64,000 nucleotides of DNA from positions 40,885 to 104,884 of the forward strand of contig JADFYJ010000007.1 of NCBI GenBank assembly GCA_015233115.1, in the 5' to 3' direction. The stretch is from Candidatus Omnitrophota bacterium. Its GTDB lineage: Bacteria > Omnitrophota > Gorgyraeia > Zapsychrales > Zapsychraceae. This document shows positions 1 through 64,000 of this stretch, in pieces. The notes under the pieces were generated by a model. It was given only the letters and a program-made list of their open reading frames with translations, was not told where the DNA came from and searched no databases. The translations under genes and the position numbers were made by a program. The stretch's first letter is position 1, and every line of letters starts with the position of its first letter.

Positions 1-387
1 GCAATCCACCATAAACCCAATATTTTCTTCGCCGGTTTTAATCGACATTGATCATGACAGCAAATTAGAAATTGCGCTTAATTCCACAAATGGTAAGATT
101 TATTTATGGAAATACGACGGATCTGCCGTAGCCGGGTGGCCTAAACAAACCAATAGCGTATTTCTTACCTCTCCCGTTTTTGGTGATTTTGATAACGATG
201 GCAAACTCAATCTCATCGCGGCAGGGAACAAGTCCATTTATAAATGGAAATTACCATGAATGATAAGATAATTTAAAAATTCAAGTCATGAATAATGGTT
301 CCCTGTTTTCTAAAACAATAAAAACAAATACTTTTAAGGTTGAATAAACAGCATAACCCAAAATTCATAATTTTTTATATTTCTTGC

Positions 388-411
388 ATAGTATAGGGGG
401 GTATGGTATAT
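388..411 (+). promoter_or_regulatory. Candidate CsoR operator (G-tract pseudo-palindrome ATAGTATAGGGGGGTATGGTATAT) overlapping the putative csoR promoter
   Basis: GC-rich pseudo-palindrome with a central G6 tract in an otherwise AT-rich leader, about 70 bp upstream of the csoR start. It resembles the Bacillus CsoR box (TACCC-N-GGGGGTA type) as recalled from memory. A -35-like cttgca lies just upstream. Confidence 0.5.
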
Positions 412-478
412 TTACATTGGAAGAAGTGAAAAGGAAAAAGTGAGAGTAAAGCAGAAGCGATTGACAAAAGAAAGGCCA

Positions 479-766
479 CATATGCCGCAAATGACGACCC
501 ATGAAGAACAGTTGACCTACTTAAAAAAAATTGAAGGCCAGATTCGCGGTGTCCAAAAGATGATTGACGAAAAACGCTATTGCGTGGATATTATTACTCA
601 GATTCACTCGATCATCGGAGCGCTTTACCGGGTGGAAGGCGAAGTAATGAAAAAGCACATCGAAGGATGTGTGGCTGGCACGTTAAGCGGACAATCTAAA
701 GCAGAAAAAGAGAAAAAGATTCAGGAGATTGTGGAATTGCTGATAAGATCTAGGAGAGCAACTTAG
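479..766 (+). CDS. csoR: CsoR/RcnR family metal-sensing transcriptional repressor
   Basis: Motif YCVDIITQIHSIIGAL plus a conserved H...C arrangement typical of CsoR (DUF156). The start is chosen at the ATG with an aaagaaagg RBS; the track ORF begins at GTG 440. Confidence 0.75.
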   Translation, partial: HMPQMTTHEEQLTYLKKIEGQIRGVQKMIDEKRYCVDIITQIHSIIGALYRVEGEVMKKHIEGCVAGTLSGQSKAEKEKKIQEIVELLIRSRRAT

Positions 767-814
767 AAAGTGGTAAACGTGGTAGAGGTATAAAGGTGAT
801 AAAGGTTGGTAGAA
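766..814 (+). repeat. GT/AG-rich oligo-repeat (gtggtaaacgtgg...aaaggtgat), homologous to the arm at 40343-40378
   Basis: Direct sequence similarity to the repeat upstream of tRNA-Gly. It lies between the csoR stop and the cusB RBS. Confidence 0.5.
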
Positions 815-828
815 GCGAAAGAGGCGTT

Positions 829-1992
829 ATGAAAAAGGCGAATTATTTTCCAGTAATTATTATCATCACGGTTTTAATCATCGGCGGATATTTTGTGATG
901 CGCAATAACTTTTTTCCGAAAACGCAGGCACAAATGACTTATCAGGAAAAGGATATTTATTATTGTCCGATGCATCCTAATTTTACTTCGGACAAGCCTG
1001 GAAGCTGTTCGATCTGCGGGATGAATTTGGTCAAAAAAGAAAGGGCTGAAGCGCCTAAAACCAAATCTGAAAAAAAATTATTATATTACCGGAATCCTAT
1101 GGATCCGACTGTGACTTCGCCGGTAGCGATGAAAGACTCGATGGGCATGGATTATGTGCCGGTTTATTCCGAGGAAGCAACTGCCAACGAACCCGGCGTG
1201 TACGTCAGTCCCGAAAAGCAGCAACTCATTGGAGTCGCTACGGAAAAAATTGCCAAAAAGCATTTGATCTATTCCATCAATACCGTCGGGAAAGTGGCTT
1301 ATCCTTTGGATTTTTACGCAGATCAAGCTCAATATATATTAGACTTGAAAACAGCTCTAAATTCATTCAACGGATCGTTAAGAGCTTTTAGTTTGCAAGC
1401 CAATCCGTCCATTCAAGCCAGCCGGAAAAAACTTCTTTTACAAGGCATGACGCAATCGGATATCGATCTGTTAGTTAAAAATCGTAAGTTGCAGAATAAT
1501 ATTCCCTGGCAGAGTTTGAGCGAAAGAACCATTGTTTATATGACGATCTATGAATACGAAATCAGCCAGATTAAAAATGGCGCTGCGGTTGAGATCAGCG
1601 CGTCTGCTTATCCGGGTGAAATATTTAAAGGAAGCATAAGCGCTGTTCCGGAAGTGCTTAATCCGGAAACCCGGTCCTTACAAGTCCGCGCTGAAGTCAG
1701 TGATCCCGGACGTAAACTTAAACCGGATATGTTTGTCGATGCCAAAATCTTAACTGATTTGGGAGAGAAATTAGCTTTGCCGGTATCTGCTGTGCTGGAT
1801 ACAGGGACAAAGAAAATTGTTTATATCAAAACCGACAACGATAGAATTTCTCCACAGGAAGTCGTTACCGGACAAAAAACGGATGATTATTATGAAATCA
1901 TCAGCGGAGTTCATGAAGGGGACGATGTCATAACCAGCGGAAATTTTCTCATTGATTCAGAATCAAAGTTAAACAGTATGATAAAAAATTAA
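829..1992 (+). CDS. cusB: Efflux RND transporter periplasmic adaptor subunit, CusB-like with an N-terminal metal-binding motif
   Basis: YYCPMHP...CSICGMNL heavy-metal-binding motif characteristic of CusB/CzcB adaptors, an N-terminal TM anchor and a C-terminal HlyD-like beta-barrel region. The start is set at MKKANYF after a gaaagagg RBS. Confidence 0.8.
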   Translation: MKKANYFPVIIIITVLIIGGYFVMRNNFFPKTQAQMTYQEKDIYYCPMHPNFTSDKPGSCSICGMNLVKKERAEAPKTKSEKKLLYYRNPMDPTVTSPVAMKDSMGMDYVPVYSEEATANEPGVYVSPEKQQLIGVATEKIAKKHLIYSINTVGKVAYPLDFYADQAQYILDLKTALNSFNGSLRAFSLQANPSIQASRKKLLLQGMTQSDIDLLVKNRKLQNNIPWQSLSERTIVYMTIYEYEISQIKNGAAVEISASAYPGEIFKGSISAVPEVLNPETRSLQVRAEVSDPGRKLKPDMFVDAKILTDLGEKLALPVSAVLDTGTKKIVYIKTDNDRISPQEVVTGQKTDDYYEIISGVHEGDDVITSGNFLIDSESKLNSMIKN

Positions 1993-2006
1993 TAACCTAT
2001 AACACT

Positions 2007-2038
2007 CCGCGTCGGTGGACTTTGGTCCACCGACGCGG
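2007..2038 (+). other. Perfect 14-bp-stem hairpin (ccgcgtcggtggac-tttg-gtccaccgacgcgg) in the cusB-cusA intercistronic region
   Basis: Exact inverted repeat read directly from the sequence. It sits immediately after the cusB stop and before the MIEK start of cusA. Confidence 0.7.
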
Positions 2039-2050
2039 TGGTCCATCGGT

Positions 2051-5000
2051 ATGATAGAAAAAATTATAGAATTTTCAGCTAAAAATAAGTATCTCATCAT
2101 TATCCTGGCGATTGTCGCCATGCTGGGGGCCGTATATTGCATAAAAAATATTCCCCTCGATGCCATTCCTGATTTGTCAGACACTCAAGTCATAATTTAT
2201 TCCAAATGGGACAGATCACCGGATATTATCGAAGACCAGGTGACTTATCCGATCATTACCGCCATGCTGGGTGCGCCTAAGGTTAAAGCAATCCGCGGAT
2301 TTTCAGATTTTGGATTTTCGTATGTTTATGTGATTTTTCAGGATGGGACCGATATTTATTGGGCACGCAGCCGTGTTCTTGAATATTTAAGCAAAATTAA
2401 TTCCCGTCTTCCGGAAGGTGTTAAAACCGAATTAGGGCCGGATGCTACCGGCGTAGGATGGGTATATGAATATGCCTTAGTTGATAAAACCGGAAAAAAT
2501 AATCTGGCGCAATTGCGCACTTTCCAGGATTGGTATATGCGCTATTGGCTGCAAAGCGTGCCGGGTGTAGCGGAGGTCGCGTCGATCGGCGGCTTCCAGA
2601 AACAATATCAGGTCAATATCAATCCCAATGCCCTCTTGGCTTACAATATCCCTTTGACTAAAGTCATGGATGCAGTCCGCAAAGGAAATAATGATGTGGG
2701 CGGGCGGGTCGTGGAATTCTCCGGTGCGGAATATATGGTGAGGGGCAGAGGATATATTAAATCTGTCAAAGATATAGAAAACATTTCTATCGGCAATACA
2801 ACCAACGGAACGCCCATCTTTATTAAAAACGTTGCCTCAGTCGTATTAGGCCCGGATATCCGACGCGGAGTGGCTGATCTTGACGGCCAGGGTGATACAG
2901 TTGGCGGTATTGTGGTCATGCGTTCCGGCGAAAATGCTTTAAATGTCATTAACCGCGTCAAAGCCAAAATTCAAGATGTTAAAGCCTCACTTCCCCCGGG
3001 TGTAGAAGTTGTGACCACCTATGACCGTTCAGACCTTATTAAACGCTCTATTGATACATTGAAACATCAACTAATCGAAGAGATGATTATCGTCAGCTTT
3101 GTAATTTTATTATTTTTGTGGCACTTTCCGTCAGCCGTCATTCCCATTGTGACCATTCCGATTGCCGTACTTTTATCGTTTATCCCTATGTTTGGTCTGA
3201 AACTAACATCTAATATTATGTCCTTGTCCGGTATAGCAATATCAATCGGGGTACTTGTCGACGGCGCGATTGTTGAGGTAGAAAATGCTTACAAAAAACT
3301 TCAGCTTTGGGAAGAAGGGGGACGAAAGGGTGATTTCAAAGTTATCCGCTTAAACGCGCTTAAAGAAGTCGGGCCGTCGGTATTTTTTTCCCTTTTAGTC
3401 ATTGCCGTCGCTTTTATTCCGGTTTTTACATTAATTGACCAGGAAGGCAGACTGTTCAAACCTTTAGCGTTCAGCAAAACTTTTGCCATGGCTATCGCCG
3501 CGATCTTAGCCATTACGCTCGATCCAGCTATGCGAATGTTGTTTACCAGAATGGACCATAAAAATTTTAAACCTGCCTGGCTGTCAAAAATTTTTAATGC
3601 CGTTACAGTGGGAAAATATTATCCGGAAGAAAAACATCCGGTCAGTAAAATATTGTTCAAAATTTATGAACCAGTTTGCAGCTGGGTTTTAAAATACCGC
3701 AAAACCACTATTATCGCTGCTATTCTCCTTGTGCTCGCGACTGTGCCAGTTTTTTTAAAACTCGGTACTGAATTCATGCCGCCATTAAATGAGGGAAGTA
3801 TCTTATATATGCCGACTACCTTGCCCGGTATATCCGTCACAGAAAGCCAGAAACTACTGCAAAAAATGGATCAGGTTATTAAAACCGTTCCCGAAGTTGA
3901 ACGCGTGTTCGGTAAAGCCGGACGAGCGGAAACCTCGACTGACCCAGCGCCGTTTTCCATGATGGAAACAACCATTGTGCTGAAACCTGAAGACCAATGG
4001 AGAAAAATTGACCGCTGGTATTCCAAACTGCCTTCATTTTTGCAAACGCCGTTTAAGCCAATCTGGAAAGAACATATCAGCATAGAAGACGTAGTAGCTG
4101 ATCTCGACCAGAGAATGAGATTTCCCGGAGTAACGAACGCGTGGACCATGCCGATCAAAGCCAGAATAGATATGCTCTCGACCGGCGTGCGAACTCCTAT
4201 CGGCATTAAAGTGTTTGGCTCTGATTTAAAACAGATTGAGATCATCGGTTTGCAACTAGAAAAAATCATGAAAAAAATAAAGGGTACCCGTTCTGTTTAT
4301 GCCGAACGCGTGACCGGCGGATACTTTGTTGATTTCGATATTAAACGCGAAGCCATTGCCCGTTATGGTTTATCAATTTCTGATGTTGAAGAAATAATTA
4401 CATCCGCGATCGGTGGCGATACCTTAACAACCACAGTAGAAGGAAGGGAGCGTTATTCGGTTAATGTCCGTTATGCCCGCGCGTTTCGCGATGATTTGGA
4501 TAAATTGCGTCGGGTGCTTGTACCAACTGCTGCAGGCCAGCAAATTCCTTTAGGTCAATTGGCAGATATTCATTTAAGCCTGGGTCCGGCCATGATCCGG
4601 GATGAAAACGGCATGTTATCCGGCTATGTTTACGTTGATATCGCTGATCGTGACGTCGGAAGTTTTGTCGCTGAAGCCAAAACCATCACCCAGCAGACTC
4701 TTAAAATTCCCACCGGTTATTCTCTTATCTGGAGCGGCCAATATGAAAATATGCTGCGGGTTAGGGAACGCTTAAAAATTGTTATCCCGATTACTTTATT
4801 CATCATTTTTATGCTTCTTTATATGAATACAAAATCGCCGGTTAAAGCCGGGATTGTTATGCTGGCCGTTCCATTTTCTTTGGTCGGTGCTGTTTGGTTT
4901 TTATATTTTCTTCACTACAATGTTTCCATCGCGGTATGGGTCGGCATGATCGCGCTCATGGGTTTGGACGCAGAAACCGGAGTATTCATGCTCATGTTTT

Positions 5001-5320
5001 TGGATATGTCATATAATGATGCTGTCTTGCGCGGTAAAATGAACACAGACGCAGATCTTAAAGCCGCGATTATTCATGGCGCGGTTAAACGCATCCGCCC
5101 GAAAATGATGACAGTCATGGCCATGTTTATGGGTTTAATTCCCATCATGTGGTCATTAGGAACAGGCGCTGATATGATGAAACGCATTGCCGCGCCCATG
5201 ATCGGCGGCGTGTTTACCAGTTTTATTATGGAACTATTGGTTTTCCCGCCAATATACGCGATTTGGAAGAAGCGGGAAATGAAAAAGTCAGAAGTCAAAC
5301 GTCAGAAGTCAGAAATATAA
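2051..5320 (+). CDS. cusA: Heavy-metal efflux RND permease (CusA/CzcA family, HME-RND)
   Basis: About 1090 aa with a 12-TM RND architecture. Conserved HME-RND segments include GIAISIGVLVDGAIVEVEN and AxMxxxMxxM-like methionine-rich regions. The C-terminal tail is encoded by a gtcagaag repeat. Confidence 0.85.
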   Translation: MIEKIIEFSAKNKYLIIILAIVAMLGAVYCIKNIPLDAIPDLSDTQVIIYSKWDRSPDIIEDQVTYPIITAMLGAPKVKAIRGFSDFGFSYVYVIFQDGTDIYWARSRVLEYLSKINSRLPEGVKTELGPDATGVGWVYEYALVDKTGKNNLAQLRTFQDWYMRYWLQSVPGVAEVASIGGFQKQYQVNINPNALLAYNIPLTKVMDAVRKGNNDVGGRVVEFSGAEYMVRGRGYIKSVKDIENISIGNTTNGTPIFIKNVASVVLGPDIRRGVADLDGQGDTVGGIVVMRSGENALNVINRVKAKIQDVKASLPPGVEVVTTYDRSDLIKRSIDTLKHQLIEEMIIVSFVILLFLWHFPSAVIPIVTIPIAVLLSFIPMFGLKLTSNIMSLSGIAISIGVLVDGAIVEVENAYKKLQLWEEGGRKGDFKVIRLNALKEVGPSVFFSLLVIAVAFIPVFTLIDQEGRLFKPLAFSKTFAMAIAAILAITLDPAMRMLFTRMDHKNFKPAWLSKIFNAVTVGKYYPEEKHPVSKILFKIYEPVCSWVLKYRKTTIIAAILLVLATVPVFLKLGTEFMPPLNEGSILYMPTTLPGISVTESQKLLQKMDQVIKTVPEVERVFGKAGRAETSTDPAPFSMMETTIVLKPEDQWRKIDRWYSKLPSFLQTPFKPIWKEHISIEDVVADLDQRMRFPGVTNAWTMPIKARIDMLSTGVRTPIGIKVFGSDLKQIEIIGLQLEKIMKKIKGTRSVYAERVTGGYFVDFDIKREAIARYGLSISDVEEIITSAIGGDTLTTTVEGRERYSVNVRYARAFRDDLDKLRRVLVPTAAGQQIPLGQLADIHLSLGPAMIRDENGMLSGYVYVDIADRDVGSFVAEAKTITQQTLKIPTGYSLIWSGQYENMLRVRERLKIVIPITLFIIFMLLYMNTKSPVKAGIVMLAVPFSLVGAVWFLYFLHYNVSIAVWVGMIALMGLDAETGVFMLMFLDMSYNDAVLRGKMNTDADLKAAIIHGAVKRIRPKMMTVMAMFMGLIPIMWSLGTGADMMKRIAAPMIGGVFTSFIMELLVFPPIYAIWKKREMKKSEVKRQKSEI

Positions 5321-5375
5321 AAAAAATTTAAAAATTGTTTACCAAAAACCAACAACCAAAAACTATCAACCAACA
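5287..5375 (+). repeat. Composite element: gtcagaag-type oligo-repeat plus ccaaaaacc-type AC repeat (copy 1), overlapping the cusA 3' end
   Basis: gtcagaagtcaaacgtcagaagtcagaa followed by accaaaaaccaacaaccaaaaac. The same bipartite arrangement recurs at 39113-39176 upstream of another gene start. Confidence 0.6.
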
Positions 5376-5400
5376 TATTAAACATGTAAAGGAGCATTAA

Positions 5401-5736
5401 ATGTCAAAAAAATTTTTAATTATCGCAGGAACTGTAACGTTCGTATTAGCATTGAGTCATTTGTCATTTGCGGATGATATGGCTAACAATTGTCCCATGA
5501 AAAAACCTGCCGCGACGGCTGACGCCACAAAGGCAGCTGCTGTAAATGTTGGCAACAAGATTTGTCCTGTGTCAGGCATGAATGTTAACAGCATGAGCCC
5601 GGTCACTTACGAATATGAAGGGAAGATTTACAATTTCTGCTGTGCCGGATGTATTGACGAATTCAAGAAAGATCCTAAAAAATACATACAAAAAATTGAA
5701 GCTGAGCTTAAAAACCCGGCCGAACAAAAAAAATAA
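5401..5736 (+). CDS. Secreted YHS-domain metal-binding protein
   Basis: Signal peptide followed by ICPVSG...YEYEGKIYNFCCAGCIDEFKKDPKKY (YHS/TRASH-type Cys motif). Confidence 0.7.
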   Translation: MSKKFLIIAGTVTFVLALSHLSFADDMANNCPMKKPAATADATKAAAVNVGNKICPVSGMNVNSMSPVTYEYEGKIYNFCCAGCIDEFKKDPKKYIQKIEAELKNPAEQKK

Positions 5737-5773
5737 CGTACCCCTTGCATCAGGTCTTTGTCCATGCTATGCT

Positions 5774-5793
5774 TAGTATGAAATTTCATACTA
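5774..5793 (+). promoter_or_regulatory. Perfect 20-bp palindrome TAGTATGAAATTTCATACTA upstream of the AbrB-family gene (candidate operator)
   Basis: Exact palindrome read from the sequence, about 30 bp upstream of the ATG at 5821. Confidence 0.6.
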
Positions 5794-5820
5794 ATCAGAT
5801 AAATCAAACCTGGAGCAAGC

Positions 5821-6039
5821 ATGAACAAAGACCTGAATAAAAAAATTTTTGGTTCTGTTAACGTCGGCGAACGTGGACAAGTTGTAATCCCGGCGGACAT
5901 CCGTAAATCGCTCAATATCAAAGCGGGTGACAAATTGATCGTGATTTCAAAACCAAACATGATTAGTTTGATCCCCACGGATACTTTTGATGAATTTTTA
6001 ACCCAAGCCACCGAACTTTCTAAAAAAATAAAAAAATAG
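5821..6039 (+). CDS. AbrB/MazE/SpoVT family DNA-binding protein
   Basis: GERGQVVIPADIRKSLNIKAGDKL swapped-hairpin beta-barrel motif, 72 aa. Confidence 0.7.
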   Translation: MNKDLNKKIFGSVNVGERGQVVIPADIRKSLNIKAGDKLIVISKPNMISLIPTDTFDEFLTQATELSKKIKK

Positions 6040-6044
6040 ATCTT

Positions 6045-7316
6045 ATGAAAAAGTTTATTTCTCTATTAATGTTGATCGGACTGTTTCCGGCCTTATGTCT
6101 TGGTAATGAACCAACCATATTGTCGTGGACCGATTGCCTCAAAGAAACAGTCAAAAATAATCCGGATTTAATTGTCGCAGAAAAAAGCCTGGAGCAAACC
6201 CGGGCCGCCAAAGATATTACGGCCAGCGGATTGTACCCGCAAATTGACGCGAGCGCGTCAGCGTCACGGACTAAAAACAAATCCAGCAACGCCTCAACAA
6301 TCGGCAATTCATTCGGATATGGCGCATCTGCCCGCCAACTTATTTTTGACGGGTTTAAGACCATCAATAATGTTAATGCGGCAAAACAAAATATCCTCGC
6401 GGCAAAACAAACGTATCGATTCGCGTCCGTTGATATCCGACTCAACCTTAAACAAGCGTACATAAATTTAATGCGAGCCCAGGAGATGATTAAAGTTGAC
6501 GAAGAAATTGTCCAGATCCGTAAAGGTTCATTAGATCTCGTGACTCTACAGTATGAGTCCGGATTGGAACATCAGGGAGCGTTACTGACCGCGCAAGCCA
6601 GTATGGCGCAAGCCGAAGCGTCGCTTCATGCCGCTGAGCGCGACCTTGAATTAGCCCAGCGCCAATTGAACCGCCAAATCGGTCGAAAAGAATTCACATT
6701 TATTGCTGTTAATGCCAATTTTAAATTAGCTGAACCAACGGCTCAAAAGCCGGATTTCGACGCTATTATCAAAAATCATCCGTCTGTCTTACAAGCCATT
6801 GCCAGACATAATGCGGCTCAATACAATTTAAAAAGTGCGTACGCGAATTTTCTTCCGTCCATTTCCGCCCAAGCTGACGCGGGTAAAAGTGGGGCAAAAT
6901 GGACGCCGCAAAACGAACAACTCGGCGCAGGATTTACCGTAACTATGCCTATTTTTGAAGGCGGTTTGCATAAAGCTCAAACTGTTCAAGCGTCAGCCGC
7001 TTTAGCCCAAGCCGCATTCCAGGAACAAATCACGGCCGAAGATACACTATTAACCATGCGGCAAAACTGGAATATCTTACTTAATTCATCCGAAAACGTC
7101 GACGTTCAATTTAAATCACTCAATGCCGCGCAAGAACGATCTAAAATCGCGCAAATGCAATATTCAACCGGCTTTATTACCTATGATAACTGGACCATCA
7201 TTGAAGATAATCTGGTGCAAGCTAAAAATACTTATTTATCAGCTCAAGTGAATGCGTTGTTAGCGGAAGCCAATTGGATTCACGCGAAAGGAGAAACGTT
7301 AGAATATGCGAATTAA
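6045..7316 (+). CDS. TolC-family outer membrane efflux protein
   Basis: Signal peptide, a two-repeat OEP architecture, and a length and coiled-coil-rich composition typical of TolC/CusC. Confidence 0.75.
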   Translation: MKKFISLLMLIGLFPALCLGNEPTILSWTDCLKETVKNNPDLIVAEKSLEQTRAAKDITASGLYPQIDASASASRTKNKSSNASTIGNSFGYGASARQLIFDGFKTINNVNAAKQNILAAKQTYRFASVDIRLNLKQAYINLMRAQEMIKVDEEIVQIRKGSLDLVTLQYESGLEHQGALLTAQASMAQAEASLHAAERDLELAQRQLNRQIGRKEFTFIAVNANFKLAEPTAQKPDFDAIIKNHPSVLQAIARHNAAQYNLKSAYANFLPSISAQADAGKSGAKWTPQNEQLGAGFTVTMPIFEGGLHKAQTVQASAALAQAAFQEQITAEDTLLTMRQNWNILLNSSENVDVQFKSLNAAQERSKIAQMQYSTGFITYDNWTIIEDNLVQAKNTYLSAQVNALLAEANWIHAKGETLEYAN

Positions 7317-8259
7317 TAAATTTTTAATAATGACCATTTTGATATGCTTTATTGCTGGAGGTTTTTGGTTCGTAAAAACGCGTAATAAAGCGAATGCCAA
7401 TACATCTAGCCAGGAAATTGCGCCAACCATTGGCAAGATTCAAACTTTTATTTCTACCACTGGAGATATCCTGCCGAAAAACCGTCTGGAAGTCAAGCCG
7501 CCGGTCAATGGCAGAATTGAAAGCGTAACAGTCAAAGAAGGCGACCATGTTAAAACCGGACAAATCGTAGCCTGGATGAGTTCAACCGACCGCGCCGCTT
7601 TACTCGATGCCGCTAGGGGAAAAAATGATCAATCATTAGAATATTGGCAAAATATATATAAACCGATTGCTTTAGTCGCGCCCATTGATGGCGACATAAT
7701 TGTCGCGACCATCCAACCTGGGCAAACCGTCACTGTATCCGATGCTGTTGTGGTCATATCTGATCAGCTGATCGCCCGCGCTCAAGTGGATGAAACAGAT
7801 ATAGGGAAAATCGTTTTAGGGCAAAAAGCAACTGTCACCTTGGACGCTTATCCGGACACCAAACTTAAAGCTGTGGTTGAACATTTATATTATGAATCAA
7901 CAACCGTCAACAATGTGACCATTTATAACGTTGATTTAACACTCGCGAATATTCCCGCGTTTTGCCGGTCAGGCATGAACGCGACGATTGATTTTAGAGA
8001 TAAATTTAAAAAAGATATTATGCTTTTGCCCGTAGATGTTGTTAAAGTTCAAAAAACCGGTGCTTACGTTATGGTTAAGACCGGACCAGGAAAGTCTGAA
8101 AAACGCACAGTCACAGTCGGGATAACGGACAATACCAATATAGAAATCGTCTCCGGCCTGACCACAAATGATATTGTGGTGGCCCAAAATAAAAAATTCG
8201 TTATGCCAAAATCAACCGGCGCAAATCCATTTATGCCGGCGAGACGGCCAAATAAATAA
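7306..8259 (+). CDS. Efflux transporter periplasmic adaptor subunit (HlyD/MacA-like)
   Basis: N-terminal TM anchor with biotinyl-lipoyl-like and beta-barrel segments. It lies immediately upstream of the macB-like gene. Confidence 0.65.
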   Translation: MRINKFLIMTILICFIAGGFWFVKTRNKANANTSSQEIAPTIGKIQTFISTTGDILPKNRLEVKPPVNGRIESVTVKEGDHVKTGQIVAWMSSTDRAALLDAARGKNDQSLEYWQNIYKPIALVAPIDGDIIVATIQPGQTVTVSDAVVVISDQLIARAQVDETDIGKIVLGQKATVTLDAYPDTKLKAVVEHLYYESTTVNNVTIYNVDLTLANIPAFCRSGMNATIDFRDKFKKDIMLLPVDVVKVQKTGAYVMVKTGPGKSEKRTVTVGITDNTNIEIVSGLTTNDIVVAQNKKFVMPKSTGANPFMPARRPNK

Positions 8260-8263
8260 GCAG

Positions 8264-8423
8264 GTAGTATGTAGCATGTCGTATGTAGTAAAAAAAATTG
8301 ATTTAAAAAATAAAAAACAAAAAAATGATAATTAAAAACCAAAAACTCATATTTCACGTTTTATATTTAAGCTTTTGTTTGTTTTTGTTTTTCTCTACAT
8401 ACTACATACTACGAACCACATAC
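8264..8423 (+). repeat. Inverted oligo-repeat pair (gtagtatgtagcatgtcgtatgtagta / ctacatactacatactacgaaccacatac) flanking an AT-rich spacer, with nested aaaaccaaaaac/gtttgtttttgttt arms
   Basis: The arms are reverse complements, read directly. They lie between the adaptor stop and the macB start. Confidence 0.7.
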
Positions 8424-8440
8424 TTATAAAATTGATACAT

Positions 8441-10411
8441 ATGAATACGATCGAAATTAAAAAAGTTAATAAAACTTATGGGACTGGCAAGATCGAAGTC
8501 CATGCTTTGCAGGATATTTCTTTGACGATCCAGCAGGGGGAATTTGTGGCGATCATGGGCGCTTCCGGATCTGGCAAGTCCACGCTGATGCATATTTTAG
8601 GCCTTTTGGACCGGCCTGATTCCGGCGAATATTTTCTCAATGGCCAGGAGGTCAGCAAGCTAACTGACCAAAATTGGGCTGTTTTACGCAACCAAAGCAT
8701 AGGTTTTGTATTTCAGCAATTTCATTTATTGGCTAGAATGAGCGCGTTCGATAACGTGGCCTTGCCATTGATTTACGGCGGAGACATGCAGTTAAAAGAT
8801 AATGCGCGGCTGCGGCTGATCGATGTTGGCTTAGAAGAGCGGATGAACCACAATCCCAATGAATTATCCGGCGGGCAGCAGCAGAGGGTGGCGATCGCCC
8901 GGGCCTTGATCCATGATCCATTGCTGATTTTAGCAGACGAACCAACTGGAAACCTGGATTCCAAAAGCAAGGAAGAAATTCTCGGTCTTTTTGAAAAATT
9001 AAATCAGCAAGGCAAAACTATTGTCATCGTGACTCATGAACCAGAAGTCGCGCGCCACGCCAAACGCGTCATTACTATGCGCGACGGAAAAGTGTTATCA
9101 GACATAACTTCAGCTCCACTAACTAAAGTTAAAATGACCAGCACAGCCCCTAATATCCCGCCTGCGCTTAAACCCGCAACAAAACAAAGCAGTATGAAAT
9201 TCCTGGATTATTCCCGGCAAGCTATCACCGCCATGATTGCTCATAAAATGCGCGCATTCTTATCCATTTTAGGAATTCTGATCGGCGTTGCCGCCGTAAT
9301 TGCCATGGTCGCGTTAGGCAGCGGAGCCCAGGAATCCATTGAGAAACAATTGGCGTCTTTAGGATCAAACCTTTTACTCGTTATGCCGGGATCATCCCAT
9401 GAGCATGGCGTATCTATGCAATCCGGCGCTAACACTAAATTTACTTTTCAAGATATTACGGCACTAAGTCAAGATTCGGAAAATATTGAACGTGTCAGTC
9501 CTGCAGTTTCCGGACGGACGCAAGTCGTATATGGTAGTAAAAACTGGAACACGTCCGTGGAAGGTTCTACCGCCAATTATGAACAGGTCAGAGCTGCCAC
9601 CCCTATGGCCGGTCGCTTTTTTACGGATGAAGAGGTCACCAGCCGCACCAAAGTTGTATTACTGGGAACAACCGTGGTTAAACAACTTTTTGATACAGAA
9701 GATCCTATCGGCAAAACCATTAAAATTAACCTCATCAATTTTCAAGTGATTGGCATTTTGCCCTCACATGGCGCAAACACGTTCCGTGACCAAGATGACA
9801 CGATGTTAGTTCCTATTACCACTGCCATGTACCGCTTGCTTGGCAAACAATATATTGATACAATCTACGTTCAAGCTCGGGGGCCACAGTTTGTTGATCC
9901 TGCGCAGGACGATATTGCCAAGATCATGAGTAAACAACACCATTTAGCTCCTAAAGATGAAGACAGCGCGTTTCAAGTTAGAAACATGAGTGATATGAAA
10001 GCCGCTTTAGAGTCCAGTACCAAGACTATGAGCATGCTCATTGGCGCGATCGCCGCGATTTCATTGCTGGTCGGTGGAATTGGAATCATGAACATTATGT
10101 TGGTTTCCGTTACAGAGCGAACCCGCGAAATTGGTTTGCGAAAAGCATTGGGTGCGAATAATAAAGATATTATGACCCAATTTCTAATTGAATCAATTTT
10201 GACCTCTTTAATCGGAGGGATATTAGGAATCATTGTGGGGACTGGAATTTCCGCGTTAATCACGATCGCGGCTGGCTGGGCGGTTAAAGTATCAATCATT
10301 TCGATGATCACCGCCACTTTGTTTTCCATGTTAGTTGGGCTTGTGTTTGGACTTTGGCCGGCACGGCAAGCATCTCGTTTAAATCCTATAGAAGCGTTGA
10401 GATATGAATAA
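8441..10411 (+). CDS. macB: MacB-type ABC transporter (fused ATPase and FtsX-like permease)
   Basis: Walker [10 protein letters not shown], the signature [15 protein letters not shown], and a C-terminal four-TM FtsX domain. The start is at MNTIEIKK; the track ORF extends upstream into the repeat. Confidence 0.85.
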
Positions 10412-11762
10412 AACTAAATTAACATTTATCTTTTTAATATTATTTTTTCTTTGTCAAAATAATATATCGAGAGCAGATCAACCTGCTCCGCAACAAATAG
10501 CAATTGTTCAGCAGTCCCTAAGTCTTAATGAAGCGATTCACTTTGCGTTGAAAAACAACCTCATCATGCGGTTAGCCAGGGAACGGATCAACGAAGCCAA
10601 AGGAAAAAGCACGTCCGGCAATTCTGATTTGTTGCCGCACATAGGCATAGAAGGGTATCAAATGAAAGTTCAGCGGTTTAATTTGCAAACCATGGGACTA
10701 CCCGGCCTTCTAGGGCCGTTCGACGCGTTTGATGCTCGTCTACAACTGGAACAACGGATCTTTGATTTGAGCGCCTTTTCTAAATCCAAAGCAGAAAACC
10801 TGGCGGTCGAAATCGCGCGTTATGGCGAAGATCTTGCTCACCGGCAGGTTATGACCCAAGCCATTATGGCGTATCTGAATGTTTTAAAGAATGCCGAATC
10901 GCTCAAAACCATTGATGAAAATATCAGCGTAGCCGAAAAATTTGTAAAACTTTCTGAACATCAACGGGCTGTCGGCATGGCCACTCAGGTTGATGAAGTC
11001 CGGGCAGAGACCCGTTTGGCGCAGGAAAAAGCGGCACGCGAAAAAATTTTATTTAATTTACAATCCGCGGATTTTAACCTGAAACGCGTGACTGGCATTG
11101 CCTTAGACTGCCCGTTACGCTTAACCGATACATTGCTATTTTTTGTCGAGCCTGCGTATCCGGTTCAAAAAACTCTTGATGAGGCATTCAATAACCGGGT
11201 AGAAATCACGATCGCGGAACAAAGAGTTGAGTATAAAAAATTAAAACTGCAGGAAGCTAAAAGCCTTCATCTGCCTAAGATATCATTAGTCGGTGATTAT
11301 GGAACATCAGGAGTTCGCATCAACCGGGACAAGCATGAAGTGGGAGAATTTGGCATCAAAGCCAGTTTCCCTATATTTGAAGGCGGAGCCATCGAAGGGC
11401 AGATCATGCAAGAAACCAGTATCAAGAAGCAGGAAGAAATGACCCGCGATGATGTGTCAATACAAATTGAAGAAGATGTCCGGTTATCTCTACAAATTCT
11501 TCAAACCAGCCTTCAAGCCGTATACGCGAATGACATTGCTCAAAAACTTTCTAGCCGTGAACTGGAATATACAAAAAATCAATATATCAATGGGCTGGAG
11601 GATAATTTAAAAGTCGATGCCGCGCAATCAGACCTTGCCCAAACCAAAGAAAACTATATAACCGCATTAGCTCAATATCATACCGGCCGGGTCAATTATT
11701 ATTCCGCGATTGGAAAATTAGAACAGTTCAGTCTTAATCAACCTGAGGTGAATCATGAGTAA
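10404..11762 (+). CDS. TolC-family outer membrane efflux protein
   Basis: Signal peptide and OEP repeats; overlaps the macB stop. Confidence 0.75.
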   Translation: MNKTKLTFIFLILFFLCQNNISRADQPAPQQIAIVQQSLSLNEAIHFALKNNLIMRLARERINEAKGKSTSGNSDLLPHIGIEGYQMKVQRFNLQTMGLPGLLGPFDAFDARLQLEQRIFDLSAFSKSKAENLAVEIARYGEDLAHRQVMTQAIMAYLNVLKNAESLKTIDENISVAEKFVKLSEHQRAVGMATQVDEVRAETRLAQEKAAREKILFNLQSADFNLKRVTGIALDCPLRLTDTLLFFVEPAYPVQKTLDEAFNNRVEITIAEQRVEYKKLKLQEAKSLHLPKISLVGDYGTSGVRINRDKHEVGEFGIKASFPIFEGGAIEGQIMQETSIKKQEEMTRDDVSIQIEEDVRLSLQILQTSLQAVYANDIAQKLSSRELEYTKNQYINGLEDNLKVDAAQSDLAQTKENYITALAQYHTGRVNYYSAIGKLEQFSLNQPEVNHE

Positions 11763-12624
11763 AGAAAAAATTAAAGGATTATTACAAAATAAAAAAATCT
11801 TACGCATTTTAATCGTCATCGGTGTTATCGCGGTCATCGGGATCGTCTTAGCCATCAAAAGCCTGGGAGAAGTAACAACGGATGACGCGTTTATTGAAGG
11901 GCATATTATTCCCATCAGCCCTAAAGTAGCGGGATATGTCATAAACATTAATGTCAAAGATAATCAATTGATCAAAGCCGGATATCCATTAATCCTGATT
12001 GATGATAAAGATTACGCGATCAAAGTGGCTTCTGCCGCGGCTGACCTAAAAGCCGCTGAAGCTGAACTTCAACAAGCTAAAGAAGACGCAGACCGTTTTA
12101 AAAAACTGTTTGAAACCGGCGATGTTTCCCAACAGCAATTAGATAAAGCCGCTTTACGAGTCAATATTGCTGACGCCCAAACCTCTGCTAAAGAAGCCGC
12201 CTTGAACCAGGCACAGCTTAATTTATCGTATACAAAAATTACTGCTCCGGCTGACGGGCAAGTAACGCGAAAATCAACCGAAGAAGGGGCATACTTACAG
12301 CCCGGCCAAGTGATTATGGCCATTGTGCCTCCTGAACGCTGGGTGGTGGCTAATTTAAAAGAAACCCAATTAACCCATATTAAACCCGGCCAAAAAGTTT
12401 CCATTAAAATTGACGCTTATCCTCATAAAATATGGCACGGGCATGTGGATAGTGTTCAGCGCGGCACAGGCAGTAAATTCAGCCTTTTGCCGTCAGAGAA
12501 CGCCACAGGCAATTTCATAAAAGTTGTCCAACGTGTCCCGGTCAAAATTTTGATTGATGATGCCATTGATTCAACGACAATATCTTTAGGCATGTCCGTT
12601 GTCCCGACAATAAAAATCGAATAA
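11755..12624 (+). CDS. HlyD-family membrane fusion protein (EmrA-like)
   Basis: Single TM, coiled-coil segment and HlyD beta-barrel region. Confidence 0.75.
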   Translation: MSKEKIKGLLQNKKILRILIVIGVIAVIGIVLAIKSLGEVTTDDAFIEGHIIPISPKVAGYVININVKDNQLIKAGYPLILIDDKDYAIKVASAAADLKAAEAELQQAKEDADRFKKLFETGDVSQQQLDKAALRVNIADAQTSAKEAALNQAQLNLSYTKITAPADGQVTRKSTEEGAYLQPGQVIMAIVPPERWVVANLKETQLTHIKPGQKVSIKIDAYPHKIWHGHVDSVQRGTGSKFSLLPSENATGNFIKVVQRVPVKILIDDAIDSTTISLGMSVVPTIKIE

Positions 12625-12628
12625 ATTC

Positions 12629-14218
12629 ATGGCTATAACACCTGAAGACACAACAGCCGCCCCTTTACCTGACCCTAACCGCTGGATGATCGCGATGGCG
12701 GTTATGTTCGGCGCTGTTATGGCTGTTATGGACATCAGTGTCGTTAATGTGGCTCTGCCGCATATGATGGGGAATTTCGGACAAAATATTTCTTCCATCA
12801 CCTGGGTCGCGACCGCGTATAGTATCGCGGCCGTTATTATGGTCACCATGTCCAATTGGTGGTCCACGTTACTCGGCCGAAAATATTTTTATCTGCTGTC
12901 CTTTGTCATTTTTACAGTCGGTTCAATTCTGTGCGGCTTTGCCCACACTTTTCCGGAAATGATCATTTACCGCATTATTCAAGGGATAGGGGGAGGCAGC
13001 CTCATCCCGATCGCGCAAGCTATTATCCGCGAAACTTTTCCCAGAAAAGAACAAGGCATGGCTATGGCTGTTTTTTCCATGGGTGTAGTCGTTGCTCCGG
13101 CTATCGGGCCGGTGCTCGGCGGCTGGCTGACTGACCAGCTAGGCTGGCCCTGGATTTTTTTCATTAATATCCCTATCAGCATTATCGGCATGTTTTTAGT
13201 TTGGCTTTATGTGCATGACCCTGTATATCTCCGCCGAGGAATACAGAAAGTTGATGTGCCAGGAATTGTGTTATTAACATTAGGATTGACAGGCTTACAG
13301 ACCATATTAGAACGCGGACAACAGGAAAACTGGTTTGACTCCAATTTTATTGTATGGGGAACCATTTTTACCATAACGACGTTAACACTGCTTGTTCTCT
13401 GGGAACTACGCGTCAAAGAACCCATTGTCAATTTTAGAGTATTTAAAAACGAACAATTCAGTTTAGGCTGTATGGTCATATTTTTATTCGGTATCGCTTT
13501 GTTCGGAACCACATTTATTTTGCCGCAATTTACTCAACGGCTTTTAAATTATCCCGCGTTCCAGGCCGGCCTGACACTCATGCCCCGCGCGATCGCCCTG
13601 ATCATTGTGCTTCCGCTGGTAGGAAAACTATATAATCACAGCGATCCGCGCGCTTTAATGCTATTCGGCATTGTTGTTGTCTGCATTTCCTATTTTCAGT
13701 TAGCGCATTTGGCTACGATAGCTGGTTCAAGCAACATTATCAGTATTTTACTTTTAATGGGTGCAGGCATGCCTTTTTTATTTATTCCTCTGTCTACACT
13801 GACTTTAAATTCTGTGCCCAAGGAAAGCTCAACTGCCGCGACCGGATTATTTAATCTCACTCAGCAAATAGGAGGGAATGTCGGTTACGCGCTCATGGCG
13901 ACACTGCTCGACCGTTTTTCTACAATACACCATGCCTATTTATCCGAAAATATTAGTCCATATAATCCCAATTACACTCTGTTCGCCCAACAAGCATCAG
14001 CCACACTAGCCTCCAAAGGCATGGCCGCAGGAGGGCAAGGACAATCCAGTATTCTCGCGATCGTCAATCGCCTAGTCACCCAACAAGCAGAGATGATGGC
14101 CTACAACGACCTTTCCATCGTCCTCATGTTTCTTTTCCTATGCTGCATCCCGCTCATCATAATCATGCGCGCCCCTAAAGGAGGCATGCATTCCAATCCG
14201 CATGTCGGAGAAATGTAA
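12629..14218 (+). CDS. MFS transporter, DHA2 (EmrB/QacA) family, 14 TMS
   Basis: DISVVNVALPHM motif, a GxLaDrxGrkxxl-like motif and about 14 hydrophobic segments. Confidence 0.8.
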   Translation: MAITPEDTTAAPLPDPNRWMIAMAVMFGAVMAVMDISVVNVALPHMMGNFGQNISSITWVATAYSIAAVIMVTMSNWWSTLLGRKYFYLLSFVIFTVGSILCGFAHTFPEMIIYRIIQGIGGGSLIPIAQAIIRETFPRKEQGMAMAVFSMGVVVAPAIGPVLGGWLTDQLGWPWIFFINIPISIIGMFLVWLYVHDPVYLRRGIQKVDVPGIVLLTLGLTGLQTILERGQQENWFDSNFIVWGTIFTITTLTLLVLWELRVKEPIVNFRVFKNEQFSLGCMVIFLFGIALFGTTFILPQFTQRLLNYPAFQAGLTLMPRAIALIIVLPLVGKLYNHSDPRALMLFGIVVVCISYFQLAHLATIAGSSNIISILLLMGAGMPFLFIPLSTLTLNSVPKESSTAATGLFNLTQQIGGNVGYALMATLLDRFSTIHHAYLSENISPYNPNYTLFAQQASATLASKGMAAGGQGQSSILAIVNRLVTQQAEMMAYNDLSIVLMFLFLCCIPLIIIMRAPKGGMHSNPHVGEM

Positions 14219-14233
14219 TAAAAGCAGTATGTA

Positions 14234-14270
14234 AATCCTTTCTAAATCCTTTCTAAATCCTTTCTAAATC
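14234..14270 (+). repeat. Tandem 11-bp repeat (aaatcctttct), about 3.4 copies
   Basis: Read directly from the sequence, downstream of the MFS stop. Confidence 0.8.
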
Positions 14271-14303
14271 AATTGCTGAAAATTTGTATTCATATTAGAA
14301 TAT

Positions 14304-14963
14304 GTGCCTATGAAAGAGCGACACATTCTTATTTCTGATTTTGACGGCACTATGACCAAATATGATTTTTATGATTTGGTCTGCGCGGAATTTCCAGAGA
14401 TTGCCGGAACTTATTGGCATCAATATGAAGAAGGGAAGATTACGCATTTTGAAGCCTTACGATCGATATTTGCCGGTATACGCGCGGACGAATCACGCCT
14501 TTTAAAAATAATAGAAAAAATGCAGATTGAACCAAAATTATTGGCATGCGTGGCTGATCTCCATAAATCCGGTTGGGAAATTACCGTTGCCTCAGCCGGC
14601 TGTGACTGGTATATTAAACGCCTTTTAAAAACTGCTCAGGTATCTATAAACGTCTATGCCAATCCGGGTGAATTTTATCCGGATAAAGGACTGCTGATGA
14701 GATTGCCTGAAAGATCACCATTTTTTTCACCTGATCTAGGCGTCAACAAAGTCGCGGTCGTGCGTGATGCTTTAAACCGATCAAATGTCGTGGCATTCGC
14801 TGGCGATGGTAGGCCAGATCTGGCTCCGGCACTACTGGTACCAGCTAAACGACGTTTCGCGAAAAGCTGGTTAGCGCAAAAACTCAAAGAAATAGGGGAA
14901 GACTTTCAGCCATTTATCCAATGGTCGGAGGTGGCCCAACAACTGCAAAAAAATAAATTATAA
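14304..14963 (+). CDS. HAD-IB family hydrolase (MtnX-like phosphatase)
   Basis: ISDFDGTMT motif I (DxDGT) with later HAD motifs (SAGCD..., AGDGRPD). Confidence 0.6.
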   Translation: MPMKERHILISDFDGTMTKYDFYDLVCAEFPEIAGTYWHQYEEGKITHFEALRSIFAGIRADESRLLKIIEKMQIEPKLLACVADLHKSGWEITVASAGCDWYIKRLLKTAQVSINVYANPGEFYPDKGLLMRLPERSPFFSPDLGVNKVAVVRDALNRSNVVAFAGDGRPDLAPALLVPAKRRFAKSWLAQKLKEIGEDFQPFIQWSEVAQQLQKNKL

Positions 14964-14976
14964 AAGCGATTGATGC

Positions 14977-15108
14977 GGGCGATCAGGAGATCGCCCCTAC
15001 GAAGGACATAATGTCCGCGTAGTACTGGAGGCACCTGCGAGCAGCACAAAAATGTACATGATTTAAAAAAATAATCGTAATTTCGTAGGGGAGATCTCCT
15101 GATCTCCC
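14977..15108 (+). promoter_or_regulatory. GATC-rich double palindrome: hairpin gggcgatc-agga-gatcgccc + ctacgaa ... ttcgtag + hairpin gggagatc-tcct-gatctccc
   Basis: Two self-complementary 20-bp hairpins that are also near reverse complements of each other, with 7-bp complementary flanks. Four GATC sites fall within them. The spacer holds further small palindromes (ggacataatgtcc, atgtacat). The element lies between the HAD gene and the G1P dehydrogenase gene. Confidence 0.65.
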
Positions 15109-15150
15109 GTAACAAAATTATCGTTTTAAAAAACGAAAGAAAGATACCGC

Positions 15151-16197
15151 GTGAAAACTACTTCCATTTCTATACCAACTTTAGTCCGCATTAAACGCGG
15201 TGCGCTTGACCGGCTGGGAGTTTATGCCCGACGAAACCAGCTATACAAAGTCGTATTATTTTATAACAAAGAATTAGACCCTGCTTTGGTCGAACGCGTT
15301 GATGAAGCCATGCACGAAGAAGGCATAGAAATACTTCAACATTTCGAAGTCGTTTCCTCATCGTTTGACCAGGCCCAGGAACTTTTCCAGGCCATGCCGT
15401 CATCCGCTAATGCCATTTTCGCTTTCGGCGGGGGGAAAGCTCTGGACATCGCGAAATACGTTGCTTTTCTCGGACAAATACCTTATGTTGCTTCGCCTAC
15501 GGCATTATCAAACGACGCATTTTGCAGTCCTCAATCCAGCCTGGAATTTAAAGGCAAAAAACGTTCATTTCCCGCAGCCATTCCGTATGGCGTAGTCATT
15601 GACACGGAAGTCTGCTTAAACGCGCCCATGATCCTGTGGCTGTCCGGAATAGGAGACTTGGTTTCAAAGATCACCGCGGTTTACGACTGGAAATTGGCCC
15701 ATAAAATTAAAGGCACACAAGTCGACGATTTTGCCGCGTTGCTTTCCGATGCTACCGTATTTCAACTTATGGCCAAACCTGAGCATGATCTGGACGGGAT
15801 AAAATTATTAGGCACAGCACTCATGTTAAACGGCATTGCCATGGCCATATGCGGATCATCGCGGCCCGCGAGCGGAAGCGAACATTTAATCTCGCATGCC
15901 TTAGATCAAATCTGTAAAAAACCGCGATTACACGGTTTACAAGTTGGCACAGCGACCTATTTAATTAGTCAATTGCAAGGGCAAGGAACCACAAAAATCG
16001 CTAAACTTCTTGATGACACCGGATTTTGGGATATGATTAAAACTGATCCATTTATAAAAGAAGAATGGGTGGCTGCTTTCAAAATGGCGCCAACAATTAA
16101 AAATGATTTTTATACAATCTTATCTGAAAAAGACCAGGTGCCTGATTTGATCAAAATCATGGAAACAGACCCTCGGTTGAAAAACATTTTTACTTAA
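15151..16197 (+). CDS. egsA: sn-glycerol-1-phosphate dehydrogenase (EgsA/AraM family, iron-containing alcohol dehydrogenase fold)
   Basis: GGGKALDIAKYVA and PTALSNDAFCSP motifs match the G1PDH family; GTG start. Confidence 0.65.
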   Translation: MKTTSISIPTLVRIKRGALDRLGVYARRNQLYKVVLFYNKELDPALVERVDEAMHEEGIEILQHFEVVSSSFDQAQELFQAMPSSANAIFAFGGGKALDIAKYVAFLGQIPYVASPTALSNDAFCSPQSSLEFKGKKRSFPAAIPYGVVIDTEVCLNAPMILWLSGIGDLVSKITAVYDWKLAHKIKGTQVDDFAALLSDATVFQLMAKPEHDLDGIKLLGTALMLNGIAMAICGSSRPASGSEHLISHALDQICKKPRLHGLQVGTATYLISQLQGQGTTKIAKLLDDTGFWDMIKTDPFIKEEWVAAFKMAPTIKNDFYTILSEKDQVPDLIKIMETDPRLKNIFT

Positions 16198-16199
16198 CT

Positions 16200-16802
16200 A
16201 TGACCATACTCGAAAATATTTTTCCACCTCCGACTATAAATGGATTTTTTGGCGATAGCGCGTCATTTTATTTTATCCTAAATTTATCAATTCTTATCTG
16301 GCTTGTAATCGTTTTAAGGAGCCGCGCCTTTTTAATAAAATCAAATCAATTCCAAACTGATAAATTTCAAACAAGCGTATTTCATTCCTTAATAATAGTC
16401 ATGCTGCTTATCAATTTGGCCCAACTCATTCAACACCAAAACTATTTTCGCGCATTTTATAATGCGCTAGCAAGAAAAGAAACTCCGGAAAAACTTAAAT
16501 ACATGATCGGCTTTCCCTATAAATTTGCCGTAAACTGCCGGAGTAAATATATAAATGGTCACACTAATGGCCGTTTACTGACAGACTGGGATATACAAAG
16601 TAATCCTGGCATGACCTACCAGAGGGAAATCGCCTATTACATTTATCCCATTAAAATTCGAGGAAATAATACAAATATTAAACCTGATTATTTAGTTTTT
16701 TTTGATAAAACTAATGCGGAATCCTTAGTTCCGGCTAACTATGTCATTAAAGTTAAAATGGATGAGCAAAATTTATTAGCAGTGAGGAAGGATTTGTTCT
16801 AA
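16200..16802 (+). CDS. Hypothetical membrane protein (2 N-terminal TMs)
   Basis: ORF with hydrophobic N-terminal segments; no recognised domain. Confidence 0.45.
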   Translation: MTILENIFPPPTINGFFGDSASFYFILNLSILIWLVIVLRSRAFLIKSNQFQTDKFQTSVFHSLIIVMLLINLAQLIQHQNYFRAFYNALARKETPEKLKYMIGFPYKFAVNCRSKYINGHTNGRLLTDWDIQSNPGMTYQREIAYYIYPIKIRGNNTNIKPDYLVFFDKTNAESLVPANYVIKVKMDEQNLLAVRKDLF

Positions 16803-18196
16803 TGATCTGGTTGCGCGTGCTATTCAGTTTTTTAATTCCGGTTTTTCTTGGCATTCAATGCTTGAAATTGATCCTTCAAAATCAAAAATTAGACAAGCTA
16901 TTAACATTGGCATTAGCCTACGGCTTAGGCTGGGGCATATTGACGCATACAATGCTTATCATTGGAATACTTCGAATCCCTTACACATTTTTTAACCTTA
17001 TTGTTGCTTTGGCAGCAGTAAGTTTGATATTATTTTTATCCCTCCGGCTAATTCCCGCCAGACGTGAAGAGATAACCACCTCCCCCACAAATATTGACCC
17101 CGATATTTCTCGCGTTAACATATTTTTTAAATTTGCTATTTATTTTTTTCTGGCCTATTACTCCATTTTTTTAATCTGGTGGAGTTTGAATATTCCCGTC
17201 TACGAATGGGATTCTCTGGCCACCGCTGCGTATAACGCAAAAATATTATTCTTTGAAAAAAATTTATCCGCCCAACAATATTTTGCGCATCAAGCCTATC
17301 CATTATTTGTTCCGTTTGTCTTTACTTGGTTTTCAATTTGCTTAGGCGTATGGGAAGACCAAATCGTAAGATTATTTTTTCCAATTTTATTTTTCATGTT
17401 TGCGATTATATTTTATAACACACTTAAACAGCTCACCTCCCGCGCTAAAGCTCTTATAGGATTATTTATATTAACCTCGTCAAATTTTCTCATGTGGCAA
17501 GCCGGTTCAACCTATCGTGATCTTCCCATGATGTACTTTTTTTGCACAACAGTTTTTTTATTAGTCTTATGGCAAAAGAGCCAAAAAGAAACGTATTTTC
17601 AAATTGCGTCTATTTTTAGCGCCTTCGGAACGTTTGTCAAACTAGAGGGAACCGCCTATTTTGGCCTCACCATCCTGCTGGCCGCCTATATTCTTATACA
17701 AGACAAAACGCTTAGTCTAAAAATAAAAATCAAAAACATATTAAAGTATGCCTATCCCGGAATTCTATTATGCGGAATATATTCCCTATACAAAATTTTC
17801 GCGGGTTATCTCGCCACCGAATATTTACAATACAATTTCGCGCATATTGAATACTATTTTACAAATTCAATTCGCGCCTTTTTCAGCGCCATGTTTTTTA
17901 CTGCTAACTGGAATATCGTTTGGCAAATTTTATTTGTGGGGATTTTCATTAATTTTCATAAAATTAAAACTAACTTTTCGTTAAAAACTCTATTTTTAAC
18001 TTTAATGCTTTTTATAGGATTGTATTTAACTCTGGCGACCATCAGTGGCGCCCAAGTTCCTTATACATCTCCGTTCGGTTTATCACGTTTTCTGATCCAT
18101 TGTTTTCCCATTTCCGTCATCCTTATTGTCCTGCTTTTCGATAACGATATTTCATTGAACCAAGAAACAAAAACTACAAAGGAGAGAGCATCATGA
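16802..18196 (+). CDS. Polytopic membrane protein, possible GT-C (ArnT/PMT-like) glycosyltransferase
   Basis: More than 10 predicted TMs, and an acidic YEWDS motif in the first extracytoplasmic loop as in GT-C enzymes. Confidence 0.4.
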   Translation: MIWLRVLFSFLIPVFLGIQCLKLILQNQKLDKLLTLALAYGLGWGILTHTMLIIGILRIPYTFFNLIVALAAVSLILFLSLRLIPARREEITTSPTNIDPDISRVNIFFKFAIYFFLAYYSIFLIWWSLNIPVYEWDSLATAAYNAKILFFEKNLSAQQYFAHQAYPLFVPFVFTWFSICLGVWEDQIVRLFFPILFFMFAIIFYNTLKQLTSRAKALIGLFILTSSNFLMWQAGSTYRDLPMMYFFCTTVFLLVLWQKSQKETYFQIASIFSAFGTFVKLEGTAYFGLTILLAAYILIQDKTLSLKIKIKNILKYAYPGILLCGIYSLYKIFAGYLATEYLQYNFAHIEYYFTNSIRAFFSAMFFTANWNIVWQILFVGIFINFHKIKTNFSLKTLFLTLMLFIGLYLTLATISGAQVPYTSPFGLSRFLIHCFPISVILIVLLFDNDISLNQETKTTKERAS

Positions 18197-18825
18197 TTGA
18201 TTTTGTCATCCATATTCAACGGCATTTACATGAAATTATCCAACATTTTGGAGTATGGTCGTACTTAATTTTATTTTTAATTGTTTTTTGCGAAACCGGT
18301 TTAGTCGTAACGCCATTTTTGCCGGGTGATTCACTATTATTTACAGCCGGCACTTTTGCCGCGATCGGTTCATTTAAAGTACTCTGGCTATGGGCTATTT
18401 TAGTACTGGCCGCCATACTCGGGGACAACACTAATTATTTTATTGGTAAAATATTTGGCGAACGATGGATCAAAAACGAGAAATCAAAATTGTTTAAAAA
18501 AGAAAATATTGAAAAAACCCACGGGTTCTTTGAAAAATATGGAGGGAAAACGCTTATTCTAGCGCAGTTTGTCCCAATAATCAGAACCTTTGCCCCGTTT
18601 GTCGCCGGCGTAGGCTTAATGAGCTATAAAAAATTCTTATTTTTTAACGTCAGTGGTGTGCTGTTATGGGTCAGTTTGTTTGTCTTTGGCGGATATTATT
18701 TCGGAAACATCCCCATCGTCAAAGAACATTTTTCTGTCGTAATCTTAATGATCATCGTCATATCCATGCTCCCCGCGGTGTGGGAAATTTACAAAGCCAG
18801 GAGTCACAAATCAGGCCAAAAGTAA
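18193..18825 (+). CDS. DedA/TVP38 family membrane protein
   Basis: VTPFLPGDSLLFTAG and GKTLILAQFVPIIRTFAPFVAG motifs. Confidence 0.8.
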   Translation: MIDFVIHIQRHLHEIIQHFGVWSYLILFLIVFCETGLVVTPFLPGDSLLFTAGTFAAIGSFKVLWLWAILVLAAILGDNTNYFIGKIFGERWIKNEKSKLFKKENIEKTHGFFEKYGGKTLILAQFVPIIRTFAPFVAGVGLMSYKKFLFFNVSGVLLWVSLFVFGGYYFGNIPIVKEHFSVVILMIIVISMLPAVWEIYKARSHKSGQK

Positions 18826-18832
18826 AATACCC

Positions 18833-19807
18833 TCATTTCACGGCTTCCTGGGCATATTCTGGCACGATTAGCTCATTGACAACCTTTGTCACATCAACCG
18901 TATCGGCGATAACCCCATTCTTCTTGAGCACTTCTCCGGCTGCGGCAATGACTGACTTCTGTATTTCACCGATCTTTGAATCACTAATGTCCGTACGTTC
19001 ACCGAGCACCTTTTCAGCAACCGGTCCAGTAACTTTGGCCTGCGCTTCAAACAAAGTCTTAAATTCCAGCGGATTAGCGATTGCCCAGAGACGCGCCTTT
19101 TCATAAGCTTGCAATACCCGGGTGATCATCCCTGGATGATTTTGAATAAAATCTTCTCTCGTATTCAGGAGTCCATAGGTGTTCAGGTCCGCGTCACGAT
19201 GGAACAGGATAGCGCCATTATCAACTTCAGCCTGAGCCAATAAAGGATCAAGCCCTGCCCACGCATCCACCTCGCCGCGCAATAGTGCATCTTTACCGTC
19301 GGCATGTTGTAACGCTACAAATTGGATGTCTTTCAAGGTCATCCCATCTTCAGCTAAAGCTCTCACCAAAAACACGAAGGGATCCGTACCGAGCGTTGCC
19401 GCGACTTTTTTGCCTTTCAGATCAGCTACTGTCTTGATTCCGCTCTTATTCAAAGTGACAAGGGCAGTCCATTCTGGCTTGGAAAATACGTAAATCGACT
19501 TGACCGGATTATCCTTGGCACGGGAAATGAACGCAGCCGCACCAGCGGCAGAGGCGAAGTCCACAGTTTTACTATTCAAAGCTTCCAGCGCTTTATTACT
19601 ACCCTGACTCAAAACCCATTCGACCTTGATTCCATCGCGGCTTAAGTCTTCTTCCAAAAATCCTTTTTCTTTCAAAACGAGGCTGACCGGATTATAGTTT
19701 GCATAATCCAGCTTTACGACGTTGAGTTTTTCTTCCGCGCACGAACTTTTGATCCCAATGGTCAAGATGGCCATTATTGCAATGATTATTTTCTTGAGTC
19801 TGCTCAT
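18833..19807 (-). CDS. ABC transporter substrate-binding protein, NMT1/THI5-SsuA/TauA-like (orphan)
   Basis: Signal peptide and NitT/TauT-type SBP fold features. No permease or ATPase gene is adjacent. Confidence 0.6.
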   Translation of the reverse strand: MSRLKKIIIAIMAILTIGIKSSCAEEKLNVVKLDYANYNPVSLVLKEKGFLEEDLSRDGIKVEWVLSQGSNKALEALNSKTVDFASAAGAAAFISRAKDNPVKSIYVFSKPEWTALVTLNKSGIKTVADLKGKKVAATLGTDPFVFLVRALAEDGMTLKDIQFVALQHADGKDALLRGEVDAWAGLDPLLAQAEVDNGAILFHRDADLNTYGLLNTREDFIQNHPGMITRVLQAYEKARLWAIANPLEFKTLFEAQAKVTGPVAEKVLGERTDISDSKIGEIQKSVIAAAGEVLKKNGVIADTVDVTKVVNELIVPEYAQEAVK

Positions 19808-20024
19808 TTTTGTTTTCCTTTCGAATTAATATTATCATGGTTCAGCTGGATTAAATTAAAGGTCAGTTAAAACATTCAAATCAATTTAATTTTTATTTTC
19901 GGTGATAAATCATCGTTTGTAAATATAAATTTTTTTTATATAATTGATAAATAAAATGCTGTAAATATTTAATAATAAGCAATTTATTCGCGATGGAATT
20001 TTGAGTAACCGCAAAGGAGACAGC

Positions 20025-21944
20025 ATGTGGAAAAATATGAGTTTGTCAATGAAGCTGGGCTTGGGCTTTGGAGTCGTGCTTTTCATTACAATCATATTAG
20101 GCGTTACAGCGGTGGTGAACATGAAAACCGCTGCGCAAACAGCTAATATACTGGTGAAAGAGAACGTCCCTGAAGTCGAGGTGGCCCACAACATCGAACG
20201 TTGGTCGCTCAAAACATTGCACGAAATGCGCGGTTATGCCTATACAGAGGAAGTAAAATTTTTGGATCAGGCCAGGTTTAACCTGGCCCAAACGAAAAAA
20301 TATCTAGCTGATGCCAAGGCCGACGGAGAAAGATTTCCGCGGTTGACAAAGTTGAAAGAAGCTGCCCAAAAAGCGGAAACCGCTGTATCGAGGTATGAAA
20401 CCCTTGTTGGCGCAACAATAGATCTTACCACTCGGCTGCAAGAGTATCGCAGGACGGCCGAGTTTGCCGCCGTGGTATACATTGACAGTTGTTATAAATT
20501 GTTAGATTCGCAAGAAAAGCAAATGAATCAAAATTTGAATAAGGACATTATTGATAAAAAGGCCATTGAACTTGATCTGAGACAGTCTCAATTAAGCCAT
20601 GACCTTATTGATGTTGTCAACAGGATCATCGCCGGGACATGGAAATCGCAGTTTCTCCGTGACGCGAAACAATTCTCACAAGTTCAAATGCTTTTTGATA
20701 ATCTTTATAAAAAATCAGACGCGCTTCGAGCCGTCACCACGAACCCTGAGGAGATCAAGCTTATCGATAAGAATTTAGCGGCTGCCAAAAAATACCAAGC
20801 TCAGATGGTTAGCTTGTCGAAAGGATGGGTCAAAAGTGATGAACTTGGTAAAAAACGTCTAGAAGTTGCTGGCGAAGTCATTGAATTAGCAAAAACTACG
20901 GCTGAGCTCGGAATGGCGGATACGAAAATGAGTTCAGAGAACGCCGCAAAAGCTTTGGAAACGTCGTCAGCCATAATGATCATTGGTCTTATGATCGGCA
21001 CTATAATCGCGATTATTTTTGCATTTATTCTCACCGCTGCCATCACAAATCCCATCTTTAAAAATGTTCGAGTCATGAAGGCCATGGCGGAAGGCAACTT
21101 GACGCAGCGGCTCGGGTTCAACAGCAAGGATGAAATCGGAACAATGGCCAAATCTGTAGATACTCTGTCAGATAACCTGTCTAAGATGATCGGTCAGATC
21201 CAAACTTCAGCAGAACAACTCATAGTTGCGACCGAAGAGGTGACGGCCTCATCTCAACAGATTTCCGATGGCGCTCAGCAGCAATCAGCGTCCTTTGAAA
21301 CTCTGTCAAGTTCAGTTCAAATCAATGCAAGAAATGTGCAAGACGCCAACCAAATCTCTCAACAAATGGCCCAAGAAGCACAAAAAGCCGGACAGGCTAT
21401 AGAAAAAAATGTTGAGGCTATGTCAGGTATTAAAAAAGGATCTGAACAAATGACTGATGCGGTGGACTTGATTACAGATATAGCCGATCAGACTAACCTA
21501 CTAGCCTTAAACGCTGCCATCGAAGCAGCACGTGCCGGTGAGAATGGAAAAGGGTTTGCGGTTGTGGCAGATGAAGTGCGCAAGCTAGCCGAGCGTTCTG
21601 CCACAGCGGCCAAAGAGATACAAAACCTTATAAAAATGAATCTTCATCAGGTTCAGACCGGTGTGACAATTTCTAAAGAAGTTGGGCAGATCGTGAGAGG
21701 CATCATTGAAAACATCAAGAAGGTGGCAGATCAATTGCAGTCAGCGGCTGACTCCTCACAAGAGCAGGCTGCCGCCATGGAACAAAACACGTCCATAACG
21801 GATTCTAATGCTTCAGCTGCCGAACAATTGGCCAGTTCCGCTGAAGAGATGTCTTCTCAGGCAGAGATTTTGCGAAATATGGTCGCACGCTTTAAGACAA
21901 ATAAAACTAAAGAAAATAGTGAAGAATCTTTACGCATTCTCTAA
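20025..21944 (+). CDS. Methyl-accepting chemotaxis protein
   Basis: Two TMs, a HAMP domain and a conserved signalling domain ([32 protein letters not shown]). The start is at MWKN after a ggaga RBS. Confidence 0.85.
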
Positions 21945-22044
21945 TTTTTTCTGATTTTTTTACTTTTCTCTTTCCAATCATTAAATTTTGTGTAAAATAG
22001 AAAAGGTTTAAAAATCCAAAACTCTATATTAAAGGAAATAAATT

Positions 22045-22671
22045 ATGTTCGCCGCCTTTTTACCCAAAGAATTCAATTTCTTCGATCTTTTTGAAAAACA
22101 AGTCGGATTTGCCGGAGACGCGGCGCGATATTTCAAAGAATTAGTCACCAAAGGCGCTATTGATGAAAATTCGCTCAGCAAAATGCATGACATTGAACAC
22201 CAAAGCGATGACGTATCCCACGAAATCATTGACCGCTTAAATAAAACCTTTATTACTCCGTTTGACCGGGAAGATATTCATTCGCTAACTAAAGAGCTGG
22301 ATGATATCATTGACATGCTTTATACCATTGTCAGCCGGATGAAAGTTTATAAAATTTCTGGAGCCAACAAACAACTGATCGATTTCGCGGTTGTCATCGA
22401 ACAGTCTGTTGCCAGCGTTGCCGCGGCTGTTAAAGCTATGCGCCACATGAAACACTCTAAAACTATTACGGATGCCTGTGTAGAAGTCAACCGGTTAGAA
22501 AATGTTGGCGATACCATGCGGGATAAAGCGTTAGAGCAATTATTCGAAAATGAAAAAGATCCTATTGTGGTTATCAAATGGAAAGAAATCTTCCAATACT
22601 CAGAAACAGTTCTGGATATCTGCGAAGACGTCGTCCACGTCATTGAATCAATCTTTGTGAAACAGGCATAA
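22045..22671 (+). CDS. DUF47 family (PhoU-like) Pit accessory protein
   Basis: TIGR00153-like sequence located immediately upstream of the PiT gene. Confidence 0.65.
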   Translation: MFAAFLPKEFNFFDLFEKQVGFAGDAARYFKELVTKGAIDENSLSKMHDIEHQSDDVSHEIIDRLNKTFITPFDREDIHSLTKELDDIIDMLYTIVSRMKVYKISGANKQLIDFAVVIEQSVASVAAAVKAMRHMKHSKTITDACVEVNRLENVGDTMRDKALEQLFENEKDPIVVIKWKEIFQYSETVLDICEDVVHVIESIFVKQA

Positions 22672-22673
22672 TT

Positions 22674-23657
22674 ATGACCATCAGCTTAATTTTATTAATA
22701 CTCCTGGCGCTGGTTTTTGATTTTTTAAATGGATTTCATGATTCAGCCAATTCCATAGCCACAGTTGTTTCAACCAGAGTTTTATCTCCCCGTTATGCTG
22801 TGATGTGGGCCGCTTTCTTTAATTTTATCGCGTTTTTATTCTTCGGAACTCATGTCGCGAATACTATCGGAAAAGGCATCATTGATATCACCATTGTTGA
22901 CCAGAATATTATTTTGGGAGTATTGGTGAGCGCCTGCACTTGGAACATACTCACCTGGTATCTTGGTTTGCCGACAAGTTCCTCTCATGCCTTGATCGGA
23001 GGGATGATTGGCGCCGCGCTCGTTAAAGCCGGGCCAAAATCTTTGGTTTGGGCTGGCATTTTTAAAACTGTCACGTTTATTATCATTGCTCCGTTAATTG
23101 GACTTTTTTTAGGTTTGTCACTCGGAATAATCATTTATTGGGTTTGCCGTAAAAGTACCCCGCTAAAAGTAGATAATTTTTTTAGAAAAGGCCAGCTATT
23201 TTCTGCCTCGCTATATAGTTTAGGCCACGGTGGCAATGACGCGCAGAAAACCATGGGGATCATTGGCGTTTTACTTTTTAGCGCGGGTTTGCTGGGCCCC
23301 AAATTCCATATTCCTTTCTGGGTCGTCATTGTCTGTCAAGCGGCGATTGCGTTAGGCACTTTATTCGGGGGATGGCGCATTGTTAAAACTATGGGACAAA
23401 AAGTTGCTAAACTTAAACCCATCGACGGTTTTTGCGCTGAGTCAGGGGCCGCTATCACACTTTTCGCATCTTCATATTTTGGCATCCCGGTCAGCACAAC
23501 CCATACTATTACCGGCGCGATTATGGGCATTGGTTCCTTAAAACGCTTAAGCGCGGTCAAATGGGGGGTAGCTGGCCGCATAATCTGGGCCTGGATTTTA
23601 ACCATTCCCTGTTCCGCGGCTATTTCTGCCGCTGTTTACTACTTTACGACAAAGTAA
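22674..23657 (+). CDS. pitA: Inorganic phosphate transporter, PiT family
   Basis: GFHDSANSIAT and GGNDAQKTMGII PiT signature repeats. Confidence 0.85.
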   Translation: MTISLILLILLALVFDFLNGFHDSANSIATVVSTRVLSPRYAVMWAAFFNFIAFLFFGTHVANTIGKGIIDITIVDQNIILGVLVSACTWNILTWYLGLPTSSSHALIGGMIGAALVKAGPKSLVWAGIFKTVTFIIIAPLIGLFLGLSLGIIIYWVCRKSTPLKVDNFFRKGQLFSASLYSLGHGGNDAQKTMGIIGVLLFSAGLLGPKFHIPFWVVIVCQAAIALGTLFGGWRIVKTMGQKVAKLKPIDGFCAESGAAITLFASSYFGIPVSTTHTITGAIMGIGSLKRLSAVKWGVAGRIIWAWILTIPCSAAISAAVYYFTTK

Positions 23658-23681
23658 TAAAACGAAGAGAAAGGCCCACCA

Positions 23682-24419
23682 TTGAAAAAAAATTTGATTT
23701 TATTTTTTCTCATGCCGCTGCTTTTAACTGGCTGCGTTTCAACATTACGAACCTCACCGGATTACACGCGTTCTATTCCCGCAATTAAAACCATTGCCGT
23801 CATGCCCATCGACATCAAAGTTTGGAGTTTAACGGCTGGAGGAGTAAAAGAGCTCCGCGATGACTGGTCTGAACAAGCCAATCATTTTGTCCTGCAAGCT
23901 TTAATGACAAATCTTCAATCAATACCCGGTATACAGGTTAAATTTATTAACAAAGATTGGATGAATTCACACTTAAATGATAAGTGGAAAAAAAATTGGG
24001 CGTTGTATCAAGCTGTCGCATTTTCCGCCAGTACACATGCTTTTGCCAATTCCCAATATTATTCTCAGCCGTTTTCCACAAAAATAAAAAAATTTGATTA
24101 TACGTTAGGCGCTGAAATTACCGCTATATCTAGAGATTTAAATGCTGACGCAATACTTTTTGTTTATGGATTTGATCATGAAGCAACCTTAGGCAGAAAG
24201 GCTAGCCTTTGGTGGAATGTGTTTATGGGCGCGTTTACGGGCATAACCATGATACCGTTAAATCCCAGTTTCATGTCACTGGGGCTGGTCAACGCGTCGA
24301 ATGGAAACCTGGATTGGTACAAAACTACCCCGCCTGATAATGAGTACAGTTTTCGCAACCCTCACCATATAGAAGACATAATCAAATGGCTCACGCGCGA
24401 TTTTTTGACACAAAAATAA
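23682..24419 (+). CDS. Hypothetical lipoprotein
   Basis: Lipobox LLTGC; TTG start. Confidence 0.45.
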   Translation: MKKNLILFFLMPLLLTGCVSTLRTSPDYTRSIPAIKTIAVMPIDIKVWSLTAGGVKELRDDWSEQANHFVLQALMTNLQSIPGIQVKFINKDWMNSHLNDKWKKNWALYQAVAFSASTHAFANSQYYSQPFSTKIKKFDYTLGAEITAISRDLNADAILFVYGFDHEATLGRKASLWWNVFMGAFTGITMIPLNPSFMSLGLVNASNGNLDWYKTTPPDNEYSFRNPHHIEDIIKWLTRDFLTQK

Positions 24420-25582
24420 TTCTGTTCATCAGTTTACTATCCCTAGCCGGATGCGCGACTGTTAATGTTGCCAACGTAGGAGAAAAAGGGTACAAACTTG
24501 CCGATGATGAGCAACGTCTGATTAAACGCGTGGAAGAATTTTCTGAAATACTAGATGGTTCTGATTATATTTACCATAATCAGGCCTTAGAAGATTATTT
24601 GCGCCAAATGGCCAGCCAATTACTCCCAGCCCGAGCTAGGGAAAGTGGAATATCCATTAACGTAAAAATGTTAAAAGATCCGGAATTTAACGCATTTTCA
24701 TTTTCAAACGGAAAAATTTATATCCACTCGGGAATTATCGCTGCCTGTGAAAATGAAGCGCAGCTGGCTGCTCTGCTTGGCCATGAAATCGGGCACGTGG
24801 TCAACAGACACGCGTTAAAAGAATTTCGGGCCACAATCAATAAATCCGCTTTTATGTCTGCCATGTCCGGGTTGGGATTAGCCGGCGCCATTATGCAAAT
24901 TGGAACAATGTCGTCAGCAGCAGGATATTCTCAACATTTAGAATTCGAAGCTGATGAATTAGGTTTCACGATGATGAAAGATAACGGATATGATGTTCAC
25001 GAAAGCAAAATATTATTCCAAAGCCTGGAAAAACACCTCGCGGAGGAAGAAATCAAAACGCCTTTTTTCTTTTCGTCGCATCCTCAAGTCAAAAGTAGAA
25101 TCAGCAGTTTTCAGCATCTCATCGATCAAACCGGAATGCTCCCCGCCACCAGAATTCAGAATAACCAAATTTTCTATAATCTCACCAAAGATATCCGGAA
25201 AATTAATATTGAATTATGCCTTATGCGCGGTTATTTCAAAACAGCAGAACGGTTTCTTAATCAATACATTAATCTATTTCCAAATGAAGGAAACGGTTAT
25301 TTTCTGAAAGGCGAACTTTTCCGTCAGCGAACCGATATTACCCAAGGCCGGAAAGAGAGAGCAAAATCTGATGATTGGAACACTGCTATCTCCCTTTACG
25401 AACACGCATTAAATCTGGATCCGTCCTTGACAAAAATTTATAAATTTGAGGGGTACATCTACGAAAAAACAAAACAAATGCCCAAAGCGCGGGATGTTTT
25501 TACAAAATATCTTGAGCATAATCCTCAAGCTGAGGACCGCGCGTATATTCAACATTATTTGGATGGAAAGGAAAAGCTCTAA
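24386..25582 (+). CDS. M48-family zinc metallopeptidase with TPR region (BepA/YfgC-like), lipoprotein
   Basis: HEIGHVVNRH (HExxH) and C-terminal TPR-like repeats. Confidence 0.7.
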   Translation: MAHARFFDTKIILFISLLSLAGCATVNVANVGEKGYKLADDEQRLIKRVEEFSEILDGSDYIYHNQALEDYLRQMASQLLPARARESGISINVKMLKDPEFNAFSFSNGKIYIHSGIIAACENEAQLAALLGHEIGHVVNRHALKEFRATINKSAFMSAMSGLGLAGAIMQIGTMSSAAGYSQHLEFEADELGFTMMKDNGYDVHESKILFQSLEKHLAEEEIKTPFFFSSHPQVKSRISSFQHLIDQTGMLPATRIQNNQIFYNLTKDIRKINIELCLMRGYFKTAERFLNQYINLFPNEGNGYFLKGELFRQRTDITQGRKERAKSDDWNTAISLYEHALNLDPSLTKIYKFEGYIYEKTKQMPKARDVFTKYLEHNPQAEDRAYIQHYLDGKEKL

Positions 25583-26145
25583 TGAAAACGGGCAAAATTT
25601 TATTTTTTATCATGACCAGTGCATTTCTTTTTTCTGGATGCGCCCTACCTTTGTGGACGCATCTTAATGAACAGGATTACCGCGACAACTCCAGATCATT
25701 CAGCGCAAGACTTCCGCAGGATTGGATGAAATTAAATTTTAACAAGAATTTTTTTATTACCAAAGACGGACTTTCCCTTAACCTGATCATGGTTAGCAGA
25801 TTGTCTATAAAAGACCGCCTCGAATTTACCAATAAAAAATATGAACGCGACATGCTGGTCACCGATTTGGCTGAAATTGAAAAAGATAACTTGAGCTTAA
25901 ATAAAAACTGGCTGCAATTCAAAATTTTGTCCAATGAGCCTCTGAGAATTTCCAATTATGACGGTTACAGGCTGGAATATTCTTATGAAACCAAAAACGG
26001 GCTTCCAATACGCGGAATTTTATGCGGTTTTCAACATAATGCATGGATTTACCAAATACGTTTTGAAGCGACAGAACAACATTATTACGAGGAAAATGTC
26101 AAAATCTTTGAAAAATTTCTAAGCTCCTTTAGACTCATAAAATAA
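25582..26145 (+). CDS. Hypothetical lipoprotein
   Basis: Lipobox FSGC. Confidence 0.45.
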   Translation: MKTGKILFFIMTSAFLFSGCALPLWTHLNEQDYRDNSRSFSARLPQDWMKLNFNKNFFITKDGLSLNLIMVSRLSIKDRLEFTNKKYERDMLVTDLAEIEKDNLSLNKNWLQFKILSNEPLRISNYDGYRLEYSYETKNGLPIRGILCGFQHNAWIYQIRFEATEQHYYEENVKIFEKFLSSFRLIK

Positions 26146-26179
26146 AAGTTGTATCAAAATTATTTTCAATTAATATATT

Positions 26180-27220
26180 GTGATGAACGCTTCCTCAACA
26201 CCATCAACCATCAAAACAAACGACTATTTACACGTCGTTACACAAATCCGGGAAATTTTGCGCAAAGCCAAAACAAAATCCGCGATTTCTTCTGATGACC
26301 ATTTTATCGATATGTATTGGCAGATTGGACGGTGCATGTATCAATATGTTGATACAGACAAGACCCGTTATGGTAAACTTTTTGCCAAACGTCTGGCCCA
26401 GGATGTAGGGGTGGATCGAACTGATTTAATCCGTTCTCTGCAATTCTTCCGTGAATACCATGTTAAAGATGCCCGCTCTAAATTAACTTGGACACATTAC
26501 CGCGTTCTCATGACAGTCAAAGACCTGCAAATCCGCAGAGAATTGGAGCAGCGGGCTTTGCGGGAGACCTGGAGTTCTCGGCAATTAATGGCTCATTCCG
26601 CCCAATACAAAAAACCAGCGCATAAAAAAACAACTGAACAACAAAATCAGACTGAATCGCCTGAATTTAAAATAGGCTGGTTATATACCTACCGGATTAT
26701 CCGCGATCATAATTCGTTGTCTAAATTCTGGATTGATTTAGGATTTAATTTGCGTTTAAGGGTCCCGGAAACAGAACATGTGCATGAAAACGACATTGTA
26801 AGCGCCAATTGGGAAAATGGCAGAATCCTTTTACAAGAAATGCTGGGCCTGGAAGAAAAACTTTTATTCACCTATGGCGCGACTATAGAAAAATTAGGGC
26901 AAGACGGTTCTTTATCTCTTGAAATTGACTGTGGATTCGGGATTCTTTTCCGTCATAAAATCTGGCTTAAAGGGCTCCAGACTATTTTCGTTGATCCCGC
27001 CAAAAATAAAAGAGCTGTTACTTTCCTGGAAAGAAAATTAGCTCCTGGTCAAAAAATTGTCATTAAAATGTTTTGGGAAGAAGGGCAGCGCCCAGCCGCG
27101 AATATATTTTATCATCAGGAAGAAAAAAAATTCAGCGCCATTGCCAAAAACGGTATTTGCCTTAATACAGAAATGCTAGAAATAAAATTCCGGAAACAAA
27201 CCTTAAATTATCTTCATTAA
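26180..27220 (+). CDS. DUF1016 (YhcG N-terminal)-like domain protein with an unrecognised C-terminal domain
   Basis: The N-terminal motifs YWQIGRCMY...RYGKLFAKRLAQDVG...LTWTHYRVL resemble YhcG N-terminal domains. No clear PD-(D/E)xK motif is seen. Confidence 0.35.
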   Translation: MMNASSTPSTIKTNDYLHVVTQIREILRKAKTKSAISSDDHFIDMYWQIGRCMYQYVDTDKTRYGKLFAKRLAQDVGVDRTDLIRSLQFFREYHVKDARSKLTWTHYRVLMTVKDLQIRRELEQRALRETWSSRQLMAHSAQYKKPAHKKTTEQQNQTESPEFKIGWLYTYRIIRDHNSLSKFWIDLGFNLRLRVPETEHVHENDIVSANWENGRILLQEMLGLEEKLLFTYGATIEKLGQDGSLSLEIDCGFGILFRHKIWLKGLQTIFVDPAKNKRAVTFLERKLAPGQKIVIKMFWEEGQRPAANIFYHQEEKKFSAIAKNGICLNTEMLEIKFRKQTLNYLH

Positions 27221-27233
27221 ACGGAGAGCAGTC

Positions 27234-30200
27234 ATGAAAAAATTTTTAAAAATTCTTGGGATTATTTTTTTAATCCTATTCACTTTATTCCTGATCGCGG
27301 TCATTGGAATTTTTATCTTTCTCAAAAATTTTAATATTGTCCAATATAAACCACAAATTATTAAGGCTGCCAGCCAAGCATTAGGCAGGCCGGTTGATTT
27401 TAAAAATATTGATCTCAAAGTTTCATTTAACGATGGGGTTTGGCTGCATTTATCCGATTTAAAAATTGAAGAAAATCCTGATTTTGGTACAGACTCCTTT
27501 TTAACAGCCCAAAACATTCGCGTCGGTGTCGACATCCGCTCCTATATATTTTTCCGCCAAATAAACATACCCAACATTTTAATCGATTCGCCCAAAATAA
27601 ATATTATCCGCGATACGAAAGGAATGTTAAGCGTTCAGACCATAGGTCAGTCGACGACCCCGGCTAAAGAAAAACTGCAAACGCCATCCGCGTCTGCCGC
27701 GGTTCTTCCGGCCATCTTCATTAATTCCTTTAAAATTAATAATGCTGAAATACATATGATCGACAAATCAGTTCTCCCTCAACGCGCAATCGCCGTCACT
27801 CAACTAAATTTATCCACCAAAAATTTTTCCTTAACCAATCCGTTTGACCTGATGGTCGAAGGCGCCTTATTTTCACCTCAACCAGATCTGCGTTTGACTG
27901 GAAAAATTCAACTTAATTTGCCGTCGAATCAAATCAAATTATCGGATTTTGAAATCAACGCTGATCTGAATCAACTTTCCCTGAACGATCTAAAAAATTT
28001 CCCCATGCTAAAAGGGATTCCGTTGCCCACCACACTCAAAGGCCAATTAATAACCAAAATTCAACAAGCAGAAATTTCTGACAAAGGGTTAGGCCCGATT
28101 ATCATGAACATTGAATTCACCAACGGTATCATAATTGCTCCAGACATAACCCCTGGCATAACCTTTGAAGCCAATCATTTGAATTTTTCAGTTAATAATC
28201 TTTCTTTAAGCGGCCAAACCCCGTTTCAGGTCAATCTTAAAGCCGCACTCTACCAAGATCAAACCAATATCAATTTTTCTGGACAAATTTTATTTAATCT
28301 CCAAACTCTAGCCATGAGTTTAGAAAAAGCGCATTTTGAAACTGATTTAGCGCTGTGGCCACTGAAAAAAATCCAAGAATCAATTACTCCTTTAAAAAAT
28401 ATTCCTATCCCAGAACATTTGACCGGTAAATTCCAGACCGATATCCATCAACTGGATGCAACCGCATCTGGTCTAAACAGCGTGTTGCTTGACGCCAAAT
28501 GGGATGACGGAGCATTTGAGCTCAACAATGTTATTCCCGGAAAATCGATCGCGATCAGCAAAACAACTTTAGCCGTTCAAAATTTCTCTATCAACAAACC
28601 ATTTACAATTTCGTTCAAAACAGCTTATTTGAGCGATACTCCCAACATTTCTATTGATGGCAATTCCATTTTTGATATTAAAAATCAATCCATAAATATT
28701 ATAAATATGACTTTGGGTTTAGATCTGGATAATTTTCCGCTTGATCGTTTAAAAGCGACCGGTTTTATCCCGTCGAACGTGCCATTTCCTCAAATCCTGG
28801 GAGGAAAAATCCAAACCCGCATTAACAATTTAGCCGCTTCACCCAAATCCATTGATAACATGAGCATTGACTTGCAATGGCAAAAAGGCAAGATTACGGT
28901 TAATGATATTGCGCCCGGTATTTCCGTCACCGCAAACAATATTAACCTGGATGTTAAAAATTTTTCACTTAAAAATCCATTTGATGTCACCGCCACCCTG
29001 GGTTATGAATCTGAAGAACCAAATATCTACTTCAATGGCACAGCCGCTCTTGATCCTGACACACAAAATATTAAATTAACCAATTCCACGATAAAAACTG
29101 ACTTAGCAAAAATATCTTTGGATCGTTTAAAAGAAACGATCACACCTTTAAAAACCGCCTCTTTACCGGAAATTCTTAAAGGTCAACTTGAACTCGTGAT
29201 TAAAAATTTAACAGCCGGAGCAAAGGGTGTGACGGCCATAGAGGCCAACGCGTCGTTTAAAGATGGAGAGATCAGCATGAAGAATGCCGCCCCGGGTATT
29301 TCATTTGCCGCGTCCCATATTGATATTGATCTAAAAAATTTAGGGCTGGGTACACCCATTGATTTTAATGTCAGCTTGGGTTATCTCCATGATGAGCCCA
29401 ATATCCATGTTAAAGGGACAGCGACTCTAAATTTAACTGATCAAACGGTGTCTCTGAAAAATACCAACTTTAATACGGATCTATCCTCATTCGCGTTGGA
29501 TAAACTGCCATCATCCATTGCCGCGTTAAAAAACGCGTCTTTACCCGAAAAACTACACGGTCAATTTGAAATCAATATTAGTGAGGCGCTGGCAGGACCC
29601 AAAGGATTGTTAACCCTATCCAGTAAAGGATCATTAAAAGACGGTGAAGTCAAACTTAAAGAACTGACAGTCCCCATCAAAGGATTAGATACCACGTTTG
29701 ACTTAACGCAAAATGATTTTACTATGACTGCCATCAAAGCCAATTTAGGAAAAGGTGAAATCACGGCCCAAGCTGATGTGTCCAATTATTTAACTGAACA
29801 AAATTTTAATATAAAAGCTGAAGTTAAAGGAATTGATCTCGCAGAAATCCTTGATCAGCAAAAAGCTTCCGTCAAGATTCAAGGACTGCTATCAGGAGAC
29901 ATCAAAGCGCAAGGGAAGGGGGCGGACCTCAATTCCATAACTGGCAACGGGAAGTTAGATATTAAAGAAGCTAAATTAAAAGATTTAAATGTCTTAAAAA
30001 CGATTTTGGATAAAATCTCTTTTATACCTAACGCATCTTCTCAAATTCAAACCAACCTGCCGGATAAATATAAACAAAAGCTCAATCAACCTGACACAGA
30101 CATCAATAAGATTGCCGTGACTTGCGCCATTGCCAACAGCCAGATTACCATTGATCCCATCGCGGTTGAAGCCGATGAATTTATATTTTCAGGAAAAAGT

Positions 30201-30587
30201 TTAGCTGATTTTAATCAAAAATATACTGTTGATGGAACATTCAAAATTCCAGCCGATTTATCAACATCCATGGCACAAAGTGTAAAAGCCATGGAATATC
30301 TTTACGATACGGACAATAACATCAGCATACCCGTCCATGTCAGCGGACAAGGAGCCAAACAACCCGTTTTCGAAGTTACCAAAACCGCCGTTGATATGGG
30401 AAAAAATGCCATTCGAAACGAAGGGAAAAAACAACTTGAAAAACTGTTAAATAAGTATATCGGAGGAAATCAAACCACTACTACGACAAATGCTGATCAA
30501 CAAGAGCAACCACCTCCGGCTGCGCAGGATAATCAATCATCAGGAACTCAAGTTATCGGCAATATTTTAAATAATATCTTTAAATAA
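27234..30587 (+). CDS. AsmA-family outer-membrane-biogenesis-like protein with about six internal 110-aa repeats
   Basis: N-terminal TM plus AsmA-like start, and repeated modules (TPLKxxxLPExLxGxxxxxI...GxxxxxNxxPGxSxxAxxxxxxxxNxxL). The C-terminus is Q/T-rich. Confidence 0.6.
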   Translation: MKKFLKILGIIFLILFTLFLIAVIGIFIFLKNFNIVQYKPQIIKAASQALGRPVDFKNIDLKVSFNDGVWLHLSDLKIEENPDFGTDSFLTAQNIRVGVDIRSYIFFRQINIPNILIDSPKINIIRDTKGMLSVQTIGQSTTPAKEKLQTPSASAAVLPAIFINSFKINNAEIHMIDKSVLPQRAIAVTQLNLSTKNFSLTNPFDLMVEGALFSPQPDLRLTGKIQLNLPSNQIKLSDFEINADLNQLSLNDLKNFPMLKGIPLPTTLKGQLITKIQQAEISDKGLGPIIMNIEFTNGIIIAPDITPGITFEANHLNFSVNNLSLSGQTPFQVNLKAALYQDQTNINFSGQILFNLQTLAMSLEKAHFETDLALWPLKKIQESITPLKNIPIPEHLTGKFQTDIHQLDATASGLNSVLLDAKWDDGAFELNNVIPGKSIAISKTTLAVQNFSINKPFTISFKTAYLSDTPNISIDGNSIFDIKNQSINIINMTLGLDLDNFPLDRLKATGFIPSNVPFPQILGGKIQTRINNLAASPKSIDNMSIDLQWQKGKITVNDIAPGISVTANNINLDVKNFSLKNPFDVTATLGYESEEPNIYFNGTAALDPDTQNIKLTNSTIKTDLAKISLDRLKETITPLKTASLPEILKGQLELVIKNLTAGAKGVTAIEANASFKDGEISMKNAAPGISFAASHIDIDLKNLGLGTPIDFNVSLGYLHDEPNIHVKGTATLNLTDQTVSLKNTNFNTDLSSFALDKLPSSIAALKNASLPEKLHGQFEINISEALAGPKGLLTLSSKGSLKDGEVKLKELTVPIKGLDTTFDLTQNDFTMTAIKANLGKGEITAQADVSNYLTEQNFNIKAEVKGIDLAEILDQQKASVKIQGLLSGDIKAQGKGADLNSITGNGKLDIKEAKLKDLNVLKTILDKISFIPNASSQIQTNLPDKYKQKLNQPDTDINKIAVTCAIANSQITIDPIAVEADEFIFSGKSLADFNQKYTVDGTFKIPADLSTSMAQSVKAMEYLYDTDNNISIPVHVSGQGAKQPVFEVTKTAVDMGKNAIRNEGKKQLEKLLNKYIGGNQTTTTTNADQQEQPPPAAQDNQSSGTQVIGNILNNIFK

Positions 30588-30650
30588 TATAAATAAGACA
30601 GTAGACTTTGTGCTTATAGCCATTTAAAAAAAATTAAGTAGACTTAAGTC

Positions 30651-31400
30651 ATGAAAAAAATTCTGATTGTTGATGATAATGAAGACCTCCGAAGCGAAAT
30701 GCGCGATTTTCTTGATGAATACGAAACCATTGAAGCTTCAACAGGCGAAGAAGCTTTAAAAATATTAGGACGCGCGCATAATATTGGACTGGTCATTTTA
30801 GACGTTCGTATGCCCGGCATAACTGGTATTGATGTGCTGGAAGAACTCCGAAAAACTGAGCCCGAACTTGGCGTTATCATATTAACCGGCTTCAGTTCTA
30901 AAGATGTCGTCATTGATGCCTTAAAATCGCAAGCGAACGATTATATTGAGAAACCCATCAACATCCAAAAATTTCATGAATCTGTCAAAAAGATCATGGC
31001 TAAACAAAATGGCGAAAAAAATATCTCTGATCTCGACCTCTCTGGAAAAATGGCAAAAATTAAAGAATTTTTAGAAATTAACTGTTTCAAAAAAGTTTGC
31101 TTAGAAGATGCCGCCAGTATCGTTAATATGAGTCCTAAATACCTAAGCCGTATTTTTAAAGAGTCCCTAGGAGTAGGCTTCAACGATTACAAATTAAAAA
31201 TCAAAATTGAACGTGCACAAGAACTATTAACCCAATATGGCTATACTGTAAATCAAATATCATCAAAACTCGCCTATGAAAATACTGAATCATTTATCCG
31301 GCAATTTAAAAGATTTTGTGGAACCACCCCGTCAAGCTACCGACAAAGCATGAGCAAAACAAGCAAAATCAAGTCAAAAGCATTAGGCCAACGACCATAA
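30651..31400 (+). CDS. Response regulator with a C-terminal AraC-type HTH
   Basis: Receiver (DDxxxxR...D...MPGxxG...K) followed by an AraC HTH (SPKYLSRIFKE). Confidence 0.8.
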   Translation: MKKILIVDDNEDLRSEMRDFLDEYETIEASTGEEALKILGRAHNIGLVILDVRMPGITGIDVLEELRKTEPELGVIILTGFSSKDVVIDALKSQANDYIEKPINIQKFHESVKKIMAKQNGEKNISDLDLSGKMAKIKEFLEINCFKKVCLEDAASIVNMSPKYLSRIFKESLGVGFNDYKLKIKIERAQELLTQYGYTVNQISSKLAYENTESFIRQFKRFCGTTPSSYRQSMSKTSKIKSKALGQRP

Positions 31401-31548
31401 CTTATAACCTATAACCGATTACCTTCTTGTTATCCTGCCTTTTGTAGTAGAAATAAGTCAATAAATAGACGAACCCGCCAATTACCATTTTTTTGCTGCA
31501 AGATATAATGTCCCTAATTATAAAAATAATTTCTATTAAGAATGTACT

Positions 31549-31917
31549 ATGCCAAATAAACGAATACTGATTGTTGATAATGATAAAACATTTTTATCTG
31601 AATTAGGCGAAACTTTAGAACTTAGCGGATATGATATGGTCGTGGTTGACGATCCGCGAAAAACTATTGAAATGGCAGATCTATATGATATAAGTTTATT
31701 TTTGCTTGATCTAAAAATGCCCGCTCTCACTGGTTTTGAATTGGCCCATGAATTAAACCATATTTCACGTTTTTCGCATATTCCTATAATCGCCATGTCC
31801 GGTTACTACAAAACTGAATACGAATCAATATTTGAAACTTGTGGAATCAGAAAATGTTTAAAAAAGCCTTTTAAACCATTGGATTTAATCACGCAAATTG
31901 AAACCATTTTATTATAA
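31549..31917 (+). CDS. Single-domain response regulator (CheY-like)
   Basis: Receiver-domain motifs (IVDND, LDLKMP). Confidence 0.7.
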   Translation: MPNKRILIVDNDKTFLSELGETLELSGYDMVVVDDPRKTIEMADLYDISLFLLDLKMPALTGFELAHELNHISRFSHIPIIAMSGYYKTEYESIFETCGIRKCLKKPFKPLDLITQIETILL

Positions 31918-31941
31918 ACAATATTAATCAATGAGGTCATC

Positions 31942-32382
31942 ATGGAAAACATTAAAAATGAGTTGGTTAAACTTCTTAATCAGGCTTTAGAATTAGAACA
32001 TGCCGCGCGAATCCAGTATCTTGCTCATGCAGAACTGATTAAAGGCTTAAACGCCGAAAAAATCATTGAACGTCTTACTGAAATTGCCGCAGATGAAGAC
32101 AAGCACGAAAAAAAAATCCGCAATCTGATAGGCAACTATCTCGGAGGAGAACCGTCAATGGCCCTGGCTGCTACACATCGCGCTACTGAGATGATTGAAA
32201 TTCTTCAGACCAATTTAAAAGACGAGAAAGACGCCATAAATTTTTATAAAAAAATTTATAAAACAATTACTGAAAATAAAGAAAATTTACCTTATGAATT
32301 CGAAACGCTGGAACATGAAATTCGGCATATTATTTTAGATGAACAAGAGCATGCCAGCGAACTTTCCGTTTTATTGGAATAA
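31942..32382 (+). CDS. Ferritin-like diiron domain protein
   Basis: Paired E...EH/ExxH motifs (LELEHAA, DEDKHEK, LEHEIRH, EQEHASE). Confidence 0.55.
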   Translation: MENIKNELVKLLNQALELEHAARIQYLAHAELIKGLNAEKIIERLTEIAADEDKHEKKIRNLIGNYLGGEPSMALAATHRATEMIEILQTNLKDEKDAINFYKKIYKTITENKENLPYEFETLEHEIRHIILDEQEHASELSVLLE

Positions 32383-32451
32383 ATTTAAACATATTAAAAT
32401 TATCACGAAGCCCAACGTTCGATCAATTCATTAATTTGAAAAAATAAACGC

Positions 32452-34179
32452 ATGGATCCCACACCCACAGAATTTAATATCCGCATCGCAGGTGAAGCCG
32501 GTCAAGGGATAGAAACCTTTGGCTCTGCTTTGTGTCATATTTATAAAAAATCCGGCTTCCATATTTTCGCCAACCAAGATTATATGTCCCGAATCCGCGG
32601 CGGTAATAACTATTTTCAAATTAGAGTATCCGAAGCTGAAATTTTTTCTTGCCGGGAAAAAATTGATATCTTGGTCGCGTTAGATCTGCCCAGCATCTCA
32701 CTTCATCAATCAAACTTGCATAAAAACGGAATCATTCTATTAGATAAAGCAAAATTTAATATGACTCAAAATGAACCCAATTACTTTGATATTCCTTTAT
32801 TTGCCCTAGCACAAAAAATGGGGGGAAGCGAACTTTATGTTAATTCCATCATGTGCGGCATCATGGCTTATATTACCTCAGCAGAACTATCCCTTTTGCT
32901 TAAAACTACGCGAATCATCTTTAAAGACAAAACCGAAGAAATCATTAATAAAAATATTCTAGCCGTCAAGGCCGGATTTGATTTTGCTCAAAATTATTAT
33001 AAAGGAAAACTATTTAAAATTAATCCATCTGTCACAATTCCTCACTTATTGATGAACGGAAATGATGCCATAGCACTCGGAGCGATCAAAGCCGGATGCA
33101 AATTTTATTCCGCTTATCCGATGTCACCATCAACCAGCATTATGACAGTTGTCGCCCATTATGCTAAAAAATTTAATATCATTGTGGAACAAGCAGAAGA
33201 TGAAATTGCGGCGGTCAACATGGTCATTGGCGCCTCATTTGCCGGCGTTCGCTCCATGACGGCCACTTCTGGAGGAGGATTTGCTCTTATGGCTGAAGGC
33301 GTCAGTTTAGCAGCCATGACAGAAACTCCCCTGGTCATCGTTGACGCTCAAAGGCCAGCTCCAGCCACTGGTTTGCCAACGCGGACTGAACAAGCCGACC
33401 TTAATTTCCTGATCCATGCCGGTCATGGGGAATTTGCTAAAATTATTTTGGCTCCTGGAACGATTGAAGAAGCATTTACACTAACGATCCGGGCCTTTGA
33501 GTTGGCAGAACAATATCAAATTCCAGTTTTTATTCTCACAGATCAGCATCTAGCGGATTCATATAAAGACATTGACAATTTGGAAGGAAGGAATCAAAAA
33601 ATGGTTCGACACATAATCTCCAAAAATGAATCTATTAATTTACTAAACTACAAACGTTACCAAATGACCGAAACAGGAATTTCCCCCCGCGCTATCCCAT
33701 CATGGATTTCTCAACCGATTTATGTGGATAGTGATGAACATACCGAAGAAGGACATATCACCGAAGACGCAGACATACGTCGAAAAATGGTGGAAAAAAG
33801 GCTTTACCTAAAAAATAAGGGACTGCGAAACGAAATTTTAAAACAAAAAGCTTTTCAGCTTGAAAATGCTGATCTGATTTTACTAGGGTTTGGATCCACT
33901 TTTGGTGTGATGAAAGAAGCGTGTGAAAAAATTTCAAATCATCGCGTAGGATTCATCCATCTATCCCAAGTATGGCCCTTTCCCACAGATGAAATATTGG
34001 AATATTTAAAAGGAGCAAAAAAAATATATACCATCGAAAATAATGCGACAGGACAACTGGCAGGAATTATCCGACAAGAAACTACCTTAAAAATTCATGG
34101 TTCTATTTTAAAATTTGATGGCAGGCCATTTAATTTAGATTTGGTTATTGAAATAATAAACAAGGCTTTCAACAAATGA
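32452..34179 (+). CDS. korA: 2-oxoacid:ferredoxin oxidoreductase subunit alpha (KorA-like, fused gamma/alpha)
   Basis: A 575-aa OFOR alpha architecture, co-transcribed with the TPP-binding beta subunit. Confidence 0.75.
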   Translation: MDPTPTEFNIRIAGEAGQGIETFGSALCHIYKKSGFHIFANQDYMSRIRGGNNYFQIRVSEAEIFSCREKIDILVALDLPSISLHQSNLHKNGIILLDKAKFNMTQNEPNYFDIPLFALAQKMGGSELYVNSIMCGIMAYITSAELSLLLKTTRIIFKDKTEEIINKNILAVKAGFDFAQNYYKGKLFKINPSVTIPHLLMNGNDAIALGAIKAGCKFYSAYPMSPSTSIMTVVAHYAKKFNIIVEQAEDEIAAVNMVIGASFAGVRSMTATSGGGFALMAEGVSLAAMTETPLVIVDAQRPAPATGLPTRTEQADLNFLIHAGHGEFAKIILAPGTIEEAFTLTIRAFELAEQYQIPVFILTDQHLADSYKDIDNLEGRNQKMVRHIISKNESINLLNYKRYQMTETGISPRAIPSWISQPIYVDSDEHTEEGHITEDADIRRKMVEKRLYLKNKGLRNEILKQKAFQLENADLILLGFGSTFGVMKEACEKISNHRVGFIHLSQVWPFPTDEILEYLKGAKKIYTIENNATGQLAGIIRQETTLKIHGSILKFDGRPFNLDLVIEIINKAFNK

Positions 34180-35033
34180 ACGTATCCGATTTACAATCTC
34201 ATGACGAAATTGCCTGGTGTCCAGGATGCGGCGATTTTGGAATTTTAAATGCCGTCAAAAAAGCCCTGGTTAAACACAACCGCGACCCAAAAGATATTTT
34301 ATTAGTTTCAGGCATAGGGCAGGCAGCCAAGCTTCCACACTATATCCGCTGCAATTGTTTTAATGGCCTGCATGGACGCGCGCTTCCTCCGGCAGTAGCC
34401 GCTAAAATTGTAAACCGGAACCTTACCGTTATCGTCACAACAGGTGAAGGAGATTGCTACGGAGAAGGGGGCAATCATTTTTTACATAATATTAGAAGGA
34501 ATGTTGATATTACAGTCATTGTTCATGACAACCACATTTATGGTTTAACTAAAGGCCAAGCCTCTCCCACGACAGACCTGGGATATCAAACAAAAATCCA
34601 AACTTCTGGTGTTATTGTGGAGCCATTTAATCCCTTAGAAGTCGCGATCGCTTTGGGCTGTGGTTTTGTGGCACGTGGATACTCCGCGGACTCCGATCAT
34701 CTGGCAGAACTTATTCTAGCGGGAATAAATCACCGAGGTTTTTCTTTAATCAATGTATTACAGCCCTGCGTTTCTTTTAATCATAAAAATACGTATGAAT
34801 GGTATTCAAAAAGAATTTATAAAGTAGATCAGGAAGCTGATTATGATGTCTCCAATAAATTTTCCGCTTACCATAAATGTGGTGAATGGGATGACCGCAT
34901 TCCCATCGGAATTATTTATAAAACCGAAAGAACCACTTATGAAGATCGAAGCGGGATCAATGAAAAACAACCTTTAGTGGACGAGATAATAAATAATATA
35001 AACATCGAAAATATACTCGATGATTTTATATAA
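34176..35033 (+). CDS. korB: 2-oxoacid:ferredoxin oxidoreductase subunit beta (TPP-binding)
   Basis: CPGCGDFG and GDG...E TPP-binding motifs. Confidence 0.8.
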   Translation: MNVSDLQSHDEIAWCPGCGDFGILNAVKKALVKHNRDPKDILLVSGIGQAAKLPHYIRCNCFNGLHGRALPPAVAAKIVNRNLTVIVTTGEGDCYGEGGNHFLHNIRRNVDITVIVHDNHIYGLTKGQASPTTDLGYQTKIQTSGVIVEPFNPLEVAIALGCGFVARGYSADSDHLAELILAGINHRGFSLINVLQPCVSFNHKNTYEWYSKRIYKVDQEADYDVSNKFSAYHKCGEWDDRIPIGIIYKTERTTYEDRSGINEKQPLVDEIINNINIENILDDFI

Positions 35034-35178
35034 TATGATCCCGCTACGGTCACTGGGTCGTGACCTTGCTTGAACAGCAAGCTTCGCGTTGCTCAGCTCC
35101 GCGGGATAAATTCGTGCGGCTGACTTGATGTCGCGATAAACGCTCCATAAGTCAGGCACTCATAATAAGGAGGTAAGT

Positions 35179-35520
35179 ATGTCACCATGTGATCCCAAAA
35201 CCGGCGTTTGTGAAGTTCCACAAAGCAGTTCTAGCCCAGCATCGTCTTGCGCTAGCAAATGCGCCTGCGGCAGTGAATCTTGCTGCACTGACCCAATCGC
35301 GTGTCAAACGAAAATGTTGACCTGCGCTTTTTGGGAAGCTAAAAAAGCCGTGATGGTGGATATTCTCAAATTAAAAATCCAGAAAAGCTGCGGCAAAAAA
35401 ATGGAAATGGCTGCTGATGCCATCGTGGAAGCTATGGAAGTCAAAAAAGATTCCATGATCGCAATGGCCAAAGCCAAAGAAGAATTCATGAATAAACTAA
35501 AAAGTATGTGCAAAGAATAA
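35179..35520 (+). CDS. Cysteine-rich small protein (14 Cys in 113 aa), function unknown
   Basis: Strong RBS aaggagg. N-terminal C-x-C-rich region followed by a Lys/Met/Ala-rich helical region. Confidence 0.55.
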   Translation: MSPCDPKTGVCEVPQSSSSPASSCASKCACGSESCCTDPIACQTKMLTCAFWEAKKAVMVDILKLKIQKSCGKKMEMAADAIVEAMEVKKDSMIAMAKAKEEFMNKLKSMCKE

Positions 35521-35528
35521 CAAAAATA

Positions 35529-35745
35529 GCATGTAGTATGTCGTATGTGGTATGTAGCAAAAACAAAAAACGTAGAAGAAAATTAATAGGCTGTCATTCC
35601 CGCGAAAGCGGGAATCCAAAAAAAAAATTATTTATTACTGGATCCCCGATTTAAACACTCGGGGATGACAAAACGAACTTTTCGACTTATTTTAAATTTC
35701 ACTTTCGTTTTTCTCGCTACATACCACATACGACATACTACATGC
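35529..35745 (+). repeat. Inverted oligo-repeat pair (gcatgtagtatgtcgtatgtggtatgtagc / gctacataccacatacgacatactacatgc) enclosing the double-hairpin element at 35592-35670
   Basis: Near-perfect 30-bp reverse-complement arms, read directly. Confidence 0.75.
35592..35670 (+). repeat. Double-hairpin repeat element, copy 1 (tgtcattcccgcgaaagcgggaatcca...tggatccccga...tcggggatgaca)
   Basis: Three copies share more than 85% identity in the hairpin modules. Hairpin 1 is tcccgc-GAAA-gcggga (GNRA loop); hairpin 2 is ccccga-N8-tcgggg; the outer tgtcat/atgaca closing pair is conserved. Confidence 0.8.
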
Positions 35746-35759
35746 TTTAAAGGAGTTCT

Positions 35760-36260
35760 ATGGATATCTACGATTATGCCATGCAATTAGAAAAAGAAGG
35801 CGAGGATCTTTATAAAAAATTTGCTGATACGACAAACGATCCGATGTTAACTAATATTTTTACTTGGCTGGCCCAACAGGAAAAACAGCACTATGACATA
35901 TTTAAAAAAATGAAAGAAGATCAGCCGATCCGTTTAGATCCGCCGGTTTCATTCATAAATGATGTTAAAAACATATTTTCTGAATGGAAAAAACAAAAAG
36001 TACCATCACTCGCCACTCAAGCACAGGCTGATGTTTACCGGACGGCGTTGACTGTTGAACAAAAAAGTATTGATCTTTACACTAAAGATGCGATTCTTAT
36101 TCATGAACCTGAAAAAGAAAAAATTTTTCTTCGTCTGGCGTCAGAAGAAAAAAAACATTTTGTCATAGTTGAAAATATTATTGAATTTATCAGTAAGCCT
36201 GAACACTGGGTGGAACACGCCGAATTCACCCATGATTTGGAAAAAGATTATTATTTATAA
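35760..36260 (+). CDS. Ferritin-like/rubrerythrin-family domain protein
   Basis: ExxH pairs (QQEKQHYD, EEKKHFV) on a four-helix bundle pattern. Confidence 0.5.
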   Translation: MDIYDYAMQLEKEGEDLYKKFADTTNDPMLTNIFTWLAQQEKQHYDIFKKMKEDQPIRLDPPVSFINDVKNIFSEWKKQKVPSLATQAQADVYRTALTVEQKSIDLYTKDAILIHEPEKEKIFLRLASEEKKHFVIVENIIEFISKPEHWVEHAEFTHDLEKDYYL

Positions 36261-36273
36261 AAAAGCGGTTTTT

Positions 36274-36347
36274 AGTTGTTGGTTGGTGGTTGTTGGTAAA
36301 AAATTCGATTCACTTTTCCAAAAACCAAAAACAATCAACCATAAACC
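36274..36347 (+). repeat. Inverted oligo-repeat pair (agttgttggttggtggttgttggt / ccaaaaaccaaaaacaatcaaccataaacc)
   Basis: G/T-rich arm and its A/C-rich approximate reverse complement, read directly. Confidence 0.6.
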
Positions 36348-36467
36348 AATATTTCCAAATTTATTTAATAAGTCTTGACGATTTCTAATTATGCGCAACA
36401 ATAGCATAATTAACATTTCGATGGATGATAGATGATGGCTTAACCACAAACCAACCGTATTTATCTG

Positions 36468-37430
36468 ATGAATCGCCCTTACCATAATCCGACAAATAAT
36501 TATAATCAGCGCCGTTCTATGCAGCGTCCAGCGTATCATCCGCCGGTTCGCAATTTAAGCGACGCCGAGAAAAAATTCATGAGCGGAACAGTCATTGATC
36601 CATGCCCACGGATCCGCTTAGAAGACGGCTCTGACAAACTCAGCATGCGCGCCATGGATTTGATTTGTCCGATCGGCATGGGACAGAGGGGATTGATTGT
36701 CGCGCCGCCCGGATCAGGGAAAACCACCTTTCTTAAAGATATTTGTCAAGCCGTCATTAAAAGCTGTCCACAAATCAAACTGTATTGCCTGCTGATTGAC
36801 GAAAGGCCGGAAGAAGTCACTGACTTTAAACGCGCGGTATCAGCAGAAATCCGCTCATCGTCTTCTGATCAGAGCTATGATCAACATGTGGCGGTCGCTG
36901 ATGAATTAATGAGGCAAGTGGTCAGCGAAGCAGGGAATGGAGAGAATGTGATGGTGTTAATTGATTCACTGACTCGTCTTTCCAGAGTCCATAACGCGGA
37001 GCAGCGTAACAGCGGCAGGACGTTATCTGGCGGCATGGATGCCCGCGCGCTTGAAGTCCCCAGACGTATTTTTGGTTCAGCCCGTAAAATCGAAAACGGA
37101 GGATCACTTTCCATTCTGGCTACTATTTTAATCGAAACCGGCAGCCGCATGGATGAAGTGATATTTGAAGAATTCAAAGGCACAGGGAACATGGAAATTG
37201 TACTTTCCCGTGAAATCGCTAACCATAGAATTTATCCAGCCATTAACATTAGCCGCAGTGCCACCCGCAAAGAAGAATTGCTTTTAAGCCCTGATGAGCT
37301 TGAACCTGTCCGCAATATCAGGCGTGCCTTAATCGGATTAAACCAGGTTGAAGCCGCCCAAACCTTGGTTGATATGCTTCGAAAATTTCCCACCAATAAA
37401 GAACTTCTGCAACGACAAAGTACAGAGTAG
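36468..37430 (+). CDS. rho: Transcription termination factor Rho, lacking the N-terminal OB-fold RNA-binding domain
   Basis: GQRGLIVAPPGSGKTT (Walker A), LIDERPEEVT, Q-loop and R-loop regions and a C-terminal GTGNMEIVLSR are all present. Only about 45 residues precede the ATPase core, against about 130 in canonical Rho. Confidence 0.8.
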   Translation: MNRPYHNPTNNYNQRRSMQRPAYHPPVRNLSDAEKKFMSGTVIDPCPRIRLEDGSDKLSMRAMDLICPIGMGQRGLIVAPPGSGKTTFLKDICQAVIKSCPQIKLYCLLIDERPEEVTDFKRAVSAEIRSSSSDQSYDQHVAVADELMRQVVSEAGNGENVMVLIDSLTRLSRVHNAEQRNSGRTLSGGMDARALEVPRRIFGSARKIENGGSLSILATILIETGSRMDEVIFEEFKGTGNMEIVLSREIANHRIYPAINISRSATRKEELLLSPDELEPVRNIRRALIGLNQVEAAQTLVDMLRKFPTNKELLQRQSTE

Positions 37431-37600
37431 AGAGTACAAAGTACAGAGTAAAAAACAAGACAAAATATTTTAAAAAATATAATTATAAAATCTAAAAATT
37501 TTTTTAAATTTCGATCCAAATCAACTTATTTGCTCACTCCAATTTAATCTATTTTTTTAATTTTCACTCTGTACTCTGCGTACTCTGCGTCTCTGTACTG
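37419..37600 (+). repeat. Inverted oligo-repeat pair (agtacagagtagagagtacaaagtacagagta / cactctgtactctgcgtactctgcgtctctgtactg) flanking a 110-bp AT-rich spacer; the left arm overlaps the rho stop
   Basis: Reverse-complementary gtacagagta units, read directly. Confidence 0.7.
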
Positions 37601-37683
37601 TATTTGTAACTCTTGACAGTCGCGGGTCTTTGGATATAATATTTGATATAAGCTATTTAAAACATTAACTTTAGGAGGGGATC

Positions 37684-37890
37684 ATGGCAACATTAAACAA
37701 GGAAGAATTACTTAAAAACCCAAAAGTCAAAGCAGAAATTGACCGATATAAATGGTGCGAAAGCGAAAAAGCCGGACATGATATCGGTATTGATAAAGCT
37801 GTCAATGACTGGTTTAAAATTCATGCTGAAAAATGGGTAGCCAAAAATCTACCTGCGCCTAAAAAAACTCCGACATTTAAATTATTCTAA
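37684..37890 (+). CDS. Small hypothetical protein (68 aa)
   Basis: Strong RBS ggagggg; KWCESEKAGHDIG motif not assigned to a family. Confidence 0.5.
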   Translation: MATLNKEELLKNPKVKAEIDRYKWCESEKAGHDIGIDKAVNDWFKIHAEKWVAKNLPAPKKTPTFKLF

Positions 37891-37946
37891 GCTATAGCAT
37901 TTCGGACATTAGAAACGAGGGGCACAAAACTTAATAAGCTAGTTTA

Positions 37947-38018
37947 TAGTTGTTGGCTTGTAGTTGTTAGCTATCAAATTTTTTTCTCCAAACACCAAAA
38001 ACAATCAACCATCAACAA
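37947..38018 (+). repeat. Inverted oligo-repeat pair (tagttgttggcttgtagttgttagc / ccaaacaccaaaaacaatcaaccatcaacaa)
   Basis: Same unit family as 36274-36347. Confidence 0.6.
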
Positions 38019-38054
38019 TAAATATTTTACTGTTAAGTATTGTGTCCCCGTTAA

Positions 38055-38807
38055 CTAATAAGCAATCAAATCTTTAATAACTTCACCTGCCATAATAAGG
38101 CCTGCAACTGACGGCACAAAAGATATGCTTCCAGGAATGCTCCTACGGGAGGTACATTTGCGTACTGTGCCTTTAGGGCAGATACAGTTAATCTGACAAT
38201 TTGCATCGTCCGCTTCAAGAGGTTTAATAACTTCTTCCAGGGAATAAACAACTTTAAGTGCCGTTATTCCTCTTATACGTAATTCTCTGCGCATAACTTT
38301 ACAAAGAGGGCAGGTAGAGGTTGAAAACAAATCTGCCACTTGAAACCGGGTAGGATCAAGTTTGTTTCCCGCGCCCATGCAACTAATGACCGGAATATTC
38401 ATTTCTTTAGCCCGGATCACAATATCAATTTTCGCGGTGACTGTATCAACCGCATCTACGATATAATCGTAATCCTTACGGATTAAATTCTCGCCGCATT
38501 CAGGCAAATAAAAGGTTTGAAATATTTCCACTTCAGCGTGCGGATTAATCTCCAAAATTCTTTCTTTCATCACTTCGACCTTGAATCTACCTACAGTTTT
38601 TCTGGTCGCGTGTAATTGTCGATTAATATTGGTCAAACAAATCCGGTCATCATCTACCAAAACAAATTTTCCCACACCGGATCTCACTAATCCTTCAACC
38701 GTAAAACTACCGACACCTCCAATACCAAATATTGCCACTTTAGATGTCTTAAGTTTTTTCAATGCATCTTTTCCGATTAACAATTCAGTTCTAGAAAATT
38801 CGTGCAT
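38055..38807 (-). CDS. tcdA: tRNA threonylcarbamoyladenosine dehydratase (ThiF/MoeB-family E1-like, TcdA/CsdL)
   Basis: GIGGVGS Rossmann motif and a short ThiF-fold with a Cys-rich C-terminus, matching the TcdA architecture. Confidence 0.7.
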   Translation of the reverse strand: MHEFSRTELLIGKDALKKLKTSKVAIFGIGGVGSFTVEGLVRSGVGKFVLVDDDRICLTNINRQLHATRKTVGRFKVEVMKERILEINPHAEVEIFQTFYLPECGENLIRKDYDYIVDAVDTVTAKIDIVIRAKEMNIPVISCMGAGNKLDPTRFQVADLFSTSTCPLCKVMRRELRIRGITALKVVYSLEEVIKPLEADDANCQINCICPKGTVRKCTSRRSIPGSISFVPSVAGLIMAGEVIKDLIAY

Positions 38808-38849
38808 ATAAACCTTTTTTTCAGTAAAATATGTTATACTTTTTTAATT

Positions 38850-39110
38850 ATGAACATTATCTGGGAAAAAGACACAGAATGCAAATTTAAAGAACTCCTG
38901 GAAAAAATTCCCGTGTTTATGCGGAGCTTTGCCGAGGAGAAGGTTTCCAAAAGGATCAAGATTATTCTCGAGCAAGATCAACGCGCTGAAATTACCGAAA
39001 AAGATCTGGTCGACGCGTTTTTTAAAGAAACTCCTTTTGGTTTTCATGGCCCCATGAAAACAGACATGAATAATGCGGGTATTGATTATACAAAATATGG
39101 ATATAAATGA
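38850..39110 (+). CDS. PCP_red (BchB C-terminal-like) domain small protein
   Basis: WEKD...ELLEKIPVFMRSFAEEKVSKRIKII...ITEKDLVDAFFKE resembles standalone PCP reductase-family domains. The start is moved to MNIIW to avoid overlap with the divergent tcdA. Confidence 0.45.
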   Translation: MNIIWEKDTECKFKELLEKIPVFMRSFAEEKVSKRIKIILEQDQRAEITEKDLVDAFFKETPFGFHGPMKTDMNNAGIDYTKYGYK

Positions 39111-39112
39111 AG

Positions 39113-39176
39113 GTCGGAAGTCAAAAGTCAGACGTCAGAAGAAAAAACAATAAACAAAAACCACCAAAACTAACAA
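39113..39176 (+). repeat. Composite element: gtcagaag-type plus caaaaacc-type repeats (copy 2) immediately upstream of the gene at 39181
   Basis: ggtcggaagtcaaaagtcagacgtcagaag followed by aaacaataaacaaaaaccaccaaaactaacaa. Same arrangement as 5287-5375. Confidence 0.6.
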
Positions 39177-39180
39177 TTAA

Positions 39181-39906
39181 ATGTCAAAAATATTAGAACC
39201 GGTTACAATTCTCATTCCAAGTCGCTATAACAATCGTTTGATTCTTGAATTGAACATTAAAACCATACGAAAATATACAACCGATTATCCTTATAAAATT
39301 ATTATTGGTGATGCTGGCATTGATAAAGAAACCATGGATTTTTTAACTCAACAAAACGATATTGAAATTGTCGTTTGCCCTGACCAAAAACGGCCTAAAG
39401 ACCATTTAGCCCGTATCTGTAATACCAAATATTTTATTTTTTTCCATGATGATATTCATATCTTACGCCCTGGATGGTTATCTCGGCGCGTCGAAATAAT
39501 GGAAACAAATCCACAAATCGGAGTGTCCGGAGTTATGGGCAATAATTTAATCCCTGGCTGGAAATGGAAACAGTTTATTCCGTTTTTGCCCGTATTATAC
39601 AAACGCTTTTTCCCGCTTATGCTTATGGTCAGAAATGAAACACAAAAAGAATTAGATCTAACTTGGTCAAAAATAAAGGGATTTGATACCGGAGCCATTG
39701 CTTATTATCAATTCTGCCGTCAAAAAAAATGGAAATTTAAGCCATATCCGTTTAAACATGATATCAAACATTGGGGGGCGATGACCTGGGTTGTTCAGCA
39801 TAAAACAGACCATCAACCGTCGAAATTGGATCTCAATAATTTACTGCTGATTCGGACGGAAAAAGAACAGCTCATAAAAAAGATATTGGAAAGCGGCCAA
39901 TTTTAA
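39181..39906 (+). CDS. Hypothetical protein, possible GT-A fold glycosyltransferase
   Basis: The ILIPSRYN...IIIGDAG N-terminus resembles GT2 nucleotide-binding motifs; weak. Confidence 0.35.
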   Translation: MSKILEPVTILIPSRYNNRLILELNIKTIRKYTTDYPYKIIIGDAGIDKETMDFLTQQNDIEIVVCPDQKRPKDHLARICNTKYFIFFHDDIHILRPGWLSRRVEIMETNPQIGVSGVMGNNLIPGWKWKQFIPFLPVLYKRFFPLMLMVRNETQKELDLTWSKIKGFDTGAIAYYQFCRQKKWKFKPYPFKHDIKHWGAMTWVVQHKTDHQPSKLDLNNLLLIRTEKEQLIKKILESGQF

Positions 39907-39961
39907 AAAATCCCCCTTTACAGGCACAAAAAAATCTGGTATAAATGGCTTCCATTTTAAT

Positions 39962-39993
39962 GCCGGCGTAGCCCGTTCGACATCGCTCAGGAC
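39962..39993 (+). repeat. Conserved element duplicating the first 11 nt of the downstream tRNA (upstream of tRNA-Thr)
   Basis: gccggcgtagc (identical to tRNA-Thr nt 1-11) followed by ccgttcgacatcgctcaggac. The paralogous unit at 50168-50199 carries the tRNA-Pro 5' end instead. Confidence 0.7.
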
Positions 39994-40017
39994 TTGCCGG
40001 AAAATATAAAATTTTGT

Positions 40018-40090
40018 GCCGGCGTAGCTCAGTTGGTAGAGCAATTGACTTGTAATCAATAGGTCGGGGGTTCGAAGCCTCTCGCCGGCT
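40018..40090 (+). tRNA. tRNA-Thr (anticodon TGT)
   Basis: Cloverleaf: acceptor gccggcg/cgccggc, anticodon stem attga/tcaat, loop cttgtaa, T-loop ttcgaag; no encoded CCA. Confidence 0.85.
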
Positions 40091-40113
40091 TTTATCGCTC
40101 TTTTTAAATTTTT

Positions 40114-40196
40114 GGGTAGGTACTCAAGTGGTCAAAGAGGACAGACTGTAAATCTGTTGCGCTTGCGCTTCCAAGGTTCGAATCCTTGCCTGCCCA
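40114..40196 (+). tRNA. tRNA-Tyr (anticodon GTA), long variable arm
   Basis: Acceptor gggtagg/cctgccc, anticodon stem acaga/tctgt, loop ctgtaaa, variable arm gcgcttgcgc, T-loop ttcgaat. Confidence 0.85.
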
Positions 40197-40330
40197 TTTT
40201 TAAAAATTAATCTAGTAAGGCAGTGAAGGATGAGAAGAGAGCTCTGCTTATAACTACGACGAATAGGAGTAGTTATAGAGCGAGTGGCCGACCGAAGCAA
40301 CGCGGAGGCGCCAGAATCCTTGCCTGCCCA
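40197..40330 (+). ncRNA. tRNA-Tyr-linked 3' element: conserved hairpin (actac-GACGAATAGGAG-gtagt) + gcgagtggccgaccgaag + ggcgcc + duplicate of the last 17 nt of tRNA-Tyr + T-run
   Basis: Shares its core with 40559-40669. The stem shows compensatory changes and the loop is conserved. The 3' end repeats gaatccttgcctgccca. Confidence 0.55.
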
Positions 40331-40342
40331 TTTATAAATTTT

Positions 40343-40478
40343 GTAAGTGGTAAACGTGGCAAAGGCAGTAAAGGTGATTGAATGGCGATTCATGAATCGC
40401 CCACTAAAAAAATATCGTTTTTTCAATTATCTGTTTTTATTACCTTTACCTCGTTTACCACCTTTATCACCTTTACAA
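40343..40478 (+). repeat. Inverted oligo-repeat pair (gtaagtggtaaacgtggcaaaggcagtaaaggtgat / tacctttacctcgtttaccacctttatcacctttacaa) with a central perfect 18-bp palindrome ggcgattcatgaatcgcc (40384-40401)
   Basis: Read directly from the sequence; lies upstream of tRNA-Gly. Confidence 0.7.
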
Positions 40479-40487
40479 CTTATTCGT

Positions 40488-40558
40488 GCGGGCGTAGTTC
40501 AGTGGTAGAATGCAAGCCTTCCAAGCTTGTTACGTGGGTTCGATTCCCATCGCCCGCT
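40488..40558 (+). tRNA. tRNA-Gly (anticodon TCC)
   Basis: Acceptor gcgggcg/cgcccgc, anticodon stem caagc/gcttg, loop cttccaa, T-loop ttcgatt. Confidence 0.85.
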
Positions 40559-40669
40559 TTTTTTCCCGGAAAGGGAATCGAAGGGAGCGGAGCAAGATGC
40601 GACGAATAGGAGCATCTGGCTTGCGAAGCGAGTGGCCGACCCGAAGGGCGCCGATTCCCATCGCCCGCT
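40559..40669 (+). ncRNA. tRNA-Gly-linked 3' element: hairpin (gatgc-GACGAATAGGAG-gcatc) + gcgagtggccgacccgaag + ggcgcc + duplicate of the last 17 nt of tRNA-Gly + T-run
   Basis: Same architecture as the tRNA-Tyr element. The 3' end repeats gattcccatcgcccgct, followed by tttttt. Confidence 0.55.
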
Positions 40670-40701
40670 TTTTTATTTCATCATCCACCTACGGCTTTCA
40701 T

Positions 40702-41301
40702 ATGAAAAATCTCAGACCCCTTATCTTGACTTTAATCCTTGTTTTATCAAGTCCCATCGTATACGCTGCACCTGTTAATTATTTGATCACTCCTAACAAA
40801 ACTGAATTGATATTTTTAGGTACCTCTACACTGCATGCATTTCATGGCGACTGTAAATCGTTTAAAGGCGAACTCCAATTTACTGAAAAACCACAATCAG
40901 CTCCTGACATTTCCGGCAGAGTCGTTGTTGATGTGAACATGATGACCACGGGTAATAAAACGATGGATCTTAAAATGTTTCAAATGCTTCAAAACGACCA
41001 ATTTCCCATTATTGTATATGAAATCCAAAAATTTATTCCAACAACAAAAACATTAACTGAAGAATCCATACCGGGAAAACTGATCGGACAATTAACGATC
41101 CGTAAAATAACTTTGCCCATTGAATGTGAAGTTGTTGTTAGAAAAACAGTCCGCGGTGAATACGATCTGGAAGGGAAGTCAAAATTAAGTTTAATTGAAT
41201 TCCAAATGAAACCGCCAACCGTATTAAAAATTCTTAACGTGCATGATCCTGTTGGAATTATTTTTACAGCAACCCTGGAACCCAATCTTCAAAAACCGTG
41301 A
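40702..41301 (+). CDS. YceI-family periplasmic protein
   Basis: Signal peptide plus ...TELIFLGTSTLHAFHGDCKSFKGEL..., characteristic of YceI-like domains. The track ORF's N-terminal extension overlaps tRNA-Gly and is rejected. Confidence 0.6.
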   Translation: MKNLRPLILTLILVLSSPIVYAAPVNYLITPNKTELIFLGTSTLHAFHGDCKSFKGELQFTEKPQSAPDISGRVVVDVNMMTTGNKTMDLKMFQMLQNDQFPIIVYEIQKFIPTTKTLTEESIPGKLIGQLTIRKITLPIECEVVVRKTVRGEYDLEGKSKLSLIEFQMKPPTVLKILNVHDPVGIIFTATLEPNLQKP

Positions 41302-41379
41302 CAATGTGACAATGCAAAAACAAAAAACGATTGTTGGCAAAACGAAAATTTTTATTAAGACAAACTAGTTAGGAAACGC

Positions 41380-42084
41380 ATGAAAGTAACTCTTTTAATT
41401 CCGACTTTAAATGAAATCGACGGCATGAAAACTATTATGCCCAAGGTTAAACGCGAATGGATCGATCAGATCCTGGTCGTTGATGGGCAATCCACTGACG
41501 GAACTGCTGACTATGCGCGAGCGCAAGGTTATGATGTGGTCATCCAACAGCAAAAAGGCATCCGCCACGCTTACATGGAAGCTTTGCCGCACATTCAAGG
41601 CGATATTATTCTGACCTTTAGTCCGGATGGAAATTCAATTCCCGAATTGATCCCGGAGTGTCTCAATAAAATGAAAGAAGGATACGATATGGTTATCGTA
41701 TCTCGCTACGCCAAAGGCGCGAAAAGTTATGATGATGATGCCATTACCGCTTTTGGAAATAAAGTTTTCACCACTTCAATCAGTTTATTACATGGTTTTC
41801 CCTATACTGACGCCATGGTCATTTACCGGGCCTACAAAAAAAGTTTAATCACTGAACTCGATCTAGATAAAGATGAAAGTTATGCCTTTCCAGAAAAACT
41901 ATTTAATACTAAAATAAGCTGGGAACCGTTATTATCGATTAGAGCGGCAAAACGTAAATTAAAGATCGCCGAAATTCCTGGAGATGAACCAGTCCGCGAA
42001 GGCGGCGAACGCAAACTCCAAGTCATGAAATGGGGCGCGGCATACATGTATCAAGTGATCAGTGAAGTATTTATTTGGAAGTAA
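41380..42084 (+). CDS. Glycosyltransferase family 2 (dolichyl/polyprenyl-phosphate sugar synthase-like)
   Basis: LLIPTLNE...VVDGQSTDGT...SPDGN GT2 motifs. Confidence 0.7.
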   Translation: MKVTLLIPTLNEIDGMKTIMPKVKREWIDQILVVDGQSTDGTADYARAQGYDVVIQQQKGIRHAYMEALPHIQGDIILTFSPDGNSIPELIPECLNKMKEGYDMVIVSRYAKGAKSYDDDAITAFGNKVFTTSISLLHGFPYTDAMVIYRAYKKSLITELDLDKDESYAFPEKLFNTKISWEPLLSIRAAKRKLKIAEIPGDEPVREGGERKLQVMKWGAAYMYQVISEVFIWK

Positions 42085-42103
42085 AAAGGAAAAATACATT
42101 AAT

Positions 42104-43099
42104 ATGAAACATATATCAATTATCGGCGACGGCGGGTGGGGGACCACTTTAGCTGTTCATTTGGCAAAAAAAAATTATTCCATCAAACTCTGGGGAGCGT
42201 TCGCGCCTTATGTGGCGGAAGTATCGCAAACCCGGATTAATTCAAAATTTTTACCCGGCATAAGATTACCGGTGAGTATTGAATTATCTTCTGACCTCAA
42301 ATATATATTATCCCAATCAGACCTTTGGGTATTTGCCGTGCCATCCAAATATGCGGCGGATGTGTTAAAGCAGATTAAATCTTCCAAAATTAATTTACAT
42401 GGGAAAACCATAGTCAGCGTAACTAAAGGGTTAGATACCAAAACTCTTAAACGCATGTCCGAGATCATAGCAGATCAACTCCAAGGGATACAAGTTGCTG
42501 TCTTATCCGGGCCGACGATTGCCATGGAAGTCGCGCAAGGAATCCCGTCCACTGCCGTCGTTGCGTCTAAAAAGTTAAGCACAGCTAAAGCCATTCAAGA
42601 AATCTTTAATTCTTCGACCTTCCGCATTTATACCAATACAGATGTTATCGGTGTTGAGCTGGGAGGAACTGTAAAAAATATTATCGCGATAGCTTGCGGT
42701 GTATGCGACGGATTAAAATTCGGCACAAATACCAAATCTGCCATTGTCACCCGCGGCTTGGCAGAAATGTCCCGGCTGGGAAAAGCCATGGGCGCCAAAC
42801 AACGCACCTTGATCGGTTTAACCGGTTTAGGTGATCTGGTTACAACCTGTTTTAGCCCGCGCAGTCGCAACCGCACCTTTGGTGAACAACTGGGTTCTGG
42901 AAAAAAAGCCAAAGATATTTTAGCGTCTATGGAAATGGTAGCAGAGGGAGCGGAGTCTGTTCAAGCTGTGCATAAACTGAGTCAAAAACTCGACGTATCC
43001 ATGCCGATTACAACCGAAGTTTTCAATATCGTGTACAAAGACAAAAACCCGATGCAAGCTGTGACAGATTTAATGACTCGCAAAACGAAATCCGAATAA
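42104..43099 (+). CDS. gpsA: NAD(P)H-dependent glycerol-3-phosphate dehydrogenase
   Basis: ISIIGDGGWGTTLA Rossmann motif and conserved GpsA blocks (VTKGL, GLGDL). Confidence 0.85.
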   Translation: MKHISIIGDGGWGTTLAVHLAKKNYSIKLWGAFAPYVAEVSQTRINSKFLPGIRLPVSIELSSDLKYILSQSDLWVFAVPSKYAADVLKQIKSSKINLHGKTIVSVTKGLDTKTLKRMSEIIADQLQGIQVAVLSGPTIAMEVAQGIPSTAVVASKKLSTAKAIQEIFNSSTFRIYTNTDVIGVELGGTVKNIIAIACGVCDGLKFGTNTKSAIVTRGLAEMSRLGKAMGAKQRTLIGLTGLGDLVTTCFSPRSRNRTFGEQLGSGKKAKDILASMEMVAEGAESVQAVHKLSQKLDVSMPITTEVFNIVYKDKNPMQAVTDLMTRKTKSE

Positions 43100-43104
43100 A
43101 TGTC

Positions 43105-44028
43105 ATGTCCGATTTATTCAATCATATCCATAAGGATTCCCCTGCCAAAATTATCAGCGTGAGCCGGCGCACAGATATTCCCGCGTTTTATACTGATTGG
43201 TTCATAAACCGGGTCAGAGCAGGTTTTTGTGAAGTCGCCAATCCGTTTAATCCCCAGCAGGTCGCCACAGTCAGCTTAAAACCTGAACATGTCATTATTT
43301 TTATTTTTTGGACCAGAGATCCAAAACCATTAATGAAATATCTCCCTGAACTTGACGAAAAAGGTTATCAATACTATTTTCTTTACACAATTACGGGCTA
43401 TCCCAAGCCTTTGGAAAAATCATCGCCTTCCTATGATGTCGCCATAAAAACATTCCGGGAACTCAGCCGAATGATCGGCAAAGAGAAAGTTATCTGGCGA
43501 TACGATCCATTGATTTTATCTAACTTAACTCCAGTTAAATGGCACATGGAAAACATTTCACAATTTTTAAATGATCTAAGCGGTTATACGGACCGCATGA
43601 TGATCAGCATTGTTGAACCGTACAAAAAAACGCTGAACCGGCTGAAAACTGAAACAGATGATCATTTCACTTTAATGACAGACACGTTTTCGTCTGAACC
43701 ATATGCCCCCATTTTTAAATATATAGGCGAGACTGCTCCCCAAAAAGGCATCACACCTATGACGTGCGCCCAGCGCTATGACCTGAAACAATTTGGAATC
43801 CAACATGGTTCATGCATAGACACGGAACTGATTAATAAAATTACCGGAATCAAACGGACTTTTGCGAAAGATCCGTATCAGCGCGAATTTTGCCATTGTG
43901 CCGCGGCCAAAGATATTGGAGCGCCAAATACTTGTTTATTTGGATGCCCGTATTGTTATGCTACAATCAGTCATAAAACAGCGGTTAACAATTATAGGAA
44001 ACATGATAAAATAGCACCACATATGTAA
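43105..44028 (+). CDS. DUF1848 domain protein with a C-terminal Cys cluster
   Basis: ISVSRRTDIPAFYTDWF N-terminus, and a C-terminal CHC...CLFGCPYCYA motif. Confidence 0.45.
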   Translation: MSDLFNHIHKDSPAKIISVSRRTDIPAFYTDWFINRVRAGFCEVANPFNPQQVATVSLKPEHVIIFIFWTRDPKPLMKYLPELDEKGYQYYFLYTITGYPKPLEKSSPSYDVAIKTFRELSRMIGKEKVIWRYDPLILSNLTPVKWHMENISQFLNDLSGYTDRMMISIVEPYKKTLNRLKTETDDHFTLMTDTFSSEPYAPIFKYIGETAPQKGITPMTCAQRYDLKQFGIQHGSCIDTELINKITGIKRTFAKDPYQREFCHCAAAKDIGAPNTCLFGCPYCYATISHKTAVNNYRKHDKIAPHM

Positions 44029-44044
44029 AATTATTGTCATTCCC

Positions 44045-44128
44045 GCGAAAGCGGGAATCCAAAAATAAATTATATTTTATTATTACTGGATCCCCGAATC
44101 AAACACTCGGGGATGACAACTTTAAGTA
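44045..44128 (+). repeat. Double-hairpin repeat element, copy 2
   Basis: tgtcattcccgcgaaagcgggaatcca...tggatccccgaatcaaacactcggggatgaca, near-identical to copy 1 apart from the spacer. Confidence 0.8.
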
Positions 44129-44149
44129 TGTTTGGTTAGGACAGAATAA

Positions 44150-44899
44150 ATGAACTTTTTAAAATCATTACTTGCCTGGTTTTTACGAATAATTTTATTG
44201 CTCTGTATTATCGCAATCTGCGGCTATAAAATTTTAACCTCTTCAAAATGGACGGAAAAATTTGCCGGGCAAATTATCAACCGTCAAGTCACTAACGCCA
44301 GTCTTAAAGATCTAAAAATCAAAAAAATAATTCTCACCCCGAATGATTATATTTGGGAAAAAGTCTCTTTTCATGTGACAACCCAAGGCCAGGATTTCTT
44401 CGTCAACGTTGACCGCGCACAAATTCACAATTTAACTTCTGAAAAATGGGACGTATTCATCACAGACTTACACTTAACTAATACCAATATCTCGCTCAGC
44501 AATGCCAATTTATATGGCAAATTTCAATGGAAGGGACCCCTGACATTTAAAGGCCTGGTTTATGCCAAAGTCCTGAATGACAATTATAAAGGAATAGTTG
44601 CCGGGCCCCTGGCATTTAAAGGAACAGCAAAATCAATCTCCAAATTTAATGCTCATTTAACCTCAACACAGGGGGATATAGCCTCTTCCTTAATCCGCTA
44701 TTTAATGGGAGACGTGAACAATAATTTATCTTTTCTGCCTTTTGAAAACCAACTCAACAAGAAAAAATTTATACGGCTTGAAAATTTAAACCTTACCATT
44801 CATAATAGAACCCAAGATAAATTTGAGATTCAGATGTCATTAAACAGTAATGAATTAAATTTAAAACTGAATCCGACCTTAACCATTAATTTGAGGTAA
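44150..44899 (+). CDS. Hypothetical membrane-anchored protein (possibly a YdbH-like fragment)
   Basis: N-terminal TM; positioned upstream of the ynbE and ydbL homologs as ydbH is in E. coli, but much shorter. Confidence 0.35.
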   Translation: MNFLKSLLAWFLRIILLLCIIAICGYKILTSSKWTEKFAGQIINRQVTNASLKDLKIKKIILTPNDYIWEKVSFHVTTQGQDFFVNVDRAQIHNLTSEKWDVFITDLHLTNTNISLSNANLYGKFQWKGPLTFKGLVYAKVLNDNYKGIVAGPLAFKGTAKSISKFNAHLTSTQGDIASSLIRYLMGDVNNNLSFLPFENQLNKKKFIRLENLNLTIHNRTQDKFEIQMSLNSNELNLKLNPTLTINLR

Positions 44900-44903
44900 A
44901 CCC

Positions 44904-45107
44904 GTGAAAAATTATTTGTTGTCATTTTGCATTTTGGGCATCGCGGTTTTATTTTCCGGATGTACCGTGAAAGCTGTCGGAGACCCCAACCGCCCCATCA
45001 CGATTAACGCGCGCATCACGATCGACGTTAATGGATTAAAAGACACCGCCGCCAACATTGAAGATTATGTCAGCGGAAAAAAAGAACAAATTAAAGTTAA
45101 GAAATAG
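44904..45107 (+). CDS. YnbE-like lipoprotein
   Basis: Lipobox FSGC followed by PITINARITIDV, as in the YnbE family. Confidence 0.5.
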   Translation: MKNYLLSFCILGIAVLFSGCTVKAVGDPNRPITINARITIDVNGLKDTAANIEDYVSGKKEQIKVKK

Positions 45108-45116
45108 GAGATATCC

Positions 45117-45524
45117 ATGAAAAAAATATCAATACTTTCACTTTTAGTTTTAGGATTAATGTTAGCAAACGCTGGTTTAGTTTTTGCCGCGCAATATGAT
45201 CTCAAACAAATGACCCCTGAAGTTCAGCAAGCATTAGACAGCCGAAAATCCCGTTTTAGCGAATTAGAAAGCCTTAAAACAGCAGGGAAAATTGGTGAAA
45301 CTAACCAAGGTTATGTACAGGCTTTATCCGGCGACTCTCAAGCTGCGTCTGTTGCGTCCCAAGAAAACTCTGACCGCCGAGTTGTTTATCAAACGATTGC
45401 TGAACAAAACGGTATCGCCGATCAAATATCGATAGTGGAGCGCGTTTTTGGCCAAGTCCAAAAAGACAAAGCCGCACCTGGCGTCAAAGTTCAAAACGAA
45501 GATGGCTCCTGGGTTACAAAATAA
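45117..45524 (+). CDS. YdbL-like periplasmic protein (DUF1318)
   Basis: Signal peptide and a motif pattern similar to YdbL; the gene context matches. Confidence 0.5.
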   Translation: MKKISILSLLVLGLMLANAGLVFAAQYDLKQMTPEVQQALDSRKSRFSELESLKTAGKIGETNQGYVQALSGDSQAASVASQENSDRRVVYQTIAEQNGIADQISIVERVFGQVQKDKAAPGVKVQNEDGSWVTK

Positions 45525-45561
45525 ATTTAATTACTGATTTTCTTAGAAAAGGAAAATAATA

Positions 45562-46089
45562 ATGGCAGGGGAAATTGTGCACGATAAATGGTTACGCTGG
45601 GTAGCGCTCACGACAACAATTCTGGCAGTTATTACTGCGATATTCTCCATGAAAGCATCTGGATTTAGCACCAAGGTGCAAATTTTAACGACTAAAGAAA
45701 ACAACCAGTGGGGCTATTTCCAATCTAAAAGTATCAAACAACACAGCCTAGAACTGCAAAAAGACCTGTTTATTCTGGAAAAATCCCGTGATGGCAACAA
45801 TTCGCAATTTACAGAGTATTTGTCCAAAAAAACTGACGAATATCAAAAAGACCTTGATCGATACAACAAAGAAAAGGCGGAAATTAAAAAAAGCGCGGAA
45901 GACACTATCAAAGAAGAAGAAAAATTTAAGAATAAAGGGGCAAGTCTAGGTCTAGGCGTTATGTTCTTACAAATCTCAATCATGCTATCGTCCGTAGGCG
46001 CCCTCATTAAAAAGCAAGAACTTTGGATTATTGGTTTGTGTTTTGGATTAATCGGAGTTTTTTACGGTGTAATCGGACTTATAAAATAA
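45562..46089 (+). CDS. Hypothetical membrane protein (DUF4337-like)
   Basis: One N-terminal and two C-terminal TMs with a central coiled coil. Confidence 0.4.
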   Translation: MAGEIVHDKWLRWVALTTTILAVITAIFSMKASGFSTKVQILTTKENNQWGYFQSKSIKQHSLELQKDLFILEKSRDGNNSQFTEYLSKKTDEYQKDLDRYNKEKAEIKKSAEDTIKEEEKFKNKGASLGLGVMFLQISIMLSSVGALIKKQELWIIGLCFGLIGVFYGVIGLIK

Positions 46090-46098
46090 GGGTTAACT

Positions 46099-46665
46099 TT
46101 GCAAGCTTTCTTAACATCATTTATATTCGTATTTTTGGCAGAGATGGGTGATAAAACCCAGCTTTTGGCCATGGCATTTGCCAGTAAATATAATCCCTAT
46201 AAAGTTCTTATCGCCATTTGTATTGCGACACTCATCAATCACAGTTTGGCTGTGGCCGCAGGGAAATTATTAAGCACGATCATTCCCATGAACATCATTT
46301 CCCTAATCGCAGCTATATCATTTATTATTTTTGGCTTATGGACGATTCGCGGAGATAAACTGGAAGGAGAAGACAAAAAGCAAAGTCGCTTTGGGCCTAT
46401 TCTAACCGTTGCCATCGCGTTCTTCTTGGCAGAAATGGGAGACAAAACCCAATTAGCCACCATGAGCTTAGCCATTGAATTCAAAAATCCATTTTTCGTT
46501 CTCATAGGTACTACTTTTGGCATGATCATTGCGGACGCATTTGGAATTATTGCCGGTGTAGTATTGCATAAACACATTCCCGAAAAAACCATCAAATGGG
46601 CTTCAGCCAGCATTTTCATCTTATTTGGCATCTTCAGCATCTATCAAATCGTAACAGGCCGTTGA
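46099..46665 (+). CDS. UPF0016/GDT1 (TMEM165) family cation transporter
   Basis: Two EMGDKTQL (E-x-G-D-K-T) motifs. Confidence 0.75.
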   Translation: MQAFLTSFIFVFLAEMGDKTQLLAMAFASKYNPYKVLIAICIATLINHSLAVAAGKLLSTIIPMNIISLIAAISFIIFGLWTIRGDKLEGEDKKQSRFGPILTVAIAFFLAEMGDKTQLATMSLAIEFKNPFFVLIGTTFGMIIADAFGIIAGVVLHKHIPEKTIKWASASIFILFGIFSIYQIVTGR

Positions 46666-46746
46666 CCTTGTCTTTTGTCAATTATATGTTATATTTTCCC
46701 ATAGCCTCCTTGGTTATCTAATATTAATAACGCTGATTTAAATATT

Positions 46747-49700
46747 ATGAATTTAAAAAATTTTAAACAAACTCAGTTTTTCCGTCTCATTGCTTGCTGG
46801 ATTTTATGCAATTTTTTAATTGCATCTTTTATGCCGCCGCAAGGGGCTTGGGCGCAGACTGTTCTGAATTTGCCAATTCCAGGCACAATGCTGACAACTA
46901 CGCCAGCATATACGCCAATCATGGTAAAAGGTCTGCAGATTCACCCTGAAAACCCGCTGTTATTCGATTTTATTGTTGATACAGGCAAGTCCGGGCTTAA
47001 AGTAGATAGCTCCAATTTTAAAACCGAATCTCAAAAACTTATTAAATATTTTTTAGCTTCCCTGACTATCAAAGAGGAAAATTTATGGGTCAACTTATCG
47101 CCCTATGAAAAAAACCGGATTATGCCTAAAGATTTGAGTCAAACCGAACTCGGACGGGATATGCTGGCGCAAGATTATATTTTAAAACAATTAACCGCGT
47201 CTTTAATTTATCCTGAAAAAGAATTAGGGAAAAAGTTTTGGGACGCCGTATATTTAAAAATTTATGAAAATAGAAGAGAGAAAATAGAAGATAGACCAAC
47301 ACCAAAAAACAAATCGACAACAACGATCGCTTCTAATCTATCTTCTCCCGTCTATCATCTATTATCTGATAATTTAGACCTTCCAACCAACATATTGAGC
47401 AAAGTCTGGATCGTGGCAGATAAAGCTAAAGTGCTTGAAAAAAACAATACAGCCTATATTGTCGGCGCACATCTAAAAGTGCTTTTGGATACCGATTATT
47501 TGGCAAAACAAATGGCACCGGCATCCAAAAGCACAGCCCAAGAACAAATAGAGCCGCAAATCATGCGTCAAATCATCATTCCTGAAATCGAACGCGAAGT
47601 GAACGAAGGCGCGCATTTCGCCCAATTACGCCAAATGTTTCATTCCATGATCTTGGCCGCTTGGTATAAACAAACCATTAAAAATTCACTGCTTAATCAA
47701 GTGTATAGCAATAAATCAAAAACAAATGGCGTTCAGGTTGACGATCTTGCTATTAAAGAAAAAATTTATCAGCAATATTTAGACGCTTATAAAAAAGGTG
47801 TGTTTAACTATATCAAAGAAGATTATGATTCTGCCAACCAGCAAATAACCTCCCGAAAATATTTCTCCGGAGGAGAAGATTTCGCGATGTTAAAAAATGT
47901 CGAACGAGAAACTAAACTTGTAAAAGGAGATCAAAATCCGGACGTCCCAATCGGTGATACCGCCTTGGTATCCTTTGATATTCAAAAAGCTACAAACCCT
48001 GATCGTGCCCTGCTCAACACTTCAGAGTTAACCATGTCCAAATTCTCGACCACAGAAGAACCGGGAATCAAAATTATTGATCATATTATATTTCATTGGG
48101 AAGGGAAAGAAGTGCTGTTGCTTTTAAATGCTGCCCAAAAAATAACTAAAGGGTATAGTTTAATTTATGATGTTTTTATTGATCAAAAAGCAACAAAAAC
48201 TCTGACCGTTCATCTTCATCCAGTAAATGATAAAATGATTGTTAAATCGTTTGATTATATTTTTGAAGAAAACAAAGACTTCGAAAACGTGCTTCATCAC
48301 TGGCTTAACTCACAAATACACTTACCCTGGGATGGCTCTTTCTTTTCTAAATCAACAACTGAACCAACAACTGCGCCAACTCCAGAACTAACGATTTATC
48401 CTAAAACCATATTGCCTAAAGCAACACATCACTTTACATTACAGCATGAAGCGTCTGCTATATTCGAAGAGCAAGGAACAGAACATCCGCTTAAACTTAC
48501 TATAGAAAGAGCTGATGAACGCTATCAGAAACATGTATATTTTGTCAAAAAAGAAAATGGCCATGGTGAACAATCCTATACCCTTCCTCACGAGCCTGAT
48601 GTAGCGGACAGCATTCCGGCTATTTTTTGGAGATACATAGGAGACAGTGATGAAACCGAAATTGTTTTTAACAATAAATCGACGAACCCGTTTATCATGA
48701 CCCTCACAAATCCCATTGATCAAGCCATGATGGATTCATCAAACGATTATTTAACAGCTAACCTGCCATTTTCAATAGCGGAAAGCATTGTTTCGACTGT
48801 TTTAAAACAAAAAAATTTTACTTGGCAAACTAAAGACAAATTAAAAAACGAATTGTTAAATTACATTATCCAACACGTGAATTCAGATAAATTAATAACT
48901 TTTGTAGAAAATGTCCTGACCAATGCTTTAACTCAATATGTCAGCATACCAGAAATTAATCCGCAAAATCCAGCAGAAACTGAGCATTGGCGCATTAATA
49001 ATGAACGAAAACGTCAGATTTTTGAATTTCTCCAAGGGATAAATTCTAGAATTGTAAAAATCGGCCGTTTAAGTGATAAAAAAATTGCTGTCAGCCTTTG
49101 GATCACTCCCATTATTGCCAAACAAACTCAATTTGAACCATATTTTGCTGAAAATATTTTATGGTCCCAAGTGGCATCTGGTGTCGCAGAACAGACTATT
49201 CGTAACCTCCAAGATAGTTTTGTTAAATTAAAATTATTTGATATTAAAAACGACAAACTAACGCTTTCCACTATTAGTAAAAACGAACATGATGAAAATA
49301 TACGCATCTTAAATTTTGATTCCCCTGAAAACTCTGCTAAATTGGAGATTCGCTATAAAGATCCTGAGATGAATGGCAAAGGGGAGAGATCATTATCTTA
49401 CAAATTTATTGTCAAAGGCCAACCCCGAGCTATAAAATTTATTAAAATATTTTCAAATAAAGAAGAAGCAAGGCAAATATTTGACTACCAATATCTGCCC
49501 AATAGACCTACGGATAAAACGTTGAAGTTATTGACAACAGACATACTTTTTCATGGAAAAATGATAGACGCGGCTATGGCCGCTAAAGCAGAAATAAAAC
49601 AAATCAATGGCGGCATTGATCTCAATTCCAAAAATATGAGCATAGATATTACTAACCCTTTGACTATCTCAGGGTCTAAGCCTCTGATTAAATTTGACCC

Positions 49701-49788
49701 GGGTATGATCGCGGAATTTGAAGCTGGCGATTTTTCAGGGGTAACTTTTAAGATAATCAGCATCATACCCATTCAAAATACCCTTTGA
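46747..49788 (+). CDS. Large secreted hypothetical protein (1013 aa); the N-terminal 350 aa are paralogous to the ORF at 62723
   Basis: Signal peptide. The conserved block LIKYFLASLT..ENLWVNLSPYEK.RI.PK...QTE.GRD.LAQDY.LKQ.TASL.YPE is shared with the window-end ORF. Confidence 0.6.
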   Translation: MNLKNFKQTQFFRLIACWILCNFLIASFMPPQGAWAQTVLNLPIPGTMLTTTPAYTPIMVKGLQIHPENPLLFDFIVDTGKSGLKVDSSNFKTESQKLIKYFLASLTIKEENLWVNLSPYEKNRIMPKDLSQTELGRDMLAQDYILKQLTASLIYPEKELGKKFWDAVYLKIYENRREKIEDRPTPKNKSTTTIASNLSSPVYHLLSDNLDLPTNILSKVWIVADKAKVLEKNNTAYIVGAHLKVLLDTDYLAKQMAPASKSTAQEQIEPQIMRQIIIPEIEREVNEGAHFAQLRQMFHSMILAAWYKQTIKNSLLNQVYSNKSKTNGVQVDDLAIKEKIYQQYLDAYKKGVFNYIKEDYDSANQQITSRKYFSGGEDFAMLKNVERETKLVKGDQNPDVPIGDTALVSFDIQKATNPDRALLNTSELTMSKFSTTEEPGIKIIDHIIFHWEGKEVLLLLNAAQKITKGYSLIYDVFIDQKATKTLTVHLHPVNDKMIVKSFDYIFEENKDFENVLHHWLNSQIHLPWDGSFFSKSTTEPTTAPTPELTIYPKTILPKATHHFTLQHEASAIFEEQGTEHPLKLTIERADERYQKHVYFVKKENGHGEQSYTLPHEPDVADSIPAIFWRYIGDSDETEIVFNNKSTNPFIMTLTNPIDQAMMDSSNDYLTANLPFSIAESIVSTVLKQKNFTWQTKDKLKNELLNYIIQHVNSDKLITFVENVLTNALTQYVSIPEINPQNPAETEHWRINNERKRQIFEFLQGINSRIVKIGRLSDKKIAVSLWITPIIAKQTQFEPYFAENILWSQVASGVAEQTIRNLQDSFVKLKLFDIKNDKLTLSTISKNEHDENIRILNFDSPENSAKLEIRYKDPEMNGKGERSLSYKFIVKGQPRAIKFIKIFSNKEEARQIFDYQYLPNRPTDKTLKLLTTDILFHGKMIDAAMAAKAEIKQINGGIDLNSKNMSIDITNPLTISGSKPLIKFDPGMIAEFEAGDFSGVTFKIISIIPIQNTL

Positions 49789-49821
49789 CCCCTAATTACG
49801 AATTTTAATTCGTAATTGGGG
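49789..49821 (+). terminator. Hairpin terminator candidate (cccctaattacgaatt/aattcgtaattgggg)
   Basis: 15-bp inverted repeat immediately after the stop at 49788, followed by gttt. Confidence 0.55.
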
Positions 49822-50167
49822 TTTGACTTAATCCGACAAGTTTTCTTTTGCATTTATGCGATAATTTTGTATAATAACGATCATTTTTTTGATAGAGTAT
49901 ATATCCATTAACAAGTAATAATAATTAAATTAAAATTATATCTGGACAAGTCATAGACCTGTCCAAAAAATAGGACTGTTGAAAAATGCTTAGATACAAG
50001 GCATTTTCTGAATGAGCGCGGAGGCCGTTTTTCTGGATATGTTATTGAAACCGGCACTACGCTAAGATATTAAATATTTATATCTTTTGTCGACGTACAA
50101 TAGTTATATATTGATAGGCGAATGAAGAAATAACGCCGTAGATAAGCGTTTTGCAACAGTCCTTTAT

Positions 50168-50199
50168 CGGAGCGTAGCCCATTCGACTGCGCTCAGGAC
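50168..50199 (+). repeat. Conserved element duplicating the first 11 nt of tRNA-Pro (upstream of tRNA-Pro)
   Basis: cggagcgtagc (identical to tRNA-Pro nt 1-11) followed by ccattcgactgcgctcaggac; paralogous to 39962-39993. Confidence 0.7.
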
Positions 50200-50223
50200 A
50201 TTACTAAACGACAATTTTTTAAA

Positions 50224-50297
50224 CGGAGCGTAGCGCAGCTGGCTAGCGCACTAGTATGGGGTACTAGTGGTCGAGAGTTCGAATCTCTCCGCTCCGA
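50224..50297 (+). tRNA. tRNA-Pro (anticodon GGG)
   Basis: Acceptor cggagcg/cgctccg, anticodon stem ctagt/actag, loop atggggt, T-loop ttcgaat. Confidence 0.85.
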
Positions 50298-50362
50298 CTT
50301 TTTCAACTTTGTACTCTCTACTTTGCGTACTCTGTACTTTAACCTTCAGAAAAGGATGTCCT

Positions 50363-50782
50363 ATGGGATTCTTTGGAAAAGAAACACCTAAAAGCCCGAG
50401 CTCTGATAATCACATTGACAGACGGCATTATCCCAGATTTCAAAAAAATTTTATTTTGAAATATTTTCCTAAAGATAACCCCGCAGATAAAATTGAAACA
50501 ACTCAGCTAAAAAATATCAGCTTTGGAGGGATGTGTTTTATTACCTGCCGAAGATTTGATAAGGGCACAGAACTGCTTCTGGAATTACAAACACCTTATC
50601 TTTCTGAAGTCACTTATTTAGAAGGAGAAGTTCAAGAATCACGTCAAAAAGTTTCGGATATACTATTTGAAACACGTTTAAGTTTAAAAAATATGACCCC
50701 ACAGGCAGAATTTCTGATCGGCAAAATGGTTGAGTTCTTCGCCAATGAAGAAAAGAAAAAAAAGGCAGAAAACCATGAATAA
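50363..50782 (+). CDS. PilZ domain protein
   Basis: RRHYPRF...NISFGGMCF matches the RxxxR / (D/N)xSxGG c-di-GMP-binding motifs. The track ORF's upstream extension overlaps tRNA-Pro and is rejected. Confidence 0.55.
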   Translation: MGFFGKETPKSPSSDNHIDRRHYPRFQKNFILKYFPKDNPADKIETTQLKNISFGGMCFITCRRFDKGTELLLELQTPYLSEVTYLEGEVQESRQKVSDILFETRLSLKNMTPQAEFLIGKMVEFFANEEKKKKAENHE

Positions 50783-52064
50783 AATCAATATCGGTCTTAT
50801 TGGCTTTGGAACAGTCGGTTCCGGGGTCGTAGAGTTTCTTCACACGAAAAAATCTTATATAGCCAATAAATACAACACAGAATTTACGGTTAAAACTGTA
50901 TGCGACTTGTACATTACGCCAGATAAAGTGAAAAAATTCGGAAAAATCAAGACTACAAAAAAATATCAGGAAATCCTCGAAGATCCGGAAATTGATGTGG
51001 TCGTTGAACTGATCGGCGGATTGCATCCAGCCAAAGAAATTGTATTTGGCTCGCTCAATAATGGTAAAGATGTGGTCACGGCTAACAAAGCTTTAATTTC
51101 GCATCACGGGAAAGAATTATTCGAACTTGCTCAGCAAAACGGATTACGACTGTTTTTTGAATCAGCAGTCATGGCGGGTGTACCGACCATTAAAACTGTT
51201 ACTGAAGGCATTATTGGCAATGAATTTAACGGGATCTACGGCATTTTAAACGGTACTTGCAATTATATTCTGACTCAAATGTCAGATAACAACTGTTCTT
51301 TCCCAGACGCGCTTAAGAAAGCTCAGGAGAAAGGTTATGCCGAAGCCGACCCTACGCTCGACATCAGCGGAGGGGACACAGCGCATAAACTTTTAATTAT
51401 GGCCTACTTGGCTTTTGGGAAATTTATCAAATTCAATGAAATTTATACAGAAGGTATTTCGCAAATCTCGCAGAACGATATTGAATACGCGGAACGTTTA
51501 GGTTTAACCATTAAATTATTAGCCATAGCCAAAAAAGTAAATAATACCATTGAAGCACGAGTTCATCCAACGTTGATTCCCAAAGAGCATCCTTTGGCAT
51601 CAATCAATAGCGTCTTTAATGGCATGTTATTAGACTCAGACATGCTGGGTAAAGTGCTATTATCTGGGGAAGGCGCAGGCAAAATGGCAGCCGCTTCAGG
51701 CGTAGTCAGTGACCTCATCAATTTAGCGCATAATCCGGCTCAGCCGATTTTGTCCAATTTAACATATGAAAATAAAGCCTTAACCGTAAAGAAGATCGAC
51801 GATGTGATCAGCAAATTTTATTTACGTTTGCTCGCTGTTAATAAACCCGGCGTTTTATCAAAAATTACCGGAATATTAGGTAAACACGACATCAGCATCA
51901 ATTCTGTGACGCAAAAAGAACAAGACGCCAAATCACCGGTTCCGGTTATTATGCTGACAGACAGCACCTCTGAACGAAATATGCGCAACGCTCTAAAAGA
52001 AATTGAAAAAATGGCTGTAATCAAAAGCAAGCCGGTAGCGATTAGAATGGAGACTTTACAATGA
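50775..52064 (+). CDS. hom: Homoserine dehydrogenase
   Basis: [16 protein letters not shown]-binding motif, a conserved catalytic region and a C-terminal ACT domain. The start is approximate (MNKINIG). Confidence 0.85.
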
Positions 52065-53113
52065 AGTGGACAGGTTTAATTAATAAATACCGTGAATTTT
52101 TACCCGTCACAGATAAAACTCCGGTTGTCACTTTAAATGAAGGAAACACGCCGCTCATTTCATCTCCATACTTTTCTTCTCTAACCGGCATGGAAGTTTA
52201 TTTAAAATATGAAGGGCTTAACCCAACCGGATCATTTAAAGACCGCGGTATGACCATGGCGATTTCCAAAGCTAAAGAAGAAGGCGTTAAAGCGGTCATG
52301 TGCGCGTCAACCGGCAATACCTCTGCATCAGCGTCCGCTTACGCGGCGAGGGCAGGGATGAAAAGTTTTGTGCTGATCCCAGACGGCAATATCGCGCTCG
52401 GCAAACTCGCGCAAGCCATGATTCACAATGCCACGGTTATTGCCATCAAAGGCAATTTTGATCAGGCCCTGGAAATGGTGGTAGAGGTCACTAAAAAATA
52501 TCCAATCGCGTTAGTTAATTCGATCAATCCGTTCCGTATTGAAGGACAAAAAACCGCAGCTTTTGAAATTTGCGATTTTCTGGATGATGCGCCTGAGTTC
52601 CATGCCATTCCAGTCGGAAATGCCGGCAATATTACGGCCTATTGGAAAGGTTATAAAGAATATAAACAAGTTGGAAAATCAAAACAGCTTCCCAAAATGC
52701 TGGGATTTCAGGCCGCAGGTTCCGCGCCGATAGTACTTGGTCATCCGGTTAAGAAACCTGAAACCATTGCCACAGCGATTAAAATTGGCAATCCGGCCAG
52801 CTGGAAATTTGCTGAAGCCGCGCGCGATGAGTCCAAAGGTTTAATTGACATGGTCACAGACGATGAAATTTTGGAAGCTTATAAACTTTTAGCCAAATTC
52901 GACGGAGTTTTTGCTGAACCGGCATCAGCCGCATCCGTTGCTGGCATCATTAAATTGAATAAAAGCGGGTATTTTAAAGGCCAAAAAGGGCGTATCGTGT
53001 GCACATTAACCGGCCACGGCTTAAAAGATCCCAATATCGCGTTAAAATGCGTTGGTGAACCAATGGTCATTAATCCTGACATGAACGAACTTATAAAAAC
53101 TATCGGAATATAA
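52061..53113 (+). CDS. thrC: Threonine synthase
   Basis: PLP-binding SFKDRG motif and fold-type II PLP enzyme blocks. Confidence 0.85.
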
Positions 53114-53116
53114 AAA

Positions 53117-53335
53117 GTCACAAAGACACAAAGTCACAAGGTCACAAAGGGAAATAAAGATAATAAAAGCAATTAATAAAAAAAATGCAAACATTTAAAT
53201 TATTAAGAAGTCGCGTTTAGTTTTTCATAAAATTTAAACAAATACTTTTTTGAAAGCGAATATAGATTTAATTTTTGTTATTCTATTTTTCATTTCTTAA
53301 ACATTGTGACTTTGTGACCTTGTGTCTTTGTGACC
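53117..53335 (+). repeat. Inverted oligo-repeat pair (gtcacaaagacacaaagtcacaaggtcacaaagg / ttgtgactttgtgaccttgtgtctttgtgacc) flanking a 150-bp AT-rich spacer between thrC and coaB
   Basis: Reverse-complement arms with about two mismatches, read directly. Confidence 0.75.
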
Positions 53336-53342
53336 TCTAAAT

Positions 53343-53993
53343 ATGCAAAATAAATCTGTTCTTATTACTTGCGGCCCAACCTGGACGCCGATTGATGACA
53401 TGCGGGTGATCAGCAATAAATCGAGCGGAACGCTGGGGCATATCCTTGCGGATTTATTCTGCAAAAAAGGATTTAAAGTTACTTTGCTGGAAGGACCGGT
53501 GCAGGAGAGGATGAAACCGGTAAAGAATCTAACGATTATCCCATTTCAGTATTATAGCGAATTTCGCGCGGAACTTTTAAAAGCGCTTAAACAAAATTTT
53601 GATATTGTCGTGCACGCGGCAGCTGTGTCTGATTATCAATTAAAGAAACCATTTAACCAAAAAGTCAGTTCTCATTTAAAGGAACTTAAACTCACTTTAG
53701 TGCCGACGGAAAAATTGATTTCTTTGATCAAACAGAAAAGCCCAAAAAGTTGTCTGGTAGGATTTAAGCTGGAATCATCAATTGCCGCAAAATCCGCCAT
53801 TAGAAAAACTGAAGATTTATTTAACCAGGCGCAATGTGATTTAGTCATTTTAAATTCATTAACCGGAAACAAATATTACGGCGTAATTTTAAACAAAAAC
53901 CGCGAAATCCTCGCACAAGCATCAAGCCGCGAAGAAATCGCGAATCACTTGATCAAAATTTTTAACCAAAAACCAACAAATAACGACCTGTAG
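53343..53993 (+). CDS. coaB: Phosphopantothenate--cysteine ligase (standalone CoaB)
   Basis: VLITCGPTWTPIDDMRVISNKSSGTLG matches the CoaB/DFP consensus (ITAGPT.EPID.VR.ISN.SSG). No CoaC flavoprotein domain is fused. Confidence 0.65.
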   Translation: MQNKSVLITCGPTWTPIDDMRVISNKSSGTLGHILADLFCKKGFKVTLLEGPVQERMKPVKNLTIIPFQYYSEFRAELLKALKQNFDIVVHAAAVSDYQLKKPFNQKVSSHLKELKLTLVPTEKLISLIKQKSPKSCLVGFKLESSIAAKSAIRKTEDLFNQAQCDLVILNSLTGNKYYGVILNKNREILAQASSREEIANHLIKIFNQKPTNNDL

Positions 53994-54057
53994 ATTTTTA
54001 TATTTTATTTTTTGACCAAAAACCATCAACCAAAAACCATTAGATTTTTATATTAAA

Positions 54058-55260
54058 ATGAAATACATCGTAATCGTTCCAGACGGCATGACAGATCTGC
54101 CGATTGAATCTTTAGGCGGTAAAACACCGCTGCAAGCTGCCCGTACCACGAATATGGACTATATGGCACAGCATGGTATGTGCGGCATGGTACAGACTAT
54201 TCCGCAAGGGATGCAGCCAGGATCTGATGTCGGCAACATGTCTTTAATGGGCTATGATCCACTCGAATACCATCCGGGCCGGGCGCCTTTGGAAGCCGCC
54301 AGCATGAATATAGAGCTTCAGCCTGAAGAGGTTGCTTTCCGCTGCAATTTAATTACCATGAGCGATCATGTCATGAAAGATTACAGCGCCGGCCATATCA
54401 AAGATAAAGAAGCCAATGTCCTTATTGAATCTCTCAGTAAAGAAATTGATCTTCCTTTTGGAAAATTTTACGCCGGAAAAAGTTACCGTCATTTACTCGT
54501 TTTAAAAGTAAGAGACCCGGAAGCATTTTGCACGATTACTACTGTGCCGCCGCATGATATTTTAAATCAGGATATCCGCGATTACGCGCCTAAAGGGCCG
54601 CATGCGGAGGTTCTGATCAGCATCATGGAACGGGCTTACGCGATTTTACAAAAACATCCTATCAATGATGTCAGGATCGATCTGAAAGAAAATCCGGCGA
54701 ATATGATCTGGTTATGGGGCCAAGGCATGAAACCCCAGCTTCCTAATTTTAAAGAAAAATTTGGATTAACCGGCGGAGTCATTTCCGCGGTAGATCTTGT
54801 CAGAGGCATCGGGAAATTAGCCGGCCTGGAGATTATTGACGTCCCAGGCATAAATGGTTATTATGATACAAATTATCTGGGTAAAGCTGAATACGCCCTT
54901 AAGGCTCTGGAAAAAAATAATTTTGTTTTTATCCACATTGAAGCACCGGATGAAGCTGGTCACAATGGCGATATCGAAAATAAAATTTTATCTTTAGAAA
55001 AAATTGATCAAGATGTTATCGGAACAATCCTTAACCGCGTTGATCCTCATGACACCCGAATCTTGGTCGTTGCGGATCACCCGACTCCGGTAGAAGTACG
55101 CACGCATACGTCTGAACCCGTTAATTTCTTGATGTTTGGAAAAGGCTTTGAACCAAACGGTGCCCCTGATTATTCAGAAAAATCATGCTCAGAACGCGAT
55201 TTAAAATTTGCTAACGGCGAAGACATGTTAAACTTTTTTATAAAAAAATATTTAGACTAA
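54058..55260 (+). CDS. apgM: Cofactor-independent phosphoglycerate mutase, ApgM (archaeal-type) family
   Basis: IVPDGMTD...G.TPL..A.TPN.D N-terminus and metal-binding HIEAPDEAGH motif. Confidence 0.7.
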   Translation: MKYIVIVPDGMTDLPIESLGGKTPLQAARTTNMDYMAQHGMCGMVQTIPQGMQPGSDVGNMSLMGYDPLEYHPGRAPLEAASMNIELQPEEVAFRCNLITMSDHVMKDYSAGHIKDKEANVLIESLSKEIDLPFGKFYAGKSYRHLLVLKVRDPEAFCTITTVPPHDILNQDIRDYAPKGPHAEVLISIMERAYAILQKHPINDVRIDLKENPANMIWLWGQGMKPQLPNFKEKFGLTGGVISAVDLVRGIGKLAGLEIIDVPGINGYYDTNYLGKAEYALKALEKNNFVFIHIEAPDEAGHNGDIENKILSLEKIDQDVIGTILNRVDPHDTRILVVADHPTPVEVRTHTSEPVNFLMFGKGFEPNGAPDYSEKSCSERDLKFANGEDMLNFFIKKYLD

Positions 55261-55288
55261 ATCCGAATTAAAGAAGAAAGGAAGACGC

Positions 55289-56512
55289 ATGGCAAAGAAG
55301 TCTATTGTGGTAATGAAATTCGGCGGCTCTTCCGTCGCTAATGTCGAGCGCATGCAGAACGTCGCGCGCAGAATAGTCGAGACCAAGACCAAGAATACTA
55401 ATGTCGCGGTCGTGGTTTCCGCGATGGGGGATACGACGGATGAATTTGAAGAATTGGCATTTAAATTAAGCAAAAATCCTCCAGTGCGCGAAATGGACAT
55501 GCTGATGTCAACCGGCGAGCAAATTTCCTCTGCACTGTTGGCGATCGCGGTTAAAGAATTAGGACACGACGCGGTTTCTTTTAACGGGAACCAGGTGGGT
55601 ATTGTGACTGATACTAATCATTCCAAAGCCATGATCCAAACGATCAGCGGGGCACGGATTAAGGACGCGTTTAAAGATAATAAAATTGTTATTGTGGCCG
55701 GTTTTCAAGGCATGACGGAAAACAATGAAATCACCACACTCGGCCGCGGCGGATCAGATTTGACGGCAGTTGCGTTGGCTAAAGCTTTGGATGCGGATGT
55801 CTGCGAAATTTATACAGATGTAACTGGCATTTATACGACGGATCCGCGCATTGTCAAAGAAGCGCGTAAACTCAAACAAATCACTTTTGACGAAATGTTG
55901 GAAATGGCTTCTCTAGGGGCGCAAGTTATGCAAGCGCGTTCTATTGAAGTTGCCAAAAGGTTTAACATACCGCTCCATGTTCGCTCAAGTTTAAGTAAGG
56001 AGGAAGGAACCATGATCGTGAAGAAATTAGAAAAAATTGAAGACATTTGCGTCACCGGCGTTACCTTAAATAAAAATGAAGCGAAGATTACAATTTGCGC
56101 GGTTCCGGATAAACCCGGCATTGCCGCCCAGATTTTCGACGAAGTTTCCAAAGCGGATGTTAACGTTGACCTGATTGTCCAGAACGTCAGCCGCGATAAG
56201 ACGACAGATATTTCTTTTACAGTGCCAAAATCTGAATTAGCAAAAGCGACGGCAGCCACTCGCAAGATTTCTGATAAAATCGGTGCTGGTGATGTACTTG
56301 AAGCGAGCAATATTGCCCGCGTATCCATTGTCGGTTCTGGCATGCGCTCTCATCACGGAATTGCAGCCGCCATGTTTAAAACTTTGGCAGACAATAAAAT
56401 CAACATTGATATGATTTCGACGTCAGAAATCAGTATTCAGTGCATCATCAATAAGGAAGACGCGGAAAAAGCTGTCAGTGTTTTGCATAAAGCGTTTGAA
56501 TTAGAAAAATAA
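55289..56512 (+). CDS. lysC: Aspartate kinase
   Basis: VMKFGGSSV, conserved kinase blocks and two C-terminal ACT domains. Confidence 0.85.
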   Translation: MAKKSIVVMKFGGSSVANVERMQNVARRIVETKTKNTNVAVVVSAMGDTTDEFEELAFKLSKNPPVREMDMLMSTGEQISSALLAIAVKELGHDAVSFNGNQVGIVTDTNHSKAMIQTISGARIKDAFKDNKIVIVAGFQGMTENNEITTLGRGGSDLTAVALAKALDADVCEIYTDVTGIYTTDPRIVKEARKLKQITFDEMLEMASLGAQVMQARSIEVAKRFNIPLHVRSSLSKEEGTMIVKKLEKIEDICVTGVTLNKNEAKITICAVPDKPGIAAQIFDEVSKADVNVDLIVQNVSRDKTTDISFTVPKSELAKATAATRKISDKIGAGDVLEASNIARVSIVGSGMRSHHGIAAAMFKTLADNKINIDMISTSEISIQCIINKEDAEKAVSVLHKAFELEK

Positions 56513-56614
56513 TAAAAACAGTATGTGGCATGTCGTATGTAGTATGTAGTAAAAAAAGCGATTGGTTTATAAAATTAACAACCAAAAACCAACAACCAAA
56601 AACCATAAACCCAA

Positions 56615-58207
56615 ATGGCTAATAAATTAAGATCTAATCATCGACAAATTATAATTTACGACACGACATTACGTGATGGTTCTCAGACCGAAGGAGTATC
56701 GTTCACAGTTAACGATAAGCTCAAGATTACTGAGAAACTTGACCAGTTTGGCGTTCATTATATTGAAGGCGGATGGCCGGGTTCTAATCCTAAAGATAAA
56801 GACTATTTTAAAGATGTCCAATCGCTTAAATTAAAAAACGCTAAAATCGCGGCTTTTGGTTCAACCCGCAGGGTTAAGATCAAAGCCAGTGAAGATGTTA
56901 ACTTGGTCGAATTAGTGAAATCCAAAGCTCCTACCATTACAATTTTCGGAAAATGCTGGGACTTGCATGTGACAGACGTGATCCGTACTACTTTGGCAGA
57001 AAACTTAGAAATGATCGCTGACTCAGTCGGCTATTTAAAGAAAAATAAAAGAGAAGTATTTTTCGATGCTGAACATTTTTTTGACGGATACCGCAATAAT
57101 CCAGACTACGCGCTTAAAGCCATCCAGGCCGCTGAACAAGCTGGCGCGGATTGTATCGTGCTTTGTGATACCAACGGCGGAACACTGCCGTCTCAAGTCC
57201 GTTCGATTATTGAAGAGGTTAAAAAACACGTTAAAGCGCCGCTGGGAATTCATGCTCACAATGACATTGATATGGGTGTGGCCAACAGTATCGCGGCTAT
57301 AGAAGCTGGCTGTAACCACGTCCAAGGCACGTTTAATGGCCTGGGTGAAAGATGCGGTAATGCCAATCTTTGCACGATCATTGGTATTCTGGCGACGAAA
57401 CTAAATTTAAAATCGATTCCTGAGCGCAACTTGGAAAACATGAAACAGGTCGCCTATTATGTCAGCGAAATCAGCAATTCCGCGTTAAAAGATAATGCCG
57501 CGTTTGTCGGACATTCCGCGTTTACGCATAAAGCCGGTGTGCATATCGACGCAGTAATTAAAAACCCGTTAGCATATGAACACAGTGATCCAGTTTTTGT
57601 CGGTAACCATCGCCGGTTCATTGCTTCTGAATTGGCAGGAAAAATGCCAATCCTGATCAAAGCGCAGAAAATGAATGTGGATCTGGATAAAAAATCTCCG
57701 GAAGCGAAAAAAATTCTGGAAGAGCTTCAGGTTAAAGAAAATAACGGCTATCAGTTTGAAGCAGCGGACGCGTCCTTTGAATTATTCGTGAAACGTTCGT
57801 TACAAAAATATCCGCCGTTTTTTAAATTGGAAGGTTTTAAAGTCTCGTCTGAAAAACGCTTTGACGGCAAAATTTTTGCTGAAGCATCGGTACGTTTAAA
57901 AGTGAAAAGCGAAGAATTGTTTTGTGCGGCTGAAGGCGATGGTCCGGTGGATTCTCTGGATAAAGCTTTACGGCAAGCCTTGACTAAATTTTATCCAAGG
58001 TTAAAAGAGATGCACTTAAGCGATTACAAAGTCCGCGTTTTAGACACCAAAGACGGCACCGCCGCGAAAGTACGCGTTCTCATTGAATCACAGGATGAAA
58101 CCGATACCTGGACCACAGTCGGCGTCCACGAAAATATCATCGAAGCCAGTTGGGAAGCTTTGACAGATAGTATTGAATATAAATTATTGAAAGATAAGAA
58201 AAAATAA
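56615..58207 (+). CDS. cimA: Citramalate synthase / 2-isopropylmalate synthase (LeuA family)
   Basis: LRDGSQ and HAHND motifs plus a C-terminal LeuA dimerisation/regulatory domain; the 530-aa length suggests CimA. Confidence 0.75.
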   Translation: MANKLRSNHRQIIIYDTTLRDGSQTEGVSFTVNDKLKITEKLDQFGVHYIEGGWPGSNPKDKDYFKDVQSLKLKNAKIAAFGSTRRVKIKASEDVNLVELVKSKAPTITIFGKCWDLHVTDVIRTTLAENLEMIADSVGYLKKNKREVFFDAEHFFDGYRNNPDYALKAIQAAEQAGADCIVLCDTNGGTLPSQVRSIIEEVKKHVKAPLGIHAHNDIDMGVANSIAAIEAGCNHVQGTFNGLGERCGNANLCTIIGILATKLNLKSIPERNLENMKQVAYYVSEISNSALKDNAAFVGHSAFTHKAGVHIDAVIKNPLAYEHSDPVFVGNHRRFIASELAGKMPILIKAQKMNVDLDKKSPEAKKILEELQVKENNGYQFEAADASFELFVKRSLQKYPPFFKLEGFKVSSEKRFDGKIFAEASVRLKVKSEELFCAAEGDGPVDSLDKALRQALTKFYPRLKEMHLSDYKVRVLDTKDGTAAKVRVLIESQDETDTWTTVGVHENIIEASWEALTDSIEYKLLKDKKK

Positions 58208-58235
58208 AGAAACAAAAACTAAATTATTATTGGTA

Positions 58236-58312
58236 TGTCATTCCCGCGGAAGCGGGAATCCAGAAATTCTTCTTCTATCAATGGATCCCCGACTAAAACC
58301 TCGGTGATGACA
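58236..58312 (+). repeat. Double-hairpin repeat element, copy 3
   Basis: tgtcattcccgcgGaagcgggaatcca...tggatccccgactaaaacctcggtgatgaca. The loop is GGAA (still GNRA), and the stem-2 change g>t preserves pairing as a G-U wobble. Confidence 0.75.
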
Positions 58313-58429
58313 ACTCTTACTCGTAGTATACCGAAGATGCGATTGCACGCGGTTAGCAAATTTATTTTTTGGCTTTTACTTTGTTACTCGGTTACTCGGT
58401 TACTTTGTCACTAACAAGAATATAAAAAT

Positions 58430-61054
58430 ATGACTGAACTTGAATCACGCTTTAATTTTAAAGAAATAGATGAGAAGTGGGGTAAATATTGGGAATCCGA
58501 CGGCGTGTTCCGCGCCAAAGTCAATCCTGACAAAAAATCCTTTACTATCGTTATTCCACCGCCTAACGTAACAGGTATTCTGCATATGGGCCACGCGCTC
58601 AATAATACTTTGCAGGATATTTTGATTCGTTATAAACGTATGACCGGATTTGAAACCCTTTGGATGCCGGGTACAGATCACGCGGGTATTGCCACACAAA
58701 ACGTGGTCGAAAAACAACTCGCAAAAGAAGGCAAGACTCGCCAAGACATCGGCCGCGAACAATTTACGGAATTACTCTGGTCCTGGAAAAATAAATACGG
58801 CGATACGATTATTCATCAATTAAAAAAATTGGGCTCATCCTGCGATTGGGATCGTACCCGCTTTACCATGGATGATGAATATTCTTTGGCCGTCAAAGAA
58901 GTGTTTATCCGTCTTTATCACAAAGGTCTGATTTATCGCGGAGAATATATTATTAATTGGTGCCCGCGCTGTCATACGGCACTATCCGACGAAGAGGCTG
59001 AACACAAAGATACAGCCGGTAAACTTTACCATATTAAATATCCCATCAAAGGTGAGACCGGATTTGTTGTCGTAGCTACCACTCGTCCGGAAACCATGCT
59101 GGGGGATACAGCAGTAGCTGTTAATCCTGAAGATCAACGCTATGCGTCCTTGCGGGGAAAAATTTTAATGTTGCCGCTCGTCAATCGCGAGATCCCGATT
59201 ATTGAAGATGCGTTTGTTGATCCGGCTTTTGGTACCGGAGCAGTAAAAGTAACTCCCGCTCATGATCCAAACGATTTTCATATGGGCAGACGCCACAATC
59301 TACGCTTCATTAATATTTTATATCCTGACGGGAAAATTAACCGTAACGGCGGACAGTTCCATAATATGGACCGTTTTGTCGCGCGCAAAGCCGTGGTCGA
59401 AGAATTAGACAAATTAGGTTTATTGGTTAAGATTGACGAACACAGTCACGCGGTTGGCCATTGTTACCGCTGTAATACTGTTGTTGAACCATACCTATCC
59501 AAACAATGGTTTGTTAAAATGGCACCATTGGCTCAGCCTGCGGTTAAAGCGGTTGAAGAGGGACGGATTAAATTTTATCCTGACCGCTGGACCAAAGTTT
59601 ACATGAACTGGATGGAAAACATCCGCGACTGGTGCATTTCCCGTCAGATCTGGTGGGGGCACCGCATTCCGGTTTGGTATTGTCAAAATTGCCCGGAAGA
59701 TAAAAATATGATCGTTACGTCAGACGCTCCTGCAGTGTGCCCCCATTGCGGATCCAAAGATTTGAAACAAGACGAAGACGTCCTTGATACCTGGTTCTCG
59801 TCTTGGTTATGGCCGTTTGCCACTTTAAACTGGCCAAAAGCGAGTAAAGATCTGAAATATTTTTACCCCGGCTCAGCGCTTTTCACTGCATCAGAAATTA
59901 TTTTCTTTTGGGTGGCACGAATGATTATGGCTGGCATTGAATTTATGGGTGATATCCCATTTAGCGAAGTTTATATTCACGGAACTGTCCGCGATGCTTT
60001 GGGAAGAAAAATGTCAAAATCTCTCGGCAACGCGATTGATCCGCTCGAAATCATTAACGAATACGGTGCCGATGCTTTGCGTTTTAGCTTGATCATTAAT
60101 TCAGGACAGGATTTGTATATCTCCAAAGAAAAATTTGAAATCGGCCGCAATTTTGCCAATAAAATCTGGAACGCGTCCCGGCTGATTTTAATGAATGCCA
60201 AGACGATAGATCCCCAATTTGATTTATCAAAAGCGGATTTAGATTTGGCATCCCAGTGGATTGTCTCCCGCATGTTCACCACAGTCAAACGTGTGGGTGA
60301 CTGTATAGACAATTATCGTTATTCTGAAGCTGAATCATTGATTAATGAATTCTTCTGGAGTCAGTTTTGTGACTGGTATTTGGAAATTATCAAAGACCAA
60401 TGGGACAACCCTGTTATACAAAATACAGCGCTGAAAATATTAGAAAATTCTTTAAAAATCATTCATCCGTTTATGCCGTTTGTCACCCAGGAATTGTGGG
60501 CGCACATTCATCCGGAACAAAAAGATTTAGGTTTGCAGAATTGGCCGAAAGTTCAAGAGCGGCTGATACAAACTGAAATTGAAAATAAAATGGCATTAAT
60601 CATTGAATTAGTTACGTCAATCCGAAACACCCGGGCAGAATGGAATGTAAAACCAGCGCAAAAATTAGATTGTGTTTTTGTATCCGACAAACCAACGATT
60701 AAATCATCGTTGAAAGAAACTGAAAACGCTGTGGTCAAACGTTTAGCAGGTTTGAAATCAATTGAGATAAGAGACGATTTCCCCGCGCAAAAAAACATGG
60801 CCAGCGGTGTCATTGCTGATATTAAATTTTATTTGTCTTTAGAAGGCGCGATTGATATGGAAGCAGAGAAGCGCCGTATTCTCAGCCAAATTGAAGAACA
60901 GACCAGATTAATGGACGGATTAAACAAACGTTTATCGAATGAAGCCTTTATCAGCAAGGCTAAACCGGAAGTCGTTGCCAACGACCGTCAGCGCCTGGTT
61001 GAACTTGGCGAAAAAATCAAAAAGTTGAAACAAATCATTGCAGATCTCGAATAA
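58430..61054 (+). CDS. valS: Valine--tRNA ligase
   Basis: PPNVTGILHMGH (HIGH) and KMSKS motifs, CP1 editing domain and C-terminal coiled coil. Confidence 0.9.
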   Translation: MTELESRFNFKEIDEKWGKYWESDGVFRAKVNPDKKSFTIVIPPPNVTGILHMGHALNNTLQDILIRYKRMTGFETLWMPGTDHAGIATQNVVEKQLAKEGKTRQDIGREQFTELLWSWKNKYGDTIIHQLKKLGSSCDWDRTRFTMDDEYSLAVKEVFIRLYHKGLIYRGEYIINWCPRCHTALSDEEAEHKDTAGKLYHIKYPIKGETGFVVVATTRPETMLGDTAVAVNPEDQRYASLRGKILMLPLVNREIPIIEDAFVDPAFGTGAVKVTPAHDPNDFHMGRRHNLRFINILYPDGKINRNGGQFHNMDRFVARKAVVEELDKLGLLVKIDEHSHAVGHCYRCNTVVEPYLSKQWFVKMAPLAQPAVKAVEEGRIKFYPDRWTKVYMNWMENIRDWCISRQIWWGHRIPVWYCQNCPEDKNMIVTSDAPAVCPHCGSKDLKQDEDVLDTWFSSWLWPFATLNWPKASKDLKYFYPGSALFTASEIIFFWVARMIMAGIEFMGDIPFSEVYIHGTVRDALGRKMSKSLGNAIDPLEIINEYGADALRFSLIINSGQDLYISKEKFEIGRNFANKIWNASRLILMNAKTIDPQFDLSKADLDLASQWIVSRMFTTVKRVGDCIDNYRYSEAESLINEFFWSQFCDWYLEIIKDQWDNPVIQNTALKILENSLKIIHPFMPFVTQELWAHIHPEQKDLGLQNWPKVQERLIQTEIENKMALIIELVTSIRNTRAEWNVKPAQKLDCVFVSDKPTIKSSLKETENAVVKRLAGLKSIEIRDDFPAQKNMASGVIADIKFYLSLEGAIDMEAEKRRILSQIEEQTRLMDGLNKRLSNEAFISKAKPEVVANDRQRLVELGEKIKKLKQIIADLE

Positions 61055-61075
61055 AAATAGATAATTAAACTGAAC

Positions 61076-61930
61076 ATGTTAAATCCAAAAGAATTTGATC
61101 ATATTATTCATTTAGCCCTGGTCGAAGATGCCCATGACATGGACATTACGACTAATTTTCTTATTCCCGCTAAACATATCTCGGATGCTTATATTGAAGC
61201 ACGGGAAGCCGGCATATTATGCGGATTGGATATCGTACAGCGGCTCTTCAAAAAACTCGATCCTAAAATGCATTTTAAAGCCAATTTTAACGATGGGGAT
61301 AAAATCACAGCCCATGATAAATTGCTGGAACTCAAAGGAAAAACCCGCGCCATTCTAACCGGTGAACGGACAGCCTTGAATTTTTTATGCCATTTATCCG
61401 GAATAGCGACCAATACCAACCATTTTGTACAAGCCATTAACCCTTATCCAGCTCAAATCCTCAGTACGCGAAAGACCACGCCCAGTTTGCGCAAATTAGA
61501 AAAATACGCGGTCAGATGCGGAGGAGGAGTTAATCATCGTCTAAATTTGAAAGAAATGATCCTTATCAAAGATAATCACCGTGAAATATATCACGGGAAA
61601 ATACCATTACCTGAGGCGATCTTAAAATTTAAAAAAGTCCATAAAGAACCCATCTGCGTTGAAGTCGACACTTTAGAACAGTTTCACGATGTTTTACCAA
61701 CTCATCCCAATATTATTTTGCTGGATAACATGACTTTAGTCCAAATGAAACAAGCTGTTAAAATCCGCAATCGAATGAATCCACAGAAAAAACCGCTTTT
61801 GGAAGCTTCTGGTGGAGTCAATTTAAAAACAGTCCGGAATATCGCGAAAACCGGGGTTGACCGCATTTCAATCGGATCGCTCACGCATACCCACAAAGCC
61901 TTAAATTTATCGATGGAGGTTATTCGATAA
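61076..61930 (+). CDS. nadC: Nicotinate-nucleotide pyrophosphorylase (carboxylating)
   Basis: Conserved QPRTase blocks (TRKT.P..R.L.KYAVR.GGG.NHR, DNH). Confidence 0.8.
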   Translation: MLNPKEFDHIIHLALVEDAHDMDITTNFLIPAKHISDAYIEAREAGILCGLDIVQRLFKKLDPKMHFKANFNDGDKITAHDKLLELKGKTRAILTGERTALNFLCHLSGIATNTNHFVQAINPYPAQILSTRKTTPSLRKLEKYAVRCGGGVNHRLNLKEMILIKDNHREIYHGKIPLPEAILKFKKVHKEPICVEVDTLEQFHDVLPTHPNIILLDNMTLVQMKQAVKIRNRMNPQKKPLLEASGGVNLKTVRNIAKTGVDRISIGSLTHTHKALNLSMEVIR

Positions 61931-62604
61931 TGTTTCGCTTAATCTGTTTTATTTTCACATTTATTTGTCTTGGACTTATCTCCTCCGCAGCAGATCAACC
62001 CGCAGCTGTTTCAGCTGTTCACGATTATTTACTCGATGACCGTCAACAAATTGACGAATATACAGATAAATTCAAACAGATTCCTAAAGATATTTTGTTG
62101 GAAATGGTGAAAGATGAAACACTTAATCCTCTGAGAATGACGGCAACCATGAGCATCATTAATCAACAATATGTTAAAGAAATGGTTCAATCAGAACGGA
62201 TTCAATACGAACGGGCTCTATTACGCATGCTCTCCCGGACAGACTCATCGTTTGTCCAGGTCGAATCCATGTACGGCCTTTGTGTAGCAGACCGCTACGA
62301 ATATTTCGACTCTATGGTGCCGGCTCTTATTCAAAAACTGAATCACTACAACACTGGGGTTAATCTCCTGGCGTATGAAAACCTGGACCAATTACTCCTG
62401 GATGGACAAAACCGCCAAAGAGAAGCCCGGATAGTCTTTAACACCATCCGAAAAATCCTATTTCTATCACGCCGTAAATTGGAATCCATGAGCACCCCTG
62501 AACCAAAACTTGACCGGCAATTAAAAATTTTACGCTGGTCAATCAAAGTGTTAGGCAATCAGGAGCTTCAACGATTGCCGAGAGAAGTCATTCATCTTTT
62601 GTAA
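61930..62604 (+). CDS. Hypothetical secreted protein
   Basis: Signal peptide; no recognised motifs. Confidence 0.45.
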   Translation: MFRLICFIFTFICLGLISSAADQPAAVSAVHDYLLDDRQQIDEYTDKFKQIPKDILLEMVKDETLNPLRMTATMSIINQQYVKEMVQSERIQYERALLRMLSRTDSSFVQVESMYGLCVADRYEYFDSMVPALIQKLNHYNTGVNLLAYENLDQLLLDGQNRQREARIVFNTIRKILFLSRRKLESMSTPEPKLDRQLKILRWSIKVLGNQELQRLPREVIHLL

Positions 62605-62722
62605 AATTTCAAAATATATCTAATTTATTAAAAAGTAAGTTATGAAGCTTCCAATCTGATGGTTAGTTTTTGATCACGACAAGTAGCATTTCTTTAATAC
62701 ATATGTTATATTTCGCTTAATA

Positions 62723-64000
62723 ATGAAAAAGACATTTTCTATCCTAATCCTTTGCTGTTTTTTGGTCACAAGCATCATGGGGTCTAACCCCATTTTTGCT
62801 CAGGAATTTTATTTGCCGGCTCCTGGGGTCATGGTTCATTTAAGCCCTAAATTTGACCCTCCTATACTACAGGGTATTAAAGTCCATCCTGATAATCCCT
62901 TAAAGTTTGATTTCATCCTTAACAAAGGCGAGAGCCAATTAGGTAATGACCAACTCAAGGAAGAATCTTTAAAGCTAATTAAGTATTTCCTCGCCTCGCT
63001 CACTGTTCCGGAAAACGAATTATGGGTCAACTTATCGCCCTATGAAAAAGGCCGTATTGTGCCGAAAGAGTTTGGTCAGACCGAAATGGGACGAGATCTT
63101 CTTGCTCAAGACTATCTTTTAAAACAAATTACAGCTTCGTTAATGTATCCGGAAAATGAAATTGGTAAAAATTTTTGGGACAAGATTTACACGGAAGCAT
63201 ATAAAAAATTTGGGACAACTAATATTCCGGTTGATACATTCAACAAAGTTTGGATCGTCCCTGGAAAAGCCGTTGTTTATGAAAACATCAAAAATGGAAC
63301 AGCCTACGTGGTTGAAAGTAATTTGAAAGTTATGCTCGATTCAGATTATGTGGCGCTTAATAAAGCGGTTATCCCGCCAAAAAAGACCGGCAATACATCA
63401 ACAGATGAAAAACAAGAATTCAGCAAAAAAATTATCCGTGAAATCATTATCCCGGCAATAGAAACAGAAGTCAACACCGGGAAAAATTTTAGCCAGCTCA
63501 AACAAGTCTATAACTCACTCATACTCGCGGTCTGGTACAAAAAGAAAATTAATGAAAGCCTTTTGAATCAGGTTTACGTTAATAAAAAAAAGACCGCAGG
63601 CATTAATATTAACGACTCTAAAGCCGCGGAAAAAATCTGGGCGCAATATGTCGAGTCATTCAAAAAGGGTGTATTTAATTTTGTCAAAGAAGAACACGAC
63701 CAAACCAGCGGTGATACTATTCCCCGGAAATATTTCTCGGGTGGTTTTAGTTTCAATGGTTTGCCCATACAAACCGTTGACGAAGCCATGCTTTCCAAGT
63801 CAATGACATTTTTAAAGAAGCATTGGGCCCTTAGTATTTTAACCGTAACCTTGGGCATTGTCGGTACCGGCATCGTTGAATTTGAAAATATTCTTAGCTG
63901 GCCGCCTATTCTCAAACACTTAATTATTCCAAACGATATTCATAAAAGAATTACATACAAACAAGGGGTAGTGATAGGCAGTTTTGATGATTCCGGAATT
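62723..64000 (+). CDS. Secreted hypothetical protein, paralog of the 46747-49788 N-terminal region (3' end beyond the window)
   Basis: ATG at 62723 followed by a signal peptide. The frame stays open to the window end. The KYFLASLTVPENELWVNLSPYEKGRIVPKEFGQTEMGRDLLAQDYLLKQITASLMYPE block is shared with the paralog. Confidence 0.55.
   Translation, partial: MKKTFSILILCCFLVTSIMGSNPIFAQEFYLPAPGVMVHLSPKFDPPILQGIKVHPDNPLKFDFILNKGESQLGNDQLKEESLKLIKYFLASLTVPENELWVNLSPYEKGRIVPKEFGQTEMGRDLLAQDYLLKQITASLMYPENEIGKNFWDKIYTEAYKKFGTTNIPVDTFNKVWIVPGKAVVYENIKNGTAYVVESNLKVMLDSDYVALNKAVIPPKKTGNTSTDEKQEFSKKIIREIIIPAIETEVNTGKNFSQLKQVYNSLILAVWYKKKINESLLNQVYVNKKKTAGININDSKAAEKIWAQYVESFKKGVFNFVKEEHDQTSGDTIPRKYFSGGFSFNGLPIQTVDEAMLSKSMTFLKKHWALSILTVTLGIVGTGIVEFENILSWPPILKHLIIPNDIHKRITYKQGVVIGSFDDSGI

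Follow-up and report, generated by a model that had tools for sequence, protein, structure and literature searches.

Inverted pairs of heptanucleotide repeat arrays between the genes of an Omnitrophota genome

Introduction

What are the short tandem repeats that, in many intergenic regions of a Candidatus Omnitrophota MAG, are followed downstream by their own reverse complement? This question is raised by a 64-kb stretch of contig JADFYJ010000007.1 (hereinafter, the window), for which the first-pass annotation listed seven inverted pairs and four single arms and suggested that these could be insulating terminators, recombination substrates or footprints of a repeat-generating process. All the listed loci were found at their given positions, and the unit length, previously read as 8-10 nt, is corrected here to mostly 7 nt.

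Results

Census of the arrays in the window

About 22 short-period tandem arrays are present in the window, the majority of them with period 7; 19 of the 22 are intergenic, and intergenic DNA accounts for 7.4% of the window. Broken down by period, the counts are 11-13 (period 7), 4-5 (period 8) and 4 (period 9), whereas shuffles yield approximately 0.25-0.5 arrays per period (summary figure, about 0.45). Thus, the arrays are far more common than chance predicts. Each array spans 25-45 nt and consists of 3-5 degenerate 7-nt units (sometimes 8-9 nt), the main heptamers being GTNGYAT, GGTTGTT/ACCAAAA, ACAGAGT and GTCAGAA; altogether, there are about six module families, whose members are found in most of the longer intergenic regions. 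In many cases, an AT-rich spacer is flanked by a module on one side and by its reverse complement on the other, so that the whole element is a long imperfect palindrome. Complementary pairs occupy eight regions (A-H), non-complementary pairs three (J-L) and single arms about seven. No Rfam family matched the pairs. Two other long inverted repeats, at 14970/15082 and 49972/50138, lack a tandem-unit structure.

The elements are as follows (coordinates within the window; "unstranded" where no strand is assigned):

Pair A, 8262..8426, unstranded: G-form GTNGYAT array (8262-8290), an A-rich and then T-rich spacer, C-form array (8395-8426); flanked by HlyD/MacA-like and MacB-like genes, probably in one operon.
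Pair B, 35528..35746, unstranded: 46-nt arms, 87% complementary, both with identical GTNGYAT heptads; the loop holds a nested GTCATTCCC double-hairpin element (35588-35672); between a 113-aa gene and a rubrerythrin gene.
Pair C, 36267..36349, unstranded: GGTTGTT array (36267-36297), 20-nt loop, CCAAAAA array (36318-36349); 3' of the rubrerythrin stop codon.
Pair D, 37415..37597, unstranded: ACAGAGT array (37415-37450) that overlaps the rho stop codon, with a complementary array (37566-37597) whose units have lengthened to 9 nt; 5' of a conserved promoter, TTGACA-16-TATAAT (37613-37640).
Element E, 37918..38051, unstranded: between convergent genes; inner arms of the GGTTGTT family (37947-37973) and complement (37990-38019), within an outer stem (37918-37940 / 38030-38051).
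Pair F, 40343..40476, unstranded: GTGGTAAAC-family array and complement, period 9, with an inner GGCGATTCATGAATCGCC hairpin; in a tRNA cluster, between tRNA-Tyr and tRNA-Gly.
Pair G, 53114..53336, unstranded: AAAGTCAC array, period 8, and complement, with the variant units GACAC and AAGG common to both arms; occupies the entire intergenic region between the genes for a PALP enzyme and DFP/CoaB.
Pair H, 47266..47375, plus strand: purine-rich heptad array and complement, in frame within ORF 46747-49788; its arrays insert 31 aa that the paralogue at 62724-64000 lacks.
Non-complementary pair J, 5285..5373, plus strand: AAGTCAG array overlapping an AcrB-family stop codon, then an ACCAAAA array 5' of a YHS-domain gene.
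Non-complementary pair K, 39113..39172, plus strand: GTCAGAA array after a stop codon, then an ACCAAAA-type array that stops 8 nt short of the next ATG.
Non-complementary pair L, 56520..56612, plus strand: GTNGYAT array after the aspartokinase stop codon, then an ACCAAAA array ending 2 nt before a LeuA-like start codon.
Single G-form array, 770..806, plus strand: GTGATAAAG/GTGGTAAAC family; between a CsoR-like repressor gene and a CusB-like gene.
Single C-form array, 50306..50340, plus strand: ACTCTGT family (complement of the pair D unit); between tRNA-Pro and a PilZ gene.
Single ACCAAAA array, 54015..54039, plus strand: 19 nt 5' of the phosphoglycerate mutase start codon.
Single pyrimidine-rich array, 58375..58408, plus strand: GTTACTCG, period 8; 22 nt 5' of the ValRS start codon.
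Single 11-nt array, 14232..14270, plus strand: perfect TAAATCCTTTC x3.5, G-free; 5' of a HAD hydrolase gene.
Single ATAACCT array, 31397..31424, plus strand: period 7; directly 3' of a response-regulator stop codon.
Single arm at 41298.

The initial list of loci, although correct, was incomplete: it lacked pair H (47266/47337), the non-complementary pairs 5285/5341 and 39113/39145, and the single arms at 14232, 31397, 41298 and 54015. The supposed single arm at 56519-56552 is indeed an array but has an ACCAAAA-family partner (56520/56577).

Strength of the pairs

The recurrent geometry and the potential to form long stem-loops are borne out by RNA and DNA folding, and both arrays and pairs exceed shuffled sequence, the control that the first-pass annotation had proposed. 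The RNAfold z-scores against dinucleotide shuffles are -13.7 for B, -9.8 for G, -6.5 for F, -5.7 for D, -5.3 for E (mostly due to the outer stem GGGGCACAA/TTGTGTCCCC), -3.8 for H, -2.5 for C and -1.9 for A, compared with +1.1 and +0.6 for the non-complementary pairs J and L; in DNA folding, B reaches -12.3 and G -6.2. Under a stricter test, in which ungapped inverted repeats were scored and compared with shuffled and mirror-repeat controls, three pairs clearly surpass every shuffle (B, 31; G, 25; F, 14), two are marginal (A, 13, with a shuffle maximum of 12; D, 12), and the arm pairs of C and E do not reach significance. We grade B, G and F as strong, D and A as moderate, and C and E as weak, with H set apart as an in-frame element within a gene. 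Across the pairs, arm complementarity is only 73-88%; C, E and K have spacers of 3-20 nt, and loops of 60-150 nt are found elsewhere. The sense-strand RNA has no folding advantage, the antisense RNA folding equally well or better (-41.6 vs -25.7 for A and -58.4 vs -40.8 for D).

Orientation and placement

Almost always, a G-rich, C-poor arm follows the stop codon and a C-rich, G-poor arm precedes the next start codon. This rule is obeyed in 10 of 11 cases in the window and by 24 to 4 among 32 inverted pairs from 28 sources comprising the window and loci from other phyla (p = 2e-4). The arms lie within 0-7 nt of the stop codon on one side and within 2-27 nt of the start codon on the other. The ATAACCT array at 31397..31424 is the sole C-form array in a post-stop position.

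Dispersed copies and homology between arms

The arms are dispersed, near-identical copies of about six module families and not independent products of slippage. The GTNGYAT pattern has 7 matches (5 distinct arms at 3 loci) where none is expected, and the ACCAAAA pattern has 8, which represent 6 distinct arms at 5 loci, the same 22-mer recurring at 5342 and 56582; elements C and E are homologous copies, with 84% identity over about 95 nt. In 8 of the 11 two-array regions, both arms come from the same family, against an expectation of about 25% (p = 0.001). Furthermore, partner arms share variant units, namely the identical heptads in B and GACAC and AAGG in G, and arm 2 of D has been independently homogenized to 9-nt units, with no matching changes in arm 1, which points to copying between arms combined with local slippage. 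The spacers show no sequence relatedness to one another, no target-site duplications were seen around the window elements, and no genes for a transposase, RAYT, recombinase or reverse transcriptase are present in the 64 kb.

Relatives and other phyla

Orthologous comparison of the window elements covers one junction, between rho and a 68-aa gene, where pair D is absent from a relative (L001) that retains the promoter and the Shine-Dalgarno site. Conservation of arm pairs in relatives, put forward earlier as a check, accordingly failed at this junction. No arrays were detected in 35 kb of two relatives, and an ordinary terminator takes the place of the pair next to a 51% relative of the 113-aa gene. 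By sequence comparison, the elements appear to be evolutionarily young and dispensable.

The same paired architecture is found in many phyla. Another Omnitrophota MAG (L018) has it, with a short loop, at the four junctions of a gene cluster that we read from the sequence, not from annotation, as ilv-leu-type. In other phyla, all 12 genes for the 23S-rRNA-IVS-protein (IVP), in a sample biased by being reached via the heptad pattern or via homologues of one such protein, lie in the loop of an inverted pair of short-period arrays, with the G-rich arm first in 11. These loci occupy rny-ymdB, nuoB-nuoCD and groEL-dnaJ junctions, and their heptad family, GYATRTN, is that of window arms A, B and L. 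In orthologous rny-IVP-ymdB cassettes, the heptad family is kept and the IVP protein has diverged to 79-84% identity, which suggests long-term maintenance of the arms, at least in those elements. Neither an IVP gene nor a remnant of one was found in the window.

Discussion

Origin and possible roles

On balance, we favor the view that these elements are heptanucleotide simple-sequence modules of the STRR or long-SSR class, dispersed as selfish or neutral hairpin modules; most likely, they are such modules rather than dedicated terminators or switches. Among the earlier suggestions, which are partly supported, the footprint of a repeat-generating process fits best, given the dispersed copies of heptamer families, the in-frame pair H and the lack of pair D in a relative. 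Their origin and multiplication, as selfish or neutral DNA, would probably involve 7-nt replication slippage, inverted duplication or template switching between arms, and copy-and-paste spread. They might persist only under weak selection, in the orientation that keeps the downstream leader G-poor. When transcribed within an mRNA or a tRNA precursor, the arms would pair and the spacer would be looped out. The resulting structure, plausibly a substrate for RNase III, may resemble a REP or Correia hairpin or the stem that closes a 23S rRNA intervening sequence. In that case, the host would tolerate the elements, whose effect would at most be to tune the stability or coupling of the flanking cistrons. 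Against this view stand the strong orientation rule, the heptad family kept in the rny-IVP-ymdB cassettes, the unrelated spacers and the lack of target-site duplications and of a mobility gene in the window that would account for dispersal.

The orientation rule, obeyed both here and in other phyla, and the exact stop-to-start placement could equally well be due to selection for a function in RNA, a possibility to which we give appreciable but lesser weight. The arms would pair in polycistronic transcripts into a hairpin that acts like REP or STRR: it might shield the upstream cistron against 3' exonucleases, offer RNase III a cleavage site, or couple or uncouple translation of the cistron that follows. 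The G-poor, C/A-rich leader would be masked when transcription reads through and become accessible once the transcript is processed. The non-complementary combinations are nearly free of structure (MFE of -0.9 kcal/mol for 93 nt), which is what an accessible leader would need, and several downstream genes have no Shine-Dalgarno sequence after the C/A-rich array; comparable roles have been proposed for STRR hairpins (PMC2670836) and TAACTGA repeats (PMC4679880). Such selection is difficult to reconcile with the equal or better antisense folding of A and D, the poor complementarity in C and A, the location of H inside a coding sequence, the position of D 5' of the promoter of the next gene and its lack in a relative, or the 9-nt units gained by arm 2 of D with no counterpart in arm 1. 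Alternatively, the window pairs would be empty or decayed, MITE-like relatives of a mobile cassette whose autonomous form is the 23S-rRNA-IVS/four-helix-bundle gene between inverted heptad arrays, inserting from stop to start. The consistent bracketing of IVP genes in G-rich-first order, the heptad family common to those loci and arms A, B and L, the presence/absence difference at pair D, the in-frame insertion of H, like that of Rickettsia palindromic elements, and the element nested within the loop of B all fit this scenario. We nevertheless regard it as unlikely because the window contains no IVP gene or remnant, the spacers are mutually unrelated, target-site duplications were not seen in the window elements, nothing indicates that the IVP protein mobilizes anything, and the IVP sample carries the bias noted above.

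Bidirectional long hairpins that divide transcription units, as terminators or insulators, appear very unlikely as a general explanation. The earlier suggestion of insulating terminators still applies only to element E, which is flanked by convergent genes and has a stable fold (z = -5.3), although C and D do fall after a stop codon and ahead of the next promoter-like site. Elsewhere, a U-tract is missing after the 3' arm and the T-run sits within the hairpin, the loops are 60-150 nt long, and some pairs are located directly before start codons or within operons, such as A between macA-like and macB-like genes; in the second Omnitrophota MAG, hairpins occur at the four junctions of a single cluster. 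A scan for consensus terminators showed no enrichment, and ordinary terminators are found elsewhere in the window, for example, at 49790-49821. Least probable of all, to the point of being hardly tenable, are invertons, that is, invertible promoter switches, or other recombination substrates in which a recombinase flips the AT-rich spacer. Inverted repeats do surround AT-rich spacers of 100-150 bp directly 5' of genes in A, B and G, but there is no recombinase gene within the 64 kb, the arms differ among loci such that at least six different sequences would be required as sites, complementarity is only 73-88%, some spacers are only 16-20 nt (3-20 nt across C, E and K), and promoter-like matches in the spacers are not above shuffled expectation.

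Comparison with known repeat systems

REP/BIME elements of enterobacteria and Correia elements of Neisseria are dispersed intergenic hairpin repeats, often located in operons and transcribed, that act on mRNA stability or are cut by RNase III, and they provide a working analogy for the possible RNA-level behavior of the window pairs. However, REPs are single 35-40-nt palindromes of conserved sequence mobilized by RAYT, and Correia elements have fixed 26-bp terminal repeats and TA duplications, whereas the window arms are heptad arrays of several families, with neither RAYT nor target-site duplications found. Rickettsia palindromic elements are palindromic repeats inserted in frame in protein-coding genes, which pair H may resemble by analogy, but they form one conserved 100-150-bp sequence family. 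The 23S rRNA intervening sequences (IVP/four-helix-bundle ORF, PF05635) share with the window elements a long stem of complementary ends that encloses a loop with cargo, and the same heptad arms enclose the IVP gene in other phyla; by contrast, the window elements are situated between genes for proteins or tRNAs rather than within rRNA, they contain no IVP gene, and their excision by RNase III is putative.

Arrays such as those of the window are ignored by genome annotations, as the first-pass annotation implied in denying the elements a standard feature class, but the class has been described in the literature (PMC4692102, PMC2670836, PMC4679880). TAACTGA direct repeats of Beggiatoaceae, cyanobacteria and Bacteroidetes are G-poor intergenic heptamers in 2-6 copies, in fixed orientation and ending a few nucleotides 5' of start codons, for which translational control has been proposed (MacGregor, 2015; PMC4679880). 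The ACCAAAA arrays match them in G-poverty, fixed orientation and proximity to start codons, but each of those genomes contains just one unit, and inverted pairs are nearly absent from them (one case; PMC4679880). Cyanobacterial STRR are 7-bp tandem units in a few families dispersed between genes (Mazel, 1990, as cited in PMC4692102 and PMC2670836), as in the window. They can form hairpins between co-transcribed genes, e.g., hupS-hupL, and have proposed roles in transcript stability or stabilization or in translational coupling, none of them proven (PMC2670836). The unit sequences and the phylum differ, and pairing around a long spacer is not part of the usual description of STRR.

The (GGGAATC)n arrays of Xanthomonas and (GGGGAYT)n arrays of Nostoc consist of 7-nt units, mostly about 4 per array, and are almost all intergenic (Rehm et al., 2015; PMC4692102). 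In Xanthomonas, 70-75 cases per genome involve two convergent arrays that form inverted repeats, and in both genera the G-rich array is on the coding strand 3' of ORFs and on the non-coding strand 5' of ORFs, the same orientation rule as here; length and sequence vary among close relatives, and no function has been assigned (PMC4692102). Tandem 7-nt units, intergenic location, inverted pairs and orientation are all as in the window, whereas the single unit family of those systems contrasts with at least six unrelated ones here, none of them G-quadruplex-forming, with long AT-rich spacers and in an Omnitrophota host. The Omnitrophota arrays are thus a fresh example of a repeat class already described, and functionally unexplained, in cyanobacteria and Xanthomonas.

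Period, number and location of the arrays

Real and pervasive, the intergenic array pattern of the window is a new representative of a known but unexplained repeat class. All pairs and single arms reported in the first-pass annotation were recovered where it had placed them, whereas the unit sequences of 8-10 nt listed there have to be revised: Tandem Repeats Finder (TRF) identifies mostly 7-nt units, for example, AGTATGT/CTACATA, GGTTGTT/CCAAAAA, ACAGAGT, GTCAGAA and ACCAAAA. Units of period 8 (AAAGTCAC, GTTACTCG) and period 9 (ACCTTTACC, GTGATAAAG) are in the minority. TRF detects 11-13 arrays with period 7, 4-5 with period 8 and 4 with period 9, compared with about 0.25-0.5 per period expected from dinucleotide-preserving shuffles within 100-nt blocks, in line with the proposed excess over shuffled sequence. 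The arrays are concentrated in the intergenic DNA, with 19 of the 22 located within 7.4% of the window. The two-array regions comprise eight inverted pairs, one of which (H) extends the original list, and three regions combining a G-rich array with a downstream, non-complementary array of the ACCAAAA type; additional single arrays were found at 14232, 31397, 41298 and 54015.

Two-array regions of the window (forward strand; z, RNA fold z-score)
A, 8262..8426: inverted pair inside a probable operon with macA-like and macB-like genes; z -1.9
B, 35528..35746: inverted pair downstream of the gene for a 113-aa protein; z -13.7
C, 36267..36349: inverted pair with a stop codon on one side and a promoter-like site on the other; z -2.5
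D, 37415..37597: inverted pair with a stop codon on one side and a promoter-like site on the other; z -5.7
E, 37918..38051: inverted pair between convergent genes; z -5.3
F, 40343..40476: inverted pair in a tRNA cluster; z -6.5
G, 53114..53336: inverted pair; z -9.8
H, 47266..47375: inverted pair (arrays at 47266/47337) in frame in a 1013-aa ORF
J, 5285..5373: non-complementary pair (5285/5341)
K, 39113..39172: non-complementary pair (39113/39145)
L, 56520..56612: non-complementary pair (56520/56577)

The window is chromosomal DNA from an uncultured Candidatus Omnitrophica/Omnitrophota bacterium. It has a GC content of about 40% and its genes, nearly all on the + strand, encode ordinary functions, including efflux pumps, PFOR, rubrerythrin, Rho, tRNAs, homoserine dehydrogenase, aspartokinase, a LeuA-like enzyme and ValRS. 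No genes for a transposase, recombinase, reverse transcriptase or RAYT were identified among the genes of the 64 kb.

Pairing and folding of the arms

The claim that the arms form inverted pairs was examined with an ungapped inverted-repeat score, using shuffles and composition-matched mirror repeats as controls. It holds clearly for B, G and F and marginally for A and D; C and E were not confirmed as arm pairs, and the good hairpin of E despite this is attributable to an outer stem. With DNA parameters, the fold z-scores are -12.3 for B and -6.2 for G. Stem-forming complementary ends are a feature of B, G, F and D. A single arm has no self-complementarity, and the predicted folds of the non-complementary combinations have energies of -0.9 to -9 kcal/mol (z about 0). 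Loop lengths range from 16 to 150 nt, and the T-run lies within the hairpin rather than behind it. In the predicted structures, the A-rich half of a spacer is roughly complementary to its T-rich half, so that each element can be regarded as a long degenerate palindrome.

Dispersed families and divergence of the arms

The unit sequences fall into approximately six families, each present at 2-6 loci within 64 kb. The pattern GTNGYAT x3 + GTAG, with up to 2 mismatches, has 7 matches in the window compared with 0 expected, corresponding to 5 distinct arms at 3 loci, and each of the three G-form arms has GTAG-Y-AAAAA at its end. The ACCAAAA module has 8 matches (6 distinct arms at 5 loci), among them identical 22-mers at 5342 and 56582. 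The ACAGAGT family recurs in pair D and the single array at 50306, the GTGGTAAAC family in the array at 770 and pair F, and the GTCAGAA family at 5285 and 39113. An element of about 95 nt is present as two homologous copies, C and E, with 84% identity.

Partner arms are copies of each other. The heptads of the two arms of pair B are identical, including the variable positions, and the arms of pair G have the variant units GACAC and AAGG in common. Arms of the same family occupy 8 of the 11 two-array regions, more than expected under random assortment of about six families (p about 0.001). The second arm of pair D contains 9-nt units (GTACTCTGC) that are missing from the first arm, indicating that arms also diverge independently via local duplication.

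Comparison of the spacers for a common MITE core yielded only low-complexity matches, apart from a nested GTCATTCCC element. A double-hairpin element, GTCATTCCCGCGAAAGCGGGAATCC ... GGATCCCCGA(N9)TCGGGGATGAC, is present in three copies (35588-35672, 44031-44118 and 58236-58314) that are 81-91% identical, the first being nested in the loop of pair B. Its Rfam matches are weak and sub-threshold, to Wolbachia sRNA 46 (E = 0.026 and 0.31).

Anatomy and orientation at gene junctions

The first array begins 0-7 nt from the upstream stop codon or overlaps it and is usually followed by an A-run, and the second array is preceded by a T-run. In 8 regions, the second array ends 2-27 nt upstream of the next start codon or tRNA, and several of the genes behind such arrays have no Shine-Dalgarno sequence. 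The first array has more G than C and the second more C than G in 10 of the 11 two-array regions (p = 0.012), the exception being pair G, with its purine-rich first arm. An inverted repeat is identical on both strands and hence this rule is independent of gene direction. As to the suggested test of an association with operon boundaries, pairs occur in every type of context and there is no exclusive link.

Pair H corresponds exactly to 31 low-complexity residues of the 1013-aa ORF (46747-49788) that are missing from its paralogue (62724-64000, 47% identical). Heptad arrays are thus able to add low-complexity insertions to proteins. They can also pass for terminators, CRISPR-like repeats or regulatory RNAs in annotation.

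Other repeats and hairpins in the window

Several repeats of other kinds were noticed. The last 20 nt of tRNA-Tyr (GAATCCTTGCCTGCCCATTT) recur 124 nt downstream of the tRNA (40198-40340), which resembles an att duplication, as of a small element that has integrated or decayed. A GC-rich inverted repeat at 14970-15115, flanked by genes for a HAD hydrolase and an Fe-ADH, contains no tandem units and has 34-nt arms that are 88% complementary and 78 nt apart (fold z = -10). Just upstream of tRNA-Pro, another inverted repeat (49972-50163; 26-nt arms, 85% complementary, 140 nt between them, fold z = -5.2) may be a small RNA gene, for which Rfam gave no match. The 19-nt inverted repeat at 5750-5836 (TCAGGTCTTTGTCCATGCT / AGCATGAACAAAGACCTGA, 95% complementary), with its second arm overlapping the start of a MazE/AbrB-type antitoxin-like gene (5821-6039), is a candidate operator or leader hairpin. 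Finally, the leader of the Cys-rich 113-aa gene (35033-35178) is GC-rich, with complementary ends ATCCCGC ... GCGGGAT, unlike the AT-rich intergenic DNA elsewhere; it has no Rfam match.

Related genomes

The first-pass annotation proposed comparing the pairs with related genomes. At the single comparable array-bearing junction, between rho and the gene for a 68-aa protein in a relative (locus L001), pair D, about 170 nt long, is missing, although the TTGACA/TATAAT promoter, the leader and the Shine-Dalgarno sequence align. The proteins on either side are 79% (Rho) and 78% (68 aa) identical to those of the window. No heptad arrays were found in 35 kb from two relatives, and the best Rho relatives (79-81% identical) are likewise devoid of arrays. 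For the 113-aa protein encoded upstream of pair B, a metagenome scan yielded one relative (51% identical) on a 1-kb contig, with an ordinary terminator at the gene end.

The Rho-like protein of the window (36468-37430) has a 100% identical counterpart in an NCBI MAG, and its best homologues with a named source are all from Omnitrophota except for one labelled Verrucomicrobiae. This Rho homologue is short, with 320 aa and only the ATPase domain (PF00006), and lacks the N-terminal RNA-binding domain. Its best 120 homologues, with named sources almost all from Omnitrophota, are 285-376 aa each, suggesting that Rho of this phylum may lack the usual primary RNA-binding site. In L001 (7152-10984), an AsmA-family gene overlaps the start of rho, whereas in the window (30651-36260) the two are separated by about 5.8 kb encoding response regulators, ferritin-like proteins, PFOR subunits, the Cys-rich 113-aa protein and rubrerythrin.

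Arrays in other genomes and at IVP loci

A scan of species-representative genomes (596 Gb) with GTNGYAT x3 retrieved at least 116 loci, a number that by itself proves nothing given our estimate of about 140 chance matches. Evidence was therefore drawn only from internal features of the matches, namely extended arrays, partner arms, several matches per genome and other period-7 arrays. Among the matches listed, many genomes are represented more than once and matches run on into longer arrays. A reverse-complement partner within 1.2 kb was detected for 20-25 of the 116 seed arms listed, compared with 3-7 (16/21) or 0-5 (17/21) in the reverse and complement controls. Period 7 also predominates away from the seeds (94/153 further arrays at loci among the matches listed). 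The 149 neighbouring array pairs of the window and the listed loci include 32 inverted, 8 direct and 2 mirror pairs, and the G-rich arm comes first in 24 inverted pairs vs 4 (p = 2e-4). The taxa among the matches listed include Omnitrophota, Planctomycetota, Verrucomicrobiota, Bacteroidota, Patescibacteria, Chloroflexota and others.

An Omnitrophota MAG (L018) contains four hairpins at successive gene junctions of one cluster, which we read from the unannotated sequence as ilvB-ilvN-ilvC-leuA. Three of the loops share essentially GGGATTTTTAAAAGCG and the fourth is a close variant, with 3-9 heptads per arm. Two Prevotella MAGs have a common TTAAGG...CCTTAA element with an AT-rich spacer, in which the heptads differ in all units of both arms. 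Longer heptad arrays were observed in another Omnitrophota MAG (L053 4246-4359, 114 nt) and in a Bacteroidales MAG (L057 2152-2329 and 3929-4258), the latter reaching 220 nt and including back-to-back arrays with different units.

At one locus (L033), the arms enclose a 120-aa ORF for a 23S rRNA intervening-sequence protein (IVP; PF05635, E = 1e-37). Inverted short-period arrays bracket all 7 IVP genes found in the listed 116 loci, as well as the IVP gene in 5/5 loci fetched through homologues of the L033 protein. These 12 of 12 loci, mostly with 7-nt arrays, come from other phyla (L033, L079, L097, L106, L110, L034, L074 and L120-L124). In the 9 loci with inspected flanks, the junctions are exactly stop-to-start, between rny-ymdB, nuoB-nuoCD and groEL-dnaJ. 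The sample is biased to heptad-bearing loci and to one IVP subfamily, and accordingly is a lead rather than a result. No IVP ORF was detected in the window by tblastn or with a profile built from six IVP proteins.

Origin and possible role of the elements

The elements are very probably modules of the type of short tandemly repeated repetitive (STRR) heptamers, with real pairing of the arms for most pairs. The reading that we favour, if only slightly, is that of young and dispersed DNA, selfish or neutral, that is tolerated at gene junctions. Under such a scenario, slippage and template switching would generate the arrays and pairs, and a copy-and-paste step would disperse the modules. The orientation rule could reflect selection on the downstream leader, where a start codon preceded by G-poor, C/A-rich sequence would be favoured over one preceded by G-rich sequence. 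In the RNA, the arms might pair in vivo into a long stem looping out the spacer, similarly to rRNA intervening sequences, in which case the elements would do little harm; such stems might be cleaved by RNase III.

The main rival explanation, that the elements are under selection for an RNA-level function (stability or processing of the transcript, or coupling of translation), appears rather unlikely. Antisense RNA folds as well as or better than the sense RNA (A, -41.6 vs -25.7; D, -58.4 vs -40.8), so that the test of RNA-level selection via G-U asymmetry provides no indication that the mRNA strand is selected. No Rfam families matched the pairs at gathering or E-value thresholds. A scan for consensus promoters and terminators gave counts not above those in shuffles and is therefore uninformative. 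A further explanation, which we consider improbable, is that the inverted heptad arrays are the stems of cross-phylum cassettes resembling intervening sequences (IVS), with the gene for IVP, a four-helix-bundle protein, as the autonomous cargo, and that the pairs of the window and the AT-rich-spacer pairs of Prevotella are non-autonomous derivatives. Such cassettes would insert exactly stop-to-start, even in essential operons such as rny-ymdB, nuoB-nuoC and groEL-dnaJ, and the stem would serve to loop them out of the transcript or to excise them. The bracketed IVP genes point in this direction; the window pairs have the complementary, stem-forming ends of IVS-type cassettes (PF05635) but no IVP ORF in the loop. 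If correct, the cassette explanation would account for the G-rich-arm-first rule and join STRR-type heptamers, rRNA intervening sequences and the unexplained IVP/Avd-like family in one mobile system, so the interest of the elements would be greater should this cross-phylum link hold.

Comparison with known repeat classes

The elements of the window do not have the defining features of REP/BIME, MITEs, terminators, attC sites or CRISPR. REP/BIME units are imperfect palindromes of 20-40 nt with a conserved head, in genomes that encode a RAYT; here, single arms are not self-complementary and no Y1 transposase gene is present in the window. MITEs are recognised by a conserved core between conserved terminal inverted repeats, by duplication of the target site and by a related IS, whereas the spacers in the window are unrelated except for the nested element, the arms differ by locus, end duplications are not visible and the window contains no IS. 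In intrinsic terminators, a short GC-rich stem with a loop of 3-8 nt runs straight into a U-tract; the window pairs have long loops, with the T-run within the hairpin and no U-tract after the arms, and the terminator scan showed no enrichment. Invertons are bounded by identical inverted repeats that a nearby invertase recognises, contain a promoter and occur in both orientations in a population. Membership in this class is unsupported by the sequence: the window contains no invertase gene, the arms are imperfect and diverse, and some spacers are too short. Integron attC sites carry R''/R' cores (RYYYAAC ... GTTRRRY) in a cassette array adjoining intI, but the arm ends in the window lack such cores, the flanking genes are housekeeping ones and there is no integrase gene.

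CRISPR is incompatible with inverted repeats in two copies and the absence of cas genes. Binding repeats of the HutP or TRAP type fit one family through UAG-N4 spacing, but the units of the remaining families are unrelated; three-frame stop-codon arrays were rejected because most units contain no stop codon, and the resemblance to telomere-like repeats is only coincidental. An assembly artefact was rejected, as the arrays are short, imperfect and set in unique sequence.

Among the long SSRs of many prokaryotes, heptanucleotide repeats are reported to be the most abundant, with the 7-nt step ascribed to polymerase slippage (Mrazek, 2007, as summarised in PMC4679880 and PMC4692102), and heptameric intergenic repeats (STRR) have been known since 1990 (PMC4692102, PMC2670836). 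The cyanobacterial STRR, with a 7-bp unit, have the potential to form hairpins between genes that are transcribed together (PMC2670836). Rehm et al. described about 185 (GGGAATC)n arrays per Xanthomonas genome, including 70-75 convergent pairs that form inverted repeats; even closely related strains differ in these arrays, for which the authors found no function (PMC4692102). MacGregor reported that TAACTGA arrays end just upstream of start codons and noted that heptamers are bound by cold-shock proteins (PMC4679880). The window shares with the STRR and heptanucleotide SSR class the excess of 7-nt tandem repeats, the intergenic restriction and the dispersed families. The Xanthomonas rule, with the G-rich strand downstream of an ORF and the C-rich strand upstream, and arrays in inverted pairs, applies to 10 of the 11 regions and to 8 pairs, respectively, and extends to loci of many phyla. 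The differences from the known heptamer class are the host phylum, the multiple unit families and the long AT-rich spacers. Thus, the window adds heptamers in Omnitrophota as several co-existing families, with arms that are dispersed copies rather than products of local slippage, and the inverted arrays around every IVP gene examined provide a concrete route to the question of origin.

Follow-up and report, generated by a model that had tools for sequence, protein, structure and literature searches.

A conserved HAD phosphatase and glycerol-1-phosphate dehydrogenase-family gene pair suggests a candidate route to glycerol in bacteria

The sn-glycerol-1-phosphate (G1P) dehydrogenases (G1PDHs; EC 1.1.1.261), represented by archaeal EgsA and Bacillus subtilis AraM, catalyse reversible reactions, and AraM feeds PcrB, leading to heptaprenylglyceryl phosphate. 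In the B. subtilis arabinose operon, the gene directly upstream of araM is araL, which encodes a HAD phosphatase of subfamily IIA (NagD-like). Polyol-phosphate dehydrogenases are also paired with HAD phosphatases in yeast (Gpd1 with Gpp1/2), in the Dunaliella PSP–GPDH fusion, whose phosphatase domain is of the phosphoserine-phosphatase (HAD-IB) type, and in Acinetobacter baylyi MtlD. Two further groups of systems bear on the locus described here: ArnC/ArnT and three-component glycosylation, which combines a GT2 enzyme, a flippase and a GT-C glycosyltransferase (for example, CsbB/GtcA/YfhO), and the DedA family (Escherichia coli DedA, YghB and YqjA; UptA).

Here we analyse five genes, all on the plus strand, in a 64,000-nucleotide stretch of DNA (the window) from a Candidatus Omnitrophota MAG. 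A preliminary description had named a HAD-IB phosphatase, a G1PDH, a GT-C-like protein and a DedA protein among their products and had proposed that the dehydrogenase, two membrane proteins and DedA act in one G1P-based envelope pathway. The open reading frames (ORFs) were confirmed at their coordinates and the family names were upheld by profile searches, but the single pathway is without comparative support. The region very probably consists of three independent units lying side by side: HAD with G1PDH, a 200-amino-acid (aa) protein with the GT-C protein, and DedA. On the fuller explanation, in which the first unit also forms glycerol, our confidence is evenly divided.

A phosphatase–dehydrogenase gene pair across bacterial phyla

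The first gene (14304–14963, plus strand) is an ORF of 219 aa encoding a HAD-IB phosphatase of the MtnX-like branch; the deposited protein (P0130) has 217 aa, so the true start is probably the ATG at 14310. The product scores 58.6 bits against TIGR01488 (cut-off 45) and 73.2 bits against TIGR01489, slightly below the cut-off of 81.55. Residues D12, D14, T16, S97, K149, D168 and D172 of HAD motifs I–IV are invariant across 20 family members. The enzyme is of the small, soluble, C1-cap, MtnX-like type, and its relatives use small phosphomonoesters as substrates.

The second gene (15151–16197, plus strand; 348 aa) encodes an EgsA/AraM-type NAD(P)-dependent dehydrogenase that matches the G1PDH model NF002022 at 229 bits over residues 2–328, whereas the runner-up, a glycerol dehydrogenase model, covers just the N-terminal domain, at 61.6 bits, and the aroB model reaches 18 bits. 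By these profile scores the protein belongs to the G1PDH family and not to the glycerol dehydrogenases or 3-dehydroquinate synthases, as first described. It shares family and fold with EgsA and AraM, with a full-length profile match, a glycine-rich NAD(P) motif, Asp/His/His metal ligands and the SRPASG(S/G)EH motif in common; its metal ligands and SRPASGSEH sequence agree with archaeal G1PDH, and its catalytic motifs, including GIGDLVSKITAV.DWKLA and SSRPASGSEHLISHALD, are shared or near-identical with those of Methanocaldococcus jannaschii G1PDH. GGGK, D169, H245, H249 and H261 are invariant within the G1PDH clade. Unlike EgsA and AraM, however, the window protein falls in a bacterial clade, its nearest structure is an uncharacterized Clostridium acetobutylicum protein (3ce9, 234 bits), ahead of archaeal G1PDHs 5fb3 (134 bits) and 4rgq (129 bits) and the distantly related, fifth-ranked G1PDH entry 9h4x (87 bits), and its conserved partner is a HAD-IB phosphatase, with no GGGPS or PcrB gene nearby. 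Because its score of 229 bits lies below the NF002022 equivalog cut-off of 413 bits and its clade is known from sequence, we infer the substrate rather than read it from the match.

We sampled 80 species genomes encoding a close G1PDH relative, 77 of which carry enough upstream sequence for the neighbouring gene to be judged. A full-length HAD homologue lies directly upstream of the G1PDH gene, on the same strand, in 68 of the 77, among them Omnitrophota, Verrucomicrobiota, Kiritimatiellia, Planctomycetota, Elusimicrobiota and a few other lineages; the linkage first noticed in the window is therefore genuine. With start codons as assigned in this analysis, the HAD stop and G1PDH start overlap by 1–11 nt in 57 of these 68 genomes, and the identities of the two proteins to their window counterparts co-vary (r = 0.89). 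Other neighbours vary (queA/tgt, AcrB, GlnRS, a P-type ATPase and others), each occurring in at most 9 of the 80 loci; no third gene is conserved beside the pair in this survey, nor is any glycerol-related gene conserved near it. A search of 150 representatives returned no clean HAD–G1PDH fusion. By this comparative evidence, HAD and G1PDH are an autonomous two-gene unit, usually with predicted translational coupling.

The window itself departs from this arrangement. Whereas the two genes overlap or abut in other genomes, here they are 187 nt apart, and the gap contains a very stable hairpin. This is an inverted-repeat element (14970–15115) inserted between the genes, with 34-nt arms that are 88% complementary and a 78-nt spacer; its predicted RNA fold has an energy of −72.6 kcal/mol (z = −7.95). 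It matched no Rfam family and occurs once in the window.

The pair has the same HAD-then-G1PDH order as araL–araM, although its phosphatase belongs to a different HAD subfamily from AraL. It recalls the polyol precedents in closely coupling a ketose-phosphate reductase with a HAD-superfamily phosphatase. In contrast to those systems, the window dehydrogenase belongs to the G1PDH type, which is unrelated to theirs; the intermediate would then be G1P, the opposite enantiomer to glycerol-3-phosphate (G3P), and the pair consists of two genes rather than a fusion.

The downstream membrane-protein genes

Two membrane proteins are encoded next. The 200-aa protein (16200–16802, plus strand) combines two predicted transmembrane (TM) helices with an alpha/beta domain at its C terminus; it is missing the N-terminal TM helix of its homologues, and it matched no Pfam or NCBIfam profile. 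It adjoins a gene (16802–18196, plus strand) for a 464-aa GT-C-fold, PMT_2/ArnT-like membrane glycosyltransferase (PF13231, 32.7 bits; cut-off 26.1). Structure prediction with AF2 served the two unequally: the 464-aa model is good (pLDDT 80.9, pTM 0.85), and its top 16 PDB matches in Foldseek are all GT-C proteins (STT3, ArnT at TM 0.50, EmbB, AftA and Pmt), whereas the 200-aa model is poor (pLDDT 51). Invariant residues of the 464-aa family are P132, D137, K147 and Y166-P167-L168; the conserved acidic residue, first placed in the first loop, is D137, and the loop that holds it follows the fourth helix.

Homologues of the GT-C protein are rare, with 9 among 5.8 billion proteins. A homologue of the 200-aa protein is encoded directly 5′ of the GT-C homologue in loci L003 (36% identity) and L085, the two are fused in protein P0124 (28% identity to its N-terminal 216 aa), and tblastn recovered the same order in five further metagenome loci. 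Of 15 loci with the GT-C module, 7 have a GT2 gene no more than 4 kb away, and the three GT2s scanned (L003, L085 and L087) have PgfS, ArnC, AglJ and dolichyl-P-hexose transferase as best families; a DegT aminotransferase is present at one locus. A point against the separateness of the module is that base composition does not set it apart as foreign (GC3 of 0.33 and 0.38; window mean 0.40, s.d. 0.04). Fusion and adjacency are observed directly, and by this comparison the two genes are a separate, rare two-gene module.

The GT-C protein would transfer a sugar from a polyprenyl-phosphate carrier to an envelope acceptor on the periplasmic side, with the 200-aa protein serving as its membrane-anchored accessory domain. 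By a weak link, one candidate maker of the donor is a GT2 of the polyprenyl/dolichyl-phosphate-hexose synthase type encoded 23 kb away (41380–42084, plus strand; PF00535, 54.6 bits), whose best NCBIfam matches are AglJ, dolichyl-phosphate hexose transferase and ArnC and which, along its entire length, shares 29% identity with the GT2 next to the pair in L085. The GT-C fold and the recurring GT2 resemble ArnC/ArnT-type systems. Unlike these and the three-component systems, the 464-aa protein has no large periplasmic or C-terminal periplasmic domain and is accompanied instead by a membrane partner of its own, the 200-aa protein; a GtrA-type flippase was not seen, and the window GT2 is not adjacent to the GT-C gene.

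The last gene (18193–18825, plus strand; 210 aa) encodes a DedA-family protein with a VTT domain (NF008102, 273.7 bits, cut-off 236; PF09335, 73.5 bits). It differs from the UptA undecaprenyl-phosphate transporters in matching their NCBIfam models weakly (49–51 bits against cut-offs of 250–300). In the closest relative the order is MFS–HAD–G1PDH–FMN reductase–DedA: a 65%-identical DedA orthologue occupies the matching position, and the FMN reductase fills the slot that here holds the 200-aa and GT-C genes, with no GT-C there. Among the 80 G1PDH loci, DedA follows G1PDH only in this relative. DedA is a syntenic neighbour, without a comparative tie to G1PDH or the GT-C module.

Candidate roles of the pair

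The window also carries canonical gpsA, the gene for NAD(P)-dependent G3P dehydrogenase (42062–43099, plus strand; PF07479, 193.9 bits; PF01210, 143.2 bits), as first reported, and G3P supply is therefore separate from G1PDH. Equally, the absence of a visible ether-lipid synthase held up: a scan of 45 window ORFs of 150 aa or more, all outside 50267–50782 and 58430–61054, turned up no GGGPS, DGGGPS, PcrB or UbiA-type family.

We tentatively propose, as a reading somewhat short of probable, that the pair converts dihydroxyacetone phosphate (DHAP) through sn-G1P to glycerol, apart from the G3P lipid-precursor pool. G1PDH would reduce DHAP with NAD(P)H to sn-G1P, and HAD would hydrolyse this to glycerol and phosphate; the outcome would be a glycerol-forming branch acting as a redox or overflow valve or as a solute supply. 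Running via the G1P enantiomer, the branch would leave intact the G3P pool that gpsA makes for phospholipids. The intact HAD catalytic motifs and the archaeal-like G1PDH ligands favour this route; against it, having one enzyme undo what its co-translated partner has just made seems a waste unless the cell is after glycerol itself, and the pair has neither a conserved glycerol-related neighbour nor a known clean fusion among the representatives searched.

An unlikely, though still sizeable, alternative is that the pair provides the sn-G1P that enzymes encoded elsewhere build into a lipid or head group, candidates being PlsY/PlsC, yielding G1P-backbone phospholipids, or a CDP-alcohol transferase, with HAD dephosphorylating a later product or setting the G1P pool. 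In vitro, G1P is a substrate for the PlsY and PlsC enzymes of B. subtilis and E. coli, and several bacteria are reported to contain phospholipids with a G1P backbone (PMC13400652). The identity of 57–79% among G1PDH relatives across phyla would suit a core biosynthetic role, and in seven genomes, three of them from Myxococcota, G1PDH occurs with no HAD next to it. However, across the 80 loci the pair never has a conserved lipid gene as its neighbour, the small soluble phosphatase has relatives that act on small molecules, and translational coupling to the G1P-making enzyme better fits direct use of G1P.

We regard as improbable a catabolic or salvage role, in which G1P from phosphatidylglycerol head groups, lipoteichoic-acid-type polymers or archaeal lipids meets one of two fates: the dehydrogenase oxidizes it to DHAP, or HAD removes its phosphate for recovery. 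The reversibility of G1PDH reactions would allow this, many carriers are polymer-degrading heterotrophs, and some 3 kb downstream the window encodes a phosphate transporter and a PhoU-like protein. Yet two fates for a single substrate would not explain why the genes are translationally coupled 1:1, and the pair has no transporter, phosphodiesterase or kinase gene as a conserved neighbour.

The single pathway of the preliminary description, in which G1PDH, the 200-aa protein, GT-C and DedA, with HAD upstream, add a G1P-derived group to the envelope or make an unusual head group, draws on the compactness of the locus. The gaps between the four genes are +2, −1 and −4 nt and no convincing terminator was found between them, so they are probably co-transcribed in this genome, which leaves room for a lineage-specific link; DedA proteins are, moreover, tied to polyprenyl-phosphate carrier recycling. 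But the 200-aa and GT-C genes are absent from all 80 related G1PDH loci, none of the 15 GT-C-module loci carries HAD, G1PDH or DedA at E ≤ 1e-4, and the recurrent partner of the module is instead a polyprenyl-phosphate-sugar GT2. To our knowledge, GT-C enzymes take lipid-linked sugar donors and not soluble G1P. As the proposal had been made to depend on conservation of the neighbourhood in related genomes, the conservation test largely refutes it, and we consider it very improbable.

Least probable of all is a look-alike substrate such as D-3-phosphoglycerate, whose C2 configuration is that of sn-G1P, with the HAD-IB enzyme as the corresponding phosphatase, such as a phosphoserine phosphatase, of a non-canonical pathway: the sub-equivalog G1PDH score and sequence-assigned clade, the phosphoserine phosphatases within HAD-IB and a weak alignment to SerB structure 3n28 (21.9 bits) would allow it, but the active-site motifs are near-identical to those of crystallized archaeal G1PDH and SerB models score just 14–20 bits against cut-offs of 144–413.

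We found no description of the HAD–G1PDH pair in the searchable literature. It is a moderate lead, and its conservation across phyla may point to a so far undescribed route of glycerol formation.

The phosphatase–G1PDH gene pair across genomes

The gene for the 348-aa dehydrogenase of the glycerol-1-phosphate dehydrogenase (G1PDH) family (15151–16197, + strand) has a single conserved partner, the HAD-IB phosphatase gene (14304–14963, + strand; 219 aa) upstream of it. A scan at one genome per species returned 354 genomes with a G1PDH relative, and we analysed the best 80 of these 354 loci, in which the enzyme is 57–79% identical to the window protein. They are labelled Omnitrophota, Verrucomicrobiota (Opitutia, Chthoniobacterales and Terrimicrobiaceae), Kiritimatiellia, Planctomycetota and Elusimicrobiota/Endomicrobiales, together with single metagenome-assembled genomes labelled Balneolales, Armatimonadota, Riflemargulisbacteria and Desulfobulbaceae, and three Myxococcota. 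Neighbouring genes were located by tblastn with the window proteins, and 77 of the 80 loci had enough upstream sequence for this comparison. In 68 of the 77, the gene immediately before G1PDH on the same strand encodes a full-length HAD homologue; two more carry C-terminal HAD remnants, and the phosphatase is missing beside G1PDH in the other seven (three Myxococcota, where the neighbours are SelO and a chemoreceptor, and four Verrucomicrobiota). With start codons assigned by ourselves, the HAD stop overlaps the G1PDH start by 1–11 nt in 57 of the 68 loci; such overlap is the signature of translational coupling. Loci whose phosphatase is closer to the window copy also tend to have a closer dehydrogenase (r = 0.89 between the two identities). 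By adjacency and overlap alike, dehydrogenase and phosphatase are genetically coupled across these taxa. Clustering of all flanking ORFs within 8 kb in the 80 loci revealed no other conserved neighbour; the commonest, each found in at most 9 of the 80, are the housekeeping genes queA, tgt and those for an AcrB-type pump, GlnRS and a P-type ATPase.

In one Omnitrophota group (loci L007, L009, L010, L011, L016, L017, L020 and L026) the pair sits directly upstream of tgt in all eight cases, with queA just upstream of the pair in four (L007, L009, L017 and L020); a 150-aa AIG2/gamma-glutamylcyclotransferase-like gene (five loci) and a HAMP-HD-GYP protein (three loci) also occur alongside. This gene order is not seen in other lineages, and we therefore take it as a lineage-specific placement and not as a functional link. 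Gene fusions were also sought, and no clean HAD–G1PDH fusion was present among the best 150 of 671 representatives of the phosphatase family. The database protein P0313 joins a HAD domain to a fragment matching G1PDH residues 87–155; because the G1PDH N terminus is missing, a frameshift or an incomplete gene call is the probable explanation. Seemingly long ORFs in high-GC loci lie in other frames.

The preliminary description had the HAD gene preceding a cluster in the window. It does lie ahead, but a 187-nt spacer sets it apart from the G1PDH gene. This gap holds a 146-bp inverted-repeat element (14970–15115; 34-nt arms, 88% complementary, 78-nt spacer), single-copy in the window, with a predicted RNA fold of −72.6 kcal/mol (z = −7.95). 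As the HAD and G1PDH genes overlap in most other genomes, the element is a lineage-specific insertion, either MITE-like or an RNA hairpin affecting coupling. Rfam searches around the HAD gene, inverted repeat included, gave no match at E ≤ 1 and thus no riboswitch or other known RNA. Upstream, 3.5 perfect copies of the 11-mer TAAATCCTTTC form a tandem repeat (14232–14270) that ends 34 nt before the HAD start and, with its one-helical-turn phasing, resembles an array of sites at which a winged-helix regulator would bind. In the closest relative the 11-mer repeat is absent, and the gap between the MFS transporter gene and HAD is only 10 nt.

Elsewhere in the window, one same-strand row (50730–56512) encodes homoserine dehydrogenase, a threonine-synthase-like PALP enzyme, a DFP-domain protein, an ApgM-type protein (cofactor-independent phosphoglycerate-mutase-like, PF10143) and aspartate kinase. 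Phosphoglycerate-mutase-like proteins in such a gene context have been proposed as substitute homoserine kinases.

Family and active site of the two enzymes

The dehydrogenase scored best against NF002022, the NCBIfam model of EgsA/AraM-type G1PDH (229.1 bits, residues 2–328). This full-length match is clearly ahead of that to the glycerol dehydrogenase model, which covers only the N-terminal domain (61.6 bits, residues 15–174), and of that to aroB (18.1 bits), so the protein groups with neither glycerol dehydrogenase nor 3-dehydroquinate synthase. The G1PDH assignment of the preliminary description therefore holds, yet for a divergent member of the family: the score stays below the equivalog cut-off of 413, and we accordingly file the protein as a G1PDH-family enzyme of a divergent bacterial clade, short of a proven EgsA equivalog. 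The closest solved structure (3ce9, 234 bits) is that of a Clostridium acetobutylicum protein that structural genomics entered in the PDB as ‘glycerol dehydrogenase’; next come the archaeal G1PDHs 5fb3 and 4rgq/4rfl (129–134 bits) and the G1PDH entry 9h4x (87 bits). Named GldA-type glycerol dehydrogenases in the PDB reach at most 47 bits, against 87–134 bits for the named G1PDH entries.

At the residue level, the glycine-rich dinucleotide motif (G93-G94-G95-K96), D169, H245, H249 and H261 do not vary across 11 sequences of the clade, and both the Asp/His/His metal ligands and the G1PDH-type C-terminal motif are present, the latter as SSRPASGSEHLISHALD in the window protein aligned with SSRPASGSEHLFSHALD in Methanocaldococcus jannaschii 4rgq. 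Like this motif, three other catalytic segments are near-identical to M. jannaschii G1PDH (PTALSNDAFCSP versus PTTASNDGIASP, GIGDLVSKITAVYDWKLAHKIKG versus a 23-residue stretch of the archaeal enzyme, and LHGLQVG versus LHGEQCG). On the strength of this homology, we predict a G1PDH-type active site.

The phosphatase passes the HAD-IB model TIGR01488 (58.6 bits, cut-off 45) and falls just below the cut-off of the MtnX-like subfamily model TIGR01489 (73.2 bits, cut-off 81.55). It did not reach the MtnX equivalog models (40.9 and 31 bits, cut-offs 292 and 303) or the SerB models (20.2 and 13.7 bits, cut-offs 413 and 144), and the only relatives with solved structures are distant (SerB, 21.9 bits; MtnX, 18.7 bits). 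The family is coherent: at E ≤ 1e-10 it comprises 1146 clustered proteins, and a threshold of E ≤ 0.001 gives 671 representatives. All four HAD motifs are intact: DxDxT (D12, D14, T16), S97, K149 and GDGxxD (D168, D172) are invariant in 20 sequences. The enzyme is small and soluble, has a C1 cap and is of a kind whose substrates are small phosphomonoesters. In the database protein P0279, a response-regulator receiver domain is fused to a HAD of the same family, a hint that certain organisms regulate the phosphatase.

Candidate roles of the pair

Where a free polyol is to be produced, the known design is to co-translate a phosphatase with the dehydrogenase whose product is a phosphate ester. 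Yeast Gpd1 works with Gpp1/2, Acinetobacter MtlD is a further example, and in Dunaliella a phosphoserine-phosphatase-like domain is fused to glycerol-3-phosphate (G3P) dehydrogenase. By analogy, the HAD–G1PDH pair would be a coupled polyol-phosphate dehydrogenase and phosphatase built on a G1PDH scaffold, that is, a known design in a new form. Given this design, the simplest mechanism is a glycerol route via sn-glycerol-1-phosphate (G1P), a plausible reading that we hold tentatively. The dehydrogenase would convert dihydroxyacetone phosphate (DHAP) and NAD(P)H to sn-G1P, and the HAD phosphatase would then split G1P into glycerol and phosphate. Passing through G1P instead of G3P would allow the phosphatase to spare, for lipids, the G3P made by gpsA, which the preliminary description had reported in the same window and which profile scanning confirmed (42062–43099, + strand).

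In the main alternative, the dehydrogenase would make G1P for lipids or head groups that are built elsewhere, the HAD enzyme then acting on a later product or setting the size of the G1P pool. We consider this rather unlikely yet plausible: PlsY and PlsC accept G1P, and phospholipids with a G1P backbone have been reported in several bacteria (PMC13400652). For classical ether lipids the preliminary description had seen no synthase nearby, and profile scanning agrees, with no PcrB/GGGPS or UbiA-type family in the 45 ORFs scanned, all from the window and 150 aa or longer. Across the 80 related loci, HAD alone is conserved within 8 kb of G1PDH. Two other readings of the pair, salvage of G1P and a look-alike substrate such as D-3-phosphoglycerate, are less likely still.

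The neighbouring GT-C module and DedA

The five ORFs from the HAD gene to DedA lie on the + strand where the preliminary description had placed them, and profile searches upheld its HAD-IB, G1PDH-family, GT-C and DedA assignments. Downstream of G1PDH follow a 200-aa protein (16200–16802), a 464-aa GT-C protein (16802–18196) and a 210-aa DedA-family protein (18193–18825). The gaps between these four genes are +2, −1 and −4 nt, we found no convincing terminator between them, and they are therefore probably co-transcribed in the window genome.

The 464-aa protein matches PF13231 (PMT_2, a GT-C family) at 32.7 bits (cut-off 26.1), and its AlphaFold (AF2) model is confident (pLDDT 80.9, pTM 0.85). 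The top 16 Foldseek matches of this model in the PDB are all GT-C enzymes (STT3, ArnT, EmbB, AftA and Pmt), with a best TM of 0.50 (ArnT), probabilities of 0.87–1.00 and weak E-values (0.016–0.85), so that profile and predicted fold both bear out the GT-C assignment. P132, D137, A140, K147 and Y166-P167-L168 are invariant in the family. The conserved acidic residue is not in the first loop, where the preliminary description had placed an acidic motif: in the predicted structure, D137 lies in the loop after the fourth helix (107–130), at the start of a juxtamembrane helix (137–151).

Homologues are few, with nine, the window protein included, among 5.8 billion clustered proteins. The 200-aa protein, which has no profile match, travels with the GT-C protein. 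At two loci (L003 and L085) the GT-C homologue starts inside a gene for 239 or 244 aa, the L003 product being 36% identical to the 200-aa protein (E = 5e-39). The 720-aa database protein P0124 is a fusion in which residues 1–216 align with the 200-aa protein (28% identity, E = 5e-23) and the remainder with GT-C. A metagenome scan gave 12 more GT-C loci, in five of which tblastn places a 200-aa homologue immediately upstream. In L084, the gene for P0124 (1000–3162) is immediately preceded by a second GT-C paralogue (2–946, truncated by the end of the contig); this paralogue is 33% identical to the window GT-C protein and 50% identical to P0124, which indicates a tandem duplication of the module. 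The window copy begins 2 nt past the G1PDH stop and lacks an N-terminal transmembrane helix of about 40 aa found in its homologues (L003 7285–8004, L085 7270–8004 and P0124 residues 1–216), which may mean a changed membrane topology or a truncated protein. Its structure model, built on an alignment of two sequences, was unusable (pLDDT 51, pTM 0.27).

Seven of the 15 GT-C loci have a GT2 gene no more than 4 kb away; the best family matches of the three GT2s scanned (L003, L085 and L087) are PgfS, ArnC (undecaprenyl-phosphate Ara4FN transferase), AglJ and dolichyl-phosphate hexose transferase. At one GT-C locus, genes for a DegT-type aminotransferase and a methyltransferase are present too. No GT2 adjoins the module in the window, where a 234-aa GT2 of the dolichyl/polyprenyl-phosphate hexose synthase type (41380–42084) overlaps the gpsA start by 23 nt and, aligned from end to end, shows 29% identity to the GT2 beside the module in L085. 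The module would work as a periplasmic glycosyltransferase of the ArnT/PMT-like kind, with a polyprenyl-phosphate-linked sugar as its substrate, donor and acceptor both being predictions, and the 200-aa protein may act as the accessory domain that larger GT-C enzymes carry within themselves. Set against ArnT/PMT-like three-component glycosylation systems, it appears to be a new member, unusual here in its split accessory protein.

The DedA assignment rests on PF09335 (VTT domain, 73.5 bits) and NF008102 (273.7 bits, cut-off 236). In the closest relative, GCA_015233195.1, whose G1PDH is 79% identical to the window protein, the upstream order is that of the window (two efflux systems, an MFS transporter, HAD and G1PDH); after G1PDH come a 192-aa FMN reductase, a DedA orthologue (65% identical) and type II secretion genes. 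In the second-closest relative (L002; G1PDH 73% identical), the pair is followed by a 2439-aa protein (9213–16532), which has only a weak PTS-HPr match. DedA is therefore a local syntenic neighbour, and what stands between it and G1PDH varies.

The preliminary description had suggested that G1PDH, the 200-aa protein, the GT-C protein and DedA may act together, for example in a G1P-using envelope pathway, a reading that its own test of conservation, run across the 80 related G1PDH loci, does not support: the 200-aa and GT-C genes stand beside G1PDH in none of the 80, DedA is near it only in the closest relative, and the 15 GT-C loci contain no match to HAD, G1PDH or DedA at E ≤ 1e-4. We retain it as a very unlikely alternative on account of the tight packing, the lack of a convincing terminator and an unremarkable base composition, which does not mark the module as recently acquired; its third-position GC (GC3) values of 0.33 and 0.38 (mean 0.40, s.d. 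0.04) do not support a foreign origin, and its low GC is mostly due to codon positions 1 and 2. Operon-like packing of G1PDH, GT-C and DedA in one genome can thus mislead without comparative checks.

Implications for bacterial G1PDH homologues

That some bacteria carry G1PDH homologues is established; these have been treated as a deep-rooted bacterial clan and, in ‘lipid divide’ arguments, serve as a sign of possible archaeal-type lipids (PMC6431249, PMC5059525). AraM, which feeds PcrB, is the sole bacterial G1PDH with an assigned role (PMC4244643). Our search, which covered few subscription journals, found no literature on the HAD–G1PDH pair, a G1P-specific phosphatase or the function of G1PDH in the PVC group.

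At least 68 species genomes, spread over several diderm phyla, keep the G1PDH gene tied to a phosphatase gene and to no other. This pairing points to a different kind of G1P use, the simplest being to form glycerol in isolation from the pool of G3P destined for lipids. A broader claim, possible but in our view somewhat doubtful, is that the pair is an undescribed, widespread bacterial route for deliberately making the ‘archaeal’ enantiomer of glycerol phosphate. As a DHAP-to-glycerol shunt, it would be orthogonal to the G3P lipid pool and spare it; as a controlled G1P source, it would supply heterochiral phospholipids in PVC-group and Elusimicrobiota bacteria. The widely conserved phosphatase–G1PDH pair of diderm bacteria is a clear, testable lead. 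If the glycerol reading holds, a new two-enzyme path to glycerol would become available and inferences about heterochiral membranes drawn from gene presence in the carrier phyla would need revision; under either version of the broader claim, a bacterial G1PDH homologue alone would be no indicator of archaeal-type ether lipids.

Follow-up and report, generated by a model that had tools for sequence, protein, structure and literature searches.

The three copies of a roughly 80-base double hairpin found in the window, i.e., the 64-kb stretch of DNA from a Candidatus Omnitrophica (Omnitrophota) MAG analysed here, are likely to be inverted pairs of CGTC/TGTC-tagged REP hairpins, a family known as CGTC-1 REPs, as dRS3 and NTS in Neisseria and as Ssn-related motifs (SRM), and in this reading they are probable substrates of the nuclease Ssn and were probably spread by it. 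The window hairpins are ordinary members of this repeat family, which is known from many bacteria, and not a new RNA element; publications already cover the family itself, the tag, stem and tail of its hairpins, their arrangement as dimers and the partner enzyme. The original prediction had offered a REP- or MITE-like repeat as its second option, and it is the REP-like option that is right: the arms are CGTC-tagged REPs equivalent to the dRS3/NTS/SRM hairpins.

With respect to number and orientation, the prediction of three copies in the same orientation is borne out by the 21-mer TCCCGCGRAAGCGGGAATCCA, which is found at 35598-35618, 44041-44061 and 58242-58262, each time on the + strand (0.00 expected, 100 shuffles), and by matches of the right-arm pattern at 35639-35671 and 44087-44119, the right arm of copy 3 having been read directly. 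The three elements extend over 35592-35670, 44035-44118 and 58236-58312, so that the predicted limits hold for copies 1 and 3, while those for copy 2 (44045-44128) were 10 nt too high. The features are the following:

35528..35746, no strand: long inverted oligo-repeat bracket enclosing copy 1, with arms 35528-35573 and 35701-35746 of 46 nt that are 87% complementary and include a 31-bp perfect stem
35592..35618, + strand: copy 1 left arm, with TGTC 35592-35595, ATTCCCGC 35596-35603, GAAA 35604-35607, GCGGGAAT 35608-35615 and CCA 35616-35618
35619..35638, no strand: copy 1 spacer, AT-rich and variable, between both tails
35639..35670, - strand: copy 1 right arm, on the + strand TGG 35639-35641, stem 35642-35649, 9-nt loop 35650-35658, stem 35659-35666 and GACA 35667-35670; long-loop SRM-like variant
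44035..44061, + strand: copy 2 left arm, TGTC, ATTCCCGC, GAAA, GCGGGAAT and CCA
44087..44118, - strand: copy 2 right arm, on the + strand TGG, ATCCCCGA, 9-nt loop, TCGGGGAT and GACA
58236..58262, + strand: copy 3 left arm, TGTC, ATTCCCGC, GGAA, GCGGGAAT and CCA
58282..58312, - strand: copy 3 right arm, TGG, ATCCCCGA 58285-58292, 8-nt loop 58293-58300, TCGGTGAT 58301-58308 and GACA, with a mismatch of C58288 and T58305

Each element consists of two tagged hairpins arranged as an inverted pair, with the tags pointing outward and the CCA tails inward. The left arm reads TGTC-ATTCCCGC-GAAA-GCGGGAAT-CCA (with a GGAA loop in copy 3), and the right arm is a variant with a long loop, which on the - strand has the form TGTC-ATCCCCGA-(8-9 nt)-TCGGGGAT-CCA. 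Both hairpins of the predicted layout are thus present, but the description was incomplete, since TGTC also pairs with GACA and CCA with TGG, and the right half of the element is a diverged, inverted copy of the left half. When the three copies are aligned, the arms are conserved and the interior is not, the AT-rich spacer between the arms varying from 20 to 25 nt with insertions and deletions, and the spacers recur nowhere else in the window. The larger inverted oligo-repeat in which copy 1 had been reported to be nested does exist; this bracket is a feature of the genome in its own right and lies outside the hairpin repeat family, and some dimers among the CGTC-1 REPs are likewise nested in larger palindromes (PMC3733652).

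CGTC-1 REPs are defined by an unpaired 5' tag CGTC (with TGTC and CCTC allowed), by an 8-bp stem that starts with AT and closes a loop of 4 nt, and by a tail of three bases, CCA, and they occur mostly as inverted dimers in intergenic regions near the 3' end of the upstream ORF (Di Nocera, De Gregorio and Rocco, BMC Genomics 2013, PMC3733652). In the window, the tag is TGTC on all six arms (among 152 related matches it is CGTC in 82 and TGTC in 40), and the three inverted pairs begin 6-71 nt past + strand stop codons, in line with the dimers, including heterodimers, known from the gaps between genes of one direction, close to the 3' end of the upstream gene. The left arms have the stem, loop and tail of the family and are canonical CGTC-1 REPs which also fit the dRS3 pattern and are NTS-like. 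The right arms have stem and tail, but their loop of 8-9 nt exceeds the 4-5 nt range of families 1-4, which makes them variants.

A comparable split between the two arms is seen with the 20-bp dRS3 sequence ATTCCCNNNNNNNNGGGAAT (ATTCCC-N8-GGGAAT), which is matched by the left arms but not by the right arms (ATCCCC...GGGGAT). The likeness to the neisserial dRS3/NIME repeats (Parkhill 2000; Bentley 2007, PMC1797815) and to RPE-6 of Rickettsia consists in this exact fit of the left-arm pattern and in the juxtaposition of a GC-rich hairpin and an AT-rich spacer that results in the same alternating composition. However, whereas dRS3 in NIME arrays flanks and is split by families of 50-150-bp RS repeats, the window contains single pairs with non-repeated spacers, and one arm per pair fits dRS3. 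The 28-nt NTS consensus CGTCATTCCCGCGMAVGCGGGAATCYRG has no exact match, but 26 of its 28 positions agree in each left arm, the mismatches being at positions 1 and 28 in copies 1 and 2 and at position 1 and the loop position M in copy 3; the first tag base is thus T here and C in NTS. Similarly, the published SRM search pattern, HGTCWYN(0-2)YYVSBRHN(0-5)WNVSBRGN(0-2)RNCYNB (Chenal 2025), gives no exact match in the window. With its last base removed it is matched by two left arms, those of copies 1 and 2 (0.16 matches expected by chance); the left arm of copy 3 departs from it at a single loop base, and the right arms with their long loops do not match it at all. The bases critical in SRMs, GTC 5' of the palindrome and C 3' of it, are present on all six arms as in NTS/SRM (PMC11893778). 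Unlike the SRM clusters around genes, the window copies are isolated intergenic pairs.

While no dedicated enzyme was found for the CGTC-1 REPs, for which five phyla were listed (PMC3733652), experiments in Neisseria and Wolbachia have shown that Ssn, a single-domain GIY-YIG nuclease of about 95 amino acids, binds the hairpin as single-stranded DNA (Chenal et al., Nat Commun 2025, PMC11893778). Once the DNA is single-stranded, the strand with the tag adopts the hairpin fold. The C directly after the palindrome is critical for Ssn binding, and cleavage, for which the GTC immediately before the palindrome is critical, takes place a few nucleotides 5' of the tag; Ssn is inactive on double-stranded DNA, RNA and the reverse strand, and SsnA does not bind the RNA form (PMC11893778). 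The cognate gene, of the cd10448 GIY-YIG type (ssn), is typically flanked by the motifs: 71% of ssnA homologs have flanking SRMs, and ssnA is present in 81% of the genomes that contain over 200 SRMs (Chenal et al. 2025).

When ORFs within 1.2 kb of arms were clustered over 241 loci, a small GIY-YIG protein (PF01541) recurred in 8 of the 241, with the arms abutting its start and stop codons. Conversely, all five Ssn homologs that were picked on protein similarity alone proved to be flanked by TGTC...CCA hairpins. The flanks of the Ssn homolog at locus L365 include the exact left-arm sequences of the window, and at the Omnitrophota locus L063 a dimer with the two stem types of the window (ATCCCCGA/TCGGGGAT and ATTCCCGC/GCGGGAAT) lies 21 nt before the ssn ATG. 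The flanking of GIY-YIG genes by these hairpins was found here independently and had already been published by Chenal et al. 2025. Omnitrophota, the host phylum here, is absent from the phyla shown in that work (PMC11893778), and the documented range of NTS/SRM-type repeats and flanked ssn genes is widened here to Omnitrophota and several other candidate phyla. There is no GIY-YIG (ssn) gene within the 64-kb window itself, and the cognate Ssn is presumably encoded elsewhere in this Omnitrophota genome.

Outside the window, the 21-mer was found in at least 120 genome-contig stretches that represent at least 15 lineages of phylum rank, with three Omnitrophota MAGs among the matches listed, and the heterodimer of the window type in at least 120 metagenome stretches; in many genomes single arms were found alone. 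The near-identity of the 21-mer across distant phyla, together with that of the nucleases of about 95 amino acids (70-80% identity), points to horizontal spread of the hairpin/nuclease pair.

The original prediction had favoured an RNA-level constraint, with a role as terminator, stabiliser or small RNA. In a broader form this would mean that the element was selected as an intercistronic stabiliser, processing site, attenuator or small RNA, with a four-way-junction fold and its GNRA loop as the functional unit, which we consider unlikely. The genomic setting speaks for it, as all three copies lie between co-directional genes and near the upstream stop codon. The flanking genes had been described as convergently oriented, yet the + strand carries all six ORFs that border the copies, with gaps of 71, 6 and 28 nt from the upstream stop codon to copies 1, 2 and 3, respectively, and of 89, 31 and 117 nt from the copies to the next start codon; copy 2 follows the stop of a DUF1848 gene (43105-44028) and precedes a start codon at 44150, and copy 3 lies between the stop codon of a citramalate synthase gene (58207) and the start of valS (58430). 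For the + strand RNA, the folding energies are -27 to -33 kcal/mol and the z-scores -4 to -6.7. REPs of E. coli can shield upstream mRNA from 3' exonucleases. According to Di Nocera et al. (PMC3733652), most REPs are located downstream of ORFs. However, the opposite strand folds equally well or better, and among 77 related heterodimers the element is oriented with the flanking genes in 18 cases and against them in 21, an orientation without bias.

Covariation in the stems is real: in 44 partner arms that were not fixed by the search pattern, six of the eight base pairs of the stem have changed at both positions, 94% of the cells are paired, and the score was reached by none of 500 shuffles. 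It is predicted equally well, though, by a hairpin that is read as single-stranded DNA, as in the experiments on the family (PMC11893778), and the inability of SsnA to bind the RNA form likewise counts against selection as RNA. The tetraloop described as a conserved GNRA is so in the three window copies only, since in the family about half of the arms have it (24 of 44 and 21 of 43), GAAG, GCAG, GAAC and GGAG being common as well. Among the non-Watson-Crick cells of the family stems G·T is not in excess (5 as against 10 C·A), and the g>t change in copy 3, supposed to keep a G-U pair, in fact breaks a pair, T58305 facing C58288 as a C·U mismatch on the + strand and as A·G on the - strand. Nothing supports an intrinsic terminator: neither hairpin leads into a T-run (U-run in the RNA), the letters behind them being ATCCA(A)n or ATGACAA, and there is no terminator-like site at any copy. 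At the gathering threshold, Rfam returned only four tRNAs in the window and no family match at the copies. The interpretation as an RNA motif is stopped by these observations, although the copies may have an incidental effect on mRNA, since they are probably co-transcribed.

Amongst mobile elements, close in organisation are the REP/BIME and REPIN-RAYT systems of E. coli and Pseudomonas, which share tagged inverted doublets, recognition as single-stranded DNA and the absence of target-site duplications, and in which, too, a small nuclease gene is flanked by its own repeats. If the element were itself a REPIN, its REP doublet would be copied by a RAYT, an IS200/IS605-like Y1 HUH transposase which is present as a single copy and reads the hairpin and its 5' tetranucleotide on single-stranded DNA. 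This would agree with the inverted REPs within 130 bp, the covarying stems and the lack of a target-site duplication, and for Bertels and Rainey the neisserial 21-mer ATTCCCGCGCAGGCGGGAATC represents a population of REPINs that is associated with a Group 2 RAYT. A REPIN is nevertheless improbable, as the gene family recurring beside the arms is GIY-YIG and not Y1, and no tyrosine transposase gene flanked by CGTC repeats was found in any species (Di Nocera et al., PMC3733652). Neither the window nor 121 loci contained an HUH/Y1-like ORF by motif or, with E. coli YafM and IS200 TnpA as queries, by phmmer, a weak test because RAYTs are single-copy. The tag, moreover, is GTAG in the REP/BIME and REPIN-RAYT systems and CGTC here, the enzyme a Y1 HUH transposase there and a GIY-YIG nuclease here, and while REPINs are described as lineage-specific, hairpins of the window type are almost the same in different phyla.

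The TG...CA-type ends and the size of about 80 bp would suit a classical MITE that has TGTCAT...ATGACA as its terminal inverted repeats and depends on a DDE transposase for its movement, but this reading has hardly any probability, given that the arms and not the interior are conserved, that single arms occur alone and that no transposase family recurs near the arms. Inspection of the copy boundaries, as proposed with the original prediction, showed that none of the three copies has a target-site duplication (flanks GGC/AAA, TAT/ACT and GTA/ACT), which is expected for a mechanism without a DDE transposase. It is also very unlikely that the main role of the hairpins is to offer attachment or target sites to site-specific recombinases of the IS110/Piv type. 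Neisserial filamentous prophages are reported to integrate into dRS3, and a 25-mer is present in 116 IMG/VR contigs; however, no recombinase or prophage lies at or beside any of the three copies, and such a use would be secondary, explaining neither the origin of the repeats nor their flanking of Ssn genes.

For the tagged REP pairs preferred here, the GTC tag and the tail C kept on both arms suggest that the window copies are probably substrates of an Omnitrophota Ssn encoded elsewhere in the genome. Because the two arms are inverted, either strand would carry one cleavable site when exposed. The repeats were probably spread and kept by the Ssn system, the Ssn/repeat pair forming a selfish or domesticated partnership akin to REP/RAYT, and an effect on mRNA, if any, would be a by-product. 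A more far-reaching and rather doubtful scenario is that the pairs are active Ssn-driven mobile units in this Omnitrophota lineage, in which the NTS arm is combined with a long-loop arm for a second putative Ssn specificity, so that each strand offers a different site, and that insertion proceeds by a putative cut-and-paste of single-stranded DNA preferring long palindromic intergenic brackets typical of this genome, such as that around copy 1.

While the consequence for new biology is little, the arm type ATCCCCGA-(8-9 nt)-TCGGGGAT is added to the family; this long-loop arm is missed by current SRM search strings and is relevant to the mining of Ssn enzymes for new single-stranded DNA specificities.

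Three same-orientation copies of an intergenic double hairpin of about 80 bp are present in the window, as first predicted: matches to the 21-mer TCCCGCGRAAGCGGGAATCCA lie at 35598-35618, 44041-44061 and 58242-58262, on the + strand throughout, and none is expected from 100 dinucleotide-preserving shuffles of the window. In an alignment of the three copies, homology begins at TGTCAT and ends at ATGACA(A), the flanks being unrelated. The exact limits, which for copy 2 lie 10 nt lower than originally given, and the neighbouring genes are as follows.

35592-35670, copy 1, between a 113-aa ORF of unknown function and a rubrerythrin/ferritin-like gene, both on the + strand
44035-44118, copy 2, between a DUF1848 gene (6 nt past its stop codon) and a 249-aa ORF (31 nt ahead of its start codon), both on the + strand
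58236-58312, copy 3, between the citramalate synthase gene cimA and valS, both on the + strand

Since every adjoining ORF is on the + strand, the setting is co-directional, not the convergent one that had been proposed. The right-hand motif was matched at 35639-35671 and 44087-44119, while the diverged right arm of copy 3 was read directly. A generic scan for GTC followed by a hairpin starting with A returned the six arms of copies 1-3 as the sole matches in 64 kb.

The left half of the element reads TGTC-ATTCCCGC-GAAA-GCGGGAAT-CCA, and the right half, on the minus strand, TGTC-ATCCCCGA-loop-TCGGGGAT-CCA. As the right half repeats the tag-hairpin-tail plan of the left, the element is a pair of related hairpins inverted relative to each other, with the tags facing outward and the tails inward. 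Folding of the + and the - strand yields the same four-way fold at similar energies. GTC in the tag and C in the tail are retained in all six arms. In copy 3, T58305 faces C58288; the two are mismatched as C·U on the + strand and as A·G on the - strand, and the G-U pair which the original prediction saw preserved in stem 2 therefore exists on neither.

This kind of repeat is already known, and so is its partner enzyme. A full-text search of the literature by sequence led to Neisseria and then to papers on dRS3/NIME repeats, CGTC-tagged REPs and REPINs (REP doublets). The dRS3 repeat is ATTCCC-N8-GGGAAT (PMC1797815), and the Neisseria 21-mer has been classed as a REPIN population (Bertels and Rainey). 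CGTC-1 REPs have a CGTC or TGTC tag, an 8-bp stem starting from AT, a 4-nt loop and a CCA tail, and inverted dimers, including heterodimers, predominate among them (Di Nocera et al. 2013, PMC3733652); the left arms in the window correspond exactly to this definition. The window elements are not NIMEs, from which they differ in that the arrays and the RS repeat families are absent around them. With the published search strings for NTS, defined as CGTCATTCCCGCGMAVGCGGGAATCYRG (Chenal et al. 2025, PMC11893778), and for SRM, both target hairpin motifs of the nuclease Ssn, only near misses, 1-2 positions off, were found in the window, and the long-loop right arms failed completely against the SRM string. 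These right arms nonetheless share the tag, the start of the stem and the tail, are abundant in metagenomes and also flank ssn genes. New here are the phylum of the host (Omnitrophota), the type of arm with a long loop, and the heterodimer in which such an arm is paired with a canonical one.

A scan with TTCCCGCGNNAGCGGGAATCC over one genome per species gave at least 120 matches. Those listed come from Alpha-, Beta-, Gamma- and Deltaproteobacteria, Chloroflexota, Patescibacteria, Planctomycetota, Acidobacteriota, Omnitrophota, Elusimicrobia, Nitrospirae, Gemmatimonadetes, Zixibacteria, Latescibacterota, Armatimonadota, Vampirovibrionales and one Rickettsia endosymbiont; among them, most have a [C/T]GTC tag and a CCA tail, and many an inverted partner 20-60 nt away. 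Viral or proviral IMG/VR contigs contain the 25-mer GTCATTCCCGCGNNAGCGGGAATCC as well, in 116 stretches (L242-L357), and one 8.2-kb contig (L296) holds seven copies.

With respect to the enzyme, RAYTs, the transposases linked to REPs, are of the Y1/HUH type. Two motif regular expressions detected no Y1/HUH ORF, either in the window or at 121 loci, nor was there a phmmer match in the same set to approximate sequences of E. coli YafM and IS200 TnpA. RAYTs being single-copy, these absences weigh little; they are consistent with the published finding that no transposase is dedicated to CGTC REPs (Di Nocera et al. 2013). When every ORF lying up to 1.2 kb from an arm was clustered over 241 loci (1.74 Mb), a single small family recurred. 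Its members are GIY-YIG proteins (PF01541) of 92-109 aa, with nine genes at eight loci of unrelated lineages and with arms directly 5' of the ATG and 3' of the stop codon. This association has already been published (Chenal et al. 2025): SsnA, a 94-aa GIY-YIG protein (cd10448), binds the NTS as ssDNA only, cuts a few nucleotides upstream and is inactive on dsDNA, RNA and the reverse strand; binding needs the C after the palindrome and cutting the three bases before it. Ssn-related motifs flank 71% of ssnA homologs, and in N. meningitidis SsnA reduces transformation by NTS-bearing DNA (Chenal et al. 2025). In a reverse check, TGTC-hairpin-CCA arms flanked five of five Ssn homologs, chosen on protein similarity and the size of the carrying contig alone; at one of these homolog loci (L365) the arms include the exact left-arm sequences of the window. 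At an Omnitrophota locus (L063), a dimer with the two stem types of the window pairs lies 21 nt ahead of the ssn ATG.

Ssn-type GIY-YIG proteins (P0121-P0240) have about 68-80% identity to the Omnitrophota query among the matches listed, and the few named by source include proteins from a CPR bacterium (Wildermuthbacteria) and a Deltaproteobacterium. The hairpin is likewise near-identical from phylum to phylum, a parallel that suggests horizontal spread of the enzyme together with its repeat. On two ENA contigs carrying P0138, L362 and L363, two adjacent small ssn-like GIY-YIG genes have a DEAD/ResIII helicase gene on one side and uvrB on the other. L362 has both of these neighbours in fragments, L363 has the helicase as a single gene and uvrB in two pieces, a picture reminiscent of the REP enrichment that has been reported for repair genes.

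For the family, it has been found that the hairpin is recognised on ssDNA and that cleavage is strand-specific, 5' of the tag (Chenal et al. 2025). The GTC tag and tail C kept on all six arms would permit Ssn-type recognition in the window as well, and the inverted arms would offer one predicted cleavable site per strand. The cognate enzyme is presumably encoded beyond the 64 kb, within which there is no GIY-YIG ORF. Comparison of the copy boundaries, proposed earlier as a check, revealed no target-site duplications, which fits a mechanism without a DDE transposase.

The structure is constrained, though probably not as RNA. In 44 distinct partner arms, whose sequence is free of the search-pattern constraint, six of eight stem pairs have changes on both sides and 94% of cells are paired, a score of which shuffles and slid registers all fall far short; the covariation anticipated in the stems is thus present, and the hairpin is under selection. 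The original prediction placed this constraint at the RNA level, but the hallmarks of an RNA element are lacking. No U-run or terminator-like match was found at the copies in a terminator scan, nothing in a promoter scan coincides with them, and the element has no Rfam match in the window. Of 77 metagenome heterodimers of the window's type, 18 run with both flanking genes and 21 against both, by a count with crude ORF calling beneath it. Non-Watson-Crick cells are more often C·A (10) than G·T (5). The 4-nt loop is of the GNRA type in no more than 24 of 44 and 21 of 43 family arms, the others having GAAG, GCAG, GAAC or GGAG. The copies are probably transcribed, given that copy 2 lies so close to the stop codon before it and the start codon after it, and may affect mRNA stability as a side effect. 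A tRNA-like or minihelix reading of the hairpin with CCA was rejected, as there is no tRNA or Rfam match and the partner arm supplies a TGG with which the CCA pairs.

The gene order hom-thrC-DFP-apgM-lysC-cimA-valS is common to the window (50730-61054) and to the contig of the closest relative (L121, 4538-14191; CimA 82% aa identity), whose divergence from the window is too great to set insertion boundaries. In L121 the cimA-valS gap is 0 nt and the element is absent, so that the copy at this junction is lineage-specific. Across the cluster, L121 has junctions with anything between an overlap of 4 nt and a gap of 39 nt, against gaps of 28-229 nt in the window, most of which are taken up by oligo repeats, by brackets or by the hairpin pair; the wider spacers are therefore lineage-specific additions. 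Within the genome, comparison of the bracket around copy 1 with a related bracket (8250-8440) gave no empty site, the AT-rich cores lacking a clean alignment.

The most unusual feature nearby is not the hairpin repeat but the long inverted oligo-repeats that bracket whole intergenic spacers, with the following arms.

8266-8290 / 8400-8424
14970-15003 / 15082-15115
35528-35573 / 35701-35746, enclosing copy 1
37416-37466 / 37542-37578
40334-40378 / 40439-40483
47257-47295 / 47337-47375
49972-49997 / 50138-50163
53117-53158 / 53293-53334

Arms of 25-46 nt, made up mostly of 7-8-nt oligo repeats, surround AT-rich spacers; the brackets inspected (8266, 35528, 53117) begin a few nt past a stop codon and finish just ahead of the gene that follows. 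RNA folding of the bracketed regions gave -66 and -91.7 kcal/mol (z -8.6 and -11.7), with a perfect 31-bp stem in one of them. The arms vary in sequence by site, but one of GTATGT type is shared by 8250, 35515 and 56495. The brackets, of which we know of no description, may be stems for processing of the RNase III type or a family of palindromic insertions.

Intergenic arrays of CCAAAAA/CCAACAA-type heptamers occur on either strand (5331-5376, 36307-36352, 37977-38022, 53959-54054, 56557-56616). An exact repeat of the final 23 nt of tRNA-Gly(TCC) with the T-run (CGATTCCCATCGCCCGCTTTTTT) lies 111 nt downstream (40488-40558; 40652-40674) and may be what is left of an attachment-site duplication by an integrated element. 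A 219-nt direct repeat of 77% identity (47026-47244 and 62963-63181), the first copy of which lies inside a 1013-aa ORF (46747-49788), possibly reflects a shared protein domain or paralogs.
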